From Lingula anatina (Eukaryota; Animalia; Brachiopoda), in the NCBI GenBank assembly GCA_051362555.1, contig CM120642.1, forward strand, positions 1,488,001-1,552,000: a DNA stretch of 64,000 nt, written 5' to 3'. Positions 1-64,000 of this stretch are shown here, one piece after another; position 1 is the first letter of the stretch; each line of letters opens with the position of its first letter. The notes below the pieces were generated by a model. That model was not told the origin of the DNA. It saw only the letters and a program-made list of their open reading frames with translations, and made no database searches. Made by a program: the position numbers and the translations under genes.

Positions 1-2262
1 TGGCCGTGATGCTGGTGCGTGTGTTTGCGCCGTATGCCTGTGGCTCTGGTATTCCTGAGGTAAGATTGTATGAACGTGTATACTTTTAAAACTTGTTCAT
101 TTTTGTAATTTATGATTTTTACTAACTTATAATAAGTGACATTAGGCAACTTATATTGTAACTTCCACAACTATCAAAATATTAATCAAGACAAAATAGC
201 ATTACAAAAATATAGATGTGTGATAGTCTTGTTACAAAAAAAATAATAAAAAAATACTTATTAAACAATAATGAACAGATGTATAAAGTATTTTACCACA
301 TTTTCCTCCAGATCAAGACCATCTTGAGTGGTTTCATCATCCGTGGTTACCTGGGTAAATGGACATTGATCATCAAGTCAGTGTGTATGATGCTGGCAGT
401 ATCAGCAGGACTTAGTCTGGGGAAGGAGGGACCCCTGGTCCATGTAGCCAGCTGCTGTGGAAATATCTTCTCCTACATGTTCCCAAAGTATGGCAAGAAT
501 GAGGCCAAGAAAAGAGAGGTGATTTTCCTTTCTTTTTTTCTTAGTTCTTTCTTTCTTTCTAGAAAATGGACAGTGATTTTGAAGTAAATAAATAAGTGTG
601 TCCTGTGTATGTAGCTCCTGGAAAAAAGAGAAATGTATGTAGTCTGGAAAGGACAGGGTTTTTATTTAAAATATGAGTTTCTTCATAAAAAGCATGATTT
701 ATGAGCACAGAAATATGTAGTAAAGTGGTTGTTTTCTTACATGAACATTTATTTCCAGATTTTATCAGCAGCATCTGCGGCAGGAGTCAGTGTTGCTTTT
801 GGTGCCCCTATTGGTGGGGTACTCTTCAGCTTGGAGGAGGTAAGAAAATTGGTTATACACTATAACAGGTACTTGTAGAAGAGAGCAATAAAACTGAAAA
901 TGGTAAAAATAGCTCCTTTGTTTGCCTCAATAACCCACAACTTTGATTAGATTTTAAAGCAAGTTGGAATTGAGAGAAGTAGTCAAGTTTTTATGTCATG
1001 AATTCTTATGTAATAATTCCATTATATGTGAAAAGTAAGCAGGTCCTTTTTTCCTTAAAGATGCAGGATTTTTTTAATTTGCTGAAACACTTCCATGAAA
1101 ATTTTTTTAAATATTTTTTTTATTCAGGTTAGTTATTACTTCCCCCTGAAGACACTTTGGCGTTCCTTCTTCTGTGCTCTTGTGGCAGCATTTGTGTTGC
1201 GTTCCATCAACCCGTTTGGTAACGACCACCTGGTGATGTTCTATGTGGAGTATAATACTCCCTGGCATATAGTGGAACTCATACCTTTCATATTGATAGG
1301 AGCTTTAGGGGTAAGTATCCCAGCCTGCCCTCCATGTGTAGCACCTTTAGTGTTAGTGTTTCTCATTGAACTCTATCTTAATGGAATGTCACTTGTTGTT
1401 GACTTTAAGTGTATAAAGTGATACTTGCTAGTAATTTGCATAATTTTATGCAGTAATTACTTTAAGGCTTGTTAACAGGAAAAACAGGTGATATTGACTT
1501 CACTGCTGCAAGTATGGGTCTCTGCCCATTGTAATGTATGTTACAGTAGATATTGGCTATTGGTGTATAGCACACACTGCTTTGGCCAGAGATTTACACT
1601 TGCACCAGTGGCATGCATCAAGCTGCACTCTACTCTCTGGTACCAGAACCTTCACTATCCAAACTGATTTGATTCCAGGGGTTATTTGGTGCATTATTTG
1701 TCAAAGCCAATGTGTGGTGGTGTAGAAAGAGGAAGACCACCAAACTGGGTCAGTGGCCCATCACGGAGGTGAGAAATTTGAACCCTGAAAGTTTTTATTC
1801 GGCTTTGTAAAATACATCTCTTTTGCTGTCTCAAATGTGTTACCAATTCACTTGATCTTAATCCTTTCTTTTTGGCCTTTTTTTCTTTATTTATAATATT
1901 TAATAGATACAGCACTCTTGTGTACATTTCTTCTGCCATCTGACATTTAATTTAATGTTTGAGTTGTTTGATTGTTATTGACAAGAAATAAGGTAAATGA
2001 AAATGGAATTTTAGGTAAATTAATGATTTAATGGAAAAGACTTTTCTTCATTTTCCAGGTCTTGGTGGTAACATTAGTGACTGCTGTTTTTGCATTTCCA
2101 AACAAATATACAAGGTAAACAGCTAAATTAAGAGCAGATCTTGATCATTAATGAATGGAAACTAAGATATTGGATTCATTATCTTTGTATTACTTCTGTT
2201 TGTTTACAAATTGTCTTGGAGGTTGTAAGTGAAAAGAATGCTGATTGGTTGTTTAGAAAAAA

Positions 2263-2305
<43 letters not shown>

Positions 2306-4937
2306 GCTATAACTTTATCTCTGTACATTTTCACCAGCTCGGTCTTGTGCAGAAAGTATGAATAAAGCAGCATTATGTAAGATTTAATAGAATGTATTTA
2401 GTTATATGATAATAGTGATAATTGTCATGTTTCAGAATGAACACAAGTGAACTGATTAGAATGCTGGTTCAGCAGTGTGGAGTGGAAGATTTCAACAATG
2501 ACTTATGGTATGATCAACTATATGCCATCAGTTCTTAGTACTGATTCTAAAATTTAAATTTAAATCTGAATTTGTTTTTCCTAAGCAAGCATGTCAAACT
2601 AACATCAAGTGTGAGAAATGTGCTGTTTGATTGAACAATTTCTCAGTCTAATTTTGAAAACCAAAGAAGACATTTAGAAATAATTGTTATTTTTGATGCC
2701 ATCATTTGCTTAATAATGAGTAATGTATGGTAAAATATTTTAGAGATATAACATTTGATGTGACAAAGTAACGAGTTCTAAATTACTAATTTAAAGGGAT
2801 AATAACTCTTTGTTTTGGCCCAAAATTAATTTTCCTGGAGTAAACAACAATTTTCCCATACTTACCAATGGTTAATGAATCCATTTTTACATTCAAAGTT
2901 AGTCCCTGGTTTTTTTTCTAAAAAGTTTGTTTTTTTGTTAAAATCTCTTAAGAGATTATAACAGAGTATAGCCATCAATGGAGGTCACGTGATCTGAAGA
3001 CAAGCTCAGATATCAGAATAATAGCTACAACTGCTGTTTTTGTCGTAAAACAGAATATATTATATTTCTATGAGTTATTCACAATGTTTTTATTGTGAAA
3101 TATATTGTGTATAGCCATCAATGGAGGTCACGTGATCTGAAGACAAGCTCAGATATCAGAATAATAGCTACAACTGCTGTTTTCGTCGTAAAACAGAATA
3201 TATTATATTTCTATGAGTTATTCACAATGTTTTTATTGTGAAATATAGATTTTATACGAAGAGTTATTATCCCTTTAAGCCTATTGCCCATCTTGGGGCC
3301 ACTTATAGAATCTTCCAAATGAGCCCTTACAAGTTACATATAGTTGTAATTATAAAGTACTAACTAATTCTCCATTTTAGTGACTATACAGACCAGTCAG
3401 TACTCAATGTCAGTGATAATCTTGGTGGAGCAGTGGCAGGAGCTGGTATTACCAGAGCCCTGTGGATGCTGGCCTTGGCCCTTGTGTTCAAAGCTATTAT
3501 AACTATATTTACCTTTGGGATTAAAGTAAGCATTTCTTTATGAATTTGGAAGGCATTATTACCTGCTTAAATTATTTCATCTTCTTTTTATTATTACAAA
3601 TATTATTATTAAGTTTTATATTTTTGTAATGAATTGGAATAATTTGAAAACCTTAGAAAATAACAAAATTAAAGAAGATCAGGAGTTGTAGATCCTTATG
3701 GTCCCATTTATAAATCCATGAATAAAAGATTGCAAATATGGTATTTCTGTTTATTACTTCCTTTAGCCAGTTGCTCTTCTTTTGACTGTTTTTTTACCGC
3801 AGTGACACCTATGTATTTGTCAGGTTCCAGCGGGTCTGTTTATTTCATTTATTTTACCACAGTGACACCTATGTATTTGTCAGGTTCCAGCGGGTCTGTT
3901 TATTCCCAGTATGGCGGTGGGTGCAATAATGGGGCGTATAATTGGAATAGGAATGGAACAGTTGGCTGTGTAAGTGACATACTAGATAAGAAATATCTAA
4001 AATATGTGAAGATTTTTTTCTATGGAAAATTTGTCCACAAGATTGCTAATCCATATTGTAATGATATGAATATCAAATTACTTAGGAGATCTAAATGTAT
4101 TCCCGTACTGATGTTATATTTATTGGTATTATTCACTAGTTATTACAGAAATAACCATTTTGTCTTATGTTTTAGGAGATGGAGGGATGCCCCCATATTT
4201 TCAGATTTATGTACAGTCAATGGTCAGTGTGTTAACCCAGCTATGTATGCTATGATTGGAGCAGCTGCAGCATTGGGTGGAGTCACCAGGATGACTGGTA
4301 TGTTTACCCCTTCCTCTTCTCCCCCTCCCCTCACATCCCCTCCCCCCACTCTCCCCCCCCCCCCCCCCCCCCCCCCAACCTCCTCAGTCCTGGGTGGAGT
4401 CACTAGGATGACTGGTATGTTTACCTCTTCCTCATCTCCCCCTCCCCTCACATCCCCTCCCCCCACTCTCCCCCTACCCCCCCCCCCCCACCCCCACCCT
4501 CACCCTTGTCAATGTTTTTATACTGAGCTTTTGTTGCAATGAAGGGGGGGCGCCAGAATCCTGTATACTACCACCCCCACCCCCTCCTCTCCCTCTCTAT
4601 CATGTTTTTGCTCTTTTTGAAGTAATTAAAAGTAGAATTAAAAGATAATTACTACACACTGTTTTACTGTTTCACAAATTATTCCTGCGTTCATATTTTC
4701 ATTAGCATCAGAAAATTCTTCCCTGGTATTGCACCTTAAAATATAAGACATATCAGTGAGTACCTCGTATGATACATTGTATGCTATTTTGTTCCAGTGT
4801 CCCTAGTGGTCATCATGTTTGAACTGACCGGTGGTCTCCAGTACATTGTCCCCCTCATGGTCACTGTGATGACCAGTAAGTGGGTGGGAGATGCATTTAT
4901 CAAACAGGGCATGTATCTTTGGACATTGTATACTGTA

Positions 4938-4980
<43 letters not shown>

Positions 4981-7389
4981 ATGTTTTGACTAATTTGTCT
5001 AGGGTATCCACAAAAAACAAAAATATGTCCAATTATGAGTCCAAAACTAAAGCTGTAAAGTGGGGAATTGAAAGCAATGTAAGATGATATCAAGAGACTT
5101 GAAATTAAGTATCGGCATTTAATTTTGATGTGTGTTATGCACTGTATATATTCTAACAAATCTTAAATGATAGGTTCTCAATCGATTATTGTCCTTTGGG
5201 TGACATGTATCATTCATCATGAATGCAATTATGTAGATATCTGAGCGTTTTTATCAGATAAAATTTAAGTATGGTGTAGTTTGATTACTATCTGTTGGAC
5301 ATCAGAGTAGTTTACCTTAACACCTGTGTCAGCTATGATGCTCATATACAGCTGAACGGCTACCCATTCCTAGACAGCAAGTTGGAGTTTGAACACACCA
5401 CCATTGCTGCAGATGTGATGAGACCTAGGTGAGTGAGTGCCTCTGAAATAATCTCAACTAACACAATCTCATGTATTGCAATCTCAACCAACACTATCTC
5501 ATGCACTGCAATCTCAACCAACACTATCTCACATACTGCAATCTCAACTAACACAATCTCATGTACTACGATCTCACCCAACACGATCTCATGCACTTGT
5601 ATTTGTAGAAAACTTTCAGTTATCTCTCAATCGGAGGTGGCTAATAATCAGCTCTGATATATCATGTATCTTACTATGTTTGTTACAGACGGAGTGACCC
5701 TCCTCTTAGTGTCATTACTCAAGATACCTTCACTGTGGATGACGTAGGTACGGAGGACAGATATATCTTAGTTATAAAATTCTCTGATATGTTTTGAGCC
5801 TTGTGATTTAAGTTTGCTGACATGAATTGATATGAATGGCAAGTAAATGTAACTGCAGTGCTCATTATAACTTACTTGGTGACTTATTGTTGATAATGCT
5901 GCAGAAGTGATGACTATTATACTGTTTTGATTTAATGTTTATTAATTGTTAATGTTATTTTTGTCAGTTATCTTTAATCATTAATATTTTAATTATTATT
6001 TTAATTTGATATTATTATAACTTGGATGATATCATTATGAGTCTTCGAACATAAATATATTGTGTTATTTTTTCCACAGAAACTCTCCTCAGAGAATGTG
6101 ATCACAATGGTTTCCCAGTGGTGGTCAGCAATGAGTCCCCATACTTGGTTGGTTTTGTCAACAGAAAAGATTTAACTCTAGCTATCAGTAAGTGCCCTTT
6201 ATCTCCATACATAACTGATTTCTGTCTACTCATAGAGGACATTTCATCGGCCTTCAAAGTTGCCTAAGAACTAATCACACACAACTGTTATTATCAGATC
6301 TATAAACCCCTATAAAAACTAATTCTTTTTATCAGATAACTTGCTTACTGAACTTCTTGAATGTTATTTTGTGTAATTAATACAAGTAGAAGTGCAATAA
6401 TTTCATAATTTTCAAATATAATCTTTCAGATAATGCTATTAATACCCAGGACGGGGTGGTGGCGGCCTCTGTGGTGTATTTCACCCAGCATTACACAGAG
6501 AATGTGGTGGTGGGGGGACCACCCCCTGTGAAACTGAGGAAGATATTAGATCTGGTAAGGGTTTATAAAGGTAAAGTAGTGCACAAAATGTCTGAGAGGT
6601 CTATAACAGACATGCTGAAACTGTTGGTCCTAGTGGTCAAGACTGATTTTACTTTCAAGAACTGGTGAAAAATTTAGTTGGTCCAAGGAAATGGCAGCAA
6701 TGATTTTAGCTGCCATTTTAGATTGACAGTTTTTCTAGCTAAATAAAATCCTTTGGGCTGGTACAAGTTTCGTAACTGCAGGCCTATTTGTCTGGCTTTT
6801 AAATTGAGTCCTGCTAATTGTTGTTGGTAATTGACCTTGAATTCTAAGATTGAGGTCATTGATTGGCCTTGAACTATCATGACCTTGACCTCATGACCTT
6901 GTTTCTTTCCGCAGGCTCCTATTACTATAACAGACCAGACCCCTATGGAGACGGTGGTTGACATGTACAGGAAACTGGGCTTGAGGCAAACTTTGGTCAC
7001 ACATAACGGGTAAGTGGCTGGCTGACACAGCTTTCCAAGACAATGTGTGCTATTATTTGTATGCTAATCTATAGTTTCAGCTGAAGAATGGTTATTGTAG
7101 ACTTGGATAAACTGTTTAAAGACTTGAAAAAGGAATTGGTACCTTAATTTTTTGTTATAATTTAGGTAAGTTGCAAATGACTGTTTAATATGTATATTTA
7201 ACTAAAAGATAAATTACAGGAACAACACTTTCGACTAATGTAAACATCTAAATGCAGTAAAAGTTATTATTACTATAAATATACGTTGTTCTTTCTAGGA
7301 AACTCCTGGGAATAATCACCAAAAAAGATGTTCTACGTCATATTTTACAGCTAGAAAACCAAGACCCTGCTTCCATTCTATTTAATTAG
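1..7389 (+). CDS. CLCN3: ClC-3/4/5-like H+/Cl- exchange transporter, 5'-truncated by the window edge. Exons: <1-59, 312-518, 759-839, 1128-1310, 1679-1768, 2059-2114, 2436-2507, 3381-3525, 3884-3969, 4176-4297, 4798-4912, 5333-5428, 5689-5747, 6080-6187, 6430-6554, 6915-7009, 7299-7389
   Basis: The spliced translation is in frame across GT-AG introns. It contains the ClC motifs GSGIPE, GKEGP (gating Glu), GGVLFSLEE (proton Glu), GLFIP and [20 protein letters not shown], then [15 protein letters not shown], a CBS-like C-terminus and the terminal [10 protein letters not shown] typical of ClC-3/4/5. The symbol denotes the CLCN3/4/5 clade. Confidence 0.95.
2795..3274. mobile_element. Non-autonomous TIR element (MITE) with TTAA target-site duplication, Kolobok-like termini
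   Basis: TTAA|AGGGATAATAACTCTT at 2791-2810 and its exact reverse complement AAGAGTTATTATCCCT|TTAA at 3259-3278. It contains a 143-bp-period internal duplication (copies start at 2966 and 3109). Confidence 0.75.
3793..3904 (+). repeat. 60-bp tandem duplication spanning the ClC intron/exon 9 acceptor
   Basis: cagtgacacctatgtatttgtcag|gttccagcgggtctgtttatt occurs twice, with the AG ending at 3823 and at 3883. Confidence 0.95.
4274..4490 (+). repeat. 117-bp tandem duplication spanning the ClC exon 10 donor, with C-rich tracts
   Basis: tgggtggagtcac(c/t)aggatgactg|gtatgtttacc...ccctcccctcacatcccctccccccactctcccc starts at 4274 and at 4391. Confidence 0.9.
4913..5332 (+). other. Probable U12-type (minor spliceosome) GT-AG intron in the ClC gene
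   Basis: The 5' end is GTATCTTT (U12 consensus GTATCCTT). A branch-site CCTTAAC at 5315-5321 lies close to the AG (5331-5332) with no polypyrimidine tract. These boundaries are required to restore G-I-Y-D-A-H. Confidence 0.8.
4938..4976. repeat. (TG)n microsatellite
   Basis: Direct reading. Confidence 0.95.
5448..5596. repeat. 30-bp minisatellite, ~5 copies, intronic
   Basis: The unit atctcaac(t/c)aacac(a/t)atctcatg(t/c)a(t/c)tgca is repeated. It explains the spurious ORFs at 5360-5697. Confidence 0.9.
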
Positions 7390-8030
7390 TTTAGACTCTT
7401 GAATAGCCAACTGGTTTTCAGCTCACAGTGCTTTCTTACCTCAAAACCATATGGAGTATTTTTGAGCTTTGATATTTGAAAAGAATAGTGAAGAGAAGGT
7501 AAATTTGATCAAATATTTATTAGAATAAGTTCGAAAGTCGACGTTTGAGCAAAGAGCATTTAGAAACAGCTGTTTTTGTGTTTGTTATATGTAGAGAACT
7601 AGAACTAGCAAATTGTCGTAAGTTTAGGAATTCAGATAGCACTTCGATGAAATGGCAAGTTGACATACAAATTCTTAGACACATGGCCTGAATTAATACT
7701 GTTAAACTAGAAACTTCCAAGAATGTTCACCTCATAGCTAACTGCGGACAAAGCTGTCTGGTACATCACGTGACTATTTATACTTAAGCCAGTAAGGAAA
7801 CATTAATTTAATATAAAGAAATATTTGTATTTGTTTGCTTGTTTATTTCTATTATGTTAAAAATAGTGTTTTGGTTTTCAGTTTTAGTAACTTGTCTAAT
7901 CTCTTTCTATCGAGTCACCTTGAATTTTCTACACATTCTTTTACAATTTATTTGCTACAATTTTCAGCTCTGAATAACCTTGGACAAAGTCAACATTCCT
8001 GATATCTGAAGTAGTTGTTTTCTTTGTGAC

Positions 8031-10716
8031 TGTTTCATTGCCTAACTATGATTATCATGTTTTTCATCTTCTGAACAAGCATGTTTTTTACCATGATGGC
8101 ATCATGATGTGTGTCATTGCTTCACTTGGTTCTACACACAACTTTATATTGTCAATCTGCTAATTAATATTAGACCCCTTTTTCTGATATTGTTTATTGC
8201 ACTTAGAAAAATATGTCATCACAGATCCAAACTTACTTAATGTGATGAACTTGTATTATCCTCCTGGTATGTTAATTTGAGAATGACTACCTATTGCTCA
8301 ACAGATATTATTTTTATTTACATTTGTTGTATTTTCATTCTGTCTTCTTCTATATACGGAAAGCACATGGATTTGGTGTACAGGTAATATTTCATACATG
8401 TTTGTAAATATTTTGTTTATTTGGTGTATATTTTCTGTTAAGATGTATTGTATAGTTTGATAATAATTAATGTACAGATGGATTGACTGGCGTACACTGA
8501 GCTTTTACTATTTTTGGAAATTACACTTCAACAGTAATCACTCGGGTGTACAACAGGTGCGGGTTTCTAGGTATCGAGTCCCTCTCGTAATTTTCTCAAC
8601 AGTTTAAGATTTAGTAGGCTGTGGTGATTTAGGAGAAGTGCTGAAATTTTCCCCAAATTATTTACTGTGTAATGGTCTCATATGTATGCCTTGAATGGAA
8701 TTGACTGTAGTATTGCCAGGCATACATACATGAATTGATTGGAGAATGATGAGTAATCAGAATAAATATGGATGTGAATAAATACTTATGTTGTAACATT
8801 TTGTTTTGTGTTTTTTTTTTTTTTGTTTTTTTTTTACATTTTGTTTTGTGGGGTTTTTTTTTATTTTAATGAGGTAATTTAAAAATGAGGTATACAAAAA
8901 ATCCAAAATGAAACAATTTAAAGAATGCCTCCCTTAATGCTGTCAGTGTTATAGTTACAAGTTGTCAATCACATACGAGGTTACATATAAATGTTGACCG
9001 TGCATCTAATTAACTCAAGTTCTTAATGTTGTCCCACACTTAATCTTCTAATTTTTGGTAACATTGTTGTAGAACTTTGAAAAAAGGAAATCTCTTTTTC
9101 CAGTCACACCATATACTAAGGTTTCGAGCTACTGAGTTGTAGAAAAATAAAATAAAAGGATCGAGTTCTCTTCATCTCATCAATTTGTTTACAAACACAA
9201 AAGCAGACGTTCCTGTGCGGTTACAGCCTCCAAACATTAGAGAGTTAAGACATTTTACAGAGCGTCACTTCCGATAGACAGATATTGAACGCTGACGAGA
9301 GAAGAAGGCGATAGGTTAACTTGACGGTAGCGCCGTGAAACATGCATTCGGAAATTGTAAATCTAAAGTGTTCTTGTTTCATTGCCTAACTATGATTATC
9401 ATGTTTTTCATCTTCTGAACAAGCATGTTTTTTACCATGATGGCATCATGATGTGTGTCATTGCTTCACTTGGTTCTACACACAACTTTATATTGTCAAT
9501 CTGCTAATTAATATTAGACCCCTTTTTCTGATATTGTTTATTGCACTTAGAAAAATATGTCATCACAGATCCAAACTTACTTAATGTGATGAACTTGTAT
9601 TATCCTCCTGGTATGTTAATTTGAGAATGACTACCTATTGCTCAACAGATATTATTTTTATTTACATTTGTTGTATTTTCATTCTGTCTTCTTCTATATA
9701 CGGAAAGCACATGGATTTGGTGTACAGGTAATATTTCATACATGTTTGTAAATATTTTGTTTATTTGGTGTATATTTTCTGTTAAGATGTATTGTATAGT
9801 TTGATAATAATTAATGTACAGATGGATTGACTGGCGTACACTGAGCTTTTACTATTTTTGGAAATTACACTTCAACAGTAATCACTCGGGTGTACAACAG
9901 GTGCGGGTTTCTAGGTATCGAGTCCCTCTCGTAATTTTCTCAACAGTTTAAGATTTAGTAGGCTGTGGTGATTTAGGAGAAGTGCTGAAATTTTCCCCAA
10001 ATTATTTACTGTGTAATGGTCTCATATGTATGCTTGAATGGAATTGACTGTAGTATTGCCAGGCATACATACATGAATTGATTGGAAAATGATGAGTAAT
10101 CAGAATAAATATGGATGTGAATAAATACTTATGTTGTAACATTTTGTTTTGTGTTTTTTTTTTTTTTTGTTTTTTTTTTACATTTTGTTTTGTGGGTTTT
10201 TTTTATTTTAATGAGGTAATTTAAAAATGAGGTATACAAAAAATCCAAAATGAAACAATTTAAAGAATGCCTCCCTTAATGCTGTCAGTGTTATAGTTAC
10301 AAGTTGTCAATCACATACGAGGTTACATATAAATGTTGACCGTGCATCTAATTAACTCAAGTTCTTAATGTTGTCCCACACTTAATCTTCTAATTTTTGG
10401 TAACATTGTTGTAGAACTTTGAAAAAAGGAAATCTCTTTTTCCAGTCACACCATATACTAAGGTTTCGAGCTACTGAGTTGTAGAAAAATAAAATAAAAG
10501 GATCGAGTTCTCTTCATCTCATCAATTTGTTTACAAACACAAAAGCAGACGTTCCTGTGCGGTTACAGCCTCCAAACATTAGAGAGTTAAGACATTTTAC
10601 AGAGCGTCACTTCCGATAGACAGATATTGAACGCTGACGAGAGAAGAAGGCGATAGGTTAACTTGACGGTAGCGCCGTGAAACATGCATTCGGAAATTGT
10701 AAATCTAAAGTGTTCT
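8031..10716. repeat. 1.34-kb near-perfect tandem duplication (8031-9374 and 9375-10716) downstream of the ClC stop
   Basis: Both copies start tgtttcattgcctaactatg and end aaatctaaagtgttct. The differences I saw are a few homopolymer-length changes and a substitution. Confidence 0.95.
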
Positions 10717-13700
10717 CGTTAGTGATAAAGTTACCTCGTTAGTAGCCCTTAGTTCAATCGTGCTAAATGTTTTGTCCCAATTACCCACAATTCAATGCTT
10801 GGATTTGTACCAAAACATTGGCACGTGCATTTGTTGTGAAGTCTGAAAAATGGCAAATTGCCTATCTGTGGGTTAGTTAAAGGTCAGATAGGTATGTTAT
10901 CATGTAGTTTAGAAATAATAGACTACGCAGGTAGTTTTTGTATTTTTAACAACAGCGTAAAAGCGTATGCTAAGTATATCTTTCATTCCCGTTGAAATAC
11001 ATATGTACTGGTCTCAGGATTTACCATGCTGTTGTCAGTTGCATGACATTCCCTATTTGCCACATCCATACATGAAGCTTCAGACATAAAAGACATCGCT
11101 GCCTGTCATATCTGTTAGCAATATGGAGTAGACTCTGACTAGAGTCATCTTCAGTTCACCATAACTCTAAATGTGGCAACAACAAATGGGTGCCCGATTC
11201 TCTAAATATTATAATATTATAACTACTAAAACTTTGCATTGCTAAGTGTTTTGCTGGGAATTTTTTGGAAGCATCATTTTGACATTGATGTAACCATACC
11301 CATGTATATTGTACTACATGTAGTACCCAGTACTAGTCCTGTATGTATACTGTACATATAGGTACACATCCTGGTAATGAACATCAGTTATCTTGTGAAC
11401 TGGCACAAACCCAATGTACTGACTCATTAATGGTCTTGATGTTTTAACTATGAGGTAGTAGCAGTTCCAGTGGAAAACCATTCTTGAAAAAAAAAAAAGA
11501 AAAAAAAACAGGGCCTGATACCAGTAGACCAGGGCTGAAGCACTAGAAATGATGGTATAAATACCCAAGCAAGAACACATGTACATAATTATAAGGTAAA
11601 TTTTTTGATAAACCTGAATAATATTGGTACAAAATAGCAAGCCCTGTATCCTGCACTAAAAGTATGCTACATAATATACCGATATTTCAAGTAAAAGTTT
11701 AGAGGCAATTCATTAATTTTTTATGGCGATCTCCACCCCTCACCCCAATCTTCCTCCTTATCAAGGTTACAGTGACTTAGTGTATGTACTAGTATGAGTT
11801 TTCAGACATTTCAATTTCCAAATGTTGGCAGCAGTTCGGCAGTAATGACTAATACTGTAATGATCATCAAAATCCAGACCCAATAACTGTATACACACCA
11901 TCCTGTTTGTATAAGCCATATTTATACTTCTTGGGGCAAAGGAAACTGCAAAGAGGCCTTTGTCCTGTGTTTTTAAGCTTGAGAATTGTTTGGCAGGAAA
12001 TCTGGATAATTCAGATGGGCTGTAGGTATAAAGTCAGCTGATAGCAAGAAGATGTTTTCAGTTGTTTATTGTTTCAGACGGGGTTTGGACCTACTTTGTG
12101 TTGGAAGCTGTGGGAGATAGGTAAATTACACAGCAGTATTTGACTAGATACAGTAGCATATGAAGTCTCTTAGTAGAAGGGTGATATATATAGATGTACT
12201 CTGTATATTTGTAATTGTTCATTTTTTAACGCTTTGTCACAGGCGAATTTGTGGTGAAATGTAAAGATTTTAGATTTGCAGTGATCACAGTTTTATGACC
12301 AATCTGTAAATACTCCAGTAGCACTAAAATACTGGATGACATGTTCAGTTGTAAACTGCTCTTAGACTAGTTAAATATGGTTTTGTATGCAGTCAAGATT
12401 GTATATTATTAGTCCTATTCACTTTTCTCATTCATCCATGCAATTGATTTGCTTTATATTGAAATGTTGTTTTCTTAGATGAACTGGTCAAATTGTGTGA
12501 AATGTGCCTGCTACATGTACAACATACTTGTAGACTGTATAGTTTGTGAAAGCGAAGAAGCTTTGTGAATTAGATTCAGGGCTGCATGAATGGATTACTC
12601 TAACCATTCTTTGACATTAAATTTGGGTTGAACGTAATCCCCAGTAGTAAGTGTAAGGTGTTGTAATTTTTGTTTACTTTAGTGTTGATTGGTTCCTACA
12701 TTACCACAAAATAGAATATCTATGCATGTGAGAAATGCTATAAAAAGATATCATTTCCTTGAGTTTTTACTTCAGACCTGATGAATTTGCTGGTGAAAGA
12801 TATAGTGAAAATGTATGAACAGCATATGATAGGACTGTTTTGCTATTTTCTTTGTTCAGATTCTGTGAATTGTTTTGTTTGGCTGGATTCCAGGAAATAA
12901 GGTTATGCTGCTCACCAAGTGCACATCTGAGTGTTTGGGAAGTGAAAAATCCACAATCAGACATAACAGTGACTTACTTGCTTGGTTTTGATGTAAATTA
13001 TAGCTTTAAAATGTTTAATTTCATTGTGCAAAACACTCCTGTTTATAAAGTTTCCTGTTGTACAGTTAACTGCTTTTTTATGCTCCTTTGCAATTATTAA
13101 ATAACGAAAAAATCCAAATTGATTTTATACCTGTCTTGAAGTTTCATCAGTTTTGTAAAATGTATTGGTAAGATTAATATTTACAACAAGTACTGAAAGC
13201 TCTAGACTTGTAGTTTGTAGAGAAGGATATAGTTATAATTCCATACAACATTCTATTTTTCTTATTTGCAACATGTTTTTGGCCTGATTAAAAGTTTAAA
13301 TGCCACTTTTACCTGACAACACTCAATTAGATCTATCAAGTTAAAGCTGTCTGCATATTTGTTTGTTCAATGGATCCGTGGCAAAATTGACCTACAGAAA
13401 GATGGATACCTTTTAATTTTATTATTTTTTTCCCATTGAAGGGATTGTTTCATGTTGCTTAATTACTGAAAAAATCAATATTAGCCTTTGAATTTTTATT
13501 GTTGGGCCTAAAAAGTTTAATCCAGCTCACTAAAGCAGAAAAAAGAGAAGAGAAAAGATTGAGAACAACAAGAATGGGAACATTGTGAGATGGTCAAGAA
13601 GCTATTTTCCTTAGAGGAATGCATCCATAAGGATCATTTGTTGCTAATAAAACAAAAAAACAAGTAACCTCTGCCTGAAATGCTGCACTGCCATAGCTTG

Positions 13701-15569
13701 TTGACATCATGGTCAAGTTCACAGAGGTCATCAGAGGATAGCTTACATGTGAAGAGATTTGTTGAGTGGCGCCCATAAGTGAGAAAGCCCATAAGTGTTT
13801 GTTTTGGAGAAAAATCACTTTAGGAGATACGGTTTTGAAATCTATTTTAGGAACACCCTGTTAATAACCCTGAGTTTAAGAGGGTACTGGAAACTTGCCA
13901 CTCTACTCTCAGTATGCCTGGACAGTTAAGACAGTAGAGAGGTGAGTTTCTTGTGTCAACTGAAACTCCGGGTGCACATTAGTAACACCACATATGCCAT
14001 TACTGTATTTATTAAACAAATACTTCTGCCTCATGGATAGAACTACCTCCACTGACTGATTAATTCAAATGTATTACATTATTTCATGCTTTGGCTCAGA
14101 ATTTTGATGTAATTGGCTTATACTTTGGGGTTATATGATTAGATTTGTCTACCTGGTGACTGAAAGTGAAAAGGTGTTGGAGAATGGCATGGGTTTTGAA
14201 ATTTATATTTGGAACATTATTATGAAGGTAATTGGCAATTTTGAGATGTTAGGGATTTTTGTATCCCAGTTTATATTTGGAACATTTCTTTGGAACCAAG
14301 TGACTGCAGGCAATGTGGCAACTGGTGCCAGACGGGAGGCAAAGTTGTCTAAAACACATCTAATGAGTCATGTGATTCTTATTTTACCTGGCACTTTGCA
14401 CTGAGGTATGTGTGCAACAAGGACAAAATTGATTTACAACCCAGACAGTGTTCTGGTCGTAGAAACAGCCCAAGGGAACAAAGGGGTGCCAAAATAAATA
14501 AACTCCTTGAATTTCTTTGAGCAAAAACTGTTTTACCTGTTCTGTGTAATGGTAGGGTTAGATTCCTGACTAGTCTGTAAGAAAAAATATATTTATTATT
14601 TTTAATGCCAAGTTGGATAGCTTTATTTGATTCAGATATACAGTTATATAGAATGGGGAACAGTTTTGTGTCTTAGACTTCCTTATATTGACATTGAGCA
14701 GAGCAAATGTAATATGAAATGAGTATAGGTGTGGTTTTTTATCTGTGTTATGGCACATTGCTGAACTTTGTTAGTAAACCACAGGAAGCAATTAATCAAA
14801 AATGATTTGCTACTAACTAAAATCAATATATTGCATCACCAGGCTATGTTCCAAAGGTTATCTGCAAAAATTTCAGCCTGGAGCAGTCTTTTTTTACCTT
14901 TGAGTTGTTTGAAGCTGTAATTTCTGCCAAACTTGACTTGCATGGGTGTTGAGCCCAATCCAACTTTTTTTTGGTAAAGTTCAAGTTTTCTAGCAAACGT
15001 TTCCAGCAAAAGAAATCCTAAAATGATGTATTTTGACAAACTGGTGGGAATGTTTACCATCAGTTGAAAATTGTTGTTGTAAGCATGAGGCAAAAAGGGT
15101 GGTAAACGTCAGAAAAGAGGACAGTAACAAATGGTCAAAGAGCATATGTGTATGTCAAATCACATAGAAATCACATCTAGGGAAATGTGGGTGGGAAGGG
15201 CAGAGGTACTGTATATACATGTATACTGTACATGCACCATATATAAGACTGTAGACAGGCAAGTTTGGGGGTATCAAAAGAACCAGTCAGAAAGTGTCCA
15301 CTCTGAATCTAAATTTGATCCAGGTTCTATGCATTTTCATATCTTAGGTTGATTTAAGGTATGAAAAGACACATTTTTCTTTTTGGAAAAAGAACCCATT
15401 TTGATATTGCTGGCTAGGGTCTCTGATTGGAAATGGTTGTAGAGATGTGAGTTTCCAGTGTCCTCTGAAAGGTGTACCTGGCAGGAAAACCACAAGACTG
15501 GTTTCTTCCAGTTTGGTAAATGGCTTTAAATATCAAAACAGAGTTGAGTCACCATGGAAAGCTCCTCAG

Positions 15570-15925
15570 CTTCTTGTAAATTAACTCAACATCACAAGTT
15601 TATCTTTTGTCAGAAATTGTTACTTTTCTCAGAGATTCTGGCTTCTTGTAAACTTGGCCTCACAATTTTATCTTATGTCATAAATTGTTACTTTTCTCAG
15701 AGATTCTGGCTTCTTGTATGCACTTGGCCTCACAAGTTTATCTTATGTCAGAAAAGTGTTATTTTTCTGGGAGATTTTGACTTTTTGTATAATCAGCATT
15801 ACACATTAATCTTATGTAAGTCTGTCCCTAAATATAGAAATACTAATAGAGTTAAGTCACTAGGCTTCTACTAAACTGAACATCACAAGTCTAATGTTTG
15901 AAAAATGTTCTTTTTCTGAGAGATT
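15570..15925. repeat. Degenerate ~68-70 bp tandem repeat, 3-4 copies
   Basis: cacaa(g/t)tt(t)atctt.tgtca.aaattgttacttttctcagagattctggcttcttgta recurs at ~15593, 15661 and 15731. Confidence 0.8.
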
Positions 15926-16728
15926 TAGCACAAGATTTTGGAAACCAGTTCTGTGATAAATTGATAATTGGACCCAGATGAAAGCTGCACAGTCTTGGCA
16001 AGCAGTTTCAGAAATTTGAGAGCAGAACTACCTTCTGTTAGCACAGTTGACTTTACCTGAATGATTTTCACTGTCGATGAGAAATGGGAGTCTGGAGCAT
16101 ATATCCTGAAGGATTGGTTTGTCACTACCCAGTACTAGAGGATCAGAGAGGCGATACCACCTATTGGGTGTGTACCAACAGCTGGTGTTAGAACAAAAAT
16201 GGTCATGATTCTTGCTGTTGTTATCGCTGCTGAAATTACCTGAATCTCTTTGTTAGCTTTTTTACTGTAGAAGAAAATGGTGGTCAGGAACATACTTGTA
16301 TATCCCAAAGATCTGTTTGGAACGTAGCAGGTAATATAATTGTGTTAAAGCAAATGAAGATGACAATTTCTTTATTTTTCTGTCTTTTTCAGTGAAATGC
16401 ATACAGGTACCTATGTGTATGGAGTCACACCCAGCCTTGACAGTCAAATCTTCCACCCCACAGGCTGCAAGTGCCATACAGTACTGCTGGCTTGAACCAT
16501 ATAGTGCTCTGTCAGACAGGATTGAGTCATTTGAGGCATAAATCAGAAACTGCATGAACACTTGTCTTAAACACCTATAATTGTGATTCTTGTACACAAA
16601 CTGTGGCCAGGACTAACAGTAGAGACGGACTGAACTGCATTTTCCCCTTTTGACGTCTACCACACTGTACATTGTATGGCTCTCATGGTTTATGTACCTC
16701 CCAGCCATATTTCTTGTGAACCATTGTG

Positions 16729-19700
16729 ATGCCAAACTCTGGACAAGAACCACCAACTGAAGAAGTCATGGCTTTGGAAAGCCTCCCAGGTGATTTGATG
16801 CACTGGTATAAACCTCCATGTAACTTGTCTTCCTTTCCAATTCTCAAAGTCATCTAAGTTATTTTCAAAAATACCCTGTTACAAATTTTTCTTTTACTTT
16901 GAATTTTCAAATGTTTTCAAGTATTACACTGTATCCCAATTCTCTAAATATTTATGTTTCGAATTATTTTTCAAATACTAGAAATTATTACAATAAGATA
17001 TTTATGTGATTGATAAGTTCTTGTACTTGTATAATCTCTGTGACCTGTTATGTAGAAGTGTTAGTACCAATAAAGATAATTGTTAAATCTTGCTGTAATT
17101 TTAGGACTGTTTGGTTCATTTGAAGAAGGCTACATCCATGAGTATTATTTCTCTGAGACCTCCCATGCTCTGGCTCTCCTGCAGGGATTAAATCATCAGC
17201 GCGCCCAGAGCATCCTGTGTGATGTCATCATCTGCGTTGATGGACAAGACTTTCCCTGTCATCGTAATGTGTTGGCTGCCTGTTCGCCTTACTTTCTGGC
17301 CATGTTCACTGGTACGTAGACTATTCAAGTAAAAGGGATTGGTTGCTGCACTTTTTAATTTGTCAGAAATGTTTTTTGGGCTAATTAGTATAATTTGTAC
17401 TAATTAGAACTAAAAATAATTGCATTCAAAAACTTTTTGAGTACTCTTAAGTGATTTCTTTGATTGAAATTAACAAAAACACAGAAAAGAAAATTGTGAA
17501 TCTAGTCAGGGTGATCTTCTTTTTGCTATCTTCATATATAGTGCCTTCATGATTGCATACCAGAGAATTGAGAGAAAGAGTGAGAGATTTAAAAGAATTC
17601 TTCATAATTTTCTAGGAGACATGAAGGAAAGTATTGAAAAGAGAATCAACATCTCTGGGATTTGTGCCAACATTATGAAACAGTTGATAGATTATGCCTA
17701 CACAGCCAGTATAACCATAACCCGCGAAAACGCTCAGCAGCTCCTTTCGGCTGCCAATTTGGTCCAGATTCAGTCAATTCGCGAGGCCTGCTGCAAGTTC
17801 CTCGAGAAGGAAATGGACCCCAGTAATTGTCTTGGGATTCATTGTTTTGCTGAAGCACATGTGTGCCTGAAGCTGAGTGAAAAGGCCAAGCAGTTCACAG
17901 AAGGCCACTTCACAGAAGTATCCCGCCATGAGGAAATTTTGCTTCTACCCCAAAATAAATTGGTTGAGTTGATAAGCAGCGATGAATTGGAGGTGGAAAA
18001 TGAGGAGATTGTCTTTGATGCTGTTCTCAGTTGGGTGAAACATGAACCTGACACCAGGGCAGCAGTGCTGGCAGACGTTCTTCAATATGTCCGTCTGCCA
18101 TTGGTCAGTCCCTACTTCCTGTTTGATAAAATGGAGAAGGAATCTGTTCTACGCCTGTCTCCAGATTGCAGAGCTCTCATAGATGAAGCCCTGAAGTTTT
18201 TCATCTTGAAAGTAAGGGAATGAGTGGTTGGTATTGATTAGTTGAAAAATTAAACAAATGAAACCACTTCTGAAACAATTGAATGGTATGGTACTAACTG
18301 CTGTACAGGGATTATAAATAAATCTAATTAAAATTTACACTAAGTAAGAATTTCATAATCTGCAAGTTATCCTTTCCCTTGCTGCATAAATATTTGGAGT
18401 TTATTTTTTCCCCATATAATTTCAGGACAGAAGACTTGAAATGGAATCACCACGAATCAGGCCAAGAAAGTGCATGGCAACCACTGAAATGATCATGACA
18501 ATCGGAGGTGAAATCTTCAACAAGAATTACCTCAATTGCGTGGACTGTTATGATTTTCAAGAAGGACGCTGGTGGAAGTTGAAGGAGCTCCCATTCCCTC
18601 GCTGTCATCACAGTGCAGTGCTATCAGACAATCAACATGTTTACATTGCTGGTGAGTTATGATGATGATAACTTGATTTGGAGATCTTACTAATATTTTT
18701 GATTTAAGGCAAATTACTTTTTTTTTCATCAGACCCAAAATTGGATCCAAAATAAAAAAAAAAAAAAGAGAACACAGGTGCCAAATTTTGTTAATTATTT
18801 GTTTATCTACATGTATTTGTGATTTAAAATTTTTTATTTGATTTATTGTTTTACCTCACCCATCCCAACCCTTTAATATAACTATAGTCCTGACTGTTAC
18901 TGTATGGTACTGTCTGTTTCAGGTGGATTCAACAAAGACAAAGTTGTACTGAATAATGTGCTGAGATATGAGAAAGTGCTGGATAAATGGATTAGGGTGG
19001 CCAGCATGAATACACCCAGGGCAAGACACGGTAAGTATTTACTGTTACATAAGGATATTTCTCAAGACAAAATATTAGATGATCACAAGTGAGGAAAAAG
19101 CTAGATAATGAAATTAGAACTTGATACACAAAATCAATTGTTGGTTAATGATTTATTGGTTTTGGTACACTGTAGATATATGATAAAATTATTATAATAT
19201 GATAATTCTTAATATTATTCAGCATATTTTTGTTGCCCTCTAGGTATGACAACCTTTAATGATATTATAATCATATGGTAATCATATTATAATGCTATTT
19301 CCCAATATTCTTCAATGTATCATTGTTTATCTCTAGGTATGACAACTGTAGATGGTGGAGATATTAAAATAATGATATGATGATGATATAACAGTGATAT
19401 TTTCTAATGTTATTCACTAGTTCTGTCATTATTTCACTCTAGGTATCATGACAACTTAATGGTGGGAATACTATGTTATTTTAATGCTATTATAATGATA
19501 TGATAATGATATTCCCCAATATTATTCACTTTGTCATTGTATCAGGTATGACAACTCTAGATGGAGTCATGTATGTCCTGGGAGGCTATGATGGTCAAGC
19601 CAGAGTGGACACAGTGGAGAAATACTGTCCTGAGACCAACACCTGGTCATTTGTCCAGTCTCTGGGTGTGGCGGTCAGCAGGTGTCAGGCTGTGGGCTTC

Positions 19701-19928
19701 AATGGATTCTTGTATGTCGCAGGTAGCTGTTCACTTTGCTATTAGTGTGACTTACAGTAGCCACTAATATTTTGCAAAACTTGTCAGACGCATTACTATA
19801 CAAAAAAATTTTTGGTCACAATTGTATGTCATTTGTACAGTTCATTTGTTAGTACTACCGGTACAGTAAATGCGCAGTTTTAATAGAAATGCATGTAATA
19901 AAATGCAGTGTGTGTGTTGAAACCATAT

Positions 19929-19963
<35 letters not shown>

Positions 19964-20057
19964 TTCAGGAGGTGTAGTTGACCCCAGTAACCAATGTACT
20001 GAGATGTTCCAGAGATATAACCCCAGAATTGACCAGTGGGAGACGGTGGGTAGATCT

Positions 20058-20119
<62 letters not shown>

Positions 20120-23100
20120 TAGGTCTTTTATATGGATTTATTATAAAAGATGAAAAATAATGATACCAGTTTTGAAACTCTGTGCCTTGATATTTGATAA
20201 TTACACATATTTGAATGCAGGTAAAAGGTGTTTTTGAGGCCTTGTTTGTTTGTTCAGCAATTAAATTTATTTTCAGGGTCATCATTTTGACTCAAATATT
20301 CAAAAAAAAAAAAAAGATGACTAAGTTCAGTTTGCCCATTGTAAGGAAAGTTTGTCCTAGAAAAAACTTCCAAAAAGACTAAAATTGATTTGGCTGAAAT
20401 GATGGTGTCATTCAGATAGAGCAATGAATTACTGCAGCAACTTCCAAAAGTAGTCTCCATCTTGTTGATGATCTATATACAATTTGGTTTTATTGGCATG
20501 TTTTTAAATTGCCAAACCTGTTAATTTTGATGGATAACTTATTAGATATATTACATGTATATACTGAAGCATCATTTTATTAAAAAAAATAATTTAATCA
20601 GTCTTATCTCTACAGTTGGCCCCGATGCCGCAGCCTGCCTGTCTTAGCGCATTGTTGGTGGCCCGAAACCAGTTGTATGCAGTGGGTGGGACAACAGACA
20701 TGGTAACAGCCAGTCGTCAGCTCTGTCTGTATGATGTTGAGAGGAACCGATGGTCAGAGCTGTCTCCTATGACAGAGACCAGGTTTGATGCAGGTAGGTG
20801 CAATGGTCACAGCTGTCTCCTATGACAGAGACCAGGTTTGATGCAGGTAGGTGCAATGGTCACAGCTGTCTCCTATGACAGAGACCAAGTTTGATGCAGG
20901 TAGGTGCAATGGTCACAGCTGTCTCCTATGACAGGGACCAGGTTTAATTGATGCAGGTAGGTGCAAAAACAATGGTCAGTTTTGTGCCCAAATTTCACTT
21001 TATGCACATATCTCATTAAATCATTAAATTTATATCCATATGCTGGATGTAAGGTACTGAAAATTATATCGCTTCCATTGATTCTCATTTTCTTTGTTCT
21101 TTCCTTTATTATGTACAGACACAGATGTGTCTTCTAAGTTGATTGTATCAAAATGACAGTACACTGATTATTTTGTTCTATGTAAAAAAGTACGTGTTGA
21201 AATAGAAATAAACTCATTTCAGTACAGCTATCTCTTGTTTTAAATTTTTGGTCAAAATTTGACCTACTTGTGTGCTCCGGTAGTGTACAGCACAGTGTTA
21301 GCAGAACATATTACGTAGTTCAAATGTCATTTTGCGGGTATTATATGAAACAATATTTTGGTATATTAAGTCACACTTTTTGAAACATTATGATGGAATT
21401 TGGTGAGCTTATATGACTTCAAATGCATCTTAAAGAGGTATAAATCTAAATAATTCATTTTAATTAAAATTCATAACTTTCTGATAATTAAGATATATTT
21501 ATATCTAATGCACTTGGCTATATGTAATGAACAATTAATGTTGTATGTTATGAATGTTTTTAATATCCTATAAAATAATCAATGTTTTGAAAAATACATA
21601 AAAGAATAAGAAAAACCTTTAGATAAGCTATTTTTCAAGGGAACAGTCTTAATTAGAATCACAATTAATAATCACAATCTAATATTTCTATGGATTTTGA
21701 TGACTTATGTTGTCTGATTTCAGAAAGAATTAGAATAATCCTAAAGTTAACATCTTTAAACCCAATATTTATGGAGGATTTTCAAGACTAGAAATTCACT
21801 TTTGATTTTACCTGATATTTAGTAATTAAAAATTAAATTACATCATGGACGTCATTATACTGATATGTTTTGAATAAATATGAATAACTTTAATCTTTAC
21901 CCTCTGTTAGTTGTCATTAATTGTAATTTTTTTTTGTGAATTCCTGGATATTTTAACATTTTCCCAACCGTTTATTGCCAGTAGTTGTGAAATTAGGGTT
22001 TTAAATTAATGTATTTTAGTTTGGTTGATAGGGCAGGTCAAAGGTCTGTGTACAGGCTCATTAATCTCATTCCAAACTATTGGTCTAAGTAGATTAAACC
22101 AACTCTTTGGAGACTCTCGCTGATTGCATTCAGTTTAACAGCTTGTTTCCAATGTAGTTCTATATACATGTAATTACCAGCCTTTCTATATTATTCTCAA
22201 TGCCAGGAGGGAGCATTTACGTGTATCTGTGAAACTATAAGTCCTTTAAATGTATTCAGTAAAATGAAACGAAATGAAGTCCTTTCTGATATTTTTAAAT
22301 ATCTAAGCTGATTGTGTGAAGATTCCATTTGGTGCAACTGTGTTTAAAACAAATATTGAGGGGTGGGGATATGTATGGAGGGTGGGTGGGGCACTCAGGA
22401 AAATAAGGGGAGTATCCCCCAAAGCCTTCCTGTGCTTATGACTGAGTGGTTTAAAAAAACGAAGGGGGTCTTTGGTGGCCTCTCTCCCTTTGACCTCCTT
22501 ACCCTTTGCGTACTTTGCTTTATTATGCTGTGCATATCTTAGAAAAACTGTGAAGGCAGAAAATGATGAGTTCAATTAGCCAAGAAAAGCTAATCCTATA
22601 GTTGAAAATGATTACCATATACCTCTTTTGTGATCTTAGGAAAATTTCCTACGGTGGTTCTATTAAAAGAATAATAATTTCCAAATTAATTATCGCTTAT
22701 CATTATCTTTATTCAAAGGCAAAAAATATAGGAAAAGTATCTAGAGATTCGCATTATATTATCGAAAACTAGCGATTTTCCTTTTTGTCCAATTATCAAT
22801 ATTTTGCCCAGCAGGGATCGAGCGGCCGGTACTTTTTGCTGCAAAAACTGTTCATTGTCTTCGATATCAAATTTTTATTTTGAAGATCCTTTGGATAAGA
22901 AAGATACTAGTTAAATCCTAAGTTTCTGATTACCTGAGGTCTCTCATCGCATATCATGCAGCTGTGCAACCTGTAAAAATTTCTATCGATGAACAAAGGA
23001 CTGTCTGAAGTGAAGTCCAGGGAATCAATAATGACTACGCCTTATGAAGTAAGAAGTGAAGAAACCATCGGCCATGAAAAGGAGCTTCCTTCTTTAGGTG

Positions 23101-25699
23101 GTGATTATATAAATATGTTTGTTCAGAGACAAAGAACGTATTTAGCTGAAGAAAAAAGAATTTTAAAAGAAGATGTGGATGATCGAAACGGGTTTGAAAA
23201 AAGCGACGAAGAAGGACAAGAAGGTCAGCAAGAGACTAGCTCAGAGGTTGAAGGTATAAGTCAAGAAGAAGCATCATTTATTGCTGCATCTTTCCAAGTC
23301 ACAAATGAGACTGCTAATTCAAGAAGAAAAGATTCAAAACAAATCCCCAAGTGTATGGTATGTGGTCCACCCAAAGACAATATCAAGAGGGAATACACAA
23401 AGCTCTCCTCTTGTCCAGATATTGAAAAAGAAATTCGTGAACTTTTGAAAATACTTTCACCTCCTGATGATTCAGATGTCTGCTGTTGCAGGTGTCTAGA
23501 TTTCATGAAGTCTTATCAGACCATGAAGAGGGAGATAATAGCTCTCCACATCGATGCACAGCTACATGTACAATTACATGACGATGACAATCATTCTGGG
23601 GACTCAGATTCAGAAGAACTTCAGTTGAACAATGAAGGGAATAAAGGTCACAATCCAGATAAAGATGTTGATATGCTTATCAAGCATGAAAGTATTGCCA
23701 TTAAATCTGCAGATGAAGATGATTCTGTTGGAGAACATGTTACCTCACAAAAACGCTTTAAGTGTCAGTACTGCGATAAAACGTATACACAGAAAGAGGA
23801 TTGGAGAGTGCATGAGAGAAGACATACTGGAGAAAAGCCATTCAAATGTCAGCATTGTGACAAAAGATTTTATAGGAAATATTCTTGCGATCAACATGAA
23901 AAGCTGATGCACATAGACAGACCATACCAGTGTAAGGTTTGCTTTAAACCTTTCCCAACCACTAAAGACTGTGAGGAACATGAAAGTACCCACACTGTGC
24001 AAAGACCTTACCAGTGCCAATACTGTGACAGATCATTTGACAGGAAGGATGCATGGATTGAACATGAACGGATTCACACTGGAGAAAGGCCTTTTAAATG
24101 CAGACAATGTGGCCTGGACTTTATTAGAAATAATTCACGTGTAAAGCATGAAAAGATAAAGCATGGTTTATTTCCGGTGAAAAAAGTGAATGCTAAGGCC
24201 AAGGAAAGTGAGAAGAAGACCAGCTTGGAGATAAGACCATATAAGTGCCAACATTGTGATAAAACATTCAATAGAGTAAGTGAGCAAATTTTACATGAAA
24301 GAGTTCACACTGGTGAGAGACCCTTTAAATGTGAACACTGTCAAAAAGCTTTTACAAGAAAAAGTGCATGTCTTAAACATGAGTATAAACATAGTGTTAA
24401 CTTTAAACCCATGGACTGTTCCAAGTGTGGTAAAACATGCATAGGAAAGAAGTCACTTGACTACCATATGAAAACTCACAGAAGACCTGGTGAAAAATCA
24501 TTCAAATGTGGCGTGTGTTGTAAGGAATTCCACTCAAATTTCCAACTGGATGAGCATGAAAGAACCCACACTGGGGAGAAGCCATTTCTATGTCAATACT
24601 GTACTAAAAGCTTTGCCCAAAAGTCGACGTTGTTGTCGCATGAAAGGACACAACACACGGGCGAAAAGCCATTCAAATGTCAGTATTGTGAGGAGCATTT
24701 CCCCACCAGATTATCTCGTAGTGAACACGAACGTTTCCACACTGGAGAAAAACCATTCAAATGTGATTTCTGTGACAAGAGGTTTGTAAGGAGAGCAAAT
24801 TGGAGAGAACATGTAAAGAATCACATGGGAATTAAACCACATGTTTGCTCTTTTTGCGGGAAAGGTTTTCTTAATAAACAGCCATGTGTTATACATGAAA
24901 GAACTCACACTGGAGAGAAACCATTTCAGTGTCAGTACTGTGACAAGAGGTTCATTAGGAAGGCAAAATGTAACGCACATGAAAGAACCCACACTGGAGA
25001 GAAAGCAGTCAAATCTGGAGACAAATTGAGAAATCTGGCTAAAGTTCACAAAAATCAGCATGTTGATGAAACGTTAAAGAGTCCAAACACCACTAGTGAT
25101 GCTGGATCTTTTATGAGCCACCTCTCAGAAAATGGATCCAGTAGTCAGCACCCTGATAACTCGTATGTTAATCAGAGTTCTGACAACATATTCAGGAATC
25201 AGCAACCTGAACTGCCGTGTAGAGCTCCATATTCTAATAATGTGTTCCCTACACCAGAAGTGGTTTACCCTGGAGATAACCCTTTTATGTACAATATGTA
25301 TATGCCAGGAATGTAATTTTAAAGTTATGATTCCTTTCAAGTTGGGTCTATCTGATTCTGTACCTATTGAAAATGGATCACTTATTTTGTGCTCTAGAAC
25401 TTTCAAAAAATGAATAACTTTTTGTCAGTAGTTTATGGTACAAAAAAAATGGGAAGTGAATCTAATGAAAGATGACGACATTTCTTTTTGTAAAATATGG
25501 AATGATGTGAAGTGCAAAGTGTAAATAGATTGGTAGGTAAAGATCATTTCTAACATCTATGTGGAACACATTATATAGAAAATAACTAGATAAAAAGATA
25601 TACTTGTAACATAGAAATAAGCATGCTTGAAACTGAAGGTCTTAAAATCAGGTAAGATCATGTTATTTGCCCAAGACAGGGAATTTGTCTTTGACTTGC

Positions 25700-25745
<46 letters not shown>

Positions 25746-28700
25746 AACAACACATGAAAACATTAAAAACAAGGAGGTTACATTAATTCTATAAACCATA
25801 TATGTACAATGATGAGTGTTTTAAAGTTTTCCAACATTAGGCCTACACATTTAAATACAGTACTGAAGTCTGCTTTAACAATCAGTTGACTACGTAGACT
25901 GAGATATCTGGACAGTTATCCCGAGGACGGCAGCCTTTTTTAACCACTGGAAAGCAACATCAGAGACAATAAGAAGTATCTAGTGTTTAGTAAGCATTAC
26001 ATTACCCTCAGGATAATTGCCCAGAGGATAACAGTTTTATCTGATGGACGGTGTCATTCAGAGGCTAGCACTACCCAGTGTTGATGATACTGGGCCCTGG
26101 GGGTGGACTATTTACAGCACATCTGGCTATTGTACAGCCTTACAGTATACTTTATGGCACAAATGACTTTGGGGAATGGGTTATCATGTGAAAGTGTACA
26201 TTGAGACATTTTTCAGATAGAAGTAGCTTCATTAGATAATGGTAATTATTCATAATTGCGGTAGTAACTTTTCCATTTATGTCTCTAGGTGTGATGTTAG
26301 TCCATATTATCCCCTGTACATAATATGCTTTATTCATACTTTCTACCCCAGACTGAGCTGGTGAAAATGTACAGGCATAAATAGTTATAGTAGTAGTACA
26401 AAAAAATAAATGTTATTACCTATAGTAATTATACAAAAAAAGGACATGTTATTTATTTAGAACTCTTTCTTGGCTTGTTTAAATAACATTTTTCTTGTTT
26501 TGTCAGTAATACAGGAGAATGAACATTAAATAGCGCACACATTACTGATTGTAGAATCATAAAACAAAGCCATATTCTTTCTGTCTACAATAAAATTAAT
26601 TATTGAGAAATATAAGTTATACAGCCTTTTGTTTGCTTTCTTTTCTTGCTTTGTGACATGCTTTTTATGCACAGACACAGATGTGTCTGTGCATAAAAAG
26701 CGTGTCAGATTGAAACACAGGAGTGATCAATCTTACTAATAGAAAACTGGCCTTAATATTGAAACCAAAATTTAGTGTACTTTGTTCCCAAAAAAATTGT
26801 TTGTTTATTTAGATTTTAGCCATTGCATTTTGTTATATATCAAGAAAGGTGTGGCCAATGCTCCAGCCCAATACTAGAGCAGCTGTATTCAAGTTCAAAA
26901 GTAAGCTTAATTGGTTCAGTTTTCATGAAGTTGTACCTTTTTTGTGTAGAAAAGGTTTTTCCATCAAAATTAAAAAAAAAAATGTTACGAACTTTTCCTA
27001 AAATTACAGAAAAGATTTATGGGACCAATATAAAGATGATGGTTTATTTTTCTGGAAGTTATACAGTTTTTGTGAAATTTTAAATTTTTCACATATCTGC
27101 ATTTTTAAGGTGTGATTTTGAACTTCCATATACTTGAAGACCTTTGCTAGTCACATTTTCTGCTAAATAGGTTCCTTATTATTAAAAATTGATGATCATT
27201 ATGCTGTTCTACATTATGTAATATTGCATCAAAATTGAAGAAAATCTTATTTTGGGCACTGTTGCCATAGTGACCATTTAAGGAAAAACCCTGTCACTTA
27301 CTCTTCTCAAACTTAAAGGAAAGAAACGCAGGACTGAAATACAACTTCATTTAGAAAACCATTTTTTTTTTTTTTTTTTTTTGTGTGAAAATTTGATTTT
27401 TCACTTATCAGCATTTCCAAAGTGAGTTTGAGCTTACATGGGCTTGAAGACCTTTGCTAGTCACGCTTTCTAAATATCCATGATACTTATTTTGTTGTTA
27501 AAAATTGATGGTGATAATGCTGTTAAGCATTATGCAATAATTGCATCAAAATTAAGGAAAACCCTATTTTGGACACTGCTGCCATGATGACCAGTAAGGA
27601 AAAACTGTGTTACTTCTGATTCTCAAGCTTAATAGAAAGAAGAAACATGGGACTAAAATGCAGCCCGAGTTAGAAAAGGAGCTTATTGGCTTCTTTTTCT
27701 GGAAGTTACACATTTTGTGAAATTTTCATTTTTCACTTATTGGCATCTTCATTGTGGGAATTAGAACTCCCATGGGCATGAAGCCAAATGGTAATCAAAA
27801 TTCCTAAGTGTCCATGTTATTTATAGTAGAAATTTGAAAATGGGTGTTATTTATAGCATTAATTATTATGTAATATTGCATCAAATTTGACAAAAAACCC
27901 TCCTTTGTGCACTGCCACCACAAATGTAAAGTTATGTAAAGAAAACTGTCACTTATTTTTTTTTTTTATTTACAGGAATGATACTAAGGATTGACATACA
28001 GCTAAAATTAGAAATCTATGCAATTTGTTGTGAAATGTTTACTTTTCGTCATTCTGGCAGTATGAACTTGAACTCTCATGGGCCTGAAGCTTTATGCTTT
28101 TTACAAATTTTACTTCCATCAGTATAACATGTAGTGCAGAATTAAAATTTGTTGATTTAGCAGTTAAACAAAATGTATTATTGCATCAGAATTGACAGTA
28201 TTATATTTTGTGCATTATTATTTTCTGCTTTTTATCTGTACATTTGACAGCTTTGCTGCCTTGTTAATACTATTTTTGTCCACTGAAAATTAAAAGAGAT
28301 ATGTATTATTGTTACAAAATATTATCCTTGAGTAGACTAAAGTGAAAGTAAAGCAGATCTTTAAAGAGATAAATTGAGAAACTGGTCTCATGAAAAGAAT
28401 TCTAAATTTGGGGTTGGTCTGTCATGTTTAATTGGGGCCGTAGCGATAGTCCGAAGGTTCAATAGTCCGAAGGTTCATTGGTCCGAATGTTCACTATAGA
28501 ACCTTCGGACCAATGAACCCTTGATTAAAAAATCGATGAAAATGTTACCACTTTTCGGACCAATGAACCTTTGGACCAATGAACCTTCGGACTATCGAGA
28601 CGCCCCCGTCCAATTGCCACAGTTGAGAAAATACCTTTATTTTTTGTACTTTTAGGGTATCACCATGGGTGCTTACAATAATTAAATTATTTTGATTTGT

Positions 28701-28982
28701 ATTGTGTTAATTCCTTTAAACTCCCTTCTGACATACCCTTTTGTTGCCTATTGATAATAAGTATAAAATGGTAATGAGGGTTGTTGTTAACATTTTTCAG
28801 GTGCTGCAACAATCAATGGGAAAATATACGTACTTAGCGGCCATGATGGGGAGAACTCGTTTTTCTCCAATGTGGAAGAATACGATTTGGACACCGACAC
28901 TTGGAAAATAGTCCCAAACATCACGCTGCCATTTGGGAGGTGCCGATTTGGATGTGTGGCTATGAGGTTGAATCGCAAGTGA
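16729..28982 (+). CDS. Kelch-like protein (BTB-BACK-Kelch repeats; putative CUL3 adaptor). Exons: 16729-16789, 17105-17311, 17616-18211, 18426-18651, 18923-19030, 19546-19722, 19969-20045, 20616-20793, 28801-28982
   Basis: BTB ([31 protein letters not shown]), BACK (SNCLGIHCFAEAH...ENEEIVFDAVLSWVKH) and Kelch repeats with GG/Y/W signatures are present. Splice phases are compatible at every junction. The last exon (GAATINGKIYVLSGHDG...DTDTWKIV...RLNRK*) completes the final repeat. The first coding exon is less certain. Confidence 0.9.
19200..19565 (+). repeat. Degenerate ~93-106 bp tandem repeats duplicating the Kelch exon 6 acceptor (3 decoys + real site)
   Basis: ctAG|GTATgacaac-like motifs with the AG ending at 19243, 19336 and 19442, and the used site at 19545. 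Confidence 0.8.
20060..20118. repeat. (GATA)n microsatellite; an (ATTT)n tract lies at 19926-19965 just before the same exon
   Basis: Direct reading. Confidence 0.95.
20758..20966 (+). repeat. 53-bp tandem repeat x4 spanning the Kelch exon 8 donor
   Basis: The unit is agctgtctcctatgacagagaccaggtttgatgcag|gtaggtgcaatggtcac, with tgtctcc at 20761, 20814, 20867 and 20920. Confidence 0.95.
22989..25316 (+). CDS. Single-ORF C2H2 zinc-finger protein (775 aa; 14 fingers in 5+9 arrays; N-terminal ZAD-like C4 motif), nested in the last Kelch intron
   Basis: Uninterrupted ORF with many HTGEKPFKC linkers. The N-terminal CMVC-x~40-CCRC is followed by a predicted helix and an acidic linker. Confidence 0.92.
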   Translation: MNKGLSEVKSRESIMTTPYEVRSEETIGHEKELPSLGGDYINMFVQRQRTYLAEEKRILKEDVDDRNGFEKSDEEGQEGQQETSSEVEGISQEEASFIAASFQVTNETANSRRKDSKQIPKCMVCGPPKDNIKREYTKLSSCPDIEKEIRELLKILSPPDDSDVCCCRCLDFMKSYQTMKREIIALHIDAQLHVQLHDDDNHSGDSDSEELQLNNEGNKGHNPDKDVDMLIKHESIAIKSADEDDSVGEHVTSQKRFKCQYCDKTYTQKEDWRVHERRHTGEKPFKCQHCDKRFYRKYSCDQHEKLMHIDRPYQCKVCFKPFPTTKDCEEHESTHTVQRPYQCQYCDRSFDRKDAWIEHERIHTGERPFKCRQCGLDFIRNNSRVKHEKIKHGLFPVKKVNAKAKESEKKTSLEIRPYKCQHCDKTFNRVSEQILHERVHTGERPFKCEHCQKAFTRKSACLKHEYKHSVNFKPMDCSKCGKTCIGKKSLDYHMKTHRRPGEKSFKCGVCCKEFHSNFQLDEHERTHTGEKPFLCQYCTKSFAQKSTLLSHERTQHTGEKPFKCQYCEEHFPTRLSRSEHERFHTGEKPFKCDFCDKRFVRRANWREHVKNHMGIKPHVCSFCGKGFLNKQPCVIHERTHTGEKPFQCQYCDKRFIRKAKCNAHERTHTGEKAVKSGDKLRNLAKVHKNQHVDETLKSPNTTSDAGSFMSHLSENGSSSQHPDNSYVNQSSDNIFRNQQPELPCRAPYSNNVFPTPEVVYPGDNPFMYNMYMPGM
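26654..26707. repeat. Near-perfect palindrome, 26-bp arms with a 2-nt spacer
   Basis: tgacatgctttttatgcacagacaca-ga-tgtgtctgtgcataaaaagcgtgtca (one mismatch). Confidence 0.9.
26743..28210. repeat. Degenerate repeat region: a ~150-bp segment shared with 32572-32723, followed by ~4 diverged units of ~310-335 bp
   Basis: ttgaaaccaaaatttagt.tactttgttcc...ggccaat...attcaag occurs at both sites. ttgtgaaa...tgaagacctttgctagtcac...taatattgcatcaaaatt recurs at ~27070, 27380, 27715 and 28030. Confidence 0.7.
28434..28607 (+). mobile_element. Short non-autonomous element (GGGGCCGTAGCGATAG...CTATCGAGACGCCCCC family), copy 1
   Basis: Same termini and internal gaaccttcggaccaat repeats as the copies at 32378 and 55862. 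The flanks gtttaatt / gtccaatt look like a degenerate 8-bp TSD. Confidence 0.8.
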
Positions 28983-30050
28983 GAAATTGAATTCAGTGCT
29001 GTCTCTTAATTCATTGTATGTGCAATTAATTTTTTTGTTAAAAATGAACCTGTACTTTTCACATTGTCTAATTTCTTAGAGGCTACATTACTGCTGTGTG
29101 TCTCATAAAATGAGTTAAAGTAACTTATTACACAGTTGTAATTTTGATTTTGAGCATCCCTTTATCATAAAACCCAAATGTAGTGTTTATAACATAACAA
29201 CTTTTTTAATTGCAAAGTCCAGATAATATGCCTCTTATGATGCAGTTTTAAGCTGCCATTGGTTTAAAACTTATTTTTTGCCTGCTGCTGACTTGCATCG
29301 TCAAGAAAAAGTGTATTTTGCATTCAAGGCATTTTGATTGAAAATAAATTTTTAAGGTATGTAATGGGTTACAATAGAAATTAGTCATTTGACAATTTTA
29401 TGGTATTTTGTGTTTTGGCACGAGTTGGACTAAAACTGTCTGGGTGACATTGGCAGGATAGACACCTTGATATGACTCACTATGTGTCACATGTATAATC
29501 ATCCATACAACTCCTGGGTATAATCCAGAAAAGAACTGTGAACAAATATAAGTCACATGGGCAAACTTTGTTAATGTGCAAAACTTTTTTTATAGCTGCA
29601 CAATTATGTTTGATCTCTTATAAGTAGAATTTTTGACTATATCTGATATAATGATTTTATTTAAGTAATATTTTTTTTTTTTTTGCAAAAATAAGTGATA
29701 TGGAAAAATCAAAAGTAATTTGAGGGGTTGAAACACCAAAACAAAAACATCAACCAGAAGAAAGTCAATTGTTCCATGTTGGTAAGAGATTGGCTGAAGT
29801 AGATCATTTATAACATTAGCTGGGTAGTGTACCAGTACATGTATGTTTAACTGTATCAACAGAGAGACATGAAAATCATAACAATATTGCAGATAGAATT
29901 GACATGTTTCAGGCTCTGTATCTATCATATCTCTTTATTTATCTTATTATGATGGTAACCTGAGCTATCAGACCTCATAAATGATATTTGCTGCATGTTA
30001 CCATGAGCCTTAAATTTGAGGGCACATATGTATGCCCAAATTAAAGACTA

Positions 30051-30273
30051 AGGCCACAAATTAAGTACCCCAAACAGAAACGCAGAATTCCGTATTTTTA
30101 AATTCAATTTTTTGTGGTTCCTGAGATTCGCCTTATCTGAGATTCGGTAAATTTTCAAAGTTTTTTTTTAACCTATGCTCATATCTGCCCAATGTAAAAT
30201 TAGTCTACAGGAACAGAGAGGTTTGTGTATTGTAGCACTGTGGTCATATGTTTAGGCACTTAATTTGTGGCTT
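30051..30273. mobile_element. Possible old MITE with ~24-bp imperfect terminal inverted repeats
   Basis: aggccacaaattaagtaccccaaac versus gtttaggcacttaatttgtggctt (reverse complement aagccacaaattaagtgcctaaac). Confidence 0.5.
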
Positions 30274-32377
30274 GAATCATTAATTGGTCATTCCTGCTCA
30301 CAAATCTGATGCTAGAGTTTGCAAATGCCTAATCCAATTATAAGGCCTGGGTATGGAATAATCTGTGATGCACTACTTTTGTAAGAATTTTGTAATTTAG
30401 AACTAAAAAAAGGTAAATAGAAATTATAATTTTCTGAGCTTTGGGTAAAACAAACCTTGGTGATAAAGAAAATTTGGTGAAATTTGAAGGAAAATTCAGT
30501 GTTTGCTATACAAAGGTCTGGCAAGCATTTTGTTTCTTTCAGACTATTTATCTCTTAAATTAAATACTGTTGTTACTTTAAATGTCAAAAATTGCTCTTG
30601 GTTAAGACTGTCTAAACTCTTTTCAAATAATGTAATAAACTAATGTTGCATTTAATGAAGGATCTGAAAGGCCACATATCTCTTTCTTTAATGTAGCCCA
30701 TAGGGCAAATTATGGTTGTCATGACAATGTTATATGTGTTCTCAGTTTAGGTACAGTAATGGCATTGGTTAAAGCAATCTGACCAGTATTACATAGATCT
30801 CTTCACACATATAGAAAATTATCCATGTCAGAACCTGGTTGTAGAAATTTAGATTTGATTTTTAAAAAATTCATTTACTCATTATTATTATATAATTATT
30901 TTAATTGTGAAACAGGCCTTAAGTAATGTTTCCATTGTTATTATTCACTTAATTATTATTAAGGTCCATTTGAACTTAATTTAAGCACTTGCACTTCATT
31001 TTAATGGTGACTGCCTCCTATTTAGTGAGCACTTTCTGTCTCCTTATGTTTCATCTTAAATTGCCTCTGTTAATTGGGATAATATATATTTTTATAGTTT
31101 TTGTCAAACTCTATTATCCTAGTAAGACAAATCTAATAAGAACATTATTTGGCTGTTAAGTAGCTGCTTATGTTTTTATTGATGAATGTTTCTTAAATAT
31201 CAAAGATGTCAGAGATTATTTATCTTTAGAAATTATATGTTTACACAAATTAAAAATTTTGTTAAATTTTGATAGATTTAATAAATTTATGATATCAATA
31301 TGAGTAGGTGACTTTTTCTTTGTTCATGAATTATATAATAAGTTGAAATGAATTAACAAGTATGCATCTATGTCCTGGAATTAATTTTGTTGAACTTTCA
31401 TACAAAAGTGAAGAAATTATGGCAATCCTATGTAATGAAAGGCACATGAATAGATAATTATAAGGTTTAAAACAAATTTTTTTTTAGTTTCCAGAGTTGG
31501 AGATTTCTCTCTATGTAAAACGTATGATTTAGGTGCACCTTGAAATCGCCTCCTATAGGAGAATTAGTCGACCTTCGCCTAAGATTTCTTCTCAAAGCGC
31601 CCGCTTACAGAAGTTTATTTGTATGAGAAAATTATATATTTTAATTGACTTGTATTTTATATCTGCACGCCAACAGGGCACTTTGTTTACGGTTGGATTG
31701 AAGGGTATTATCGTAGTTAATGAATAGGGCGTTTCCGCTTATATATCTCAAATAGGCAGTAGAGATGAAAGGTACATGTAGCTTTAAAGGTAAGCTAGAC
31801 AACTGGAAGAAAACACGAGAGACGCTGTTGAAGTGCAAATGTTTATCAACCTGTCTCCCTAAATGCGTATTTGATGGAGATTGGAAAAACCAACAACGAC
31901 TTTGATGAACAGCTACGCCGCCCCAAGTTCAAAATGTTGATTACAAATTCATGTTAAGTAACCACATCAAAGATTAGAAACCAATGCACATGTCATAAAA
32001 ATATTTATTTATTGATATCAGTCGTCTTCGGTCCGCATATTTGCAACATAAGTTACTCTGAGATAATCAAATCATATTTATGATTTTCCACGCCCATAGC
32101 ACAATATCAATGTAAGTTTTACATTATATTATTAAAATAATGTAGACATTAAGCTAGCAGCACCATTTTGCTCACTCCCACCATTTGAGACAGACAATAA
32201 GATGAGTGCATTTTTTTCAATATCTGACATAATATGTATACACATGCGGAAGCAGTCGTTCAATAAATATATCTTGTTATGTTTGGAACATGTCAATCCG
32301 TCCTTGTTTTATCGCAGACCTTGGAGTCGGTAATTCTCGTGTTACGTCGGATCCGGTCGGCATCTTCAGAAACAAAC

Positions 32378-32520
32378 GGGGGCGTCTCGATAGTCCGAAG
32401 GTTCATTTGTCCGAAAAACGGTAACATTTTCATCGATTTTTTTAATCAAGGGTTCATTGGTCCGAAGGCTCTATAGTGAACATTCGGACCAATGAACCTT
32501 CGGACTATTGCTACGGCCCC
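32378..32520 (-). mobile_element. Short non-autonomous element, copy 2 (reverse orientation)
   Basis: gggggcgtctcgatagtccgaagg...cggactattgctacggcccc. No TSD is visible. Confidence 0.8.
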
Positions 32521-32940
32521 CTCAGATATAACCTGACCCCCAGGTGCCCCATCACAAAACAACTTCAGCCTGAAAAATGGCCTAAACAATTGAAACCAAA
32601 ATTTAGTATACTTTGTTCCAAGAAAAAATAGTGTCAGTTTAATTAGATTTAAGCCGTTGTGCTTGTCATGTATCAAGGAAGGCGTGGCCAATAAACTCCA
32701 GTCCCATACTAGCTCTATTCAAGATGATTACTATAAATCAGACCAAAACTTTAGCATGACAGTTTAGACCCATTTTCTAGCTAAGGTTCTTCAGTGAAAT
32801 CGGTCCAAGTATTGAACACACACACACACAGTAAAACACAGAAAAACACTGTTTACCGACTGGCATCATGTGACGATTATCAGGTAGCCAACAGTGCCCG
32901 AGAGATTCCAAAAGTATGTGCTTCTAATTTTTATTTATTC

Positions 32941-33294
32941 TTAAAAGATCGGATCACATCCAGGGCAAAGGTAGTAAGCGCCGGATTCTCCCGTGGGACA
33001 CACACAGTCATCCTTCTTATCACAGCAACTACTACTGCCATCGGTACCGCAAACATCTTTTATTACTGCGCACGCTACATCTTTGTCATCGGGTTTGATA
33101 TCGCAGCGCGGTATGTCCTTGTCTTCTGGATAATCCGGGGGTTTGCAGTTACAAGGTTTTCCTTCATCATCTTTAACGTAATTGCAGCATAGGTATCCCC
33201 CTTCTGCCTTCATATCGAACTTGCACAGCGGAAGATCCAAGGACGCCGAGAGAGTGGCGCACACACAGGTAAGAAAAACGATGAGACAAACCAT
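32941..33294 (-). CDS. Secreted cysteine-rich protein, 14-Cys family, copy 1 (117 aa)
   Basis: Hydrophobic signal-peptide-like N-terminus. The mature framework is C-x11-CC-x10-CxC-x13-C-x10-C-x6-C-x7-CC-x5-CxC-x10-C-x2-C. A tttgcag acceptor lies just upstream of the ATG, and three paralogues are in the window. Confidence 0.88.
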   Translation of the reverse strand: MVCLIVFLTCVCATLSASLDLPLCKFDMKAEGGYLCCNYVKDDEGKPCNCKPPDYPEDKDIPRCDIKPDDKDVACAVIKDVCGTDGSSSCCDKKDDCVCPTGESGAYYLCPGCDPIF

Positions 33295-36200
33295 GTTGCT
33301 TGTTGCTGCAAATGTTTAAATAATCCCATACAATACCATATGTGCATCGGGTAAGTAAAAGGACTAATCCAACACAGATTTTAGTCACTCAAATATTGTT
33401 CACTCTAATTTAATTTACTTTATATAACTTCATGGTACTGCCCTTAACACATTAAAAATCTGACTGGATTTTGTAAGATCATTTTTTTGTAGGGAACGCC
33501 AAAAATTAACGCCAAACGGGCGTAATGAAATCTACTGATTCGAATTTGCTAGAGGCAGTAGCAGTATTGAGTTAAAGTTTAAAAAAAAAAGATCTTTAAA
33601 CAGATTTTGAGAAATTTGAAGTAAGGTGTGTATTCTATGCCCTTATATATATATAAACATTGTTTTCTGCGTGCACTTGAGTACAGGACTAAGCGACCTA
33701 AACAGTCTCTCCTTCTGAATTCCTGAATCTAATATACAAATTGCTGCTTCATTATTCTTACATTACACATAACTGTCTTTCAGGTATGTCGCTAGACATT
33801 AAACGTGCATATCGTAGATATATGAGTTTAAAAAAAGAAGTTTCCATATAAGTTTCAATAGTTATAAAATAGGAGAGCGCCATCTTCATGTGTATTCCAA
33901 TGAGAACCTAAATTTCTTTATGATGTTGATCAAATACCAATACATATTTTACCTTTGTATTTCTTGCTCTCTTTTTCTCGTTTCTTTTTCGCTAGTTCTA
34001 AGCAGAGGTGTTAGATGTTGGAGTCAAATAACACTTTACATGGCAATATATACCTGTGGTTGCGGCCAATTAAATCTTTCAGTGGCATGTGATATATCTC
34101 AAAGTCCAGAGCCCCCATTGGCTGTGACTGCATTAAACTGTTTATTTTCTAAAACTGCATAAAAACATCATTTGCGTGGGCTGTGACGTGGATGCATGCA
34201 GAATTTGTGCTGATTTGGCTTAGATATGTATATGCGGGTGGAAAAACTTGGAAATCCATTAAGAGAGTTAATAATCCCTGTCTCTAAGAATGAGATACAT
34301 TTACAGTGCATTACAACTTGCAGAACAATGATTTCAGCCAGAAAAGTTCAAAATTATTTAAATTTTTCTTTTGAAATTAATTTCTTGACGGAGGATAACA
34401 ATAATGAGACGTTGGGTCTTTATAAATCGTGAAAGTAGCAGGTAAATATTATCTAGCAGCGTCAACTTTGGCCAAATACAGGCCTAAAACTTTAACATCA
34501 TTGCCCTTAACAAGGACTGACTGAGCTGCTGATCACATGCTGGTCACTGATGTACTCAATCCTTTTCTTTATTTGTCTCTAATTCAGTCAGCTAGTTAAT
34601 TTAGTTCGATCCGCCAGTCAATAAGTGATAGTTAATCAGCAGCTTGTCACTCAGTTAAAATTTGATCAGTTTAAAAGTTATGGATTCAGAGACAAGTATC
34701 TACAAATACCAACAGTGCCTGCTGCTATAACTAACGGTCACCATGGGAAACCACTGTAACAGCACGCGAACGTAAATCATCCGAGATACACCAAAGCAAT
34801 TTGACTTAGCGTTAAATTAAGTGAAATTTTGCGGAATTTTGAGGAGAGTGGGATAAGAAATAACGGCAGAAGTGCGGTGCGATTCCGAATAAAAAAATTC
34901 TGATTGTTTCCCCTTAGGTTCTCTCAAACTACAGTATACTGCCAAATATTTCAAATTCGCCATGTTTTGGAGGTCATTTTTGTATTACTTTCCAAGGAAA
35001 AACATTCCTGGCACATAGAGTTTCACCCTTATCACTGAATAGTTAACCCCAACTCACGCGGATTCTCGTTTTATTTTAGTCTCGTATGACGTCACGCGTG
35101 CCGACAGATTTTGCCCCTCATCTTTAAAGGGATACAATGATTAGAACACAAAAGCGGATTTATGGATCATGATTTTTTTCAACAGTTATTATGATATTTC
35201 TAACGTGGTTAAGGTAAAGTTGAAATTTCCAGGAAATCAAATGATAGTCAAAAAATCAAAATCTCAAAAGAGACAGAAGTTTTGAAATTTTATTAAAATG
35301 ACTTAATATATATTTTTGTTACAGATGACAAAAAAGTGGTGGGTTAAGACGTGTTTACTTATATTGTACGTGCACCATTGCATTCCTTATGTAAAAGTTG
35401 TGCTCTTTTCCTTTTTATTTTACATCTTATCTACATGTCACGTTTATGGATATTCCAATGACTCAAAAGCCGCTGTGTGCTTCACGTATTAGGTGCATAA
35501 TAGTTCCAATAACAACAACACTTTGATGAATTTGGTTTGTTTCCGATATGAAATTTATTAACCATCCCCTATATAATAACCATCTATATGGCAAGCACCA
35601 TTGTTTGTTTTGTTTGAGTGAACAGAGTGTGACATGAACTACAACTGAAGCGCTCTAATGTATATTGCATAAGAAAACCACATCTAAGAAGAATAGGGAC
35701 TCATCACGGCAACAATTTTAATGTGTAAATATTTGCAGTTCCAATGAACCTATTAGACCTTGTAAGGTCACCTCCTTTAAACTGTTTTTCTATAGTAATG
35801 TCAGAGAAGAATTTCGTCAGCTGTTATGTACTAAGAATAAAGCTGTTATTTTGTCTTCTGTCAACAGCTAGAATTGAAATCATTGTTTACCTCCAATATT
35901 TCGATGTCTATCTAGAAAATTTTCATCAAGACATGAGGCTATCCAGATGAACTGGTAGACTATATGTAGATAGACATTGAAATGTTAGAGTGTTTTTTTT
36001 CTCTCTCATCATATTGCGTCAAAATTACGTGTGTTTATTAACGTTCTTTAACATATATGCGATTTATATGGATTTTGATGTCAGAGTTTCTATATCATTT
36101 TAATACGTTCCATCCCATGCACTCTAAAAAAGCTCGTTCGAGAAACATTTACTAAAAATGAAGGACCAACAAAAAGGAAAATAGCGGTTGGTTGACCTCA

Positions 36201-36984
36201 AGTAGTTGTTAAAAATAACTTTACTTCAACAGATATGTAAAATAATGGAGGAATAAACACCAGACGACGCTAAATAAACACGTAGTAAATCAATTTAACT
36301 ATCTTTTATTGGTATTTTATGAGAATTGACCCAAGTTAAGTACATTTTGATGAGTACATCTAGCCTTTTGAGTGCTTAGTTGTGGTTTACAAGGTGTAAA
36401 TTATACATGTAAATACAAGTTACCTACTGGGAGTTAAATTCAAGTAACAAAGTATGTGCCATACAAAGTGTTTCTTAAAAAGTGTTTCGCATGACTTAGA
36501 ACTAGAACTTCTGGTATTCGTTGGCATGGACTCCCTTTGAATTCGAGGAAAGGGCTGGGGTTTGGTGTTTATCCTCTCACAAGTGCATATAAATTGATCA
36601 CAATTTTTAGACAAGAACAGAAAGCAAATATATACATACGAATACACCCTGGTACTACCATACTACCCCAAATATAATTTCCGCCTTTCGAGTGATTTCA
36701 CCCAATTGCCGTGATATGCAATAACGAATGGACTTTCCTAAATCAAGACACGTGCACTAGATGGTTATATAGGCCTAATTATTTTGTAAAAATAACTGGT
36801 TGCCTGTTCTGATTGTATGTGAACACTACTGCAGTAGTAAACAAGGTTACAATAAATTTATAAATTTTAAAATACAAGTTAGTACAGGTATTTACTGTCA
36901 TTTAAGGATTAACGAATTACATGTTAGAATGTTATAAAAGATTCCCCAAGAGCATAAATTCTTTAAAGGCCTTCTTGCTCATTT

Positions 36985-37335
36985 TCAAAACTTTATTTGG
37001 CAGTTGTTACAAATGAAGTAAATGCCTGATTCGGTGGGTGGGCATTCGCAGTCGTCCTTTTGGTCGCAGCAGCTGAAGTATTTACGTGGCCCGCACATAT
37101 TCGGTATGGTTTTGCAGTATTTGTCCTTTGCTGCGTCTAAGGTACCGCAGATTGGCAAGCGTTTGTCTTCCGGGAAGTTTGACGGCTTGCAGCTGCAGGG
37201 GGTATCTTCGTGTTTCACGTAGTTACAGCAGAGATAGTCGCCATCTTCTGTCATATCGAACTCGCACTGTGGGAGCTGATCCGACGCCACCATTGCCGCA
37301 CAGACGCAGGCAATAACGATCAGGTGGCGGAGCAT
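36985..37335 (-). CDS. Secreted cysteine-rich protein, 14-Cys family, copy 2 (116 aa)
   Basis: Same Cys framework and ESGxY(Y/F)xC motif, with tttgcag|gaacaaacgctccaccATG. Confidence 0.88.
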   Translation of the reverse strand: MLRHLIVIACVCAAMVASDQLPQCEFDMTEDGDYLCCNYVKHEDTPCSCKPSNFPEDKRLPICGTLDAAKDKYCKTIPNMCGPRKYFSCCDQKDDCECPPTESGIYFICNNCQIKF

Positions 37336-37969
37336 GGTGGAGCGTTTGTTCCTGCAAATGTTTGGTTTAATACATAAGATTGTTGTTTATTTGCTCGTTG
37401 TTCTCTCCCGCATAAAAAAATTAACAAATAAATAAAGAAATGAAGTGGCTTTAACCAAAACATCATTCTAAATAATCTAATCTAACTATATTTAAGAGAA
37501 TACAACTATATTAGGCAGAATGAAATTTTACTTTAAGGCAAAGGAATTTTCTTAGTTAAAAACCAAGTGGGTTATGTCATTGGCTACCAGAGCATAATAT
37601 GCAATGTTTATAACATTGAATATGCATAATTTTTGAAAAAATGTCAAAACAAACAAGACTGAACATGGAAAACGATGCAGAAAATGCGTTTAAATATTGT
37701 TTTTCTTTTTTTCTTTTTTTAATGAATATAGAAGGTAAGGTTTTACCACATTAGTCATTGTCCGGTGTCAAAACTACGTGTAAATTAAATCTGTGGTATT
37801 TCGCAACATTCGTCTGAATCCCATACCTTTCACTTTTGCAAGCTGTGTTATAAGTCTGGTTATTTTTTGAAGACAAATCAAAATAGAAATACCATGAGCG
37901 CAAAACATTTAACGGACCCCAGTTTCTTAAGACAACTTTGAGAGGACTGCAGTACACTGAAAATCTTAC

Positions 37970-38110
37970 CTTTTAGCTTCTTGATTCACTTTCGACTAAC
38001 AGGGCGGAGGCCCTTTGACTTGTAGCTGTCCTTGTAGCAGTATAGCAATATAGTAGTACAGAAATATCTTTAACTTCTGTCCGGTGGCGATGTGACCGCC
38101 AATATATAGG
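37970..38110 (-). promoter_or_regulatory. Putative non-coding first exon and TATA-like box of copy 2. Equivalent elements are at ~33953-34055 (copy 1), ~45848-45970 (copy 3) and ~60135-60255 (copy 4)
   Basis: A minus-strand AG|GTAAG donor (cttacct at 37965-37971) has a TATATATT about 135 bp upstream. The same arrangement precedes each paralogue. Confidence 0.6.
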
Positions 38111-40196
38111 TGTAGCCGGTGTCCAGGTCAGGTCAGATGAAATAACAATATTCATATTTTGGCCCAGGAAGTGGCACAAAGGTAGTTTACGGACGCCTCT
38201 TAGTCGCTATTGACTGTGACTACACTAGCCCTTCATTATCTGAAACAGAATAAATGAATTCAAATGTCAAGAATTTGACGTGAATTTATGTATTCTTCAT
38301 TCTGTGACATTATTAAAAGAATGAAGGGGAATTTCAGATATTTGTAAAGGTATTTGTCTTTTAACCCTTCTCGTTTTATTCTCCTATTTTGTTTTATTTT
38401 TGTTTTATAGTAAATATATTTTGTAAAATGTTTCACACGCAGTTATTGAGGGAAATATTTCTCCGTAAAAATAATCAATTCTACTTAAAAAAAAAGAACA
38501 GATGTTGGCTCAAGCCCAGGGGAGAAATGTCTATCACTTTTTCTGGCTAAATGAGGACAAGATAACGAACTCTCTGATGAAAGATGTTCTAAAATAGTGA
38601 ACAAAATTAAAATAACAGACAACTAGCGCACCCACTGGCCAGAGAGTAAGACAACCCGTGTCGGAGACAGCAGAACTTTCGTAACGTGTTTATAAACAGT
38701 GTAATACGTGTTTCGAAATTAAAAAGACGAATTGGTAAGATAATCACATTCCCCAAACTTTTTGCTGTTCACGAGAAACATTCTTCATAAGTTTAATACA
38801 CGTCCACTTGAGTTGAATTTTAACGCTGTGTGAAAAAATATAAGATATTACATTTCACACCTCCTATGACGTCAACCATTAATAAGGCTAGAATTTACTA
38901 CGTAGTTCGAACTGAAAGCATTTCAAAGCGAGCTTTAGCTATTTGTCGTGTTACCTCGGCACTGTAAAATTCCTATTCAGCTGTCTTGCGGCGGTATATT
39001 CATAATAATTTTTATGTATTTAAATCAACCGCAATTTATTGCAGAATGCTGAGTTTCGTCGTCATGATTTCATAGTTATTATTTCCATGTATAATTTATT
39101 ACGCACCAGTGAAATAAAGTGTATAAAGTATTTGTTCTTTTTTCAGCGAAGATTCAATTGATAACAATTTTCCTGAAAATATGATTTATCATTCAAAATT
39201 CCATTAGCTCTGAGATTTGCCAAATGTAAAAAAAGTTGTAATTAACAATGGAAATAATTAACAATAGCCACTATAAATGAAACGACTCTCCTACCTTTAA
39301 CTGCCATTTTCCGGTGTGTGTGTGTGTGTGGAGGGGGGGGGGGGTACTCTACCAGAAGTGCTAGCTGTTATTTAATAATTGGACGAAGGTCTTAGTTTTG
39401 CAATGTTAGAAACTGCTAGAATGGCATCTGGTAAAGAGAAGCGGTGTGAGGGAGAAAGTTTGTTACGGGCTTTTCAATTTCTAAGAAGGTGTCTGCTTAA
39501 AATCAAATTAAAAAGTTAGAGATAAATTATTTATAGCGTTTTATTTCCTATCACCCTTTTGATACATGGAACTCTACCTTACGTCGGTACCTTGTAAAAG
39601 CTTTCTGCTGACGTCGGAAGACGCCTCCTTCTTCATTTATTCCATTTGACATCTTGTTTACGCCCAATCACCATATCTATGGCGATTTTATACAGGTCAT
39701 CAAGTCTGGCCTTTTTAAACTTTCATGAACATGCTTTGTAGTAGGGGGAAAGACGCCAACACATTCCGTTAACTAGTATAACCAGTATAACTACATTTAA
39801 TATATCCAGTTTAACCATGTCATTTACGCTTTATCTCGGCGTTTAAACTTCATTGGCGCATGTCACACGTTTCCTTGGACTAGAGTTAAGAATTTCACTT
39901 TTCTTGGTTGATGTTTAAAAGGGAAGTTTTTATCATAATAGTCAAGAGAAGGTATAATTAACGATCTTAAAAATCGTTCCATGCTTCTGGTCAACAACAA
40001 GTGTTGATAAATGTCTTTGATTCATTGTAGAATTACTGTATGATTCTTATTGAATTGTTTTACACTTTGACAACTTTCAATGTATGCACATGGAGAGATA
40101 AATTAAATAAAGTTACCTTCCCCTTCTCCCAGTCTGATGTCTTCTCTTTTCATCCAAACTGTGTTTTTTCTGTCTTATCTCTCTCTCAAACACAAT

Positions 40197-40228
<32 letters not shown>

Positions 40229-42084
40229 CACACACACGCGTACATTCTTTCTCTCACTTCTGTTTATGTAACAACCATCTGCTCAAATACCCCATACCTG
40301 CTGTCATGTCTGAATTTATCAGTTTCGTGTCAAAGCCATGCCACAAACCGAAGGATGAAAACAACTTTGAATATTTATTTGAAAATACTCATTTCACATA
40401 AAATATCATTTGTCAAGCCAGGTGAGGGAGAACATACAAACAATGTCAGGAAATATGTTTTATTCATTGTTATTTGTGGTTTGGTGAAGGCTTCCGATTG
40501 CTGTTTTCTTGCATTTTAATAAAAGGAAAGGACCACAGTAAATCATTATAATATCACTCGAAAACAACATGGGAAAACGACGGAAGAGAATATTGGAATG
40601 CAGCATAGAATGCAATCTTCGTTATGTATTTATTTTATTTGAATGATCATATTATTATTTATCTTCTGTCGCTGTTCTGTTATTCAGTGTAAGTGTTAAG
40701 CCGCCGTTGACTCAGCTTGTGACTGGTATGGTACTATTTCGTTAAAAGACATACATGTAGGAACGCACCAGCGGACGCAAGCAGTGTCTTAACTGGGCGT
40801 TTCTATCAAGGGATGATGACATTAATATTGTATTCATTTCCCTCCCATGCTAGCCATGGTAGCATCCTCAGCGGACTGTGACGTCTGTTTATCAAAATAT
40901 GAAAATATATTAGATTTAATAATTCGTTTACATTTTCTTTGCGTCATCACATATGTTAACACGGAAAAAAAATAAGACGAATTACCAATTCTTGAATGTA
41001 GATTATTTGGGAAATTGTAATGACGATCTGTTCTCATAGACGCCCTTTCCCTCTCCTTATCCCATTCGTATCAATCATTAGATTGTTTAAGGGATTTTAC
41101 TATTTTTATTTAAACAGTCTAAATACTAATCAATCAATCTATACACTATTTTTGTCTTTGTTGTATTAAATTAATATCGTTCTACTCGTGATGATGGAGA
41201 TATAACAACCAATATGGCCTATCTTTACTTTTTTGCTGTCTTGTATGAGTCCCATTTTTCACCATCTCAACACCCATGTTGTCAAATATATGTAATGCAA
41301 CATATGACAAATACCTAATCTCGCGATGTAAGGTATTGAATTTGGAAGTTTAATGTTTCAATACCATAATATTTGATGTACACGTATGCCCTCCTGGGTT
41401 GAAGTAACTAACTTTTTATGTACTCTCAACAAGGGTCAGGTGAGTGGTGGCGGCAACTCTGTGCAAAGATTCTCGCTGGACGGTACAAAAATATGCACTG
41501 AATTAACCAGGGATATATCTTTGACTATCTGGTCCAAAATTCTGCCTGTGGCCCTCGTAGAGGGTGCCCTTTATACTGCATAATTGGTGGACTCTAGCAT
41601 TGTCCTCCTTTAACTAAAGTCTATGGGCACTTTAAGCTGACCTTTCTCCTCGAAACAGCACCTTGTGAACTTATAATAAGTGGCACAATTTTAATGACCT
41701 GATTTATTCAAAATTAATCATATTGGCTAGTTTGGGTTTTCTGAGTTAATAAGGTCACATTTATTAAGGTCGGAATGCCAGCTGAAGAGAGAGCGGGTCA
41801 CAGACAAACGTGTCACCCCGCTTGTCATGCTTACCTGTTGCTCTTGCTTATTTTCATAAATCAGCATGATGATTTGATCTAGGTGTTGAAATTATTCCAA
41901 GAGATTGGTAAAATTTACTTTTGACTCTGTTGTTTCAGAATAAGCTCAAGTGGGATAACATGAAAGTAGAATCAATTGGTAGATGAATAAGAGAGGAATG
42001 TCGACCCCTTTTTTTTCTCCCTTGTGTCTTAACCACGTGGGAAAAAAATAATTTAAGGCATTTAAAATTACGGCAAAATTATCC

Positions 42085-42229
42085 AAATATTGCCATTTTT
42101 TCCAAAAATGTCTTCGCAGTGGTAAAAGAATTTTAAGTAAATAAATTCGAAAAAAAATATTGCCATTTTTTCCAAAAATGTCTTCGCAGTGGTAAAAGGA
42201 TTTTCAGTAAATAAATTCGAAAAAAAATA
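42085..42229. repeat. 70-bp tandem duplication
   Basis: aaatattgccattttttccaaaaatgtcttcgcagtggtaaaag...taaattcgaaaa occurs twice. Confidence 0.9.
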
Positions 42230-44910
42230 AGTAGATTTAGATGAAAATTTTATTTTTTGATAATATTTACCAGTGTTTTATGCTGCGAAATTTCCAAGGA
42301 AAAGTATTAAAAATTTAGCCAATAAGCCCCCCCACCCCATCGTGTCATCTTCTCATATTTTACCACTGATCCACAGTATCATAAATCTTTTTAAAGAGGC
42401 GGGATGTTCCCAAGGATAAATTCCATATGCCTTCGTTATTTATTCCTCCTATATTGCAACAAAGTTGAACTAGAGCGTAAATATTTGTATTAATTGCAAT
42501 ATTTCCTTGTTGTCAACTGCAAATTCGCAAGGGGTGGGGGTGTTTATGACCTTGGAGCAAATATCTGCAGCGTCATACAAGATGTGCTGAATGAATTGAA
42601 AAAAAGACCTTTTGTGTCTAGTTCGAGCGTTTAATCCAATGACAGAGAACATTTCGGAATTGCGCCATTTTATGATTATTAGATGACTGGAGAAAAACCA
42701 GTAACGGATTTATCACAAAGCAATTCATTTCTCACAAGACATTTTTAGAGTAGAATGTAGAATGACTTCATATTAAGGCGAAGTTTCTTGACTTGGAGGC
42801 TAGTAATGGTTGATGCAGAATTCTACATATTAATACTGCTTTTTTGTCTATGCTGTTGGATAGTTTATTAAAGATGGAAACCATGAGTCCTGGATTTAAA
42901 GGAATACCCCCTTAAGATACATAAAAACGAAATACCATTTCACCAATGTTGCGTTTAACAGCCAAATGTAGTAGTTGTGCAGCACATGATGTTCGTAAAA
43001 ATGTGACACTGCTCATCCATCAGTTGCGAACAACCCCTAAACCAACAAATTAGGCTCACAAAAAAAAAAAAGTTTAAAGTCCAAATGATGGTCGGTGCTT
43101 TTCAGTTGAAGATACATTCACACTAGTTTTATTGAATGAAGTAAAGCCTGTATTGGTCTGAAGCAAAAGTCTATAAAATAGGCGCAGTATTTCATACAAT
43201 TTGACTACTTCTGATTTATCTTGAGTCAAATATAAATCAGTAGTAATCAGTGGTTTTTGGTTAGACCATCTCCCGGTAAGTTGCGGTTATAACGGTATCC
43301 AGACACTAAAAATATAGAAAGCGTTTACGGTTATCGTAGAAGGGAAATGAAAAAAAAATCATGCACAGATCAGTATATCACTGTACAGTACATCAATTAC
43401 CTTTTCCCCATTAATTTACTAAAAAACTGATAAGGATTACAAAACATGGAGACGTCTGTGAGTTAGCTTCCCCCCCCCCCCCATTTTGTTTTAGGTTTGA
43501 AGCCTATTATGAATGAAGCAAAATTAAAAAGACAGTCATTCTTTTTGTCCGTAATAGTAAACGAAATAAGTTACAAAGGCGCAAAACTACCACATACTTT
43601 AGGGTCCATATTCTTGACGTGCATGCTTGAATAGAAAGAATGCATCACACATAAAGCACCCATGCGGTAGCTGTAGTATCTAATGCAGAGTTAACTCGCG
43701 GATAACAGCAAAATAAACCTTTTGGTGACATTTACCTGCAGACTAGGACGATAATAAAGACTACAAGACTTAATCAAAACTAGACTGTTAATTAGACACT
43801 GGACATTCTATTAAAGAGACAGAAATGTCTAACACAGGTAATAAACTTGACGCGTCTCAGTATTTCTGACAGTGGGCTGAGTTTGAAACAACTTCTCTGC
43901 CAACATGAAATTAAAGAAATAAAAACAAAAGAAAAGAGAACGAAATATAATAGTACAACGCAACACACACTTCAAAGTACACTCATATAATTTTTATTAT
44001 TTATAAAAATACAGTGATGTATCATTTGGATCCTAATCGATTGATTTGTTATATTTACAACGGCACTTTAGCCATTCTTAAGTAATAGGGCCTATCGTCA
44101 TACTGTATTTTGAACATGTTTTTGTAATGATTTTCAAAAGTAAATGTAGGGCCATTGAAAAGTGTCCTGTAGAACCCCAAAGTGATTTATGAATTCCTAT
44201 AGCGTATTACAATACTTCTAAATTATCACAATTTAGTTTTTGGTGGGTGCACAACCTTCAGTGGAAGTCTGCCTTTCATATTCAGGATGACGTTTTCTGA
44301 TTTAGGCCAAGTTGTTCTGTGTAGACACATGTACCATAACGTCGAGTATAGAAGGAAGAGTCAAAAACTTGTCAGCTGGAAGACGCTGAGTGTCCATTTT
44401 TAAAGCGACTCCTTCAGATGTAAAAATTGAACTTGGTGCCGTTACCTTAGTGCGTTAGACAGCTTTTGATAGAATAATGCCTTTAATTTTTCAGTTTGCA
44501 TATATATATATATGCCTTTATGGTTATGGCGTTCAAGACCAGGCGAGTAGTTCAAAGTTCCTTCGTTCACGTGTGCGAATATTTATCAATACTTTAACAT
44601 TACGAAATAGTATTTACATATATACATATATATATGTACTACATCACTAAGTTAAGTTTTTTATCGCAACCTATCTGTTCGGCAGCACATACACAGTACT
44701 AACGAGAAATAAACTGTTTCTAAACCGGGCTTAATCTTACACTTGCATCATGCCAATATACATTTAACATTTAATAAATTACTGTTCAGTATTTGGTATA
44801 AAAAGAAAGACATAAACCTACTTCAGATATGAGCGTTACAGCGTTTCTAATTTTACCCATGATTTTTTTCTAGGCTGTTCATTTCCATTTTTTTTCCTTT
44901 TTCTATATTT

Positions 44911-45264
44911 CTATAATACTTGCACGCAATTATTACACAAGTAGTAAATGCCTGATTCGTTAGGCGGACATTCGCAGTCGCCGACCTTGTCGCAGCAGCT
45001 ATATTGTTTGTTTATACCGCACATGTCTTTTTTAATTTCACAGTATCTACTTTGGTCTGCATCCTGAGTACCACAGCGTGGTATGACCTTGTCCTCGGGG
45101 TATCCGGGGGGCTTGCAGCTACACGGAGTACCGGACTCATCTACGGTGTAATTACAGCATAGATAGTCACCGTCTTCCGTCATCTGGAACTCACACAGTG
45201 GAAGATTCAGGGACGCCGAGAACGCGGCGCACACGCAGGCAAGACCGATGATGAATCGAAGCAT
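44911..45264 (-). CDS. Secreted cysteine-rich protein, 14-Cys family, copy 3 (117 aa)
   Basis: Same framework, with tttgcag|aaacaagcaccATG. Confidence 0.88.
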   Translation of the reverse strand: MLRFIIGLACVCAAFSASLNLPLCEFQMTEDGDYLCCNYTVDESGTPCSCKPPGYPEDKVIPRCGTQDADQSRYCEIKKDMCGINKQYSCCDKVGDCECPPNESGIYYLCNNCVQVL

Positions 45265-46913
45265 GGTGCTTGTTTCTGCAAATTTTAACGCAATGTATAC
45301 AATATGCTACAGTATATACTGTATATGATGCAGTATATTTCATTCTCTGCATTGGAAAAGACGCATGAAATAAACCAAATGATTTTAGACAGGACTTAAT
45401 GCTTTTTGTTGATATGCTAATGTGGTTCTCTTGCCTATTTAATGATAACGCACATTTTTCACAAACATATCACTTGAATTTGACATGTTTACAACATGTA
45501 AACGACAAGCCTCGTAAATAAAGTACTGACACCGTGGAAAAGTTGAAGTAAACAAAAGGCAATATGGAAAGCACATCGAATCCCGTTTTAGTGGAATATT
45601 TTGCAATAATTACGCTGTTCTTCCTTTTTGCTAAAACTTATATACAGATTTATTGCAAGTTATGCATCAGCATTTACTTGAAAAATGTGACCTTTTACAG
45701 ATATAAATGTACAATAAACTGACATTTCTAATGAAATACCATTATTTTACTAAATATAGCAAAGTGGAGAAACCCTCAAATGTGCGCAATACATAAACAG
45801 AAAAATTTTAAACCAAACCAATATGAAATCGTGTAATTAACTCTTACCTTTTGGCTTCTTGCTTTCCTTCTCACGTATTAGGTGCCTTTCAGCTTTTTCT
45901 TGATTTGCAGTAGTCGAGCAATGTCTTCAGTTTCTGTTAGCAGTCAGTTTTTGCACCAATATTTATACCTGGACATCAGGTTAATTAAGGACAATTTGAT
46001 GCGTTCGACACACCGGAAGCTGCACGCTGTCACTCGGGGGCTCGCCACGGTCGCCATTAGCTGTCACCACACTCTCTTCTCAAATGACAAGAATGCGACA
46101 TGGATTTATGTAGGTTTTACCCCACACTGTCTGAATTGGAGGAATGAGAATGGGGGGATTGCAGCTTTAAATTTTGAAATGGTTTCTTTATGTTTATGGT
46201 ATTGCTTGTTTTATTTCAAGCTTTATTGCACCACAGACTTTTTAATTTTTTTTTTTAATTTTTCGTTTCACTTTTAAAAGGTTTTTGAGGGAGAGTTTAG
46301 ATACAGAAATAAAGAAGGACTTTTTTCTCTTCTAGATCATAAGTTAATGGTAATAATAATAATCCTGTGAAGATAGATAGTTGAAAAGCGTCTGTAAGTT
46401 ACACACCCCCTCTGACGTCACACATCATCCCTAGAATTTACTACGTAGTTTAGATTGAAAACTTTTGAAAAGAAATTTTTGCTAATTGACAGATCTCACT
46501 GGTAATAACTTAGTCTCTTTCTACAATCTTATTGTGGTTAACTCGAAAAAATGTTTGTAATTCGACCGCAATTGACTCCTTTCTTTATCATTTCTGTGCA
46601 TAAATTTTATTCGCTTTCGGGTACTTGTTTGTGCTCAATTACCATATATATGGTGATTTTATACGAAACACTAAGTGTGACTTCTTTAAATTCTTGTGTA
46701 CTCGAAGGTATTTAGATGATTTAAGCGTGCAATTAGAAAATATTTCCATGTATTAATTGTTGTATTGTAGACGGTGCGCATTTGGCTTCACTGCGACTTG
46801 AGAGTTCGGATTTCTAAATTATAATAAAATATTTCATTTTTGCAAGGAGGGCGATACTTTAAAAAGTGTGTATTTGAAAAGAACGTTGGTTATAATCATA
46901 ACAATGCATTGTA

Positions 46914-48298
46914 CACACACTGGACAAAAGAAGTGTCACCCCTACTGAACCAATACTATGGGGGAGATAAATGACTGTGGAATGATATGCTCCTGGTATC
47001 ATTTTATTAGCATCAAATTTCACAAAAAATCACAAAATGAGAACAAAATATACATTCTACCAAAATATGTAGTTTCAAGTCCAAAATTAGTACTTAGTGG
47101 CATAGCCACGTGACCTAATAATAGGTGCCAGTCTACGAAACATGGATTCATTTAATTGTCTGATGCGTTCAGGGCTTATGCTGGCCCAAGCATGAAACAC
47201 TGAATATAACAGAGTTTCTCTGCTGGTTAGACGGGCATTTGTAAAAAGTTTTGACATATAATTCCACACATTTTCTATTATGTTTGTATCCGGACTCTGG
47301 GCAGGCCACATCACCCTGCGAATGTCCTGTTGGTCAAACCAATCATCAACTGCTCTGGGCCTGTGACAAGGAGCATTGTCATCCTGGTGAACAGATGGAT
47401 AATTCCTTTCACCAAACATATTAATAATAGATGGTAGCAAGCCTGACTCCAAAACATCGATATATTTCTAGTGATTCATGTTTCCATTAACCACTATCAA
47501 TTCGCCCAAGCCATGGATGCTGATGCAGTCCCACACCATGATGAATATGCTGCTCCGGGTTCGAAAATTTAGTGCATGTGGTTCAAATGCTTTACCAGCA
47601 GTTTGCCAGCATAGTACCCGTCTGTCATCAGAGGTCAGACCAAAGCAACACTCATCAGAAAAAATATATAGGACCAATTGTCATAAACTGTCCAGTTCCA
47701 GATCCTGTTGACCCTAGTTTACTGTATGTTGCCTGTTTTGTAACGATATAAGAGGTTTCAGTCTTGATACCCTGCTGTACACTCTCTGAGCATGTAACCG
47801 ACGCCTAGCAATTTTCACAGACACATTCTTATGTGTGAAATTGTTCCACTGTGTTGTCAACTGACAAGCAGTGTCGAACTTTGACAACCTGGACATCAAA
47901 ATCAGTCGTCGGTCTTCACGGCCAGTATTTTTTCTTGGACGACCCATCAGAGGCAATTTGTCTCTTGATCCAGTGTTTCTATACCGAGACCAGACCCTCT
48001 GACGGTTCTGACTGAACAATTCAATTGTATCGATATTCTGACATTGCTTATATTCCGCCTCTTCAGGTTAATAACTTGCACCTATAACCGTTAGATAATT
48101 ACCTGTATCTTGCCATACTGGAGGAAGACAGGAATAACATTTGCTGTACATGTACAAGACCAACAATACAATTCCATGGTATAGCGGTTTTATACTCATT
48201 AGTCACATTATAAGTAGACCAGGCATTATAAGTACCCAAGATTTGCCTACTTTCATTACTCTGAGTTAGGGGGTGACACTTCTTTTGTCCAGTGTGTG
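46914..48298 (-). mobile_element. Tc1-family (DD34E) DNA transposon, full-length but with a disrupted transposase
   Basis: ~29-bp TIRs cacacactggacaaaagaagtgtcacccc are flanked by TA. Transposase fragments at 47714-48019, 47468-47677 and 47087-47452 carry GRPRK, FSDE, QDDNAPCH, WPAQSPDTNIIENVW and GYATKY. There are 34 residues between the second D and the E, and several internal stops. Confidence 0.95.
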
Positions 48299-50239
48299 TA
48301 TACGTTAATTAGATAAACTATTCCCATGTCTAAATTAATGCATTGTAGCTGAAAGAAAGTTTATTTACCCCGCATGTGGCTTTTAGAGTTTTAATTTAAT
48401 TTTCAACTTTTGGAAGATAATATAGTTTTGCGTATAACAACTGCCATGCACTTTAATTTAAAAATCTAAAAAGCCCTCCCTGGCTTCCGATCTTTGCCAA
48501 TTATCTTAATTAAACGCACCCAGACATAACAGCATTACCCTGTAATATTTCATCAATCATGGCACATTTTAACCGTTCCCTATTTACCGATCCTGCTTTC
48601 ATTAAACATCTTTCGGTTTTCTTCAACTTTCAAAAATAAACTTATTTATTGTCCTACAGTACCTAACAAACACATACAGGTGCACGTCCATCCTTGTTTC
48701 ACTTCTGAATAAGTAGCGATGATTTACTAAATTTACTCGTGTTGTCCTGTTATGAATCTGTTTCCATGGTATAAGCCGGACGAAAACCACTTTTGTTATT
48801 TTGAAATAGTTACGTTTACACTTAAAATAACATTCATCAATTCAGATAAAGAAGAGAAGACAAACAATACCTGTTAATATGTTTTATTCAGTGTCATTTG
48901 TGGTTTACTACACCGTTCCAAGTGTTATTTTTATACATGTTTATGAAGGAAACAGATAAATATTTATAAAACTCGTCCCTTCACACCATGATACACAAAC
49001 GAAAAACAACCAATAAAATTATTTTTGGCTCCGGATTGTTTGGGTTATATGTGAAATATACATAAATAACAAATGAATGTTTTCATTCATCCAGTTGTTT
49101 GAAACTAAGTAAATATAGAAATGGAATTGACTCTCATGCTGCATCTTACAATTTACAACGGAGATCACACCATCTGAGATCCTATCTACCACACTTGGAG
49201 GGTCGTTCCGCGTGAGACATCAGTTCACGTGAAGTAGGATTTGTGACAAGGTCAAAATGTCGTAATCGTTTCGAAACGTTCCATCCAGTTCCAGTGCGAG
49301 AGTGGATTTCAGATACGTAAATCTTTATACAGTATGGATATACTAGAACTTGGACGAATAATATCCATAATTCGCATTATTCGTCCAAGACCTGAATAAC
49401 ATTGGCTATCATTACAGGCATTAATCTATTTAAGTTTCTTTATATATGTATATAGTGTGCTCTAAGCTTAAAAAGTTACTTGTCAGTTATGTAAACATAT
49501 TTTTTGTGTTTTTATTAGGGATTTGAACCTTATGCACAGTTACTCTTATGTAAACAAGCAAGTTAAATAAAGCGTAGGAGTACAGATACTCAGTACAGCG
49601 TTTCCTCCTTTGTATCACTTGAGGCGTCACCTGTCACAATTACTTTAAGTAACTCTCAATAAAATACCTTCTGGTGTAGAACCATCAAACTTTTCAGACC
49701 TTCTAAATCAACATCTTTAGCTTTTCTAACAAAGCAGTGCTTCCGGTGCAATCACTTATAATTGCTTTGTCATAATTAAATGAGCAGCCCCTTACATGGA
49801 AAAAAAATGATCCAATCGAATTGCCTCCGAGTTGCACTTTCTAGGAAGATTAAAATGTCTTATTTTGTCAATTAATCATAAAGTAAGTGAAACAAAAAGA
49901 AACTGCAGAAGAAACAAAAAATATCAGCATAGCACAAATATATACAGACACACATATGCATAGAATCTTTTTCAGTTAACTTTAATATAAACACCATATT
50001 TTTCAGTCAACTGATTATAAAATCTCCATATTATTCAATATCTCAAGCACATGTTCCAGTATTATTATAGTTTATGTTAAAAAAAGTCGCAGTGCAGTTT
50101 ACAATGTGCCCCAAATATTTTTTTGGCTCTGATACAGACCAAGGGCATAATGAGGCATACGCACAGATGCACTGTGCGTACCTTTTTTTTCTTTTTGTCC
50201 TACCATGATGTTATTCTCTCTTAATTTAGTATATTTTAC

Positions 50240-50600
50240 ACAGAATATAACTGGGGGGCCATTTCTAAAGGTCTGGTTATGCCCCTGCAGACTGGGTGTA
50301 TATGTTCTCACCTACTGGTGGAGGATACAGCTCAACACCCATGTGTGGCACTGAGGACTAGCAGACCAACACTATCTGTCACTGCCAGACCAACTTTAGC
50401 CTCCACCTCACTTAGCCAGGATTGTGTGGGAAAATCTTCCAGACTCCCCCCTAGGGGACTTTACCCCTGCTTTAACCTCAAAGTACTGATTGCCAAGCCA
50501 GGAGACAGGGAGGCACTGTTTATGAAGGACTGGTTTACTTTGTTCGCCCACAAATACACTATGTTCTTCACTGTACTCTCTGATGTTCAATTTTTTTTTC
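50240..50600 (-). pseudogene. Degenerate NHL-repeat relic interrupted by a short copy of TRIM coding sequence
   Basis: Removing 50392-50449 restores ...EVKAGVKSPRGLAVTDSVGLLV, an NHL-like PxGLAV motif. GITRPLEMA follows downstream, and stops are present. Confidence 0.55.
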
Positions 50601-50918
50601 AGAATAACCCTTTCTGTTTAACTGGAGCAAGGACACAAATTAATCCACTGATTAAGAAAACATGCTAAAATTGGCTTGATTTTTGGACAGTTGCTCTTCT
50701 AGATACTCTATCTTCCTGAATCTTATATTCAACAAAGGAGGGGGTTGACTTGAAGCATGCTATCCATTTCATTCCTATCAGTTCTTTCATTAATTTTTTG
50801 AAAGATATGTAGTATATTACTGTACCTGTACACTCTAATATTCCAATCAGGCCATAACCAGACGTTTGGTTATATATTAAAGAAAATCCACTTAATTCCA
50901 AACAATCAATTTTTTCCT

Positions 50919-53075
50919 TCAAAGATTATGCAAACTGTACACCCTGACCTCATGGAGCTGAGTCAAGGTGACAAACTGAGTAACAAATAACAACTTGTTG
51001 TTTTCATCCACAGCCAACCCCATTGGTTTCTCAATACCATCAGCAATGGTCAAAAGGTGGCGCTGAAATAGGCCATCTTTGCCAAACATGGAGATGCGAT
51101 TGTTGCCATAGTCTGCAACAAGGATGTTCTCTTTGTAGAGACAGACCCCGTAAGGATGGTTCAACTGACCTGGTCCACTGCCATGTGACCCTATGGTGGA
51201 CTCAAACTCTACTCCAATTATATCTGATCTTCTTTTTACAATGGTGCATTTCAGCACTTTTATGCAGTGATTTCCATGATCAGAGACATATATCAAATGC
51301 TGAGCAGTTTCTGTTGGTGATTCTGAATTGGGACATTCTGTGCACATAAACTCGGGATTTTTGAACTGATTGTTCTGGTCCCCATAACTACCTAGACCCC
51401 TGTGACTGTTAGGATAACCATCATCAAAATCATTATCATTATCATTATTATCATTATCATCATCATTATCATCATCGTCATTATCATTATCATCATCATC
51501 ATCATCATTATCATCATCATTATCATCATCATCATTATCATCATCAGCATTATCATTATCATCATCATTATCATTATCATAATCATTATCATCATCATCA
51601 TTATCATCATCATTATCATCATTATCATCATCATTATCATAATCATAATCATGCTCATAATCAACTGCTAAGAATGAAGATTTGCTGGACAATACAAACA
51701 TAAGATTGTCTCCCAAAGTGATTGCACTGGGCTCAAAAAAGATGTTTGATACTATTTCTTTAGACATCTTTGAGCTGCGGGGACTATAAGATGCATAAAT
51801 ATAGGCACGTTCTTGTTCATTGTATGAATCAGGTGGGATAGGATGTCTATCCTTTACCTTGTACAGCATTTTAAAAGAATCATCATAAAATACCTTACAC
51901 TGGGTCACTAGTTGGTATCTGCAGCCCTCATAGTAGATCTCAGAGAACACATTCTGAACATTGCCTGAATAATCAAAGAAAAACACACTGCCAGCCTCAG
52001 AGGTATCTGTGACAGCAAAATAACCGTCAGATGTGCCAGGGCTGACACTGGAGGGGCCATTCAGGGGGGAACCAATACTTATAACCCTGGTGAACTTAAG
52101 TTTGGGTTTCATGATGTTACTACCCTGTTTGGTTGTGCTGTTATCAAAAGAAAGATGAGAAGAAGCTGACATGATGTTCTGAGAACCAGCCAGATTTTCA
52201 GTAGTTGCCACCCCAGACTCAAACACCTTGATACCCTCAGCTAAGCTATCAGAGATTGACCTTAAATCACTCAGTGATGGACAGCTGGAGAGGAGCTTTT
52301 GACACGCAAGATCTATTTTCAAATAGCTCCCTCGTCTTGCACGAAGATGGTCCCGAGCCGTGTTAATGGCTTTCAGTTTCTCTTCAGCACTTTTTGACTG
52401 GGCATCATGGACTCTGATCTTGTCTTGAAGTTCCTCTGCCCCCTGGTGGTATTTCTGTTGTAGCTGTTGCAGCCATGTTTTTTCTTTGTCAGCGACGACT
52501 TTGGCATCGGTGACTTCGCAGGATTTGTGTGACGTCATCAGGCAGACCATACAGATATAGATGGCGCACGTTGTGCAGTAGTATTTTAATGCCTGTTCAT
52601 CATGTAGGGAGCAACTTCCATGGTTCCTGCTTAGAGTACAAAGCTGATGAGAAGCAGTGATTTTCACACGACCGTGTTCCTGTTTGCAAATGGAGCAAAG
52701 AAATTCACTGCAGGTCATGCATTGATAGTCGGCTGGTGCTGACTTTTTTAAGACAGAGCAAATGAAGCACAACTTCACTTCTATAGCAGCAGCAGTTGTT
52801 TTCTCAACTTTAGCCTCCACCTCACTTAGCCAGGATTGTGTGGGAAAATCTTCCAGACTCCCCCCAGGGGCCTCAATACACATACCACAGCATGGGCAGC
52901 TGAACCTCTGGGGCTCGGTAGGGGGGTCTGTCAACTGAGTGTGGGACTGTAGACAATGTAGACAGAAGGAGTGGAGGCAGGGGAGAACCTTGGGTGTTTC
53001 TGGGTTGCAGAGACATATCTCACAGCGGGAAGGACTCGTGGTGGCGCCATCTTCTGATGGAATATTGCTTGCCAT
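50919..53075 (-). CDS. TRIM-NHL (TRIM2/3/71-like) E3 ligase, 718 aa, single coding exon, with an Asp/Asn-rich insertion
   Basis: RING (CEIC...LPCLHSFCLHC...CPCC), B-box1 (CFIC...CMTCSEFLCSIC..EH), B-box2 (CSLH...YYCTTCAIYICMVC..SH), a coiled coil, and NHL repeats (IYVSDHGNHCI, GSGPGQLNHPYGV, VADYGNNRISMF, PMGLAVD). An acceptor ttatcag lies 4 nt before the ATG, and a candidate upstream non-coding exon has its donor near 56142. Confidence 0.92.
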   Translation of the reverse strand: MASNIPSEDGATTSPSRCEICLCNPETPKVLPCLHSFCLHCLQSHTQLTDPPTEPQRFSCPCCGMCIEAPGGSLEDFPTQSWLSEVEAKVEKTTAAAIEVKLCFICSVLKKSAPADYQCMTCSEFLCSICKQEHGRVKITASHQLCTLSRNHGSCSLHDEQALKYYCTTCAIYICMVCLMTSHKSCEVTDAKVVADKEKTWLQQLQQKYHQGAEELQDKIRVHDAQSKSAEEKLKAINTARDHLRARRGSYLKIDLACQKLLSSCPSLSDLRSISDSLAEGIKVFESGVATTENLAGSQNIMSASSHLSFDNSTTKQGSNIMKPKLKFTRVISIGSPLNGPSSVSPGTSDGYFAVTDTSEAGSVFFFDYSGNVQNVFSEIYYEGCRYQLVTQCKVFYDDSFKMLYKVKDRHPIPPDSYNEQERAYIYASYSPRSSKMSKEIVSNIFFEPSAITLGDNLMFVLSSKSSFLAVDYEHDYDYDNDDDNDDNDDDNDDDDNDYDNDNDDDNDNADDDNDDDDNDDDNDDDDDDNDNDDDDNDDDNDNNDNDNDFDDGYPNSHRGLGSYGDQNNQFKNPEFMCTECPNSESPTETAQHLIYVSDHGNHCIKVLKCTIVKRRSDIIGVEFESTIGSHGSGPGQLNHPYGVCLYKENILVADYGNNRISMFGKDGLFQRHLLTIADGIEKPMGLAVDENNKLLFVTQFVTLTQLHEVRVYSLHNL
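51421..51660 (-). repeat. Coding (GAT/AAT)n microsatellite encoding ~80 Asp/Asn residues
   Basis: The (atc/att)n tract on + is in frame within the TRIM ORF. Confidence 0.95.
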
Positions 53076-53333
53076 TGTGCTGATAATAAAGTGTTAATTA
53101 AGTTTTGATTAAGTATGAATTCTATTGTTGATAGCAATTGAGTATCTATGATAAAGTGAAAAGAATCAAATTAAGAGTTATGGCTGTACATATATAACAA
53201 AGCAAGAAAACTGAGAAAAGTGTCTGTGTTGACAGAAAGTTTGGTAAAGATGGTTTTATTTTCCACAGGTTAAGTGGTTTGTTTTATTGTTGTAAAGTTA
53301 ATTACTTACATTTACACTAATTACAATTAGTAA

Positions 53334-55037
53334 CTAGCGGATCAGAGGCAATACCGCCTCTGGATATTGTACCACCAGCTGGAGTAAGCTCATTTGTATG
53401 GAAAACCAAAAAATAAAAAAGGGACACCACTACCAGTCTTGTGCTTGACAAGCTCCATAAAATGCAATAAACAAGAATTCTCAAAATATCAAAAAAAAAA
53501 AAAAAAACCTGTAAAAAGTGGTCCTACCAATTTTCGAATTGACCTGTATTTTCCTCACATTGATCACTCCTGTAATTTTTTAGACAATAGGCCTATTAGT
53601 TTTCCTCGAAATGTATTATCAGTGTTGCATATTTGCTGATGAAAAAGAAAACCAAGGGGCAACACTGGGCTGATCTCTGCTAGTTTTGAAGATATGAGGG
53701 GCAAGAAAATATGGAAAGTTTAGTTCATGGTGAAAAAGAAGGTCAAAGGTCAATTTCAAGGTCACAGTATAAGACGGCACAGTATAAGCTACGGGAATAC
53801 CAAACTGCAGGACAATCTCCCTGATGCAACAACAGAACTCACTCTCTGGTCCCATGCTAATAAACTAACAATAAATACTACCAAGACCAAAGAGATCATA
53901 TTTGATTTCTCCAAAAAAGGACACAAAACTACACCCTTACTAGTAGATAATCAAAGGATTGAGAGAGTGGGGTCTGCTGTCTTTTTAGGGGTTAGGATCA
54001 GTAGTGATTTGAGCTGGGAAGGTCACATCTGTGATATTTGTAAAAAAGCAAGTAAAAGGCTACACAATCTTAAGCTTCTGAAAAGAGCGGGTATTCCAAC
54101 CAATGAACTTGTAAGCTTTTATACATCAGTAATCAGACCTACATTAGAATATGCATGTCAGGTGTGGCACCCAGGTCTTACACAACAACAAATTGAATCC
54201 ATCCAGATTAGAGCATGTAAGATTATATTCCCAGAGCTGTCCTATGATGGGGCACTTGAAACATGTAAACTTATCACTCATGCTTGTAGAAGAGATGAAC
54301 TATCTAAAACATTATTGCATAACATGTACTCTGAAGGACACAAAATCCATCATTTGCTACCAGATAATATTATGTTTTTACCTGATATTATGTTTTTTTT
54401 TCTGCAACATGAACTTCACTTCTTATGTATGAATGATAAATGTTTCTTATATATGATGTAGGATATTTCTGAAGAGGAAATCATTTCTGAAGTATAAAAA
54501 TACCTCCTGATATGTGTATAGATATGATTTTTGGCATTGAAATCATATTTCTGAATACTATTTATTGGTTCTGGGCTGTGATAAACATGTTCTGCAATTA
54601 TTTCCCCTTTGGCTTGCCATAAGTTTGACCTTGAAATAAAGGCCAAAAGTCAAATCCAAGGGCATATTTGGAATCTTCACATATGACTTTCGGTCAGACT
54701 TCTGTGGTAATTTTTCCCATAATTCCTTCGATTTGGGAGATATTTGGCATTGAATTTTCAAAAATTTTGACAAGGGTGTGTTTCAACGAGCGTCATGCCC
54801 AGGCCAATGCACTGACTGAGACAAAAATAAAAGGGGTTTCAAGTTGAGATTATATGTGACCTAAATCCAAGAGATGGGGACATGGGTCCTTGCAGTCTAG
54901 GAGGAGAAACGGTAACGGTGACTTGTATCCAGCGCCAGTACGCGAAGCCGGCGGAGTTGCAGAAGCCGGTGGAGCCGTACGAGACGGGTCAGGATTAAAA
55001 CCATGAGTACTGCCAGCGTACAAGCTGGTGGTACTAA
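53334..55037 (-). mobile_element. Helentron-associated non-autonomous element (HINE/DINE-like)
   Basis: On the minus strand it begins TTAGTACCACCAGC with a nearby inverted copy. It ends GCTGGTGGTAC + hairpin CAGAGGC-ggtatt-GCCTCTG + CTAG(TT), and is inserted at TT/AA. The empty site is visible in the inverted paralogous arm at ~58790. Internal tgacctt-type motifs are present. A degenerate copy of the same end lies at ~16134-16190. Confidence 0.75.
53785..54365 (+). mobile_element. Non-LTR retrotransposon (CR1/L2-group) RT C-terminal fragment inside the HINE-like element
   Basis: WSHANKLTINTTKTKEIIFDF, FLGVRISSDLSWEGHI..ICKKASKRLH.LKLLKR, FYTSVIRPTLEYACQVWHPGL and IESIQIRACKII. Confidence 0.85.
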
Positions 55038-55861
55038 TAAAAGGGAAATCAAATAGATGAAAAGTTAGAGTGATATTGAGTGTAAATTAAGTTTCATCAA
55101 GAGTCAATAAGTGTAGAACTTGTTTTTAATGTCAGAAAAAGATAAAAAGGGTAAAAGTCAATAACATTTAATGTGACTGGTTAATTTCATAACAGATTTT
55201 AGTTTTGATCAACTGTTTATTACATGATAACTAAGTTTTGGACATGATTCAAGTATGAGTAATGCAAATAGTATATTTTGATAAGTTTAGTTGAAAACAA
55301 GGCTCTAATTAGACATTGCCTAATAAGGGAAATGTCCTATGGTAAAGTAAACATGACAATGGAAAGTTTCTGGAAATCATGCCTTTAACAATAAAAAGAT
55401 ATAATTACACGCGTGATCAGTACAGAGAATTAGAGTATAAATATGGGTAAAATTGTATGAAAAGTGAGTGGTGAGTAAATGATTGAAGACTCCAGAACTT
55501 CGTCGTCGTTATAATATTATTCACTACATTCTCTATCTGCATGGTTGTTTACAAATAAAATACATTTTCCCAGTATTGTGAACTTTCAATAAAATAAAGT
55601 TAAATTTTATCAACTTAAAAATAGCAATTGATTATTAAATCTTTATTTTCTGGTAGAATTTGATATTTATAACTTATAAGACAAGATGGATGAAGGGGGA
55701 GTGGCAAAAATGGCCGCCATATTGGAGATTTTATCTGCATTAATCTTCTTTCACAGTGTACACGACAACATAAACAGCTGTGAAACTGCCAACATAACAA
55801 GACTCATTAATTTTTTTGTATAAAGAAATTGAAATTTCCCACTTTTTTACATTGGTTTAAT

Positions 55862-55953
55862 GGGGCCGTAGCGATAGTCCGAAGGTTCATTGGTCCGAAT
55901 GTTCACTATAGAACCTTCGGACCAATGAACCTTCGGACTATCGAGACGCCCCC
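55862..55953 (+). mobile_element. Short non-autonomous element, copy 3 (92 bp), with a perfect 8-bp TSD
   Basis: ggtttaat|ggggccgtagcgatag...ctatcgagacgccccc|ggtttaat. Confidence 0.85.
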
Positions 55954-56305
55954 GGTTTAATTATGCATGAAACTGTATGGTTATCATGTTTTTCTAAGAC
56001 ACGTCATACCGATGCCTACTAACCAGTACCAGCCATTAGACGTCTATTTGAGGTTAAAACTTTTCATCCCCCTTCTTCACTTCTCTCCCACTTATTAAAT
56101 TCTAAATTTTTATGAGGATAATTAGAGAAAGATGTTGACTTACCTTAATTAAATCCCGCGACCGTTAACTGTTATCGAACAGATTGCCCTGATGTAATGC
56201 AGGCACTGGTAGCAGTCTGTGCCAGTCTGTTCTTCTTTCACTTTGCCAAGTGGGAGTTCCAAGTATCAGTGTCCCGTGACAGGATTGGATTTTGATTGTT
56301 GACAT

Positions 56306-56538
56306 CATGGGTTTATTCCCAGAGATTTAGATCGATCCAGAGATTTAGATTTAGATCGACCTAACTACCTTGGGGTTCACGCTAAATTGCAGTCAGCCGA
56401 GCGCACACCATAGTTAATTACCCCCTTACAGCTTTCAGTAGGCGGGACAGACGATTAAGCCGGCTAAGCTGACAGTAATCAAGTGAGACTCCCCACAGGG
56501 ATAGATCGATCTAAAATCTATGGAAATGGGGTCCATGA
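56306..56538. mobile_element. Possible MITE with imperfect ~35-bp inverted ends
   Basis: tcatgggtttattcccagagatttagatcgatc versus gatcgatctaaaatctatggaaatggggtccatga. Confidence 0.45.
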
Positions 56539-59322
56539 GTGTTCTTTATCAGAATGTTAATTTTAGACTGATCTTGAACTGATACAGGTGTTCATTCTGT
56601 ATGTAGGTCGGGTCAACTACTATGTACATTGGGTAGTTCTGTGTCAGAGATATGACATTTTATACTTAAGAGGCACTCTTATATTAGCTTTTTTTGCGAT
56701 CTGCGCAGATTTCGCGCATGAGAAGTTTTTTTGCGATAGCGTCTAATGATAAAAATATAAAATGCAATAAAATATGTAATTCGTCCTTTTATGAAATCTG
56801 TGTTGTTATTTTGGTCAACAATGTGTTGCGTATCAATAAACGCTTGGTCTTTTACGACGTAAAGTACTTTCGACTTTCTTTACGAATGCCGCGATGAAAG
56901 AATTTTCGCGGAGAAGGGATGGAAAGGAGCGTTTAAGTAAGGCTTGTATAGCATTGACAAGGCTTGTATTATCCCATGGAAAATATTCACAAGGGCTGGC
57001 CAAGAAGTGCCTTGTGGTGATTTGTCACATGGTTACGATGTGTGCTTCAAGACATCGTCTTCTACTGAGCATTGATATCCGATCACTCAAGTAAAAATGA
57101 TTTGTATGCTGAAAACTTTTCTCTTTTCTTTCCCAATTAGTTAAAATCATTAGACTTATTGAACAACATGACCAGTAAACAGTGCGATTTTCAACTCTCC
57201 GTGCACCCATGTGACGTGAGACGTTCACGAGCGGACATTTGGTGTTGCGATGTAGATCTACACCATTCTTCTATTGGTTTTGTTTTCTCTACTTCTATGG
57301 TTTTGTTAAAGTGCAAATGGACAAAACCCATAAATCACTTAACAGAGGACCAAGGATTTTTGGTGGAAATACATGCTATACTTTTTTGATGCTTAGGAAA
57401 TAAACAGTATATTTTAGAAGATAAATCGTACTCTGTTCCACGTGACAACTTTATCCAAATTTACCCAATCATAAACAAGAGTAACGTTTTGTAGTTGCTT
57501 GCTAGATTTTAAGTGAATATAGATATAGCCTACGTAAGATGGACTCTCAACTTCGATCACTGCTTAATTATTTTCAGGTTAAAAAAGATTGCAAATATTT
57601 TGAAAAATATTTTTTAAAGCAATGCCTTTTTTTCACAATAAACATGGGAATTGCCAACCTTTTCCATGCAGTGCAATTATTACACACAGTAGGCCTACAA
57701 TTATTTATTTTACTGTGTGCAATTATTACACACAGTACAATTATTAATTTTGAAATATTTTTCCATTCAGTACAATTATTTGGACAGTTAAGTTAATATT
57801 TGAAGATTTCTCCATACAGTACAATAATTTAGAAGCACCAAGTGTTTTTTCAGTGTTTTTAATCATATAGAAATATTGAAATATAATAAATTATCACTAA
57901 ATAATTCACGGCACACATTTTTAAAAATGGCCCGGCCAGATTTTGACCAAGGCAGATTCATGTTATCTGATTTTTTTATTTCATCCCAGTCAATTGAATA
58001 AATTCTGTGTTCAACCTCTAGCAAATTCTTAGAATGCCTCCTTTCTTAAAAAACAATTTCTCCATGTCTAGGCAAAAACATTAACATTAACATTTCAGCA
58101 TTTAGATATTTTGTTTCAAAGAGAAGGTGTAGTTGGTCTTTATTTTCCTCTAAGTGAAATTAATCCAAACACACACACACACCATGCAGTAACAAAATGT
58201 ATGAAAGTATTAAGAAAATTGTAGGATTTAGATGTCCTTAGATGAATATCTTGTAACTTGGTTTCCAATGCACGTTTGTCAACATCCACACAAGAAATAC
58301 CACATGCAACTTACCAGTAGTAAGACACTGATACATTGTTAATATTATTATAACGACGCTGGAGTTCTCAATCATTTATTCACCACTTAATTTTCATACA
58401 ATTTTACCCATATTTATACTCTAATTTTCCGTACTGATCACGCGTGTAATTATGTTCTTTTTATTGTTTATGGCGTGATTTCCAGAAACTTTCCATTGTC
58501 ATGTTGACTTTACCATAGAACATTCCCTTATTAGGTAATGTCTAAGAGCCTTGTTTTCAACTAAACTCATCCAAAATACTATTTGCATTACTCATACTTG
58601 AATCATGTCCAAAACTTAGTTATCATGTGATAAACAGTTGATCAAAATTAAAATCTGTTATGAAATTGACCAATCACATTAAATGTTATTGACTTGGACC
58701 TTTTCCATCTTCTTCTGACACTAAAAACATGTTCTACACTTGTTGACACTCAATATCACTCTAACTTTTCATCTATTTGATTTCCCTTTTATTACTAATT
58801 GTAATGAGTGTAAGGGTAAGTAATTAACTTTACAACAATATACAAAGTAAACATTTTATCCATTCAGTACTATTATTTGGATAAAAAAAGGAATAAGAAA
58901 ATAAAAGTCATAAGAGATTGGCCCAGCCTATGAAAAATCCAATATGTCGGCATTCCATGAGGCACACTGAAATCAAACTGATACTCTATACATTTAAATA
59001 TCTATTTCTTATGAATTTGATGTACAAACTTTGCAATTAAGCGAGAATGCCCTGCAGAGTTGGACCTATCCATAGAATTTTTCACCAGAAATTTGAATTT
59101 GAAAAAAAAAAAAAATATAGATATCACAGACATTTCACTATAAAACTTAATTCTTAGTTTTTATTCCTTGCCAGATATCTGTTCGAGAGCACACACAAAT
59201 AAAATGTCCCAAAGGCACCTAGGTCAGTTCTTCACTTGAATTAATATTACTGTTCAGCATTTCGTATCAAAAAGAGTATAGATATGAACGTTTCTATCGT
59301 TGCATAAGACTTTTTCTTTTAT

Positions 59323-59655
59323 TTATTTTTTAAATACTATCATGCAGTTATTACACAGGAAGTAAACACCAGATTCGGTCTCTGGGCAGTCGCAATAGTC
59401 CATCTTGTCACAGCAGGCGTATAATCTATCAGGACCGCACATATCCGCTATTACCTGGCAGTAATAACCCTCGGTGGTCTTGGGGCAATGTCGTATGTCG
59501 TACGAGAGCCTAGGGGGCCTGCAGCTGCACGGCTTATCTCTATCGTAATAGCAACAGTCATAGTTGTCTTCAATCATTTTGAACGCACACAGTATGTAAG
59601 GAGTGACAGAGGCCGAGACGTACACGCAGGCAAGGCCGATAATGAGTCGCAGCAT
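59323..59655 (-). CDS. Secreted cysteine-rich protein, 14-Cys family, copy 4 (110 aa, most divergent)
   Basis: Same 14-Cys framework with shorter loops. The true start is inferred at MLRLIIG (59655) because tttgcag|aaataaacatcATG mirrors the paralogues. Confidence 0.85.
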   Translation of the reverse strand: MLRLIIGLACVYVSASVTPYILCAFKMIEDNYDCCYYDRDKPCSCRPPRLSYDIRHCPKTTEGYYCQVIADMCGPDRLYACCDKMDYCDCPETESGVYFLCNNCMIVFKK

Positions 59656-60487
59656 GATGTTTATTTCTGCAAATGTTAAATATAACATAAACAATATGAT
59701 ACAGTATATATGTGCGCTGTATTTACCATTCTGTACCCCCTCCCCCCCCCCCCCCCAAAAAAAAAAGAAATAAATAAATACTTTGTTTTAAAATGATAAA
59801 TGTCAAGTCTTATCTACTTAGTCATCACGAAAGGGAGCACATTTTTCATGAAAATATTATTTGAATATAGCATGTTTGCATCAAACAATGTACATCGTTT
59901 AGTCTGGACGAAATAAAAAAAATTGACATAAATACTACGTTAGGCTACATCTCTTTAGTGGATCAATATTTAAAGGTAACTATAGATAAAGTGGGAAACA
60001 AACCGAAACCCGTTTTAGTGGAGTATTTAGCGAAAATATTTCTCTTTATGCCGGTCTACCTTTCATACTGTTCTCCCTTTTCTCTAAGACAGATTTCGTA
60101 TTGTTATTGAATTGTAAAGTGAAAAGAAACATACCTCTTAGCTGCTTTCTTCCCTTTTCAGGTATTAGATGCCTTTCTGCCTTTGCCTGCTTTACAATAG
60201 TGAGCGATGTCTTGATAAACTTCTGCTGGCACTTTTTGCGCAAAACCTATATATTGCATGCTTATGTTAATTAAAGACATTAATAAAAGACATTTAACGG
60301 CGCCCGGCACACCGCTAGGTGCACGTTGTCACTTCATGTGCATAAATGTTTTTTGGGGTTACTTTTTTCTGCTCCATTTCCATATATATGGTGTTTTTAT
60401 ACGAAACGCTAAGCATGAATTTTCTAAACTCTCGTGTACTCGAAGGCATTCAGTTCATTTAAAATAACAAGTATAATCGTGTAATGA

Positions 60488-60541
<54 letters not shown>

Positions 60542-60759
60542 GAAAATTGGTCTTAATGTTCATTGTGCACGGTGCACAGGGTGCAACTGTACACTACACT
60601 GCAACTTTAGAATTTTAATTTCTAGAGTAAATTTAGTATTTTCAATTTATGATGTCGTTTGGAGAAGGATAGGGTGAATATGCTTAAAAAAAGAACGTCA
60701 GTTAAAATCATGACGACTTAGTTAAACATTTTAAAATCCGTTCCAGACTTCCGATCTTT

Positions 60760-61360
60760 TTTTATTTTTATTTATTTTTTTTTATTCACGAAAATTAATA
60801 CAGGACATTTACAACAAAATAAGAGACAAATACACCTTCCACACACCATTCACACACTGCAAACAAAATTCTTACAAATGTTGATTAAAAATGCATGTAG
60901 AATTTTTTAAATAAAAGAATCTTAGTAGGCCTAGGCTACGACAAATGTTCTTTTCTATTCATATCAATACTTTTTCTATACTTTCCCATTTTTTTCTTAG
61001 ATTATCTGCCTTTTGAGGACCCAGTAGGCATAAAGATTGAAAATCTATTTTCTTTTCTTGCTTTTCCAAATACTTTTTGCAGGCATTCAAAGAGGCGTAA
61101 TTTTATTCTGTTTACATAGAGTTAAATATTTCTTTATATAAAGAAGTAGTAGATTAATACCTAAGAGAGGGCTGTCGTCCAGGATTCCAAACATAAATAG
61201 GCAAGGTTGTTGTTGTAATTCAACAGAGTACTGTGTACGTAGGTGCATATAATATGTTAGAACATGAGCGATGCACTTTCTGTAATGACCCAAAAGAAAC
61301 TTTATTGCATATTTTCTGGGATTGTACATATATGTTCAAGCTATTTGGACTTGTCTCATT
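60760..61360 (-). mobile_element. 5'-truncated non-LTR retrotransposon (L1/Tx1-like 3' end) with a 16-bp TSD
   Basis: cagacttccgatcttt is duplicated at 60744-60759 and 61361-61376. An A-rich tail reads as (tttta)n on +, and the remnant peptide is GINLLLLYIKKYLTLCKQNKITP. The empty site is seen in the paralogous region near 48483. Confidence 0.75.
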
Positions 61361-61649
61361 CAGACTTCCGATCTTTGGTCACTAATTATTTAAATGAAGC
61401 GCAACCAGACACGGAATCTGTTAGTCCGCGGATCAGCCTGTTCTGAATGCGCTGCTTTTTTTTTCCCTGTGACTACAGCTTTTTATCTGACATCGGTCAG
61501 ACAACAGTGTTTTCAACTAACCAACTGTAAGAATTTTTGTCAAAATTACCGCAACCTAGTACAGAATATCATTTATTTGACAATTACATCTTTACAATTT
61601 GACAGAACATCTTTATTACGCTGAAACGCCAATATATTCAAGTCTTAGT

Positions 61650-64000
61650 TCACTTAACGCGATGTACAAACACCATTCCGTCCTTAGGCCCAATGTAACG
61701 GGGAACTGGACGCCTGGAGACTACTGTCCAGAGTCCTGAACTGACGTGGTCATCCATAATTTTCAGAAGATCTCGTCCATATTCCTCGTCCAACAACTCC
61801 TTTCTCAAGACGATAACGATGGAGCCATCTTTAAGAAAACAAGCAGAAACATTGTTGGTTGTATATACACGTAGAAAGGAAGAAAAAATAGAATAAGAAT
61901 ATAATATATATGAAAATTTAAAAAATACATAAAACATTTAAAAAAAACAGCAACTTTAAACAAAAGACATAATGGTCTTGATTCCAGTTATCTTGAAAAT
62001 GATAACTGTGCTCGTTGGTTGACAAGGTTACCACGCGCCACTTGCTGAAAACCAACAGCGCCCTTTTCGCCCGTCATGTGTTTCATTTCCATACGTGGTT
62101 GCCTATTTCTACCATTCAAAGAAACACGTTGAACGGGGATTGTACAGGGTTATTTGATATACATATTTAAAAACCTGGCAAATAAAAAGGGCAGAAAAAA
62201 TTTTAATTAGTTAAGAATAATAAGACTTTTGAGAGTAGGAATTTAAAAAACTTACCTGGTTTTACGATGCGTATCAGTTCAGCCAAACAACTTCCGTTCA
62301 AGTGACCAGGGCAGAAACTGCCCGTTGTTATGATGGCGTCATAGGTATCTGAAATATATATATTGAGATATTTTTTAATTAAATTAATAATTAAAGGGTA
62401 AACACTTCACGTTTTATTAAGGCATACAATATTGTTGAAAAAATTGTTAGATTTGATATTTAGGTCGATCCTAGAGACTACCTATCATACATGCATTTGT
62501 GCATACAACTACTCATTAATTAATTAATTTATTTACTTATGACGGCACGCTACAAAATCTGCAACTACCGTCTGGTATGTCAAGGCGGTTTGGGCCTAAA
62601 AGATCGCAGACGACGTTTCTGTACAGTTTCTTTTCCTTTGCTATTTCCAACATTTCTTTGCTGGCATCCAAGGCATCTAGGTTGTGAAAACCATTTTTCT
62701 TCAACTTCCCAACGTTTGAAAAAAAAGGACTGTACCAGTTAGTAAATTGTCTTTAACGAGTAAGCAAAAAAATTAATAAGCGGATAAAATAAATGTCCAA
62801 CAGAAACCATTAGTTTATGAAAATAGCTATTCAATCATGACAATTTTCTTTTGATAAAATACCCAAATGATTCACGTAGGTATAAAATAAAGTAAGAGCT
62901 AATCTGTCTCGTGGAAGAGCCAGCTAACTTCTTAAAAATTTAGTAATTAACATCTTTGCTTCACCTCCGCACCCAACCGTCCAGTTCCCGCCGCCACGTC
63001 TAAAATGAGGGCATCTTTCTTCTCCTCAAAGAGTTTCTCCACTTCCTTGGCTACTATAGAGGGACCTTCGTGATCCAAAATCGCTGCAGACTGGTGGAAA
63101 TACCGATAAAGCAAGCTTTTAATACACTATAATTTCTTACAATTATATATTTTATATCACAATGCAAAAATAAAGAATAAACCGTATGGACAAACCACGG
63201 TATTCAGCAGAAAGAGGGAATTTAATACTTTACGCTCGTTCCACTCGGACATTTGATGGTGAAAAGAATTTTAGTGAGGCAAAGGTGACAGCGGCGTCCA
63301 ATAATGTCACCACCCCATTTTTTTTCTAGATTGACATTGATTACATTTGTCTCTCTTGGGAAACACTGTGGATAAATCAAACCCAAAACACTCCCTGAGA
63401 GAAGACTGAAGAAGGCGAACATGGCTACGAAATGGACGCATACCGCCTAGTGATAATATGCCCTCAACATGACATTCGCAGCAAAGCAGATTACGTGTAC
63501 GTTATCCATATGAATAATTTACAAATATTATTCTGCACAGATAGAATGTGACAACTTTGCCTTCATGTAGCTAAAGCGCAATGATGAGCACTTGTTGGAG
63601 AGAGTATTTCGGTTCCACCGTATGGTAATGCACGGCCCTATATATATATACCGAGCAGTACGCTTCAGTACTAGTCTGCACCGGTACACTTTAAGAAAAT
63701 GACAATGCATTAATACAATAGACTGGCTACAAGTATATAAAGGACCCTCCAAAATGTTGGACCTCTAAAGGTACATGTACATACTTACAAATGCACGAGT
63801 ATATATATATATATATATATATATATAACTAGTAGCATAACTTCAGTTAAACCTTTAATTCGTACATCTCGCTTTGGTACAATGGTGTTAAGTTCTTTGC
63901 CAATGAATATACTTACGTCGTCGTATATCCGGGCCCAGTCTTTGTATACCTCCAAAATCTCTTGGTTTGAGGCGTTAGTGTTTAATACTTTGTTGAAGAA
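61650..64000 (-). CDS. METTL27: METTL27/WBSCR27-like class I SAM-dependent methyltransferase, 5'-truncated. Exons: >64000-63917, 63090-62965, 62704-62569, 62348-62256, 61828-61650
   Basis: The spliced frame gives VYKDWARIYDD, LILDVAAGTGRLG (motif I), LDALDASKEMLEIAKEKKLY, YDAIITTGSFCPGH, ELIRIVKPDGSIVI and DGMVFVHRVK*. Splice phases are consistent. The symbol marks the family, and exact orthology is uncertain. Confidence 0.85.

What the first reader, a model, noticed from the sequence alone, without database searches (positions are those of the whole stretch)
32941..59655. Cluster of four paralogous secreted mini-proteins with an invariant, unfamiliar 14-cysteine framework
Seen: four same-strand ORFs (32941-33294, 36985-37335, 44911-45264, 59323-59655) each have a signal-peptide-like start and 14 conserved mature Cys (C-CC-CxC-C-C-C-CC-CxC-CxxC). 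They share an ESGxY(Y/F)xC motif, while the inter-Cys loops differ widely in sequence, length and charge. The C...CC...CxC...C pattern occurs twice, suggesting an internal two-module origin. Knowledge: a fixed disulfide scaffold with variable loops in a tandem family is typical of toxins, antimicrobial peptides, protease inhibitors and pheromones. I do not recognise this spacing as WAP, Kazal, Kunitz, granulin, ICK, ShK or LU. Inference: a lineage-specific, diversifying secreted effector family.
Basis: partly seen in the sequence, partly recalled or inferred. Interest (0 to 1): 0.85.

Follow-up and report, generated by a model that had tools for sequence, protein, structure and literature searches.

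The report
Brachiopod's orphan 14-cysteine secreted mini-proteins
Four tandem genes in the brachiopod Lingula encode small acidic proteins with a shared 14-cysteine pattern that matched nothing in the databases searched; at least one is spliced and transcribed, and they are predicted to be secreted and likely act as disulfide-locked protease inhibitors in defence.

Summary
The four ORFs are real paralogues on the minus strand with 14 invariant mature cysteines. The window is from Lingula: a neighbouring Kelch exon is 99% identical to the L. anatina protein. All four share a TATA box, a predicted non-coding exon, a 468-647 nt intron and one coding exon. RNA reads confirm the gene 3 intron and strand (30 spliced reads in one run), weakly cover gene 2 and miss gene 1; gene 4 was not tested. 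No homologue was found in Pfam, PDB sequences, 5.8 billion proteins or 1.84 billion representatives. The C-half has knottin-like spacing (C-C-CC-CxC-CxxC). Its six-residue first loop carries four consecutive replacements in the reads of one run. Best guess: secreted defence protease inhibitors using that loop (0.35). Fold and function are untested; both AlphaFold2 models failed. This is an undescribed framework of a familiar kind of family.

The parts
32941..33294 (-). Gene 1 coding exon (P0001, 117 aa; mature about 100 aa, pI 4.3). AATAAA lies 2 nt after the stop.
   Evidence: no reads in 4 of 4 runs
33306..33952 (-). Gene 1 predicted 5'-UTR intron (647 nt, GT..AG); TATA box at 34052
   Evidence: motifs shared with gene 3; not read-confirmed
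36985..37335 (-). Gene 2 coding exon (P0002, 116 aa, pI 4.6)
   Evidence: depth 1.3-1.8 in run X4, same strand bias as gene 3
37352..37969 (-). Gene 2 predicted 5'-UTR intron (618 nt); TATA box at 38108
   Evidence: donor region 19 of 20 nt identical to gene 3's; depth 0.56 in the exon-1 bin in X4, no spliced read listed
44100..44910 (-). Gene 3 3' UTR (lower end approximate; AATAAA at 43998)
   Evidence: depth 22-39 in X4
44911..45264 (-). Gene 3 coding exon (P0003, 117 aa, pI 4.2, N-glycosylation sequons at N38 and N102)
   Evidence: depth about 36 in X4
45019..45042 (-). Gene 3 codons 75-82: loop between Cys75 and Cys82, the candidate target-contact loop
   Evidence: X4 reads differ at 6 bases in codons 76-79, giving four replacements; loop is 6 residues in 4 of 4 paralogues
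45276..45847 (-). Gene 3 5'-UTR intron (572 nt, GT..AG)
   Evidence: 30 spliced reads in X4 and 1 in X9; same ends predicted from motifs
45848..45917 (-). Gene 3 non-coding first exon (read ends pile at 45917); TATA box at 45967
46585..46724 (-). Conserved upstream block shared with gene 4 (60326-60462, 79%) and gene 2 (39653-39719, 76%); likely regulatory
59323..59655 (-). Gene 4 coding exon (P0004, 110 aa, pI 5.0, shorter N-half loops)
   Evidence: expression not tested
59667..60134 (-). Gene 4 predicted 5'-UTR intron (468 nt); exon 1 is 80% like gene 3's; TATA-like box at 60253

Best explanation
These are four tandem Lingula genes, at least one spliced and transcribed, whose predicted secreted 11 kDa products likely fold on seven disulfides and likely act as defence protease inhibitors, presenting the six-residue Cys75-Cys82 loop of a predicted knottin-like C-terminal module to the enzyme. 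Shown: gene anatomy, splicing and strand of gene 3, strong sample-dependent expression, invariant cysteines, acidity, purifying selection between paralogues, and clustered replacements in that loop. Inferred: secretion, disulfide pairing, the knot, the loop as binding site, and proteases as target. The broader statement, a disulfide-locked scaffold that binds an extracellular protein through variable loops, I put at about 0.7.
For: Even cysteine count in the mature chain and in each half (6+8), behind a hydrophobic N-terminus. The C-half order C-x6-C-x7-CC-x5-CxC-x10-CxxC is invariant in 4 of 4. It resembles spider group II ICK (C-C-CC-CXC-CXC; PMC6070231, passages) and has the common knottin loop a = 6 and loop c = 0 with a possible extra hairpin disulfide (PMC2238874, passages). 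In the knottin EETI-II the trypsin-binding site is a single six-residue first loop (PMC3041754, passages). Here that loop differs among all four paralogues and again in X4 reads of gene 3: E76D, I77T, K78I, K79A, plus Y88A. Of the 11 listed coding-exon differences, 8 lie in replaced codons and 6 fall within 12 nt; the chance of such a cluster is about 0.0002-0.05 for background divergence of 3-8%. Acidic charge fits a protein target better than membranes (knowledge). Fast change at inhibitor reactive loops is recalled knowledge; my paper search for it listed 0 papers.
Against: No sequence match to any inhibitor or knottin family, whole or by halves. The second loop (7) and the hairpin are long for a squash-type knottin (recalled), and the loop lacks EETI-II's Pro-Arg. 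The cysteines can also be parsed 7+7, which would not give a self-contained knot. Only 40 of 126 difference rows were shown, so the clustering may be partly a selection effect. The cluster could be one event such as gene conversion, since several X4 residues match genes 1, 2 or 4, and X4 reads could come from a recent duplicate rather than an allele. Paralogue dN/dS is well below 1. The closest analogue, mussel MgCRP-I, showed no activity in the assays tried (PMC4558851, passages). Tissues of the runs are unknown.
Confidence: 0.35

Rival explanations
1. Signalling or recognition proteins (water-borne pheromones, gamete-recognition or spawning cues) that bind conspecific receptors.
For: Expression differs more than 50-fold between runs (depth about 36 in X4 against 0-0.6 in X1, X7, X9). 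Local loop divergence between populations is also typical of reproductive proteins, and several known invertebrate and ciliate pheromones are small, acidic and disulfide-rich (recalled).
Against: No family motif was found in the supplement of a brachiopod, phoronid and nemertean neuropeptide survey that names Lingula 430 times; the only hit was a bryozoan insulin-like sequence (PMC8557429, supplement search). No conserved dibasic processing site.
Confidence: 0.2
2. Defensive mucus toxins or deterrents: knottin-like modulators of ion channels or receptors of predators, parasites or foulers.
For: C-half spacing is close to that of spider channel-modulating ICK peptides. Related nemerteans have cystine-knotted peptide toxins (PMC8406415, search listing only).
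Against: No propeptide, acidic charge, low dN/dS, signal not hyperconserved. No toxin family hit. The 14-Cys Phoneutria framework is different. Lingula is a filter feeder with no venom apparatus (knowledge).
Confidence: 0.15
3. Structural or metal-binding extracellular proteins (shell, periostracum, chaetae, pedicle or burrow mucus), using acidic residues or cysteine pairs to bind ions or cross-link.
For: Acidic chains with CC, CxC and CxxC motifs. Chance-level matches of the terminal GxYxCxxC to zinc knuckles: PDB 9fhl E 0.79; GATA E 0.005, below the cut-off, in 1 of 8 half-sequences.
Against: Luo et al. found no secreted acidic proteins among Lingula shell matrix proteins (PMC4595640, passages). 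No motif hit in either shell-proteome supplement, though the newer list uses RefSeq ids and may be blind to unannotated genes. There is only one CxxC, and secreted cysteines are normally oxidised (knowledge).
Confidence: 0.15
4. Membrane-active antimicrobial peptides.
For: Tandem secreted cysteine-rich families are often antimicrobial in lophotrochozoans (recalled).
Against: Net charge -3 to -9; no defensin, macin or other AMP hit.
Confidence: 0.07

Closest known systems
Eight-cysteine inhibitor cystine knots (spider group II, C-C-CC-CXC-CXC; PMC6070231)
   Same: Order of the last eight cysteines; loop a = 6, loop c = 0; a hairpin that could carry an extra disulfide.
   Different: Last pair is CxxC; an extra six-cysteine N-half; no propeptide; acidic; no sequence similarity; knot not shown.
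Squash-family knottin protease inhibitors (EETI-II; PMC3041754)
   Same: Six-residue loop between the first two cysteines of the module; often Ile at the third loop position (3 of 4 paralogues and the X4 reads).
   Different: Loop lacks Pro-Arg; module has 8 cysteines within a 100-aa chain, against 6 in 28 aa; inhibition untested; no sequence similarity.
MgCRP-I of Mytilus (PMC4558851)
   Same: Lineage-restricted multigene family of secreted cysteine-rich peptides in a filter feeder, non-coding first exon, patchy expression, function unresolved.
   Different: MgCRP-I has 6 cysteines, a propeptide with dibasic cleavage, four exons, mostly positive charge and positive selection; here 14 cysteines, no propeptide, two exons, acidic, dN/dS 0.2-0.44.
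Phoneutria group VIII 14-cysteine toxins (C-C-CXCC-CXC-CXC-C-C-C-C-C; PMC6070231)
   Same: 14 cysteines in a small secreted chain.
   Different: Different cysteine order; no similarity found.

Membership tests
Inhibitor cystine knot (knottin) | C-C-CC-C-C order with typical loop lengths (a = 3 or 6, c = 0) | tested here: met
   C-half spacing 6,7,0,5 in 4 of 4 against PMC2238874; spacing only
Inhibitor cystine knot (knottin) | Knotted connectivity I-IV, II-V, III-VI | not testable with these tools
   AlphaFold2 pLDDT 39 (whole) and 44 (C-half): uninformative
Inhibitor cystine knot (knottin) | Sequence or structure similarity to a known knottin family | tested here: not met
   Pfam 0 hits for 4 of 4 whole proteins and no knottin hit in 8 halves; PDB profile searches none (59, 60)
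Squash-type protease inhibitors | Six-residue first loop | tested here: met
Squash-type protease inhibitors | Pro-Arg/Lys-Ile reactive sequence (PRILMR in EETI-II) | tested here: not met
   loops are EIKKDM, AVIKDV, KTIPNM, QVIADM
Squash-type protease inhibitors | Substrate-like binding and inhibition of a protease | not testable with these tools
MgCRP-I | Six-cysteine module, propeptide with dibasic site, four exons, cationic | tested here: not met
Kazal, Kunitz, WAP, granulin, ShK, LU, antistasin, TIL, VWC, sPLA2, i-type lysozyme | Match to the family's Pfam model | tested here: not met
   no Pfam family listed at max E 10 for 4 of 4 proteins; HMMER filters drop most matches above about 0.1. 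That these families have Pfam models is recalled.
Phoneutria group VIII 14-Cys toxins | Framework C-C-CXCC-CXC-CXC-C-C-C-C-C | tested here: not met
Lingula shell matrix proteins | Peptides found in shell proteomes | tested here: inconclusive
   no motif hit in two supplements; the newer list is keyed to RefSeq ids; the four proteins are absent from the protein collection
Secreted proteins | Cleavable signal peptide | tested here: inconclusive
   hydrophobic uncharged core and (-3,-1) sites in 4 of 4; SignalP and proteomics not available

The most novel reading that the evidence does not exclude
A new seven-disulfide mini-protein fold, a knottin-like C-terminal module joined to an unrelated or anciently duplicated six-cysteine module, forming a brachiopod-specific inhibitor family whose contact loop is changing fast between Lingula populations in an arms race with microbial or parasite proteases.
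Probability: 0.25. Interest if true: 0.68.

Novelty: new variant of a known kind. Interest (0 to 1): 0.45.

Why it matters
My eight paper searches found no description of such a family in brachiopods, and the four proteins are absent from the protein collections searched even though a neighbouring Lingula gene is present. If the reading holds, it adds a new disulfide framework, a possible stable scaffold, and a handle on how a long-lived burrowing lineage defends itself or signals. It also shows that short two-exon secreted genes can be missing from public Lingula protein sets. The kind of system (a tandem orphan cysteine-rich secreted family) is common in invertebrates, which limits the surprise.

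Tried and rejected
No whole genome is held, so copies outside the window could not be sought. The four profile hits in 1.84 billion representatives (E 3e-8 to 4e-4) were rejected as bacterial repeat proteins summed over 4-6 stretches: all four sequences were read, two were scanned in Pfam as PKD and Ig-like, and two carry such source names. 5.8-billion search with the alignment: 0 of 44 candidates scored E up to 1, lengths 60-205 only. Exact look-up: 0 of 7 window proteins in the collection. Metagenome contigs: 0 of 95 pattern matches confirmed. ESM Atlas was closed for this sequence. AlphaFold2 failed twice; one Foldseek run on the low-confidence C-half model gave only E 7.3 and is meaningless; the whole-chain model was not searched. 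Complex prediction with a bacterial serine protease was not available, so there is no verdict on binding. No RNA holder was listed in the run index; raw reads from 4 of 9 listed runs were laid on 32000-46200 only, so gene 4 and five runs are untested. The internal duplication was tested and is not significant with cysteines fixed. The VCGTDG likeness of gene 1 to Kazal domains (recalled motif) is not shared by the other three genes, and Pfam gives no hit. Earlier findings of this scan: none in 3 look-ups. A 2018 paper on the Lingula immune repertoire (recalled) is not held and could mention these genes. PMC9415933 (passages) held nothing relevant. I first read the database blank as an annotation miss, but the TRIM-NHL gene between genes 3 and 4 also has no close match (0 of 3094 candidates at E 1e-20, residues 1-420). 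The segment may therefore be absent, divergent or unannotated in public sets.

Full report
Observation. The + strand at the four coordinates gives no cysteine-rich protein. The minus strand gives four ATG-to-stop ORFs of 117, 116, 117 and 110 aa, here genes 1-4 (P0001-P0004). After a signal of about 17 residues each has exactly 14 cysteines, all aligned. Identity to gene 3 is 51-61%. The framework is C-x(10-11)-CC-x(7-10)-CxC-x(11-13)-C-x(8-10)-C-x6-C-x7-CC-x5-CxC-x10-CxxC, and the last seven gaps are the same in 4 of 4. A framework regex found 4 hits in the window and 0 in 100 shuffles. No further copy lies in the window. Coding GC is 48-51% against 31-42% in 2-kb bins of the window.

Organism and neighbourhood. 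The BTB/BACK exon at 17549-18223 is 99% identical to kelch-like 12 of Lingula anatina; the next hits are 65-66%. The window is therefore from L. anatina or a very close lingulid. Upstream lie a CLC channel, the Kelch gene and a C2H2 zinc-finger gene. Between genes 3 and 4 lie a DDE transposase fragment, a single-ORF RING/B-box/NHL gene and a retroelement-like fragment.

Gene anatomy. Each gene has TTTGCAG ending 11-16 nt before the ATG, a GT donor 468-647 nt upstream, and a TATA box 100-140 nt beyond the donor. Genes 2, 3 and 4 share collinear upstream blocks at 72-80% identity out to 3.6 kb; gene 1 shares only the acceptor region. This points to old segmental duplications that copied the promoter.

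Expression. Nine RNA runs with the same species label were listed, none indexed as a holder. Four were laid on 32000-46200 at 92% likeness, reading 6-30% of each. In X4, gene 3 has depth about 36 with first mates almost all on +, as expected for a minus-strand RNA in most stranded libraries. Thirty reads skip 45276-45847 with GT..AG ends, exactly the intron predicted from motifs; X9 has one such read. Depth at gene 3 is 0 in X1 and about 0.5 in X7 and X9. Gene 2 has depth 1.3-1.8 in X4. Gene 1 has none in 4 of 4 runs. Most reads are only 90-99% alike to the window, so they come from another population or a close species, and divergent copies may fall below the threshold. Gene 4 was not covered.

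Evolution. Nei-Gojobori dN/dS over the mature region is 0.20, 0.22, 0.27, 0.30 and 0.44; one of six pairs is saturated, and dS is 0.9-2.1, so the estimates are rough. The signal region shows 0.24-0.77 and is not better conserved than the mature region. This is purifying selection on old paralogues, not the conotoxin pattern (recalled). Within gene 3, X4 reads differ at 11 listed coding bases: three silent codons and five replaced ones, E76D, I77T, K78I, K79A and Y88A. Six of the 11 fall within 12 nt; the chance of that is 0.0002-0.05 depending on the background assumed. Caveats: only 40 of 126 difference rows were shown; several X4 residues match other paralogues, so gene conversion or a derived state in the window is possible; and the reads may come from a duplicate.

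Homology. Pfam gave nothing for 4 of 4 whole proteins and one sub-threshold GATA hit among 8 halves. PDB sequences gave nothing for the protein and the whole profile, and one hit at E 0.79 for the C-half. The 5.8-billion search scored 0 of 44 candidates. The index-free search of 1.84 billion representatives gave four weak hits, all bacterial PKD or Ig repeat proteins. Metagenome contigs gave 0 of 95. The TRIM-NHL gene inside the cluster also lacks a close match, so public sets may lack this segment rather than only these small genes. Without the genome I cannot say how many copies exist elsewhere, or whether other brachiopods have them.

Structure. Both AlphaFold2 runs on four-sequence alignments failed (pLDDT 39 and 44), and the one fold search is meaningless. 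The two-module idea was tested in 7+7 and 6+8 splits: p 0.02-0.03 against full column shuffles, p 0.13-0.18 with cysteines fixed. It remains possible but is not shown. The last eight cysteines follow C-C-CC-CxC-CxxC, next to spider group II ICK peptides, C-C-CC-CXC-CXC (PMC6070231, passages). Loop a = 6 and loop c = 0 are the common knottin values, and an extra hairpin disulfide is frequent (PMC2238874, passages). This is a resemblance in spacing, not membership.

Mechanism. Most likely each gene makes a precursor that loses a signal of about 17 residues, folds on seven disulfides and is released. The chains are acidic (pI 4.2-5.0), which argues against membrane-lytic action. The loop that changes in the X4 reads is the six-residue loop between the first two cysteines of the knottin-like half. 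In EETI-II the equivalent six-residue loop is the trypsin-binding site (PMC3041754, passages). I therefore commit to substrate-like protease inhibition, with different paralogues aimed at different enzymes, at 0.35. A beta-branched residue at the second loop position in 4 of 4 would point to elastase-like rather than trypsin-like targets (inference from recalled specificity rules). Rivals are pheromone or gamete signalling (0.20), mucus toxin (0.15), structural or metal-binding protein (0.15) and antimicrobial peptide (0.07).

Literature. Eight full-text searches (listings and abstract starts) showed no paper describing this family. I saw passages and searched supplements of PMC4595640 and PMC13425148, searched the supplement of PMC8557429, and saw passages of PMC4558851 and PMC9415933. 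No family motif was found in the three supplements. Luo et al. report no secreted acidic shell proteins. A subscription paper on Lingula immunity was not held, and bioRxiv supplements are closed; either could bear on novelty.

Verdict. A real, partly expression-confirmed orphan family with an undescribed 14-cysteine framework in a little-studied phylum. The kind of system is familiar, and neither fold nor function is shown. Novelty: new variant of a known kind. Interest 0.45.

Noticed in passing
window 50919-53075 (-): Single-ORF RING/B-box/NHL (TRIM-NHL) gene inside the cluster, with a 245-nt Asp/Asn-coding microsatellite (51419-51663); no close match in the protein collection.
   Followed up: partly
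window 8031-10720: A 1349-nt tandem duplication at 99.6% identity between the CLC channel and Kelch exons; a recent duplication or an assembly artefact.
   Followed up: no
window 28434-28610, 32374-32520, 55859-55957: Three copies of a palindromic MITE-like element with a 16-nt internal repeat; the copy near gene 1 collects reads from many other transcripts in 4 of 4 runs.
   Followed up: no
window 47087-47419 (-) and 53727-54461 (+): DDE_3 transposase fragment and a retroelement-like fragment (ALKBH8_N hit) between genes 3 and 4.
   Followed up: no
window 32935-32940: Gene 1 has overlapping AATAAA signals 2 and 6 nt after its stop, so its 3' UTR may be very short; it also lacks the upstream blocks shared by genes 2-4.
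   Followed up: no
window 44100-44900: X4 reads of the gene 3 3' UTR show many substitutions, small deletions and loose ends against the window, a sign of marked divergence under one species label.
   Followed up: no
window 55032-55524 and 58338-58797: A 494-nt inverted repeat pair at 86% identity just downstream of gene 4.
   Followed up: no
window 22989-25316 (+): A 775-aa single-ORF C2H2 zinc-finger array; its exact sequence is not in the protein collection.
   Followed up: no
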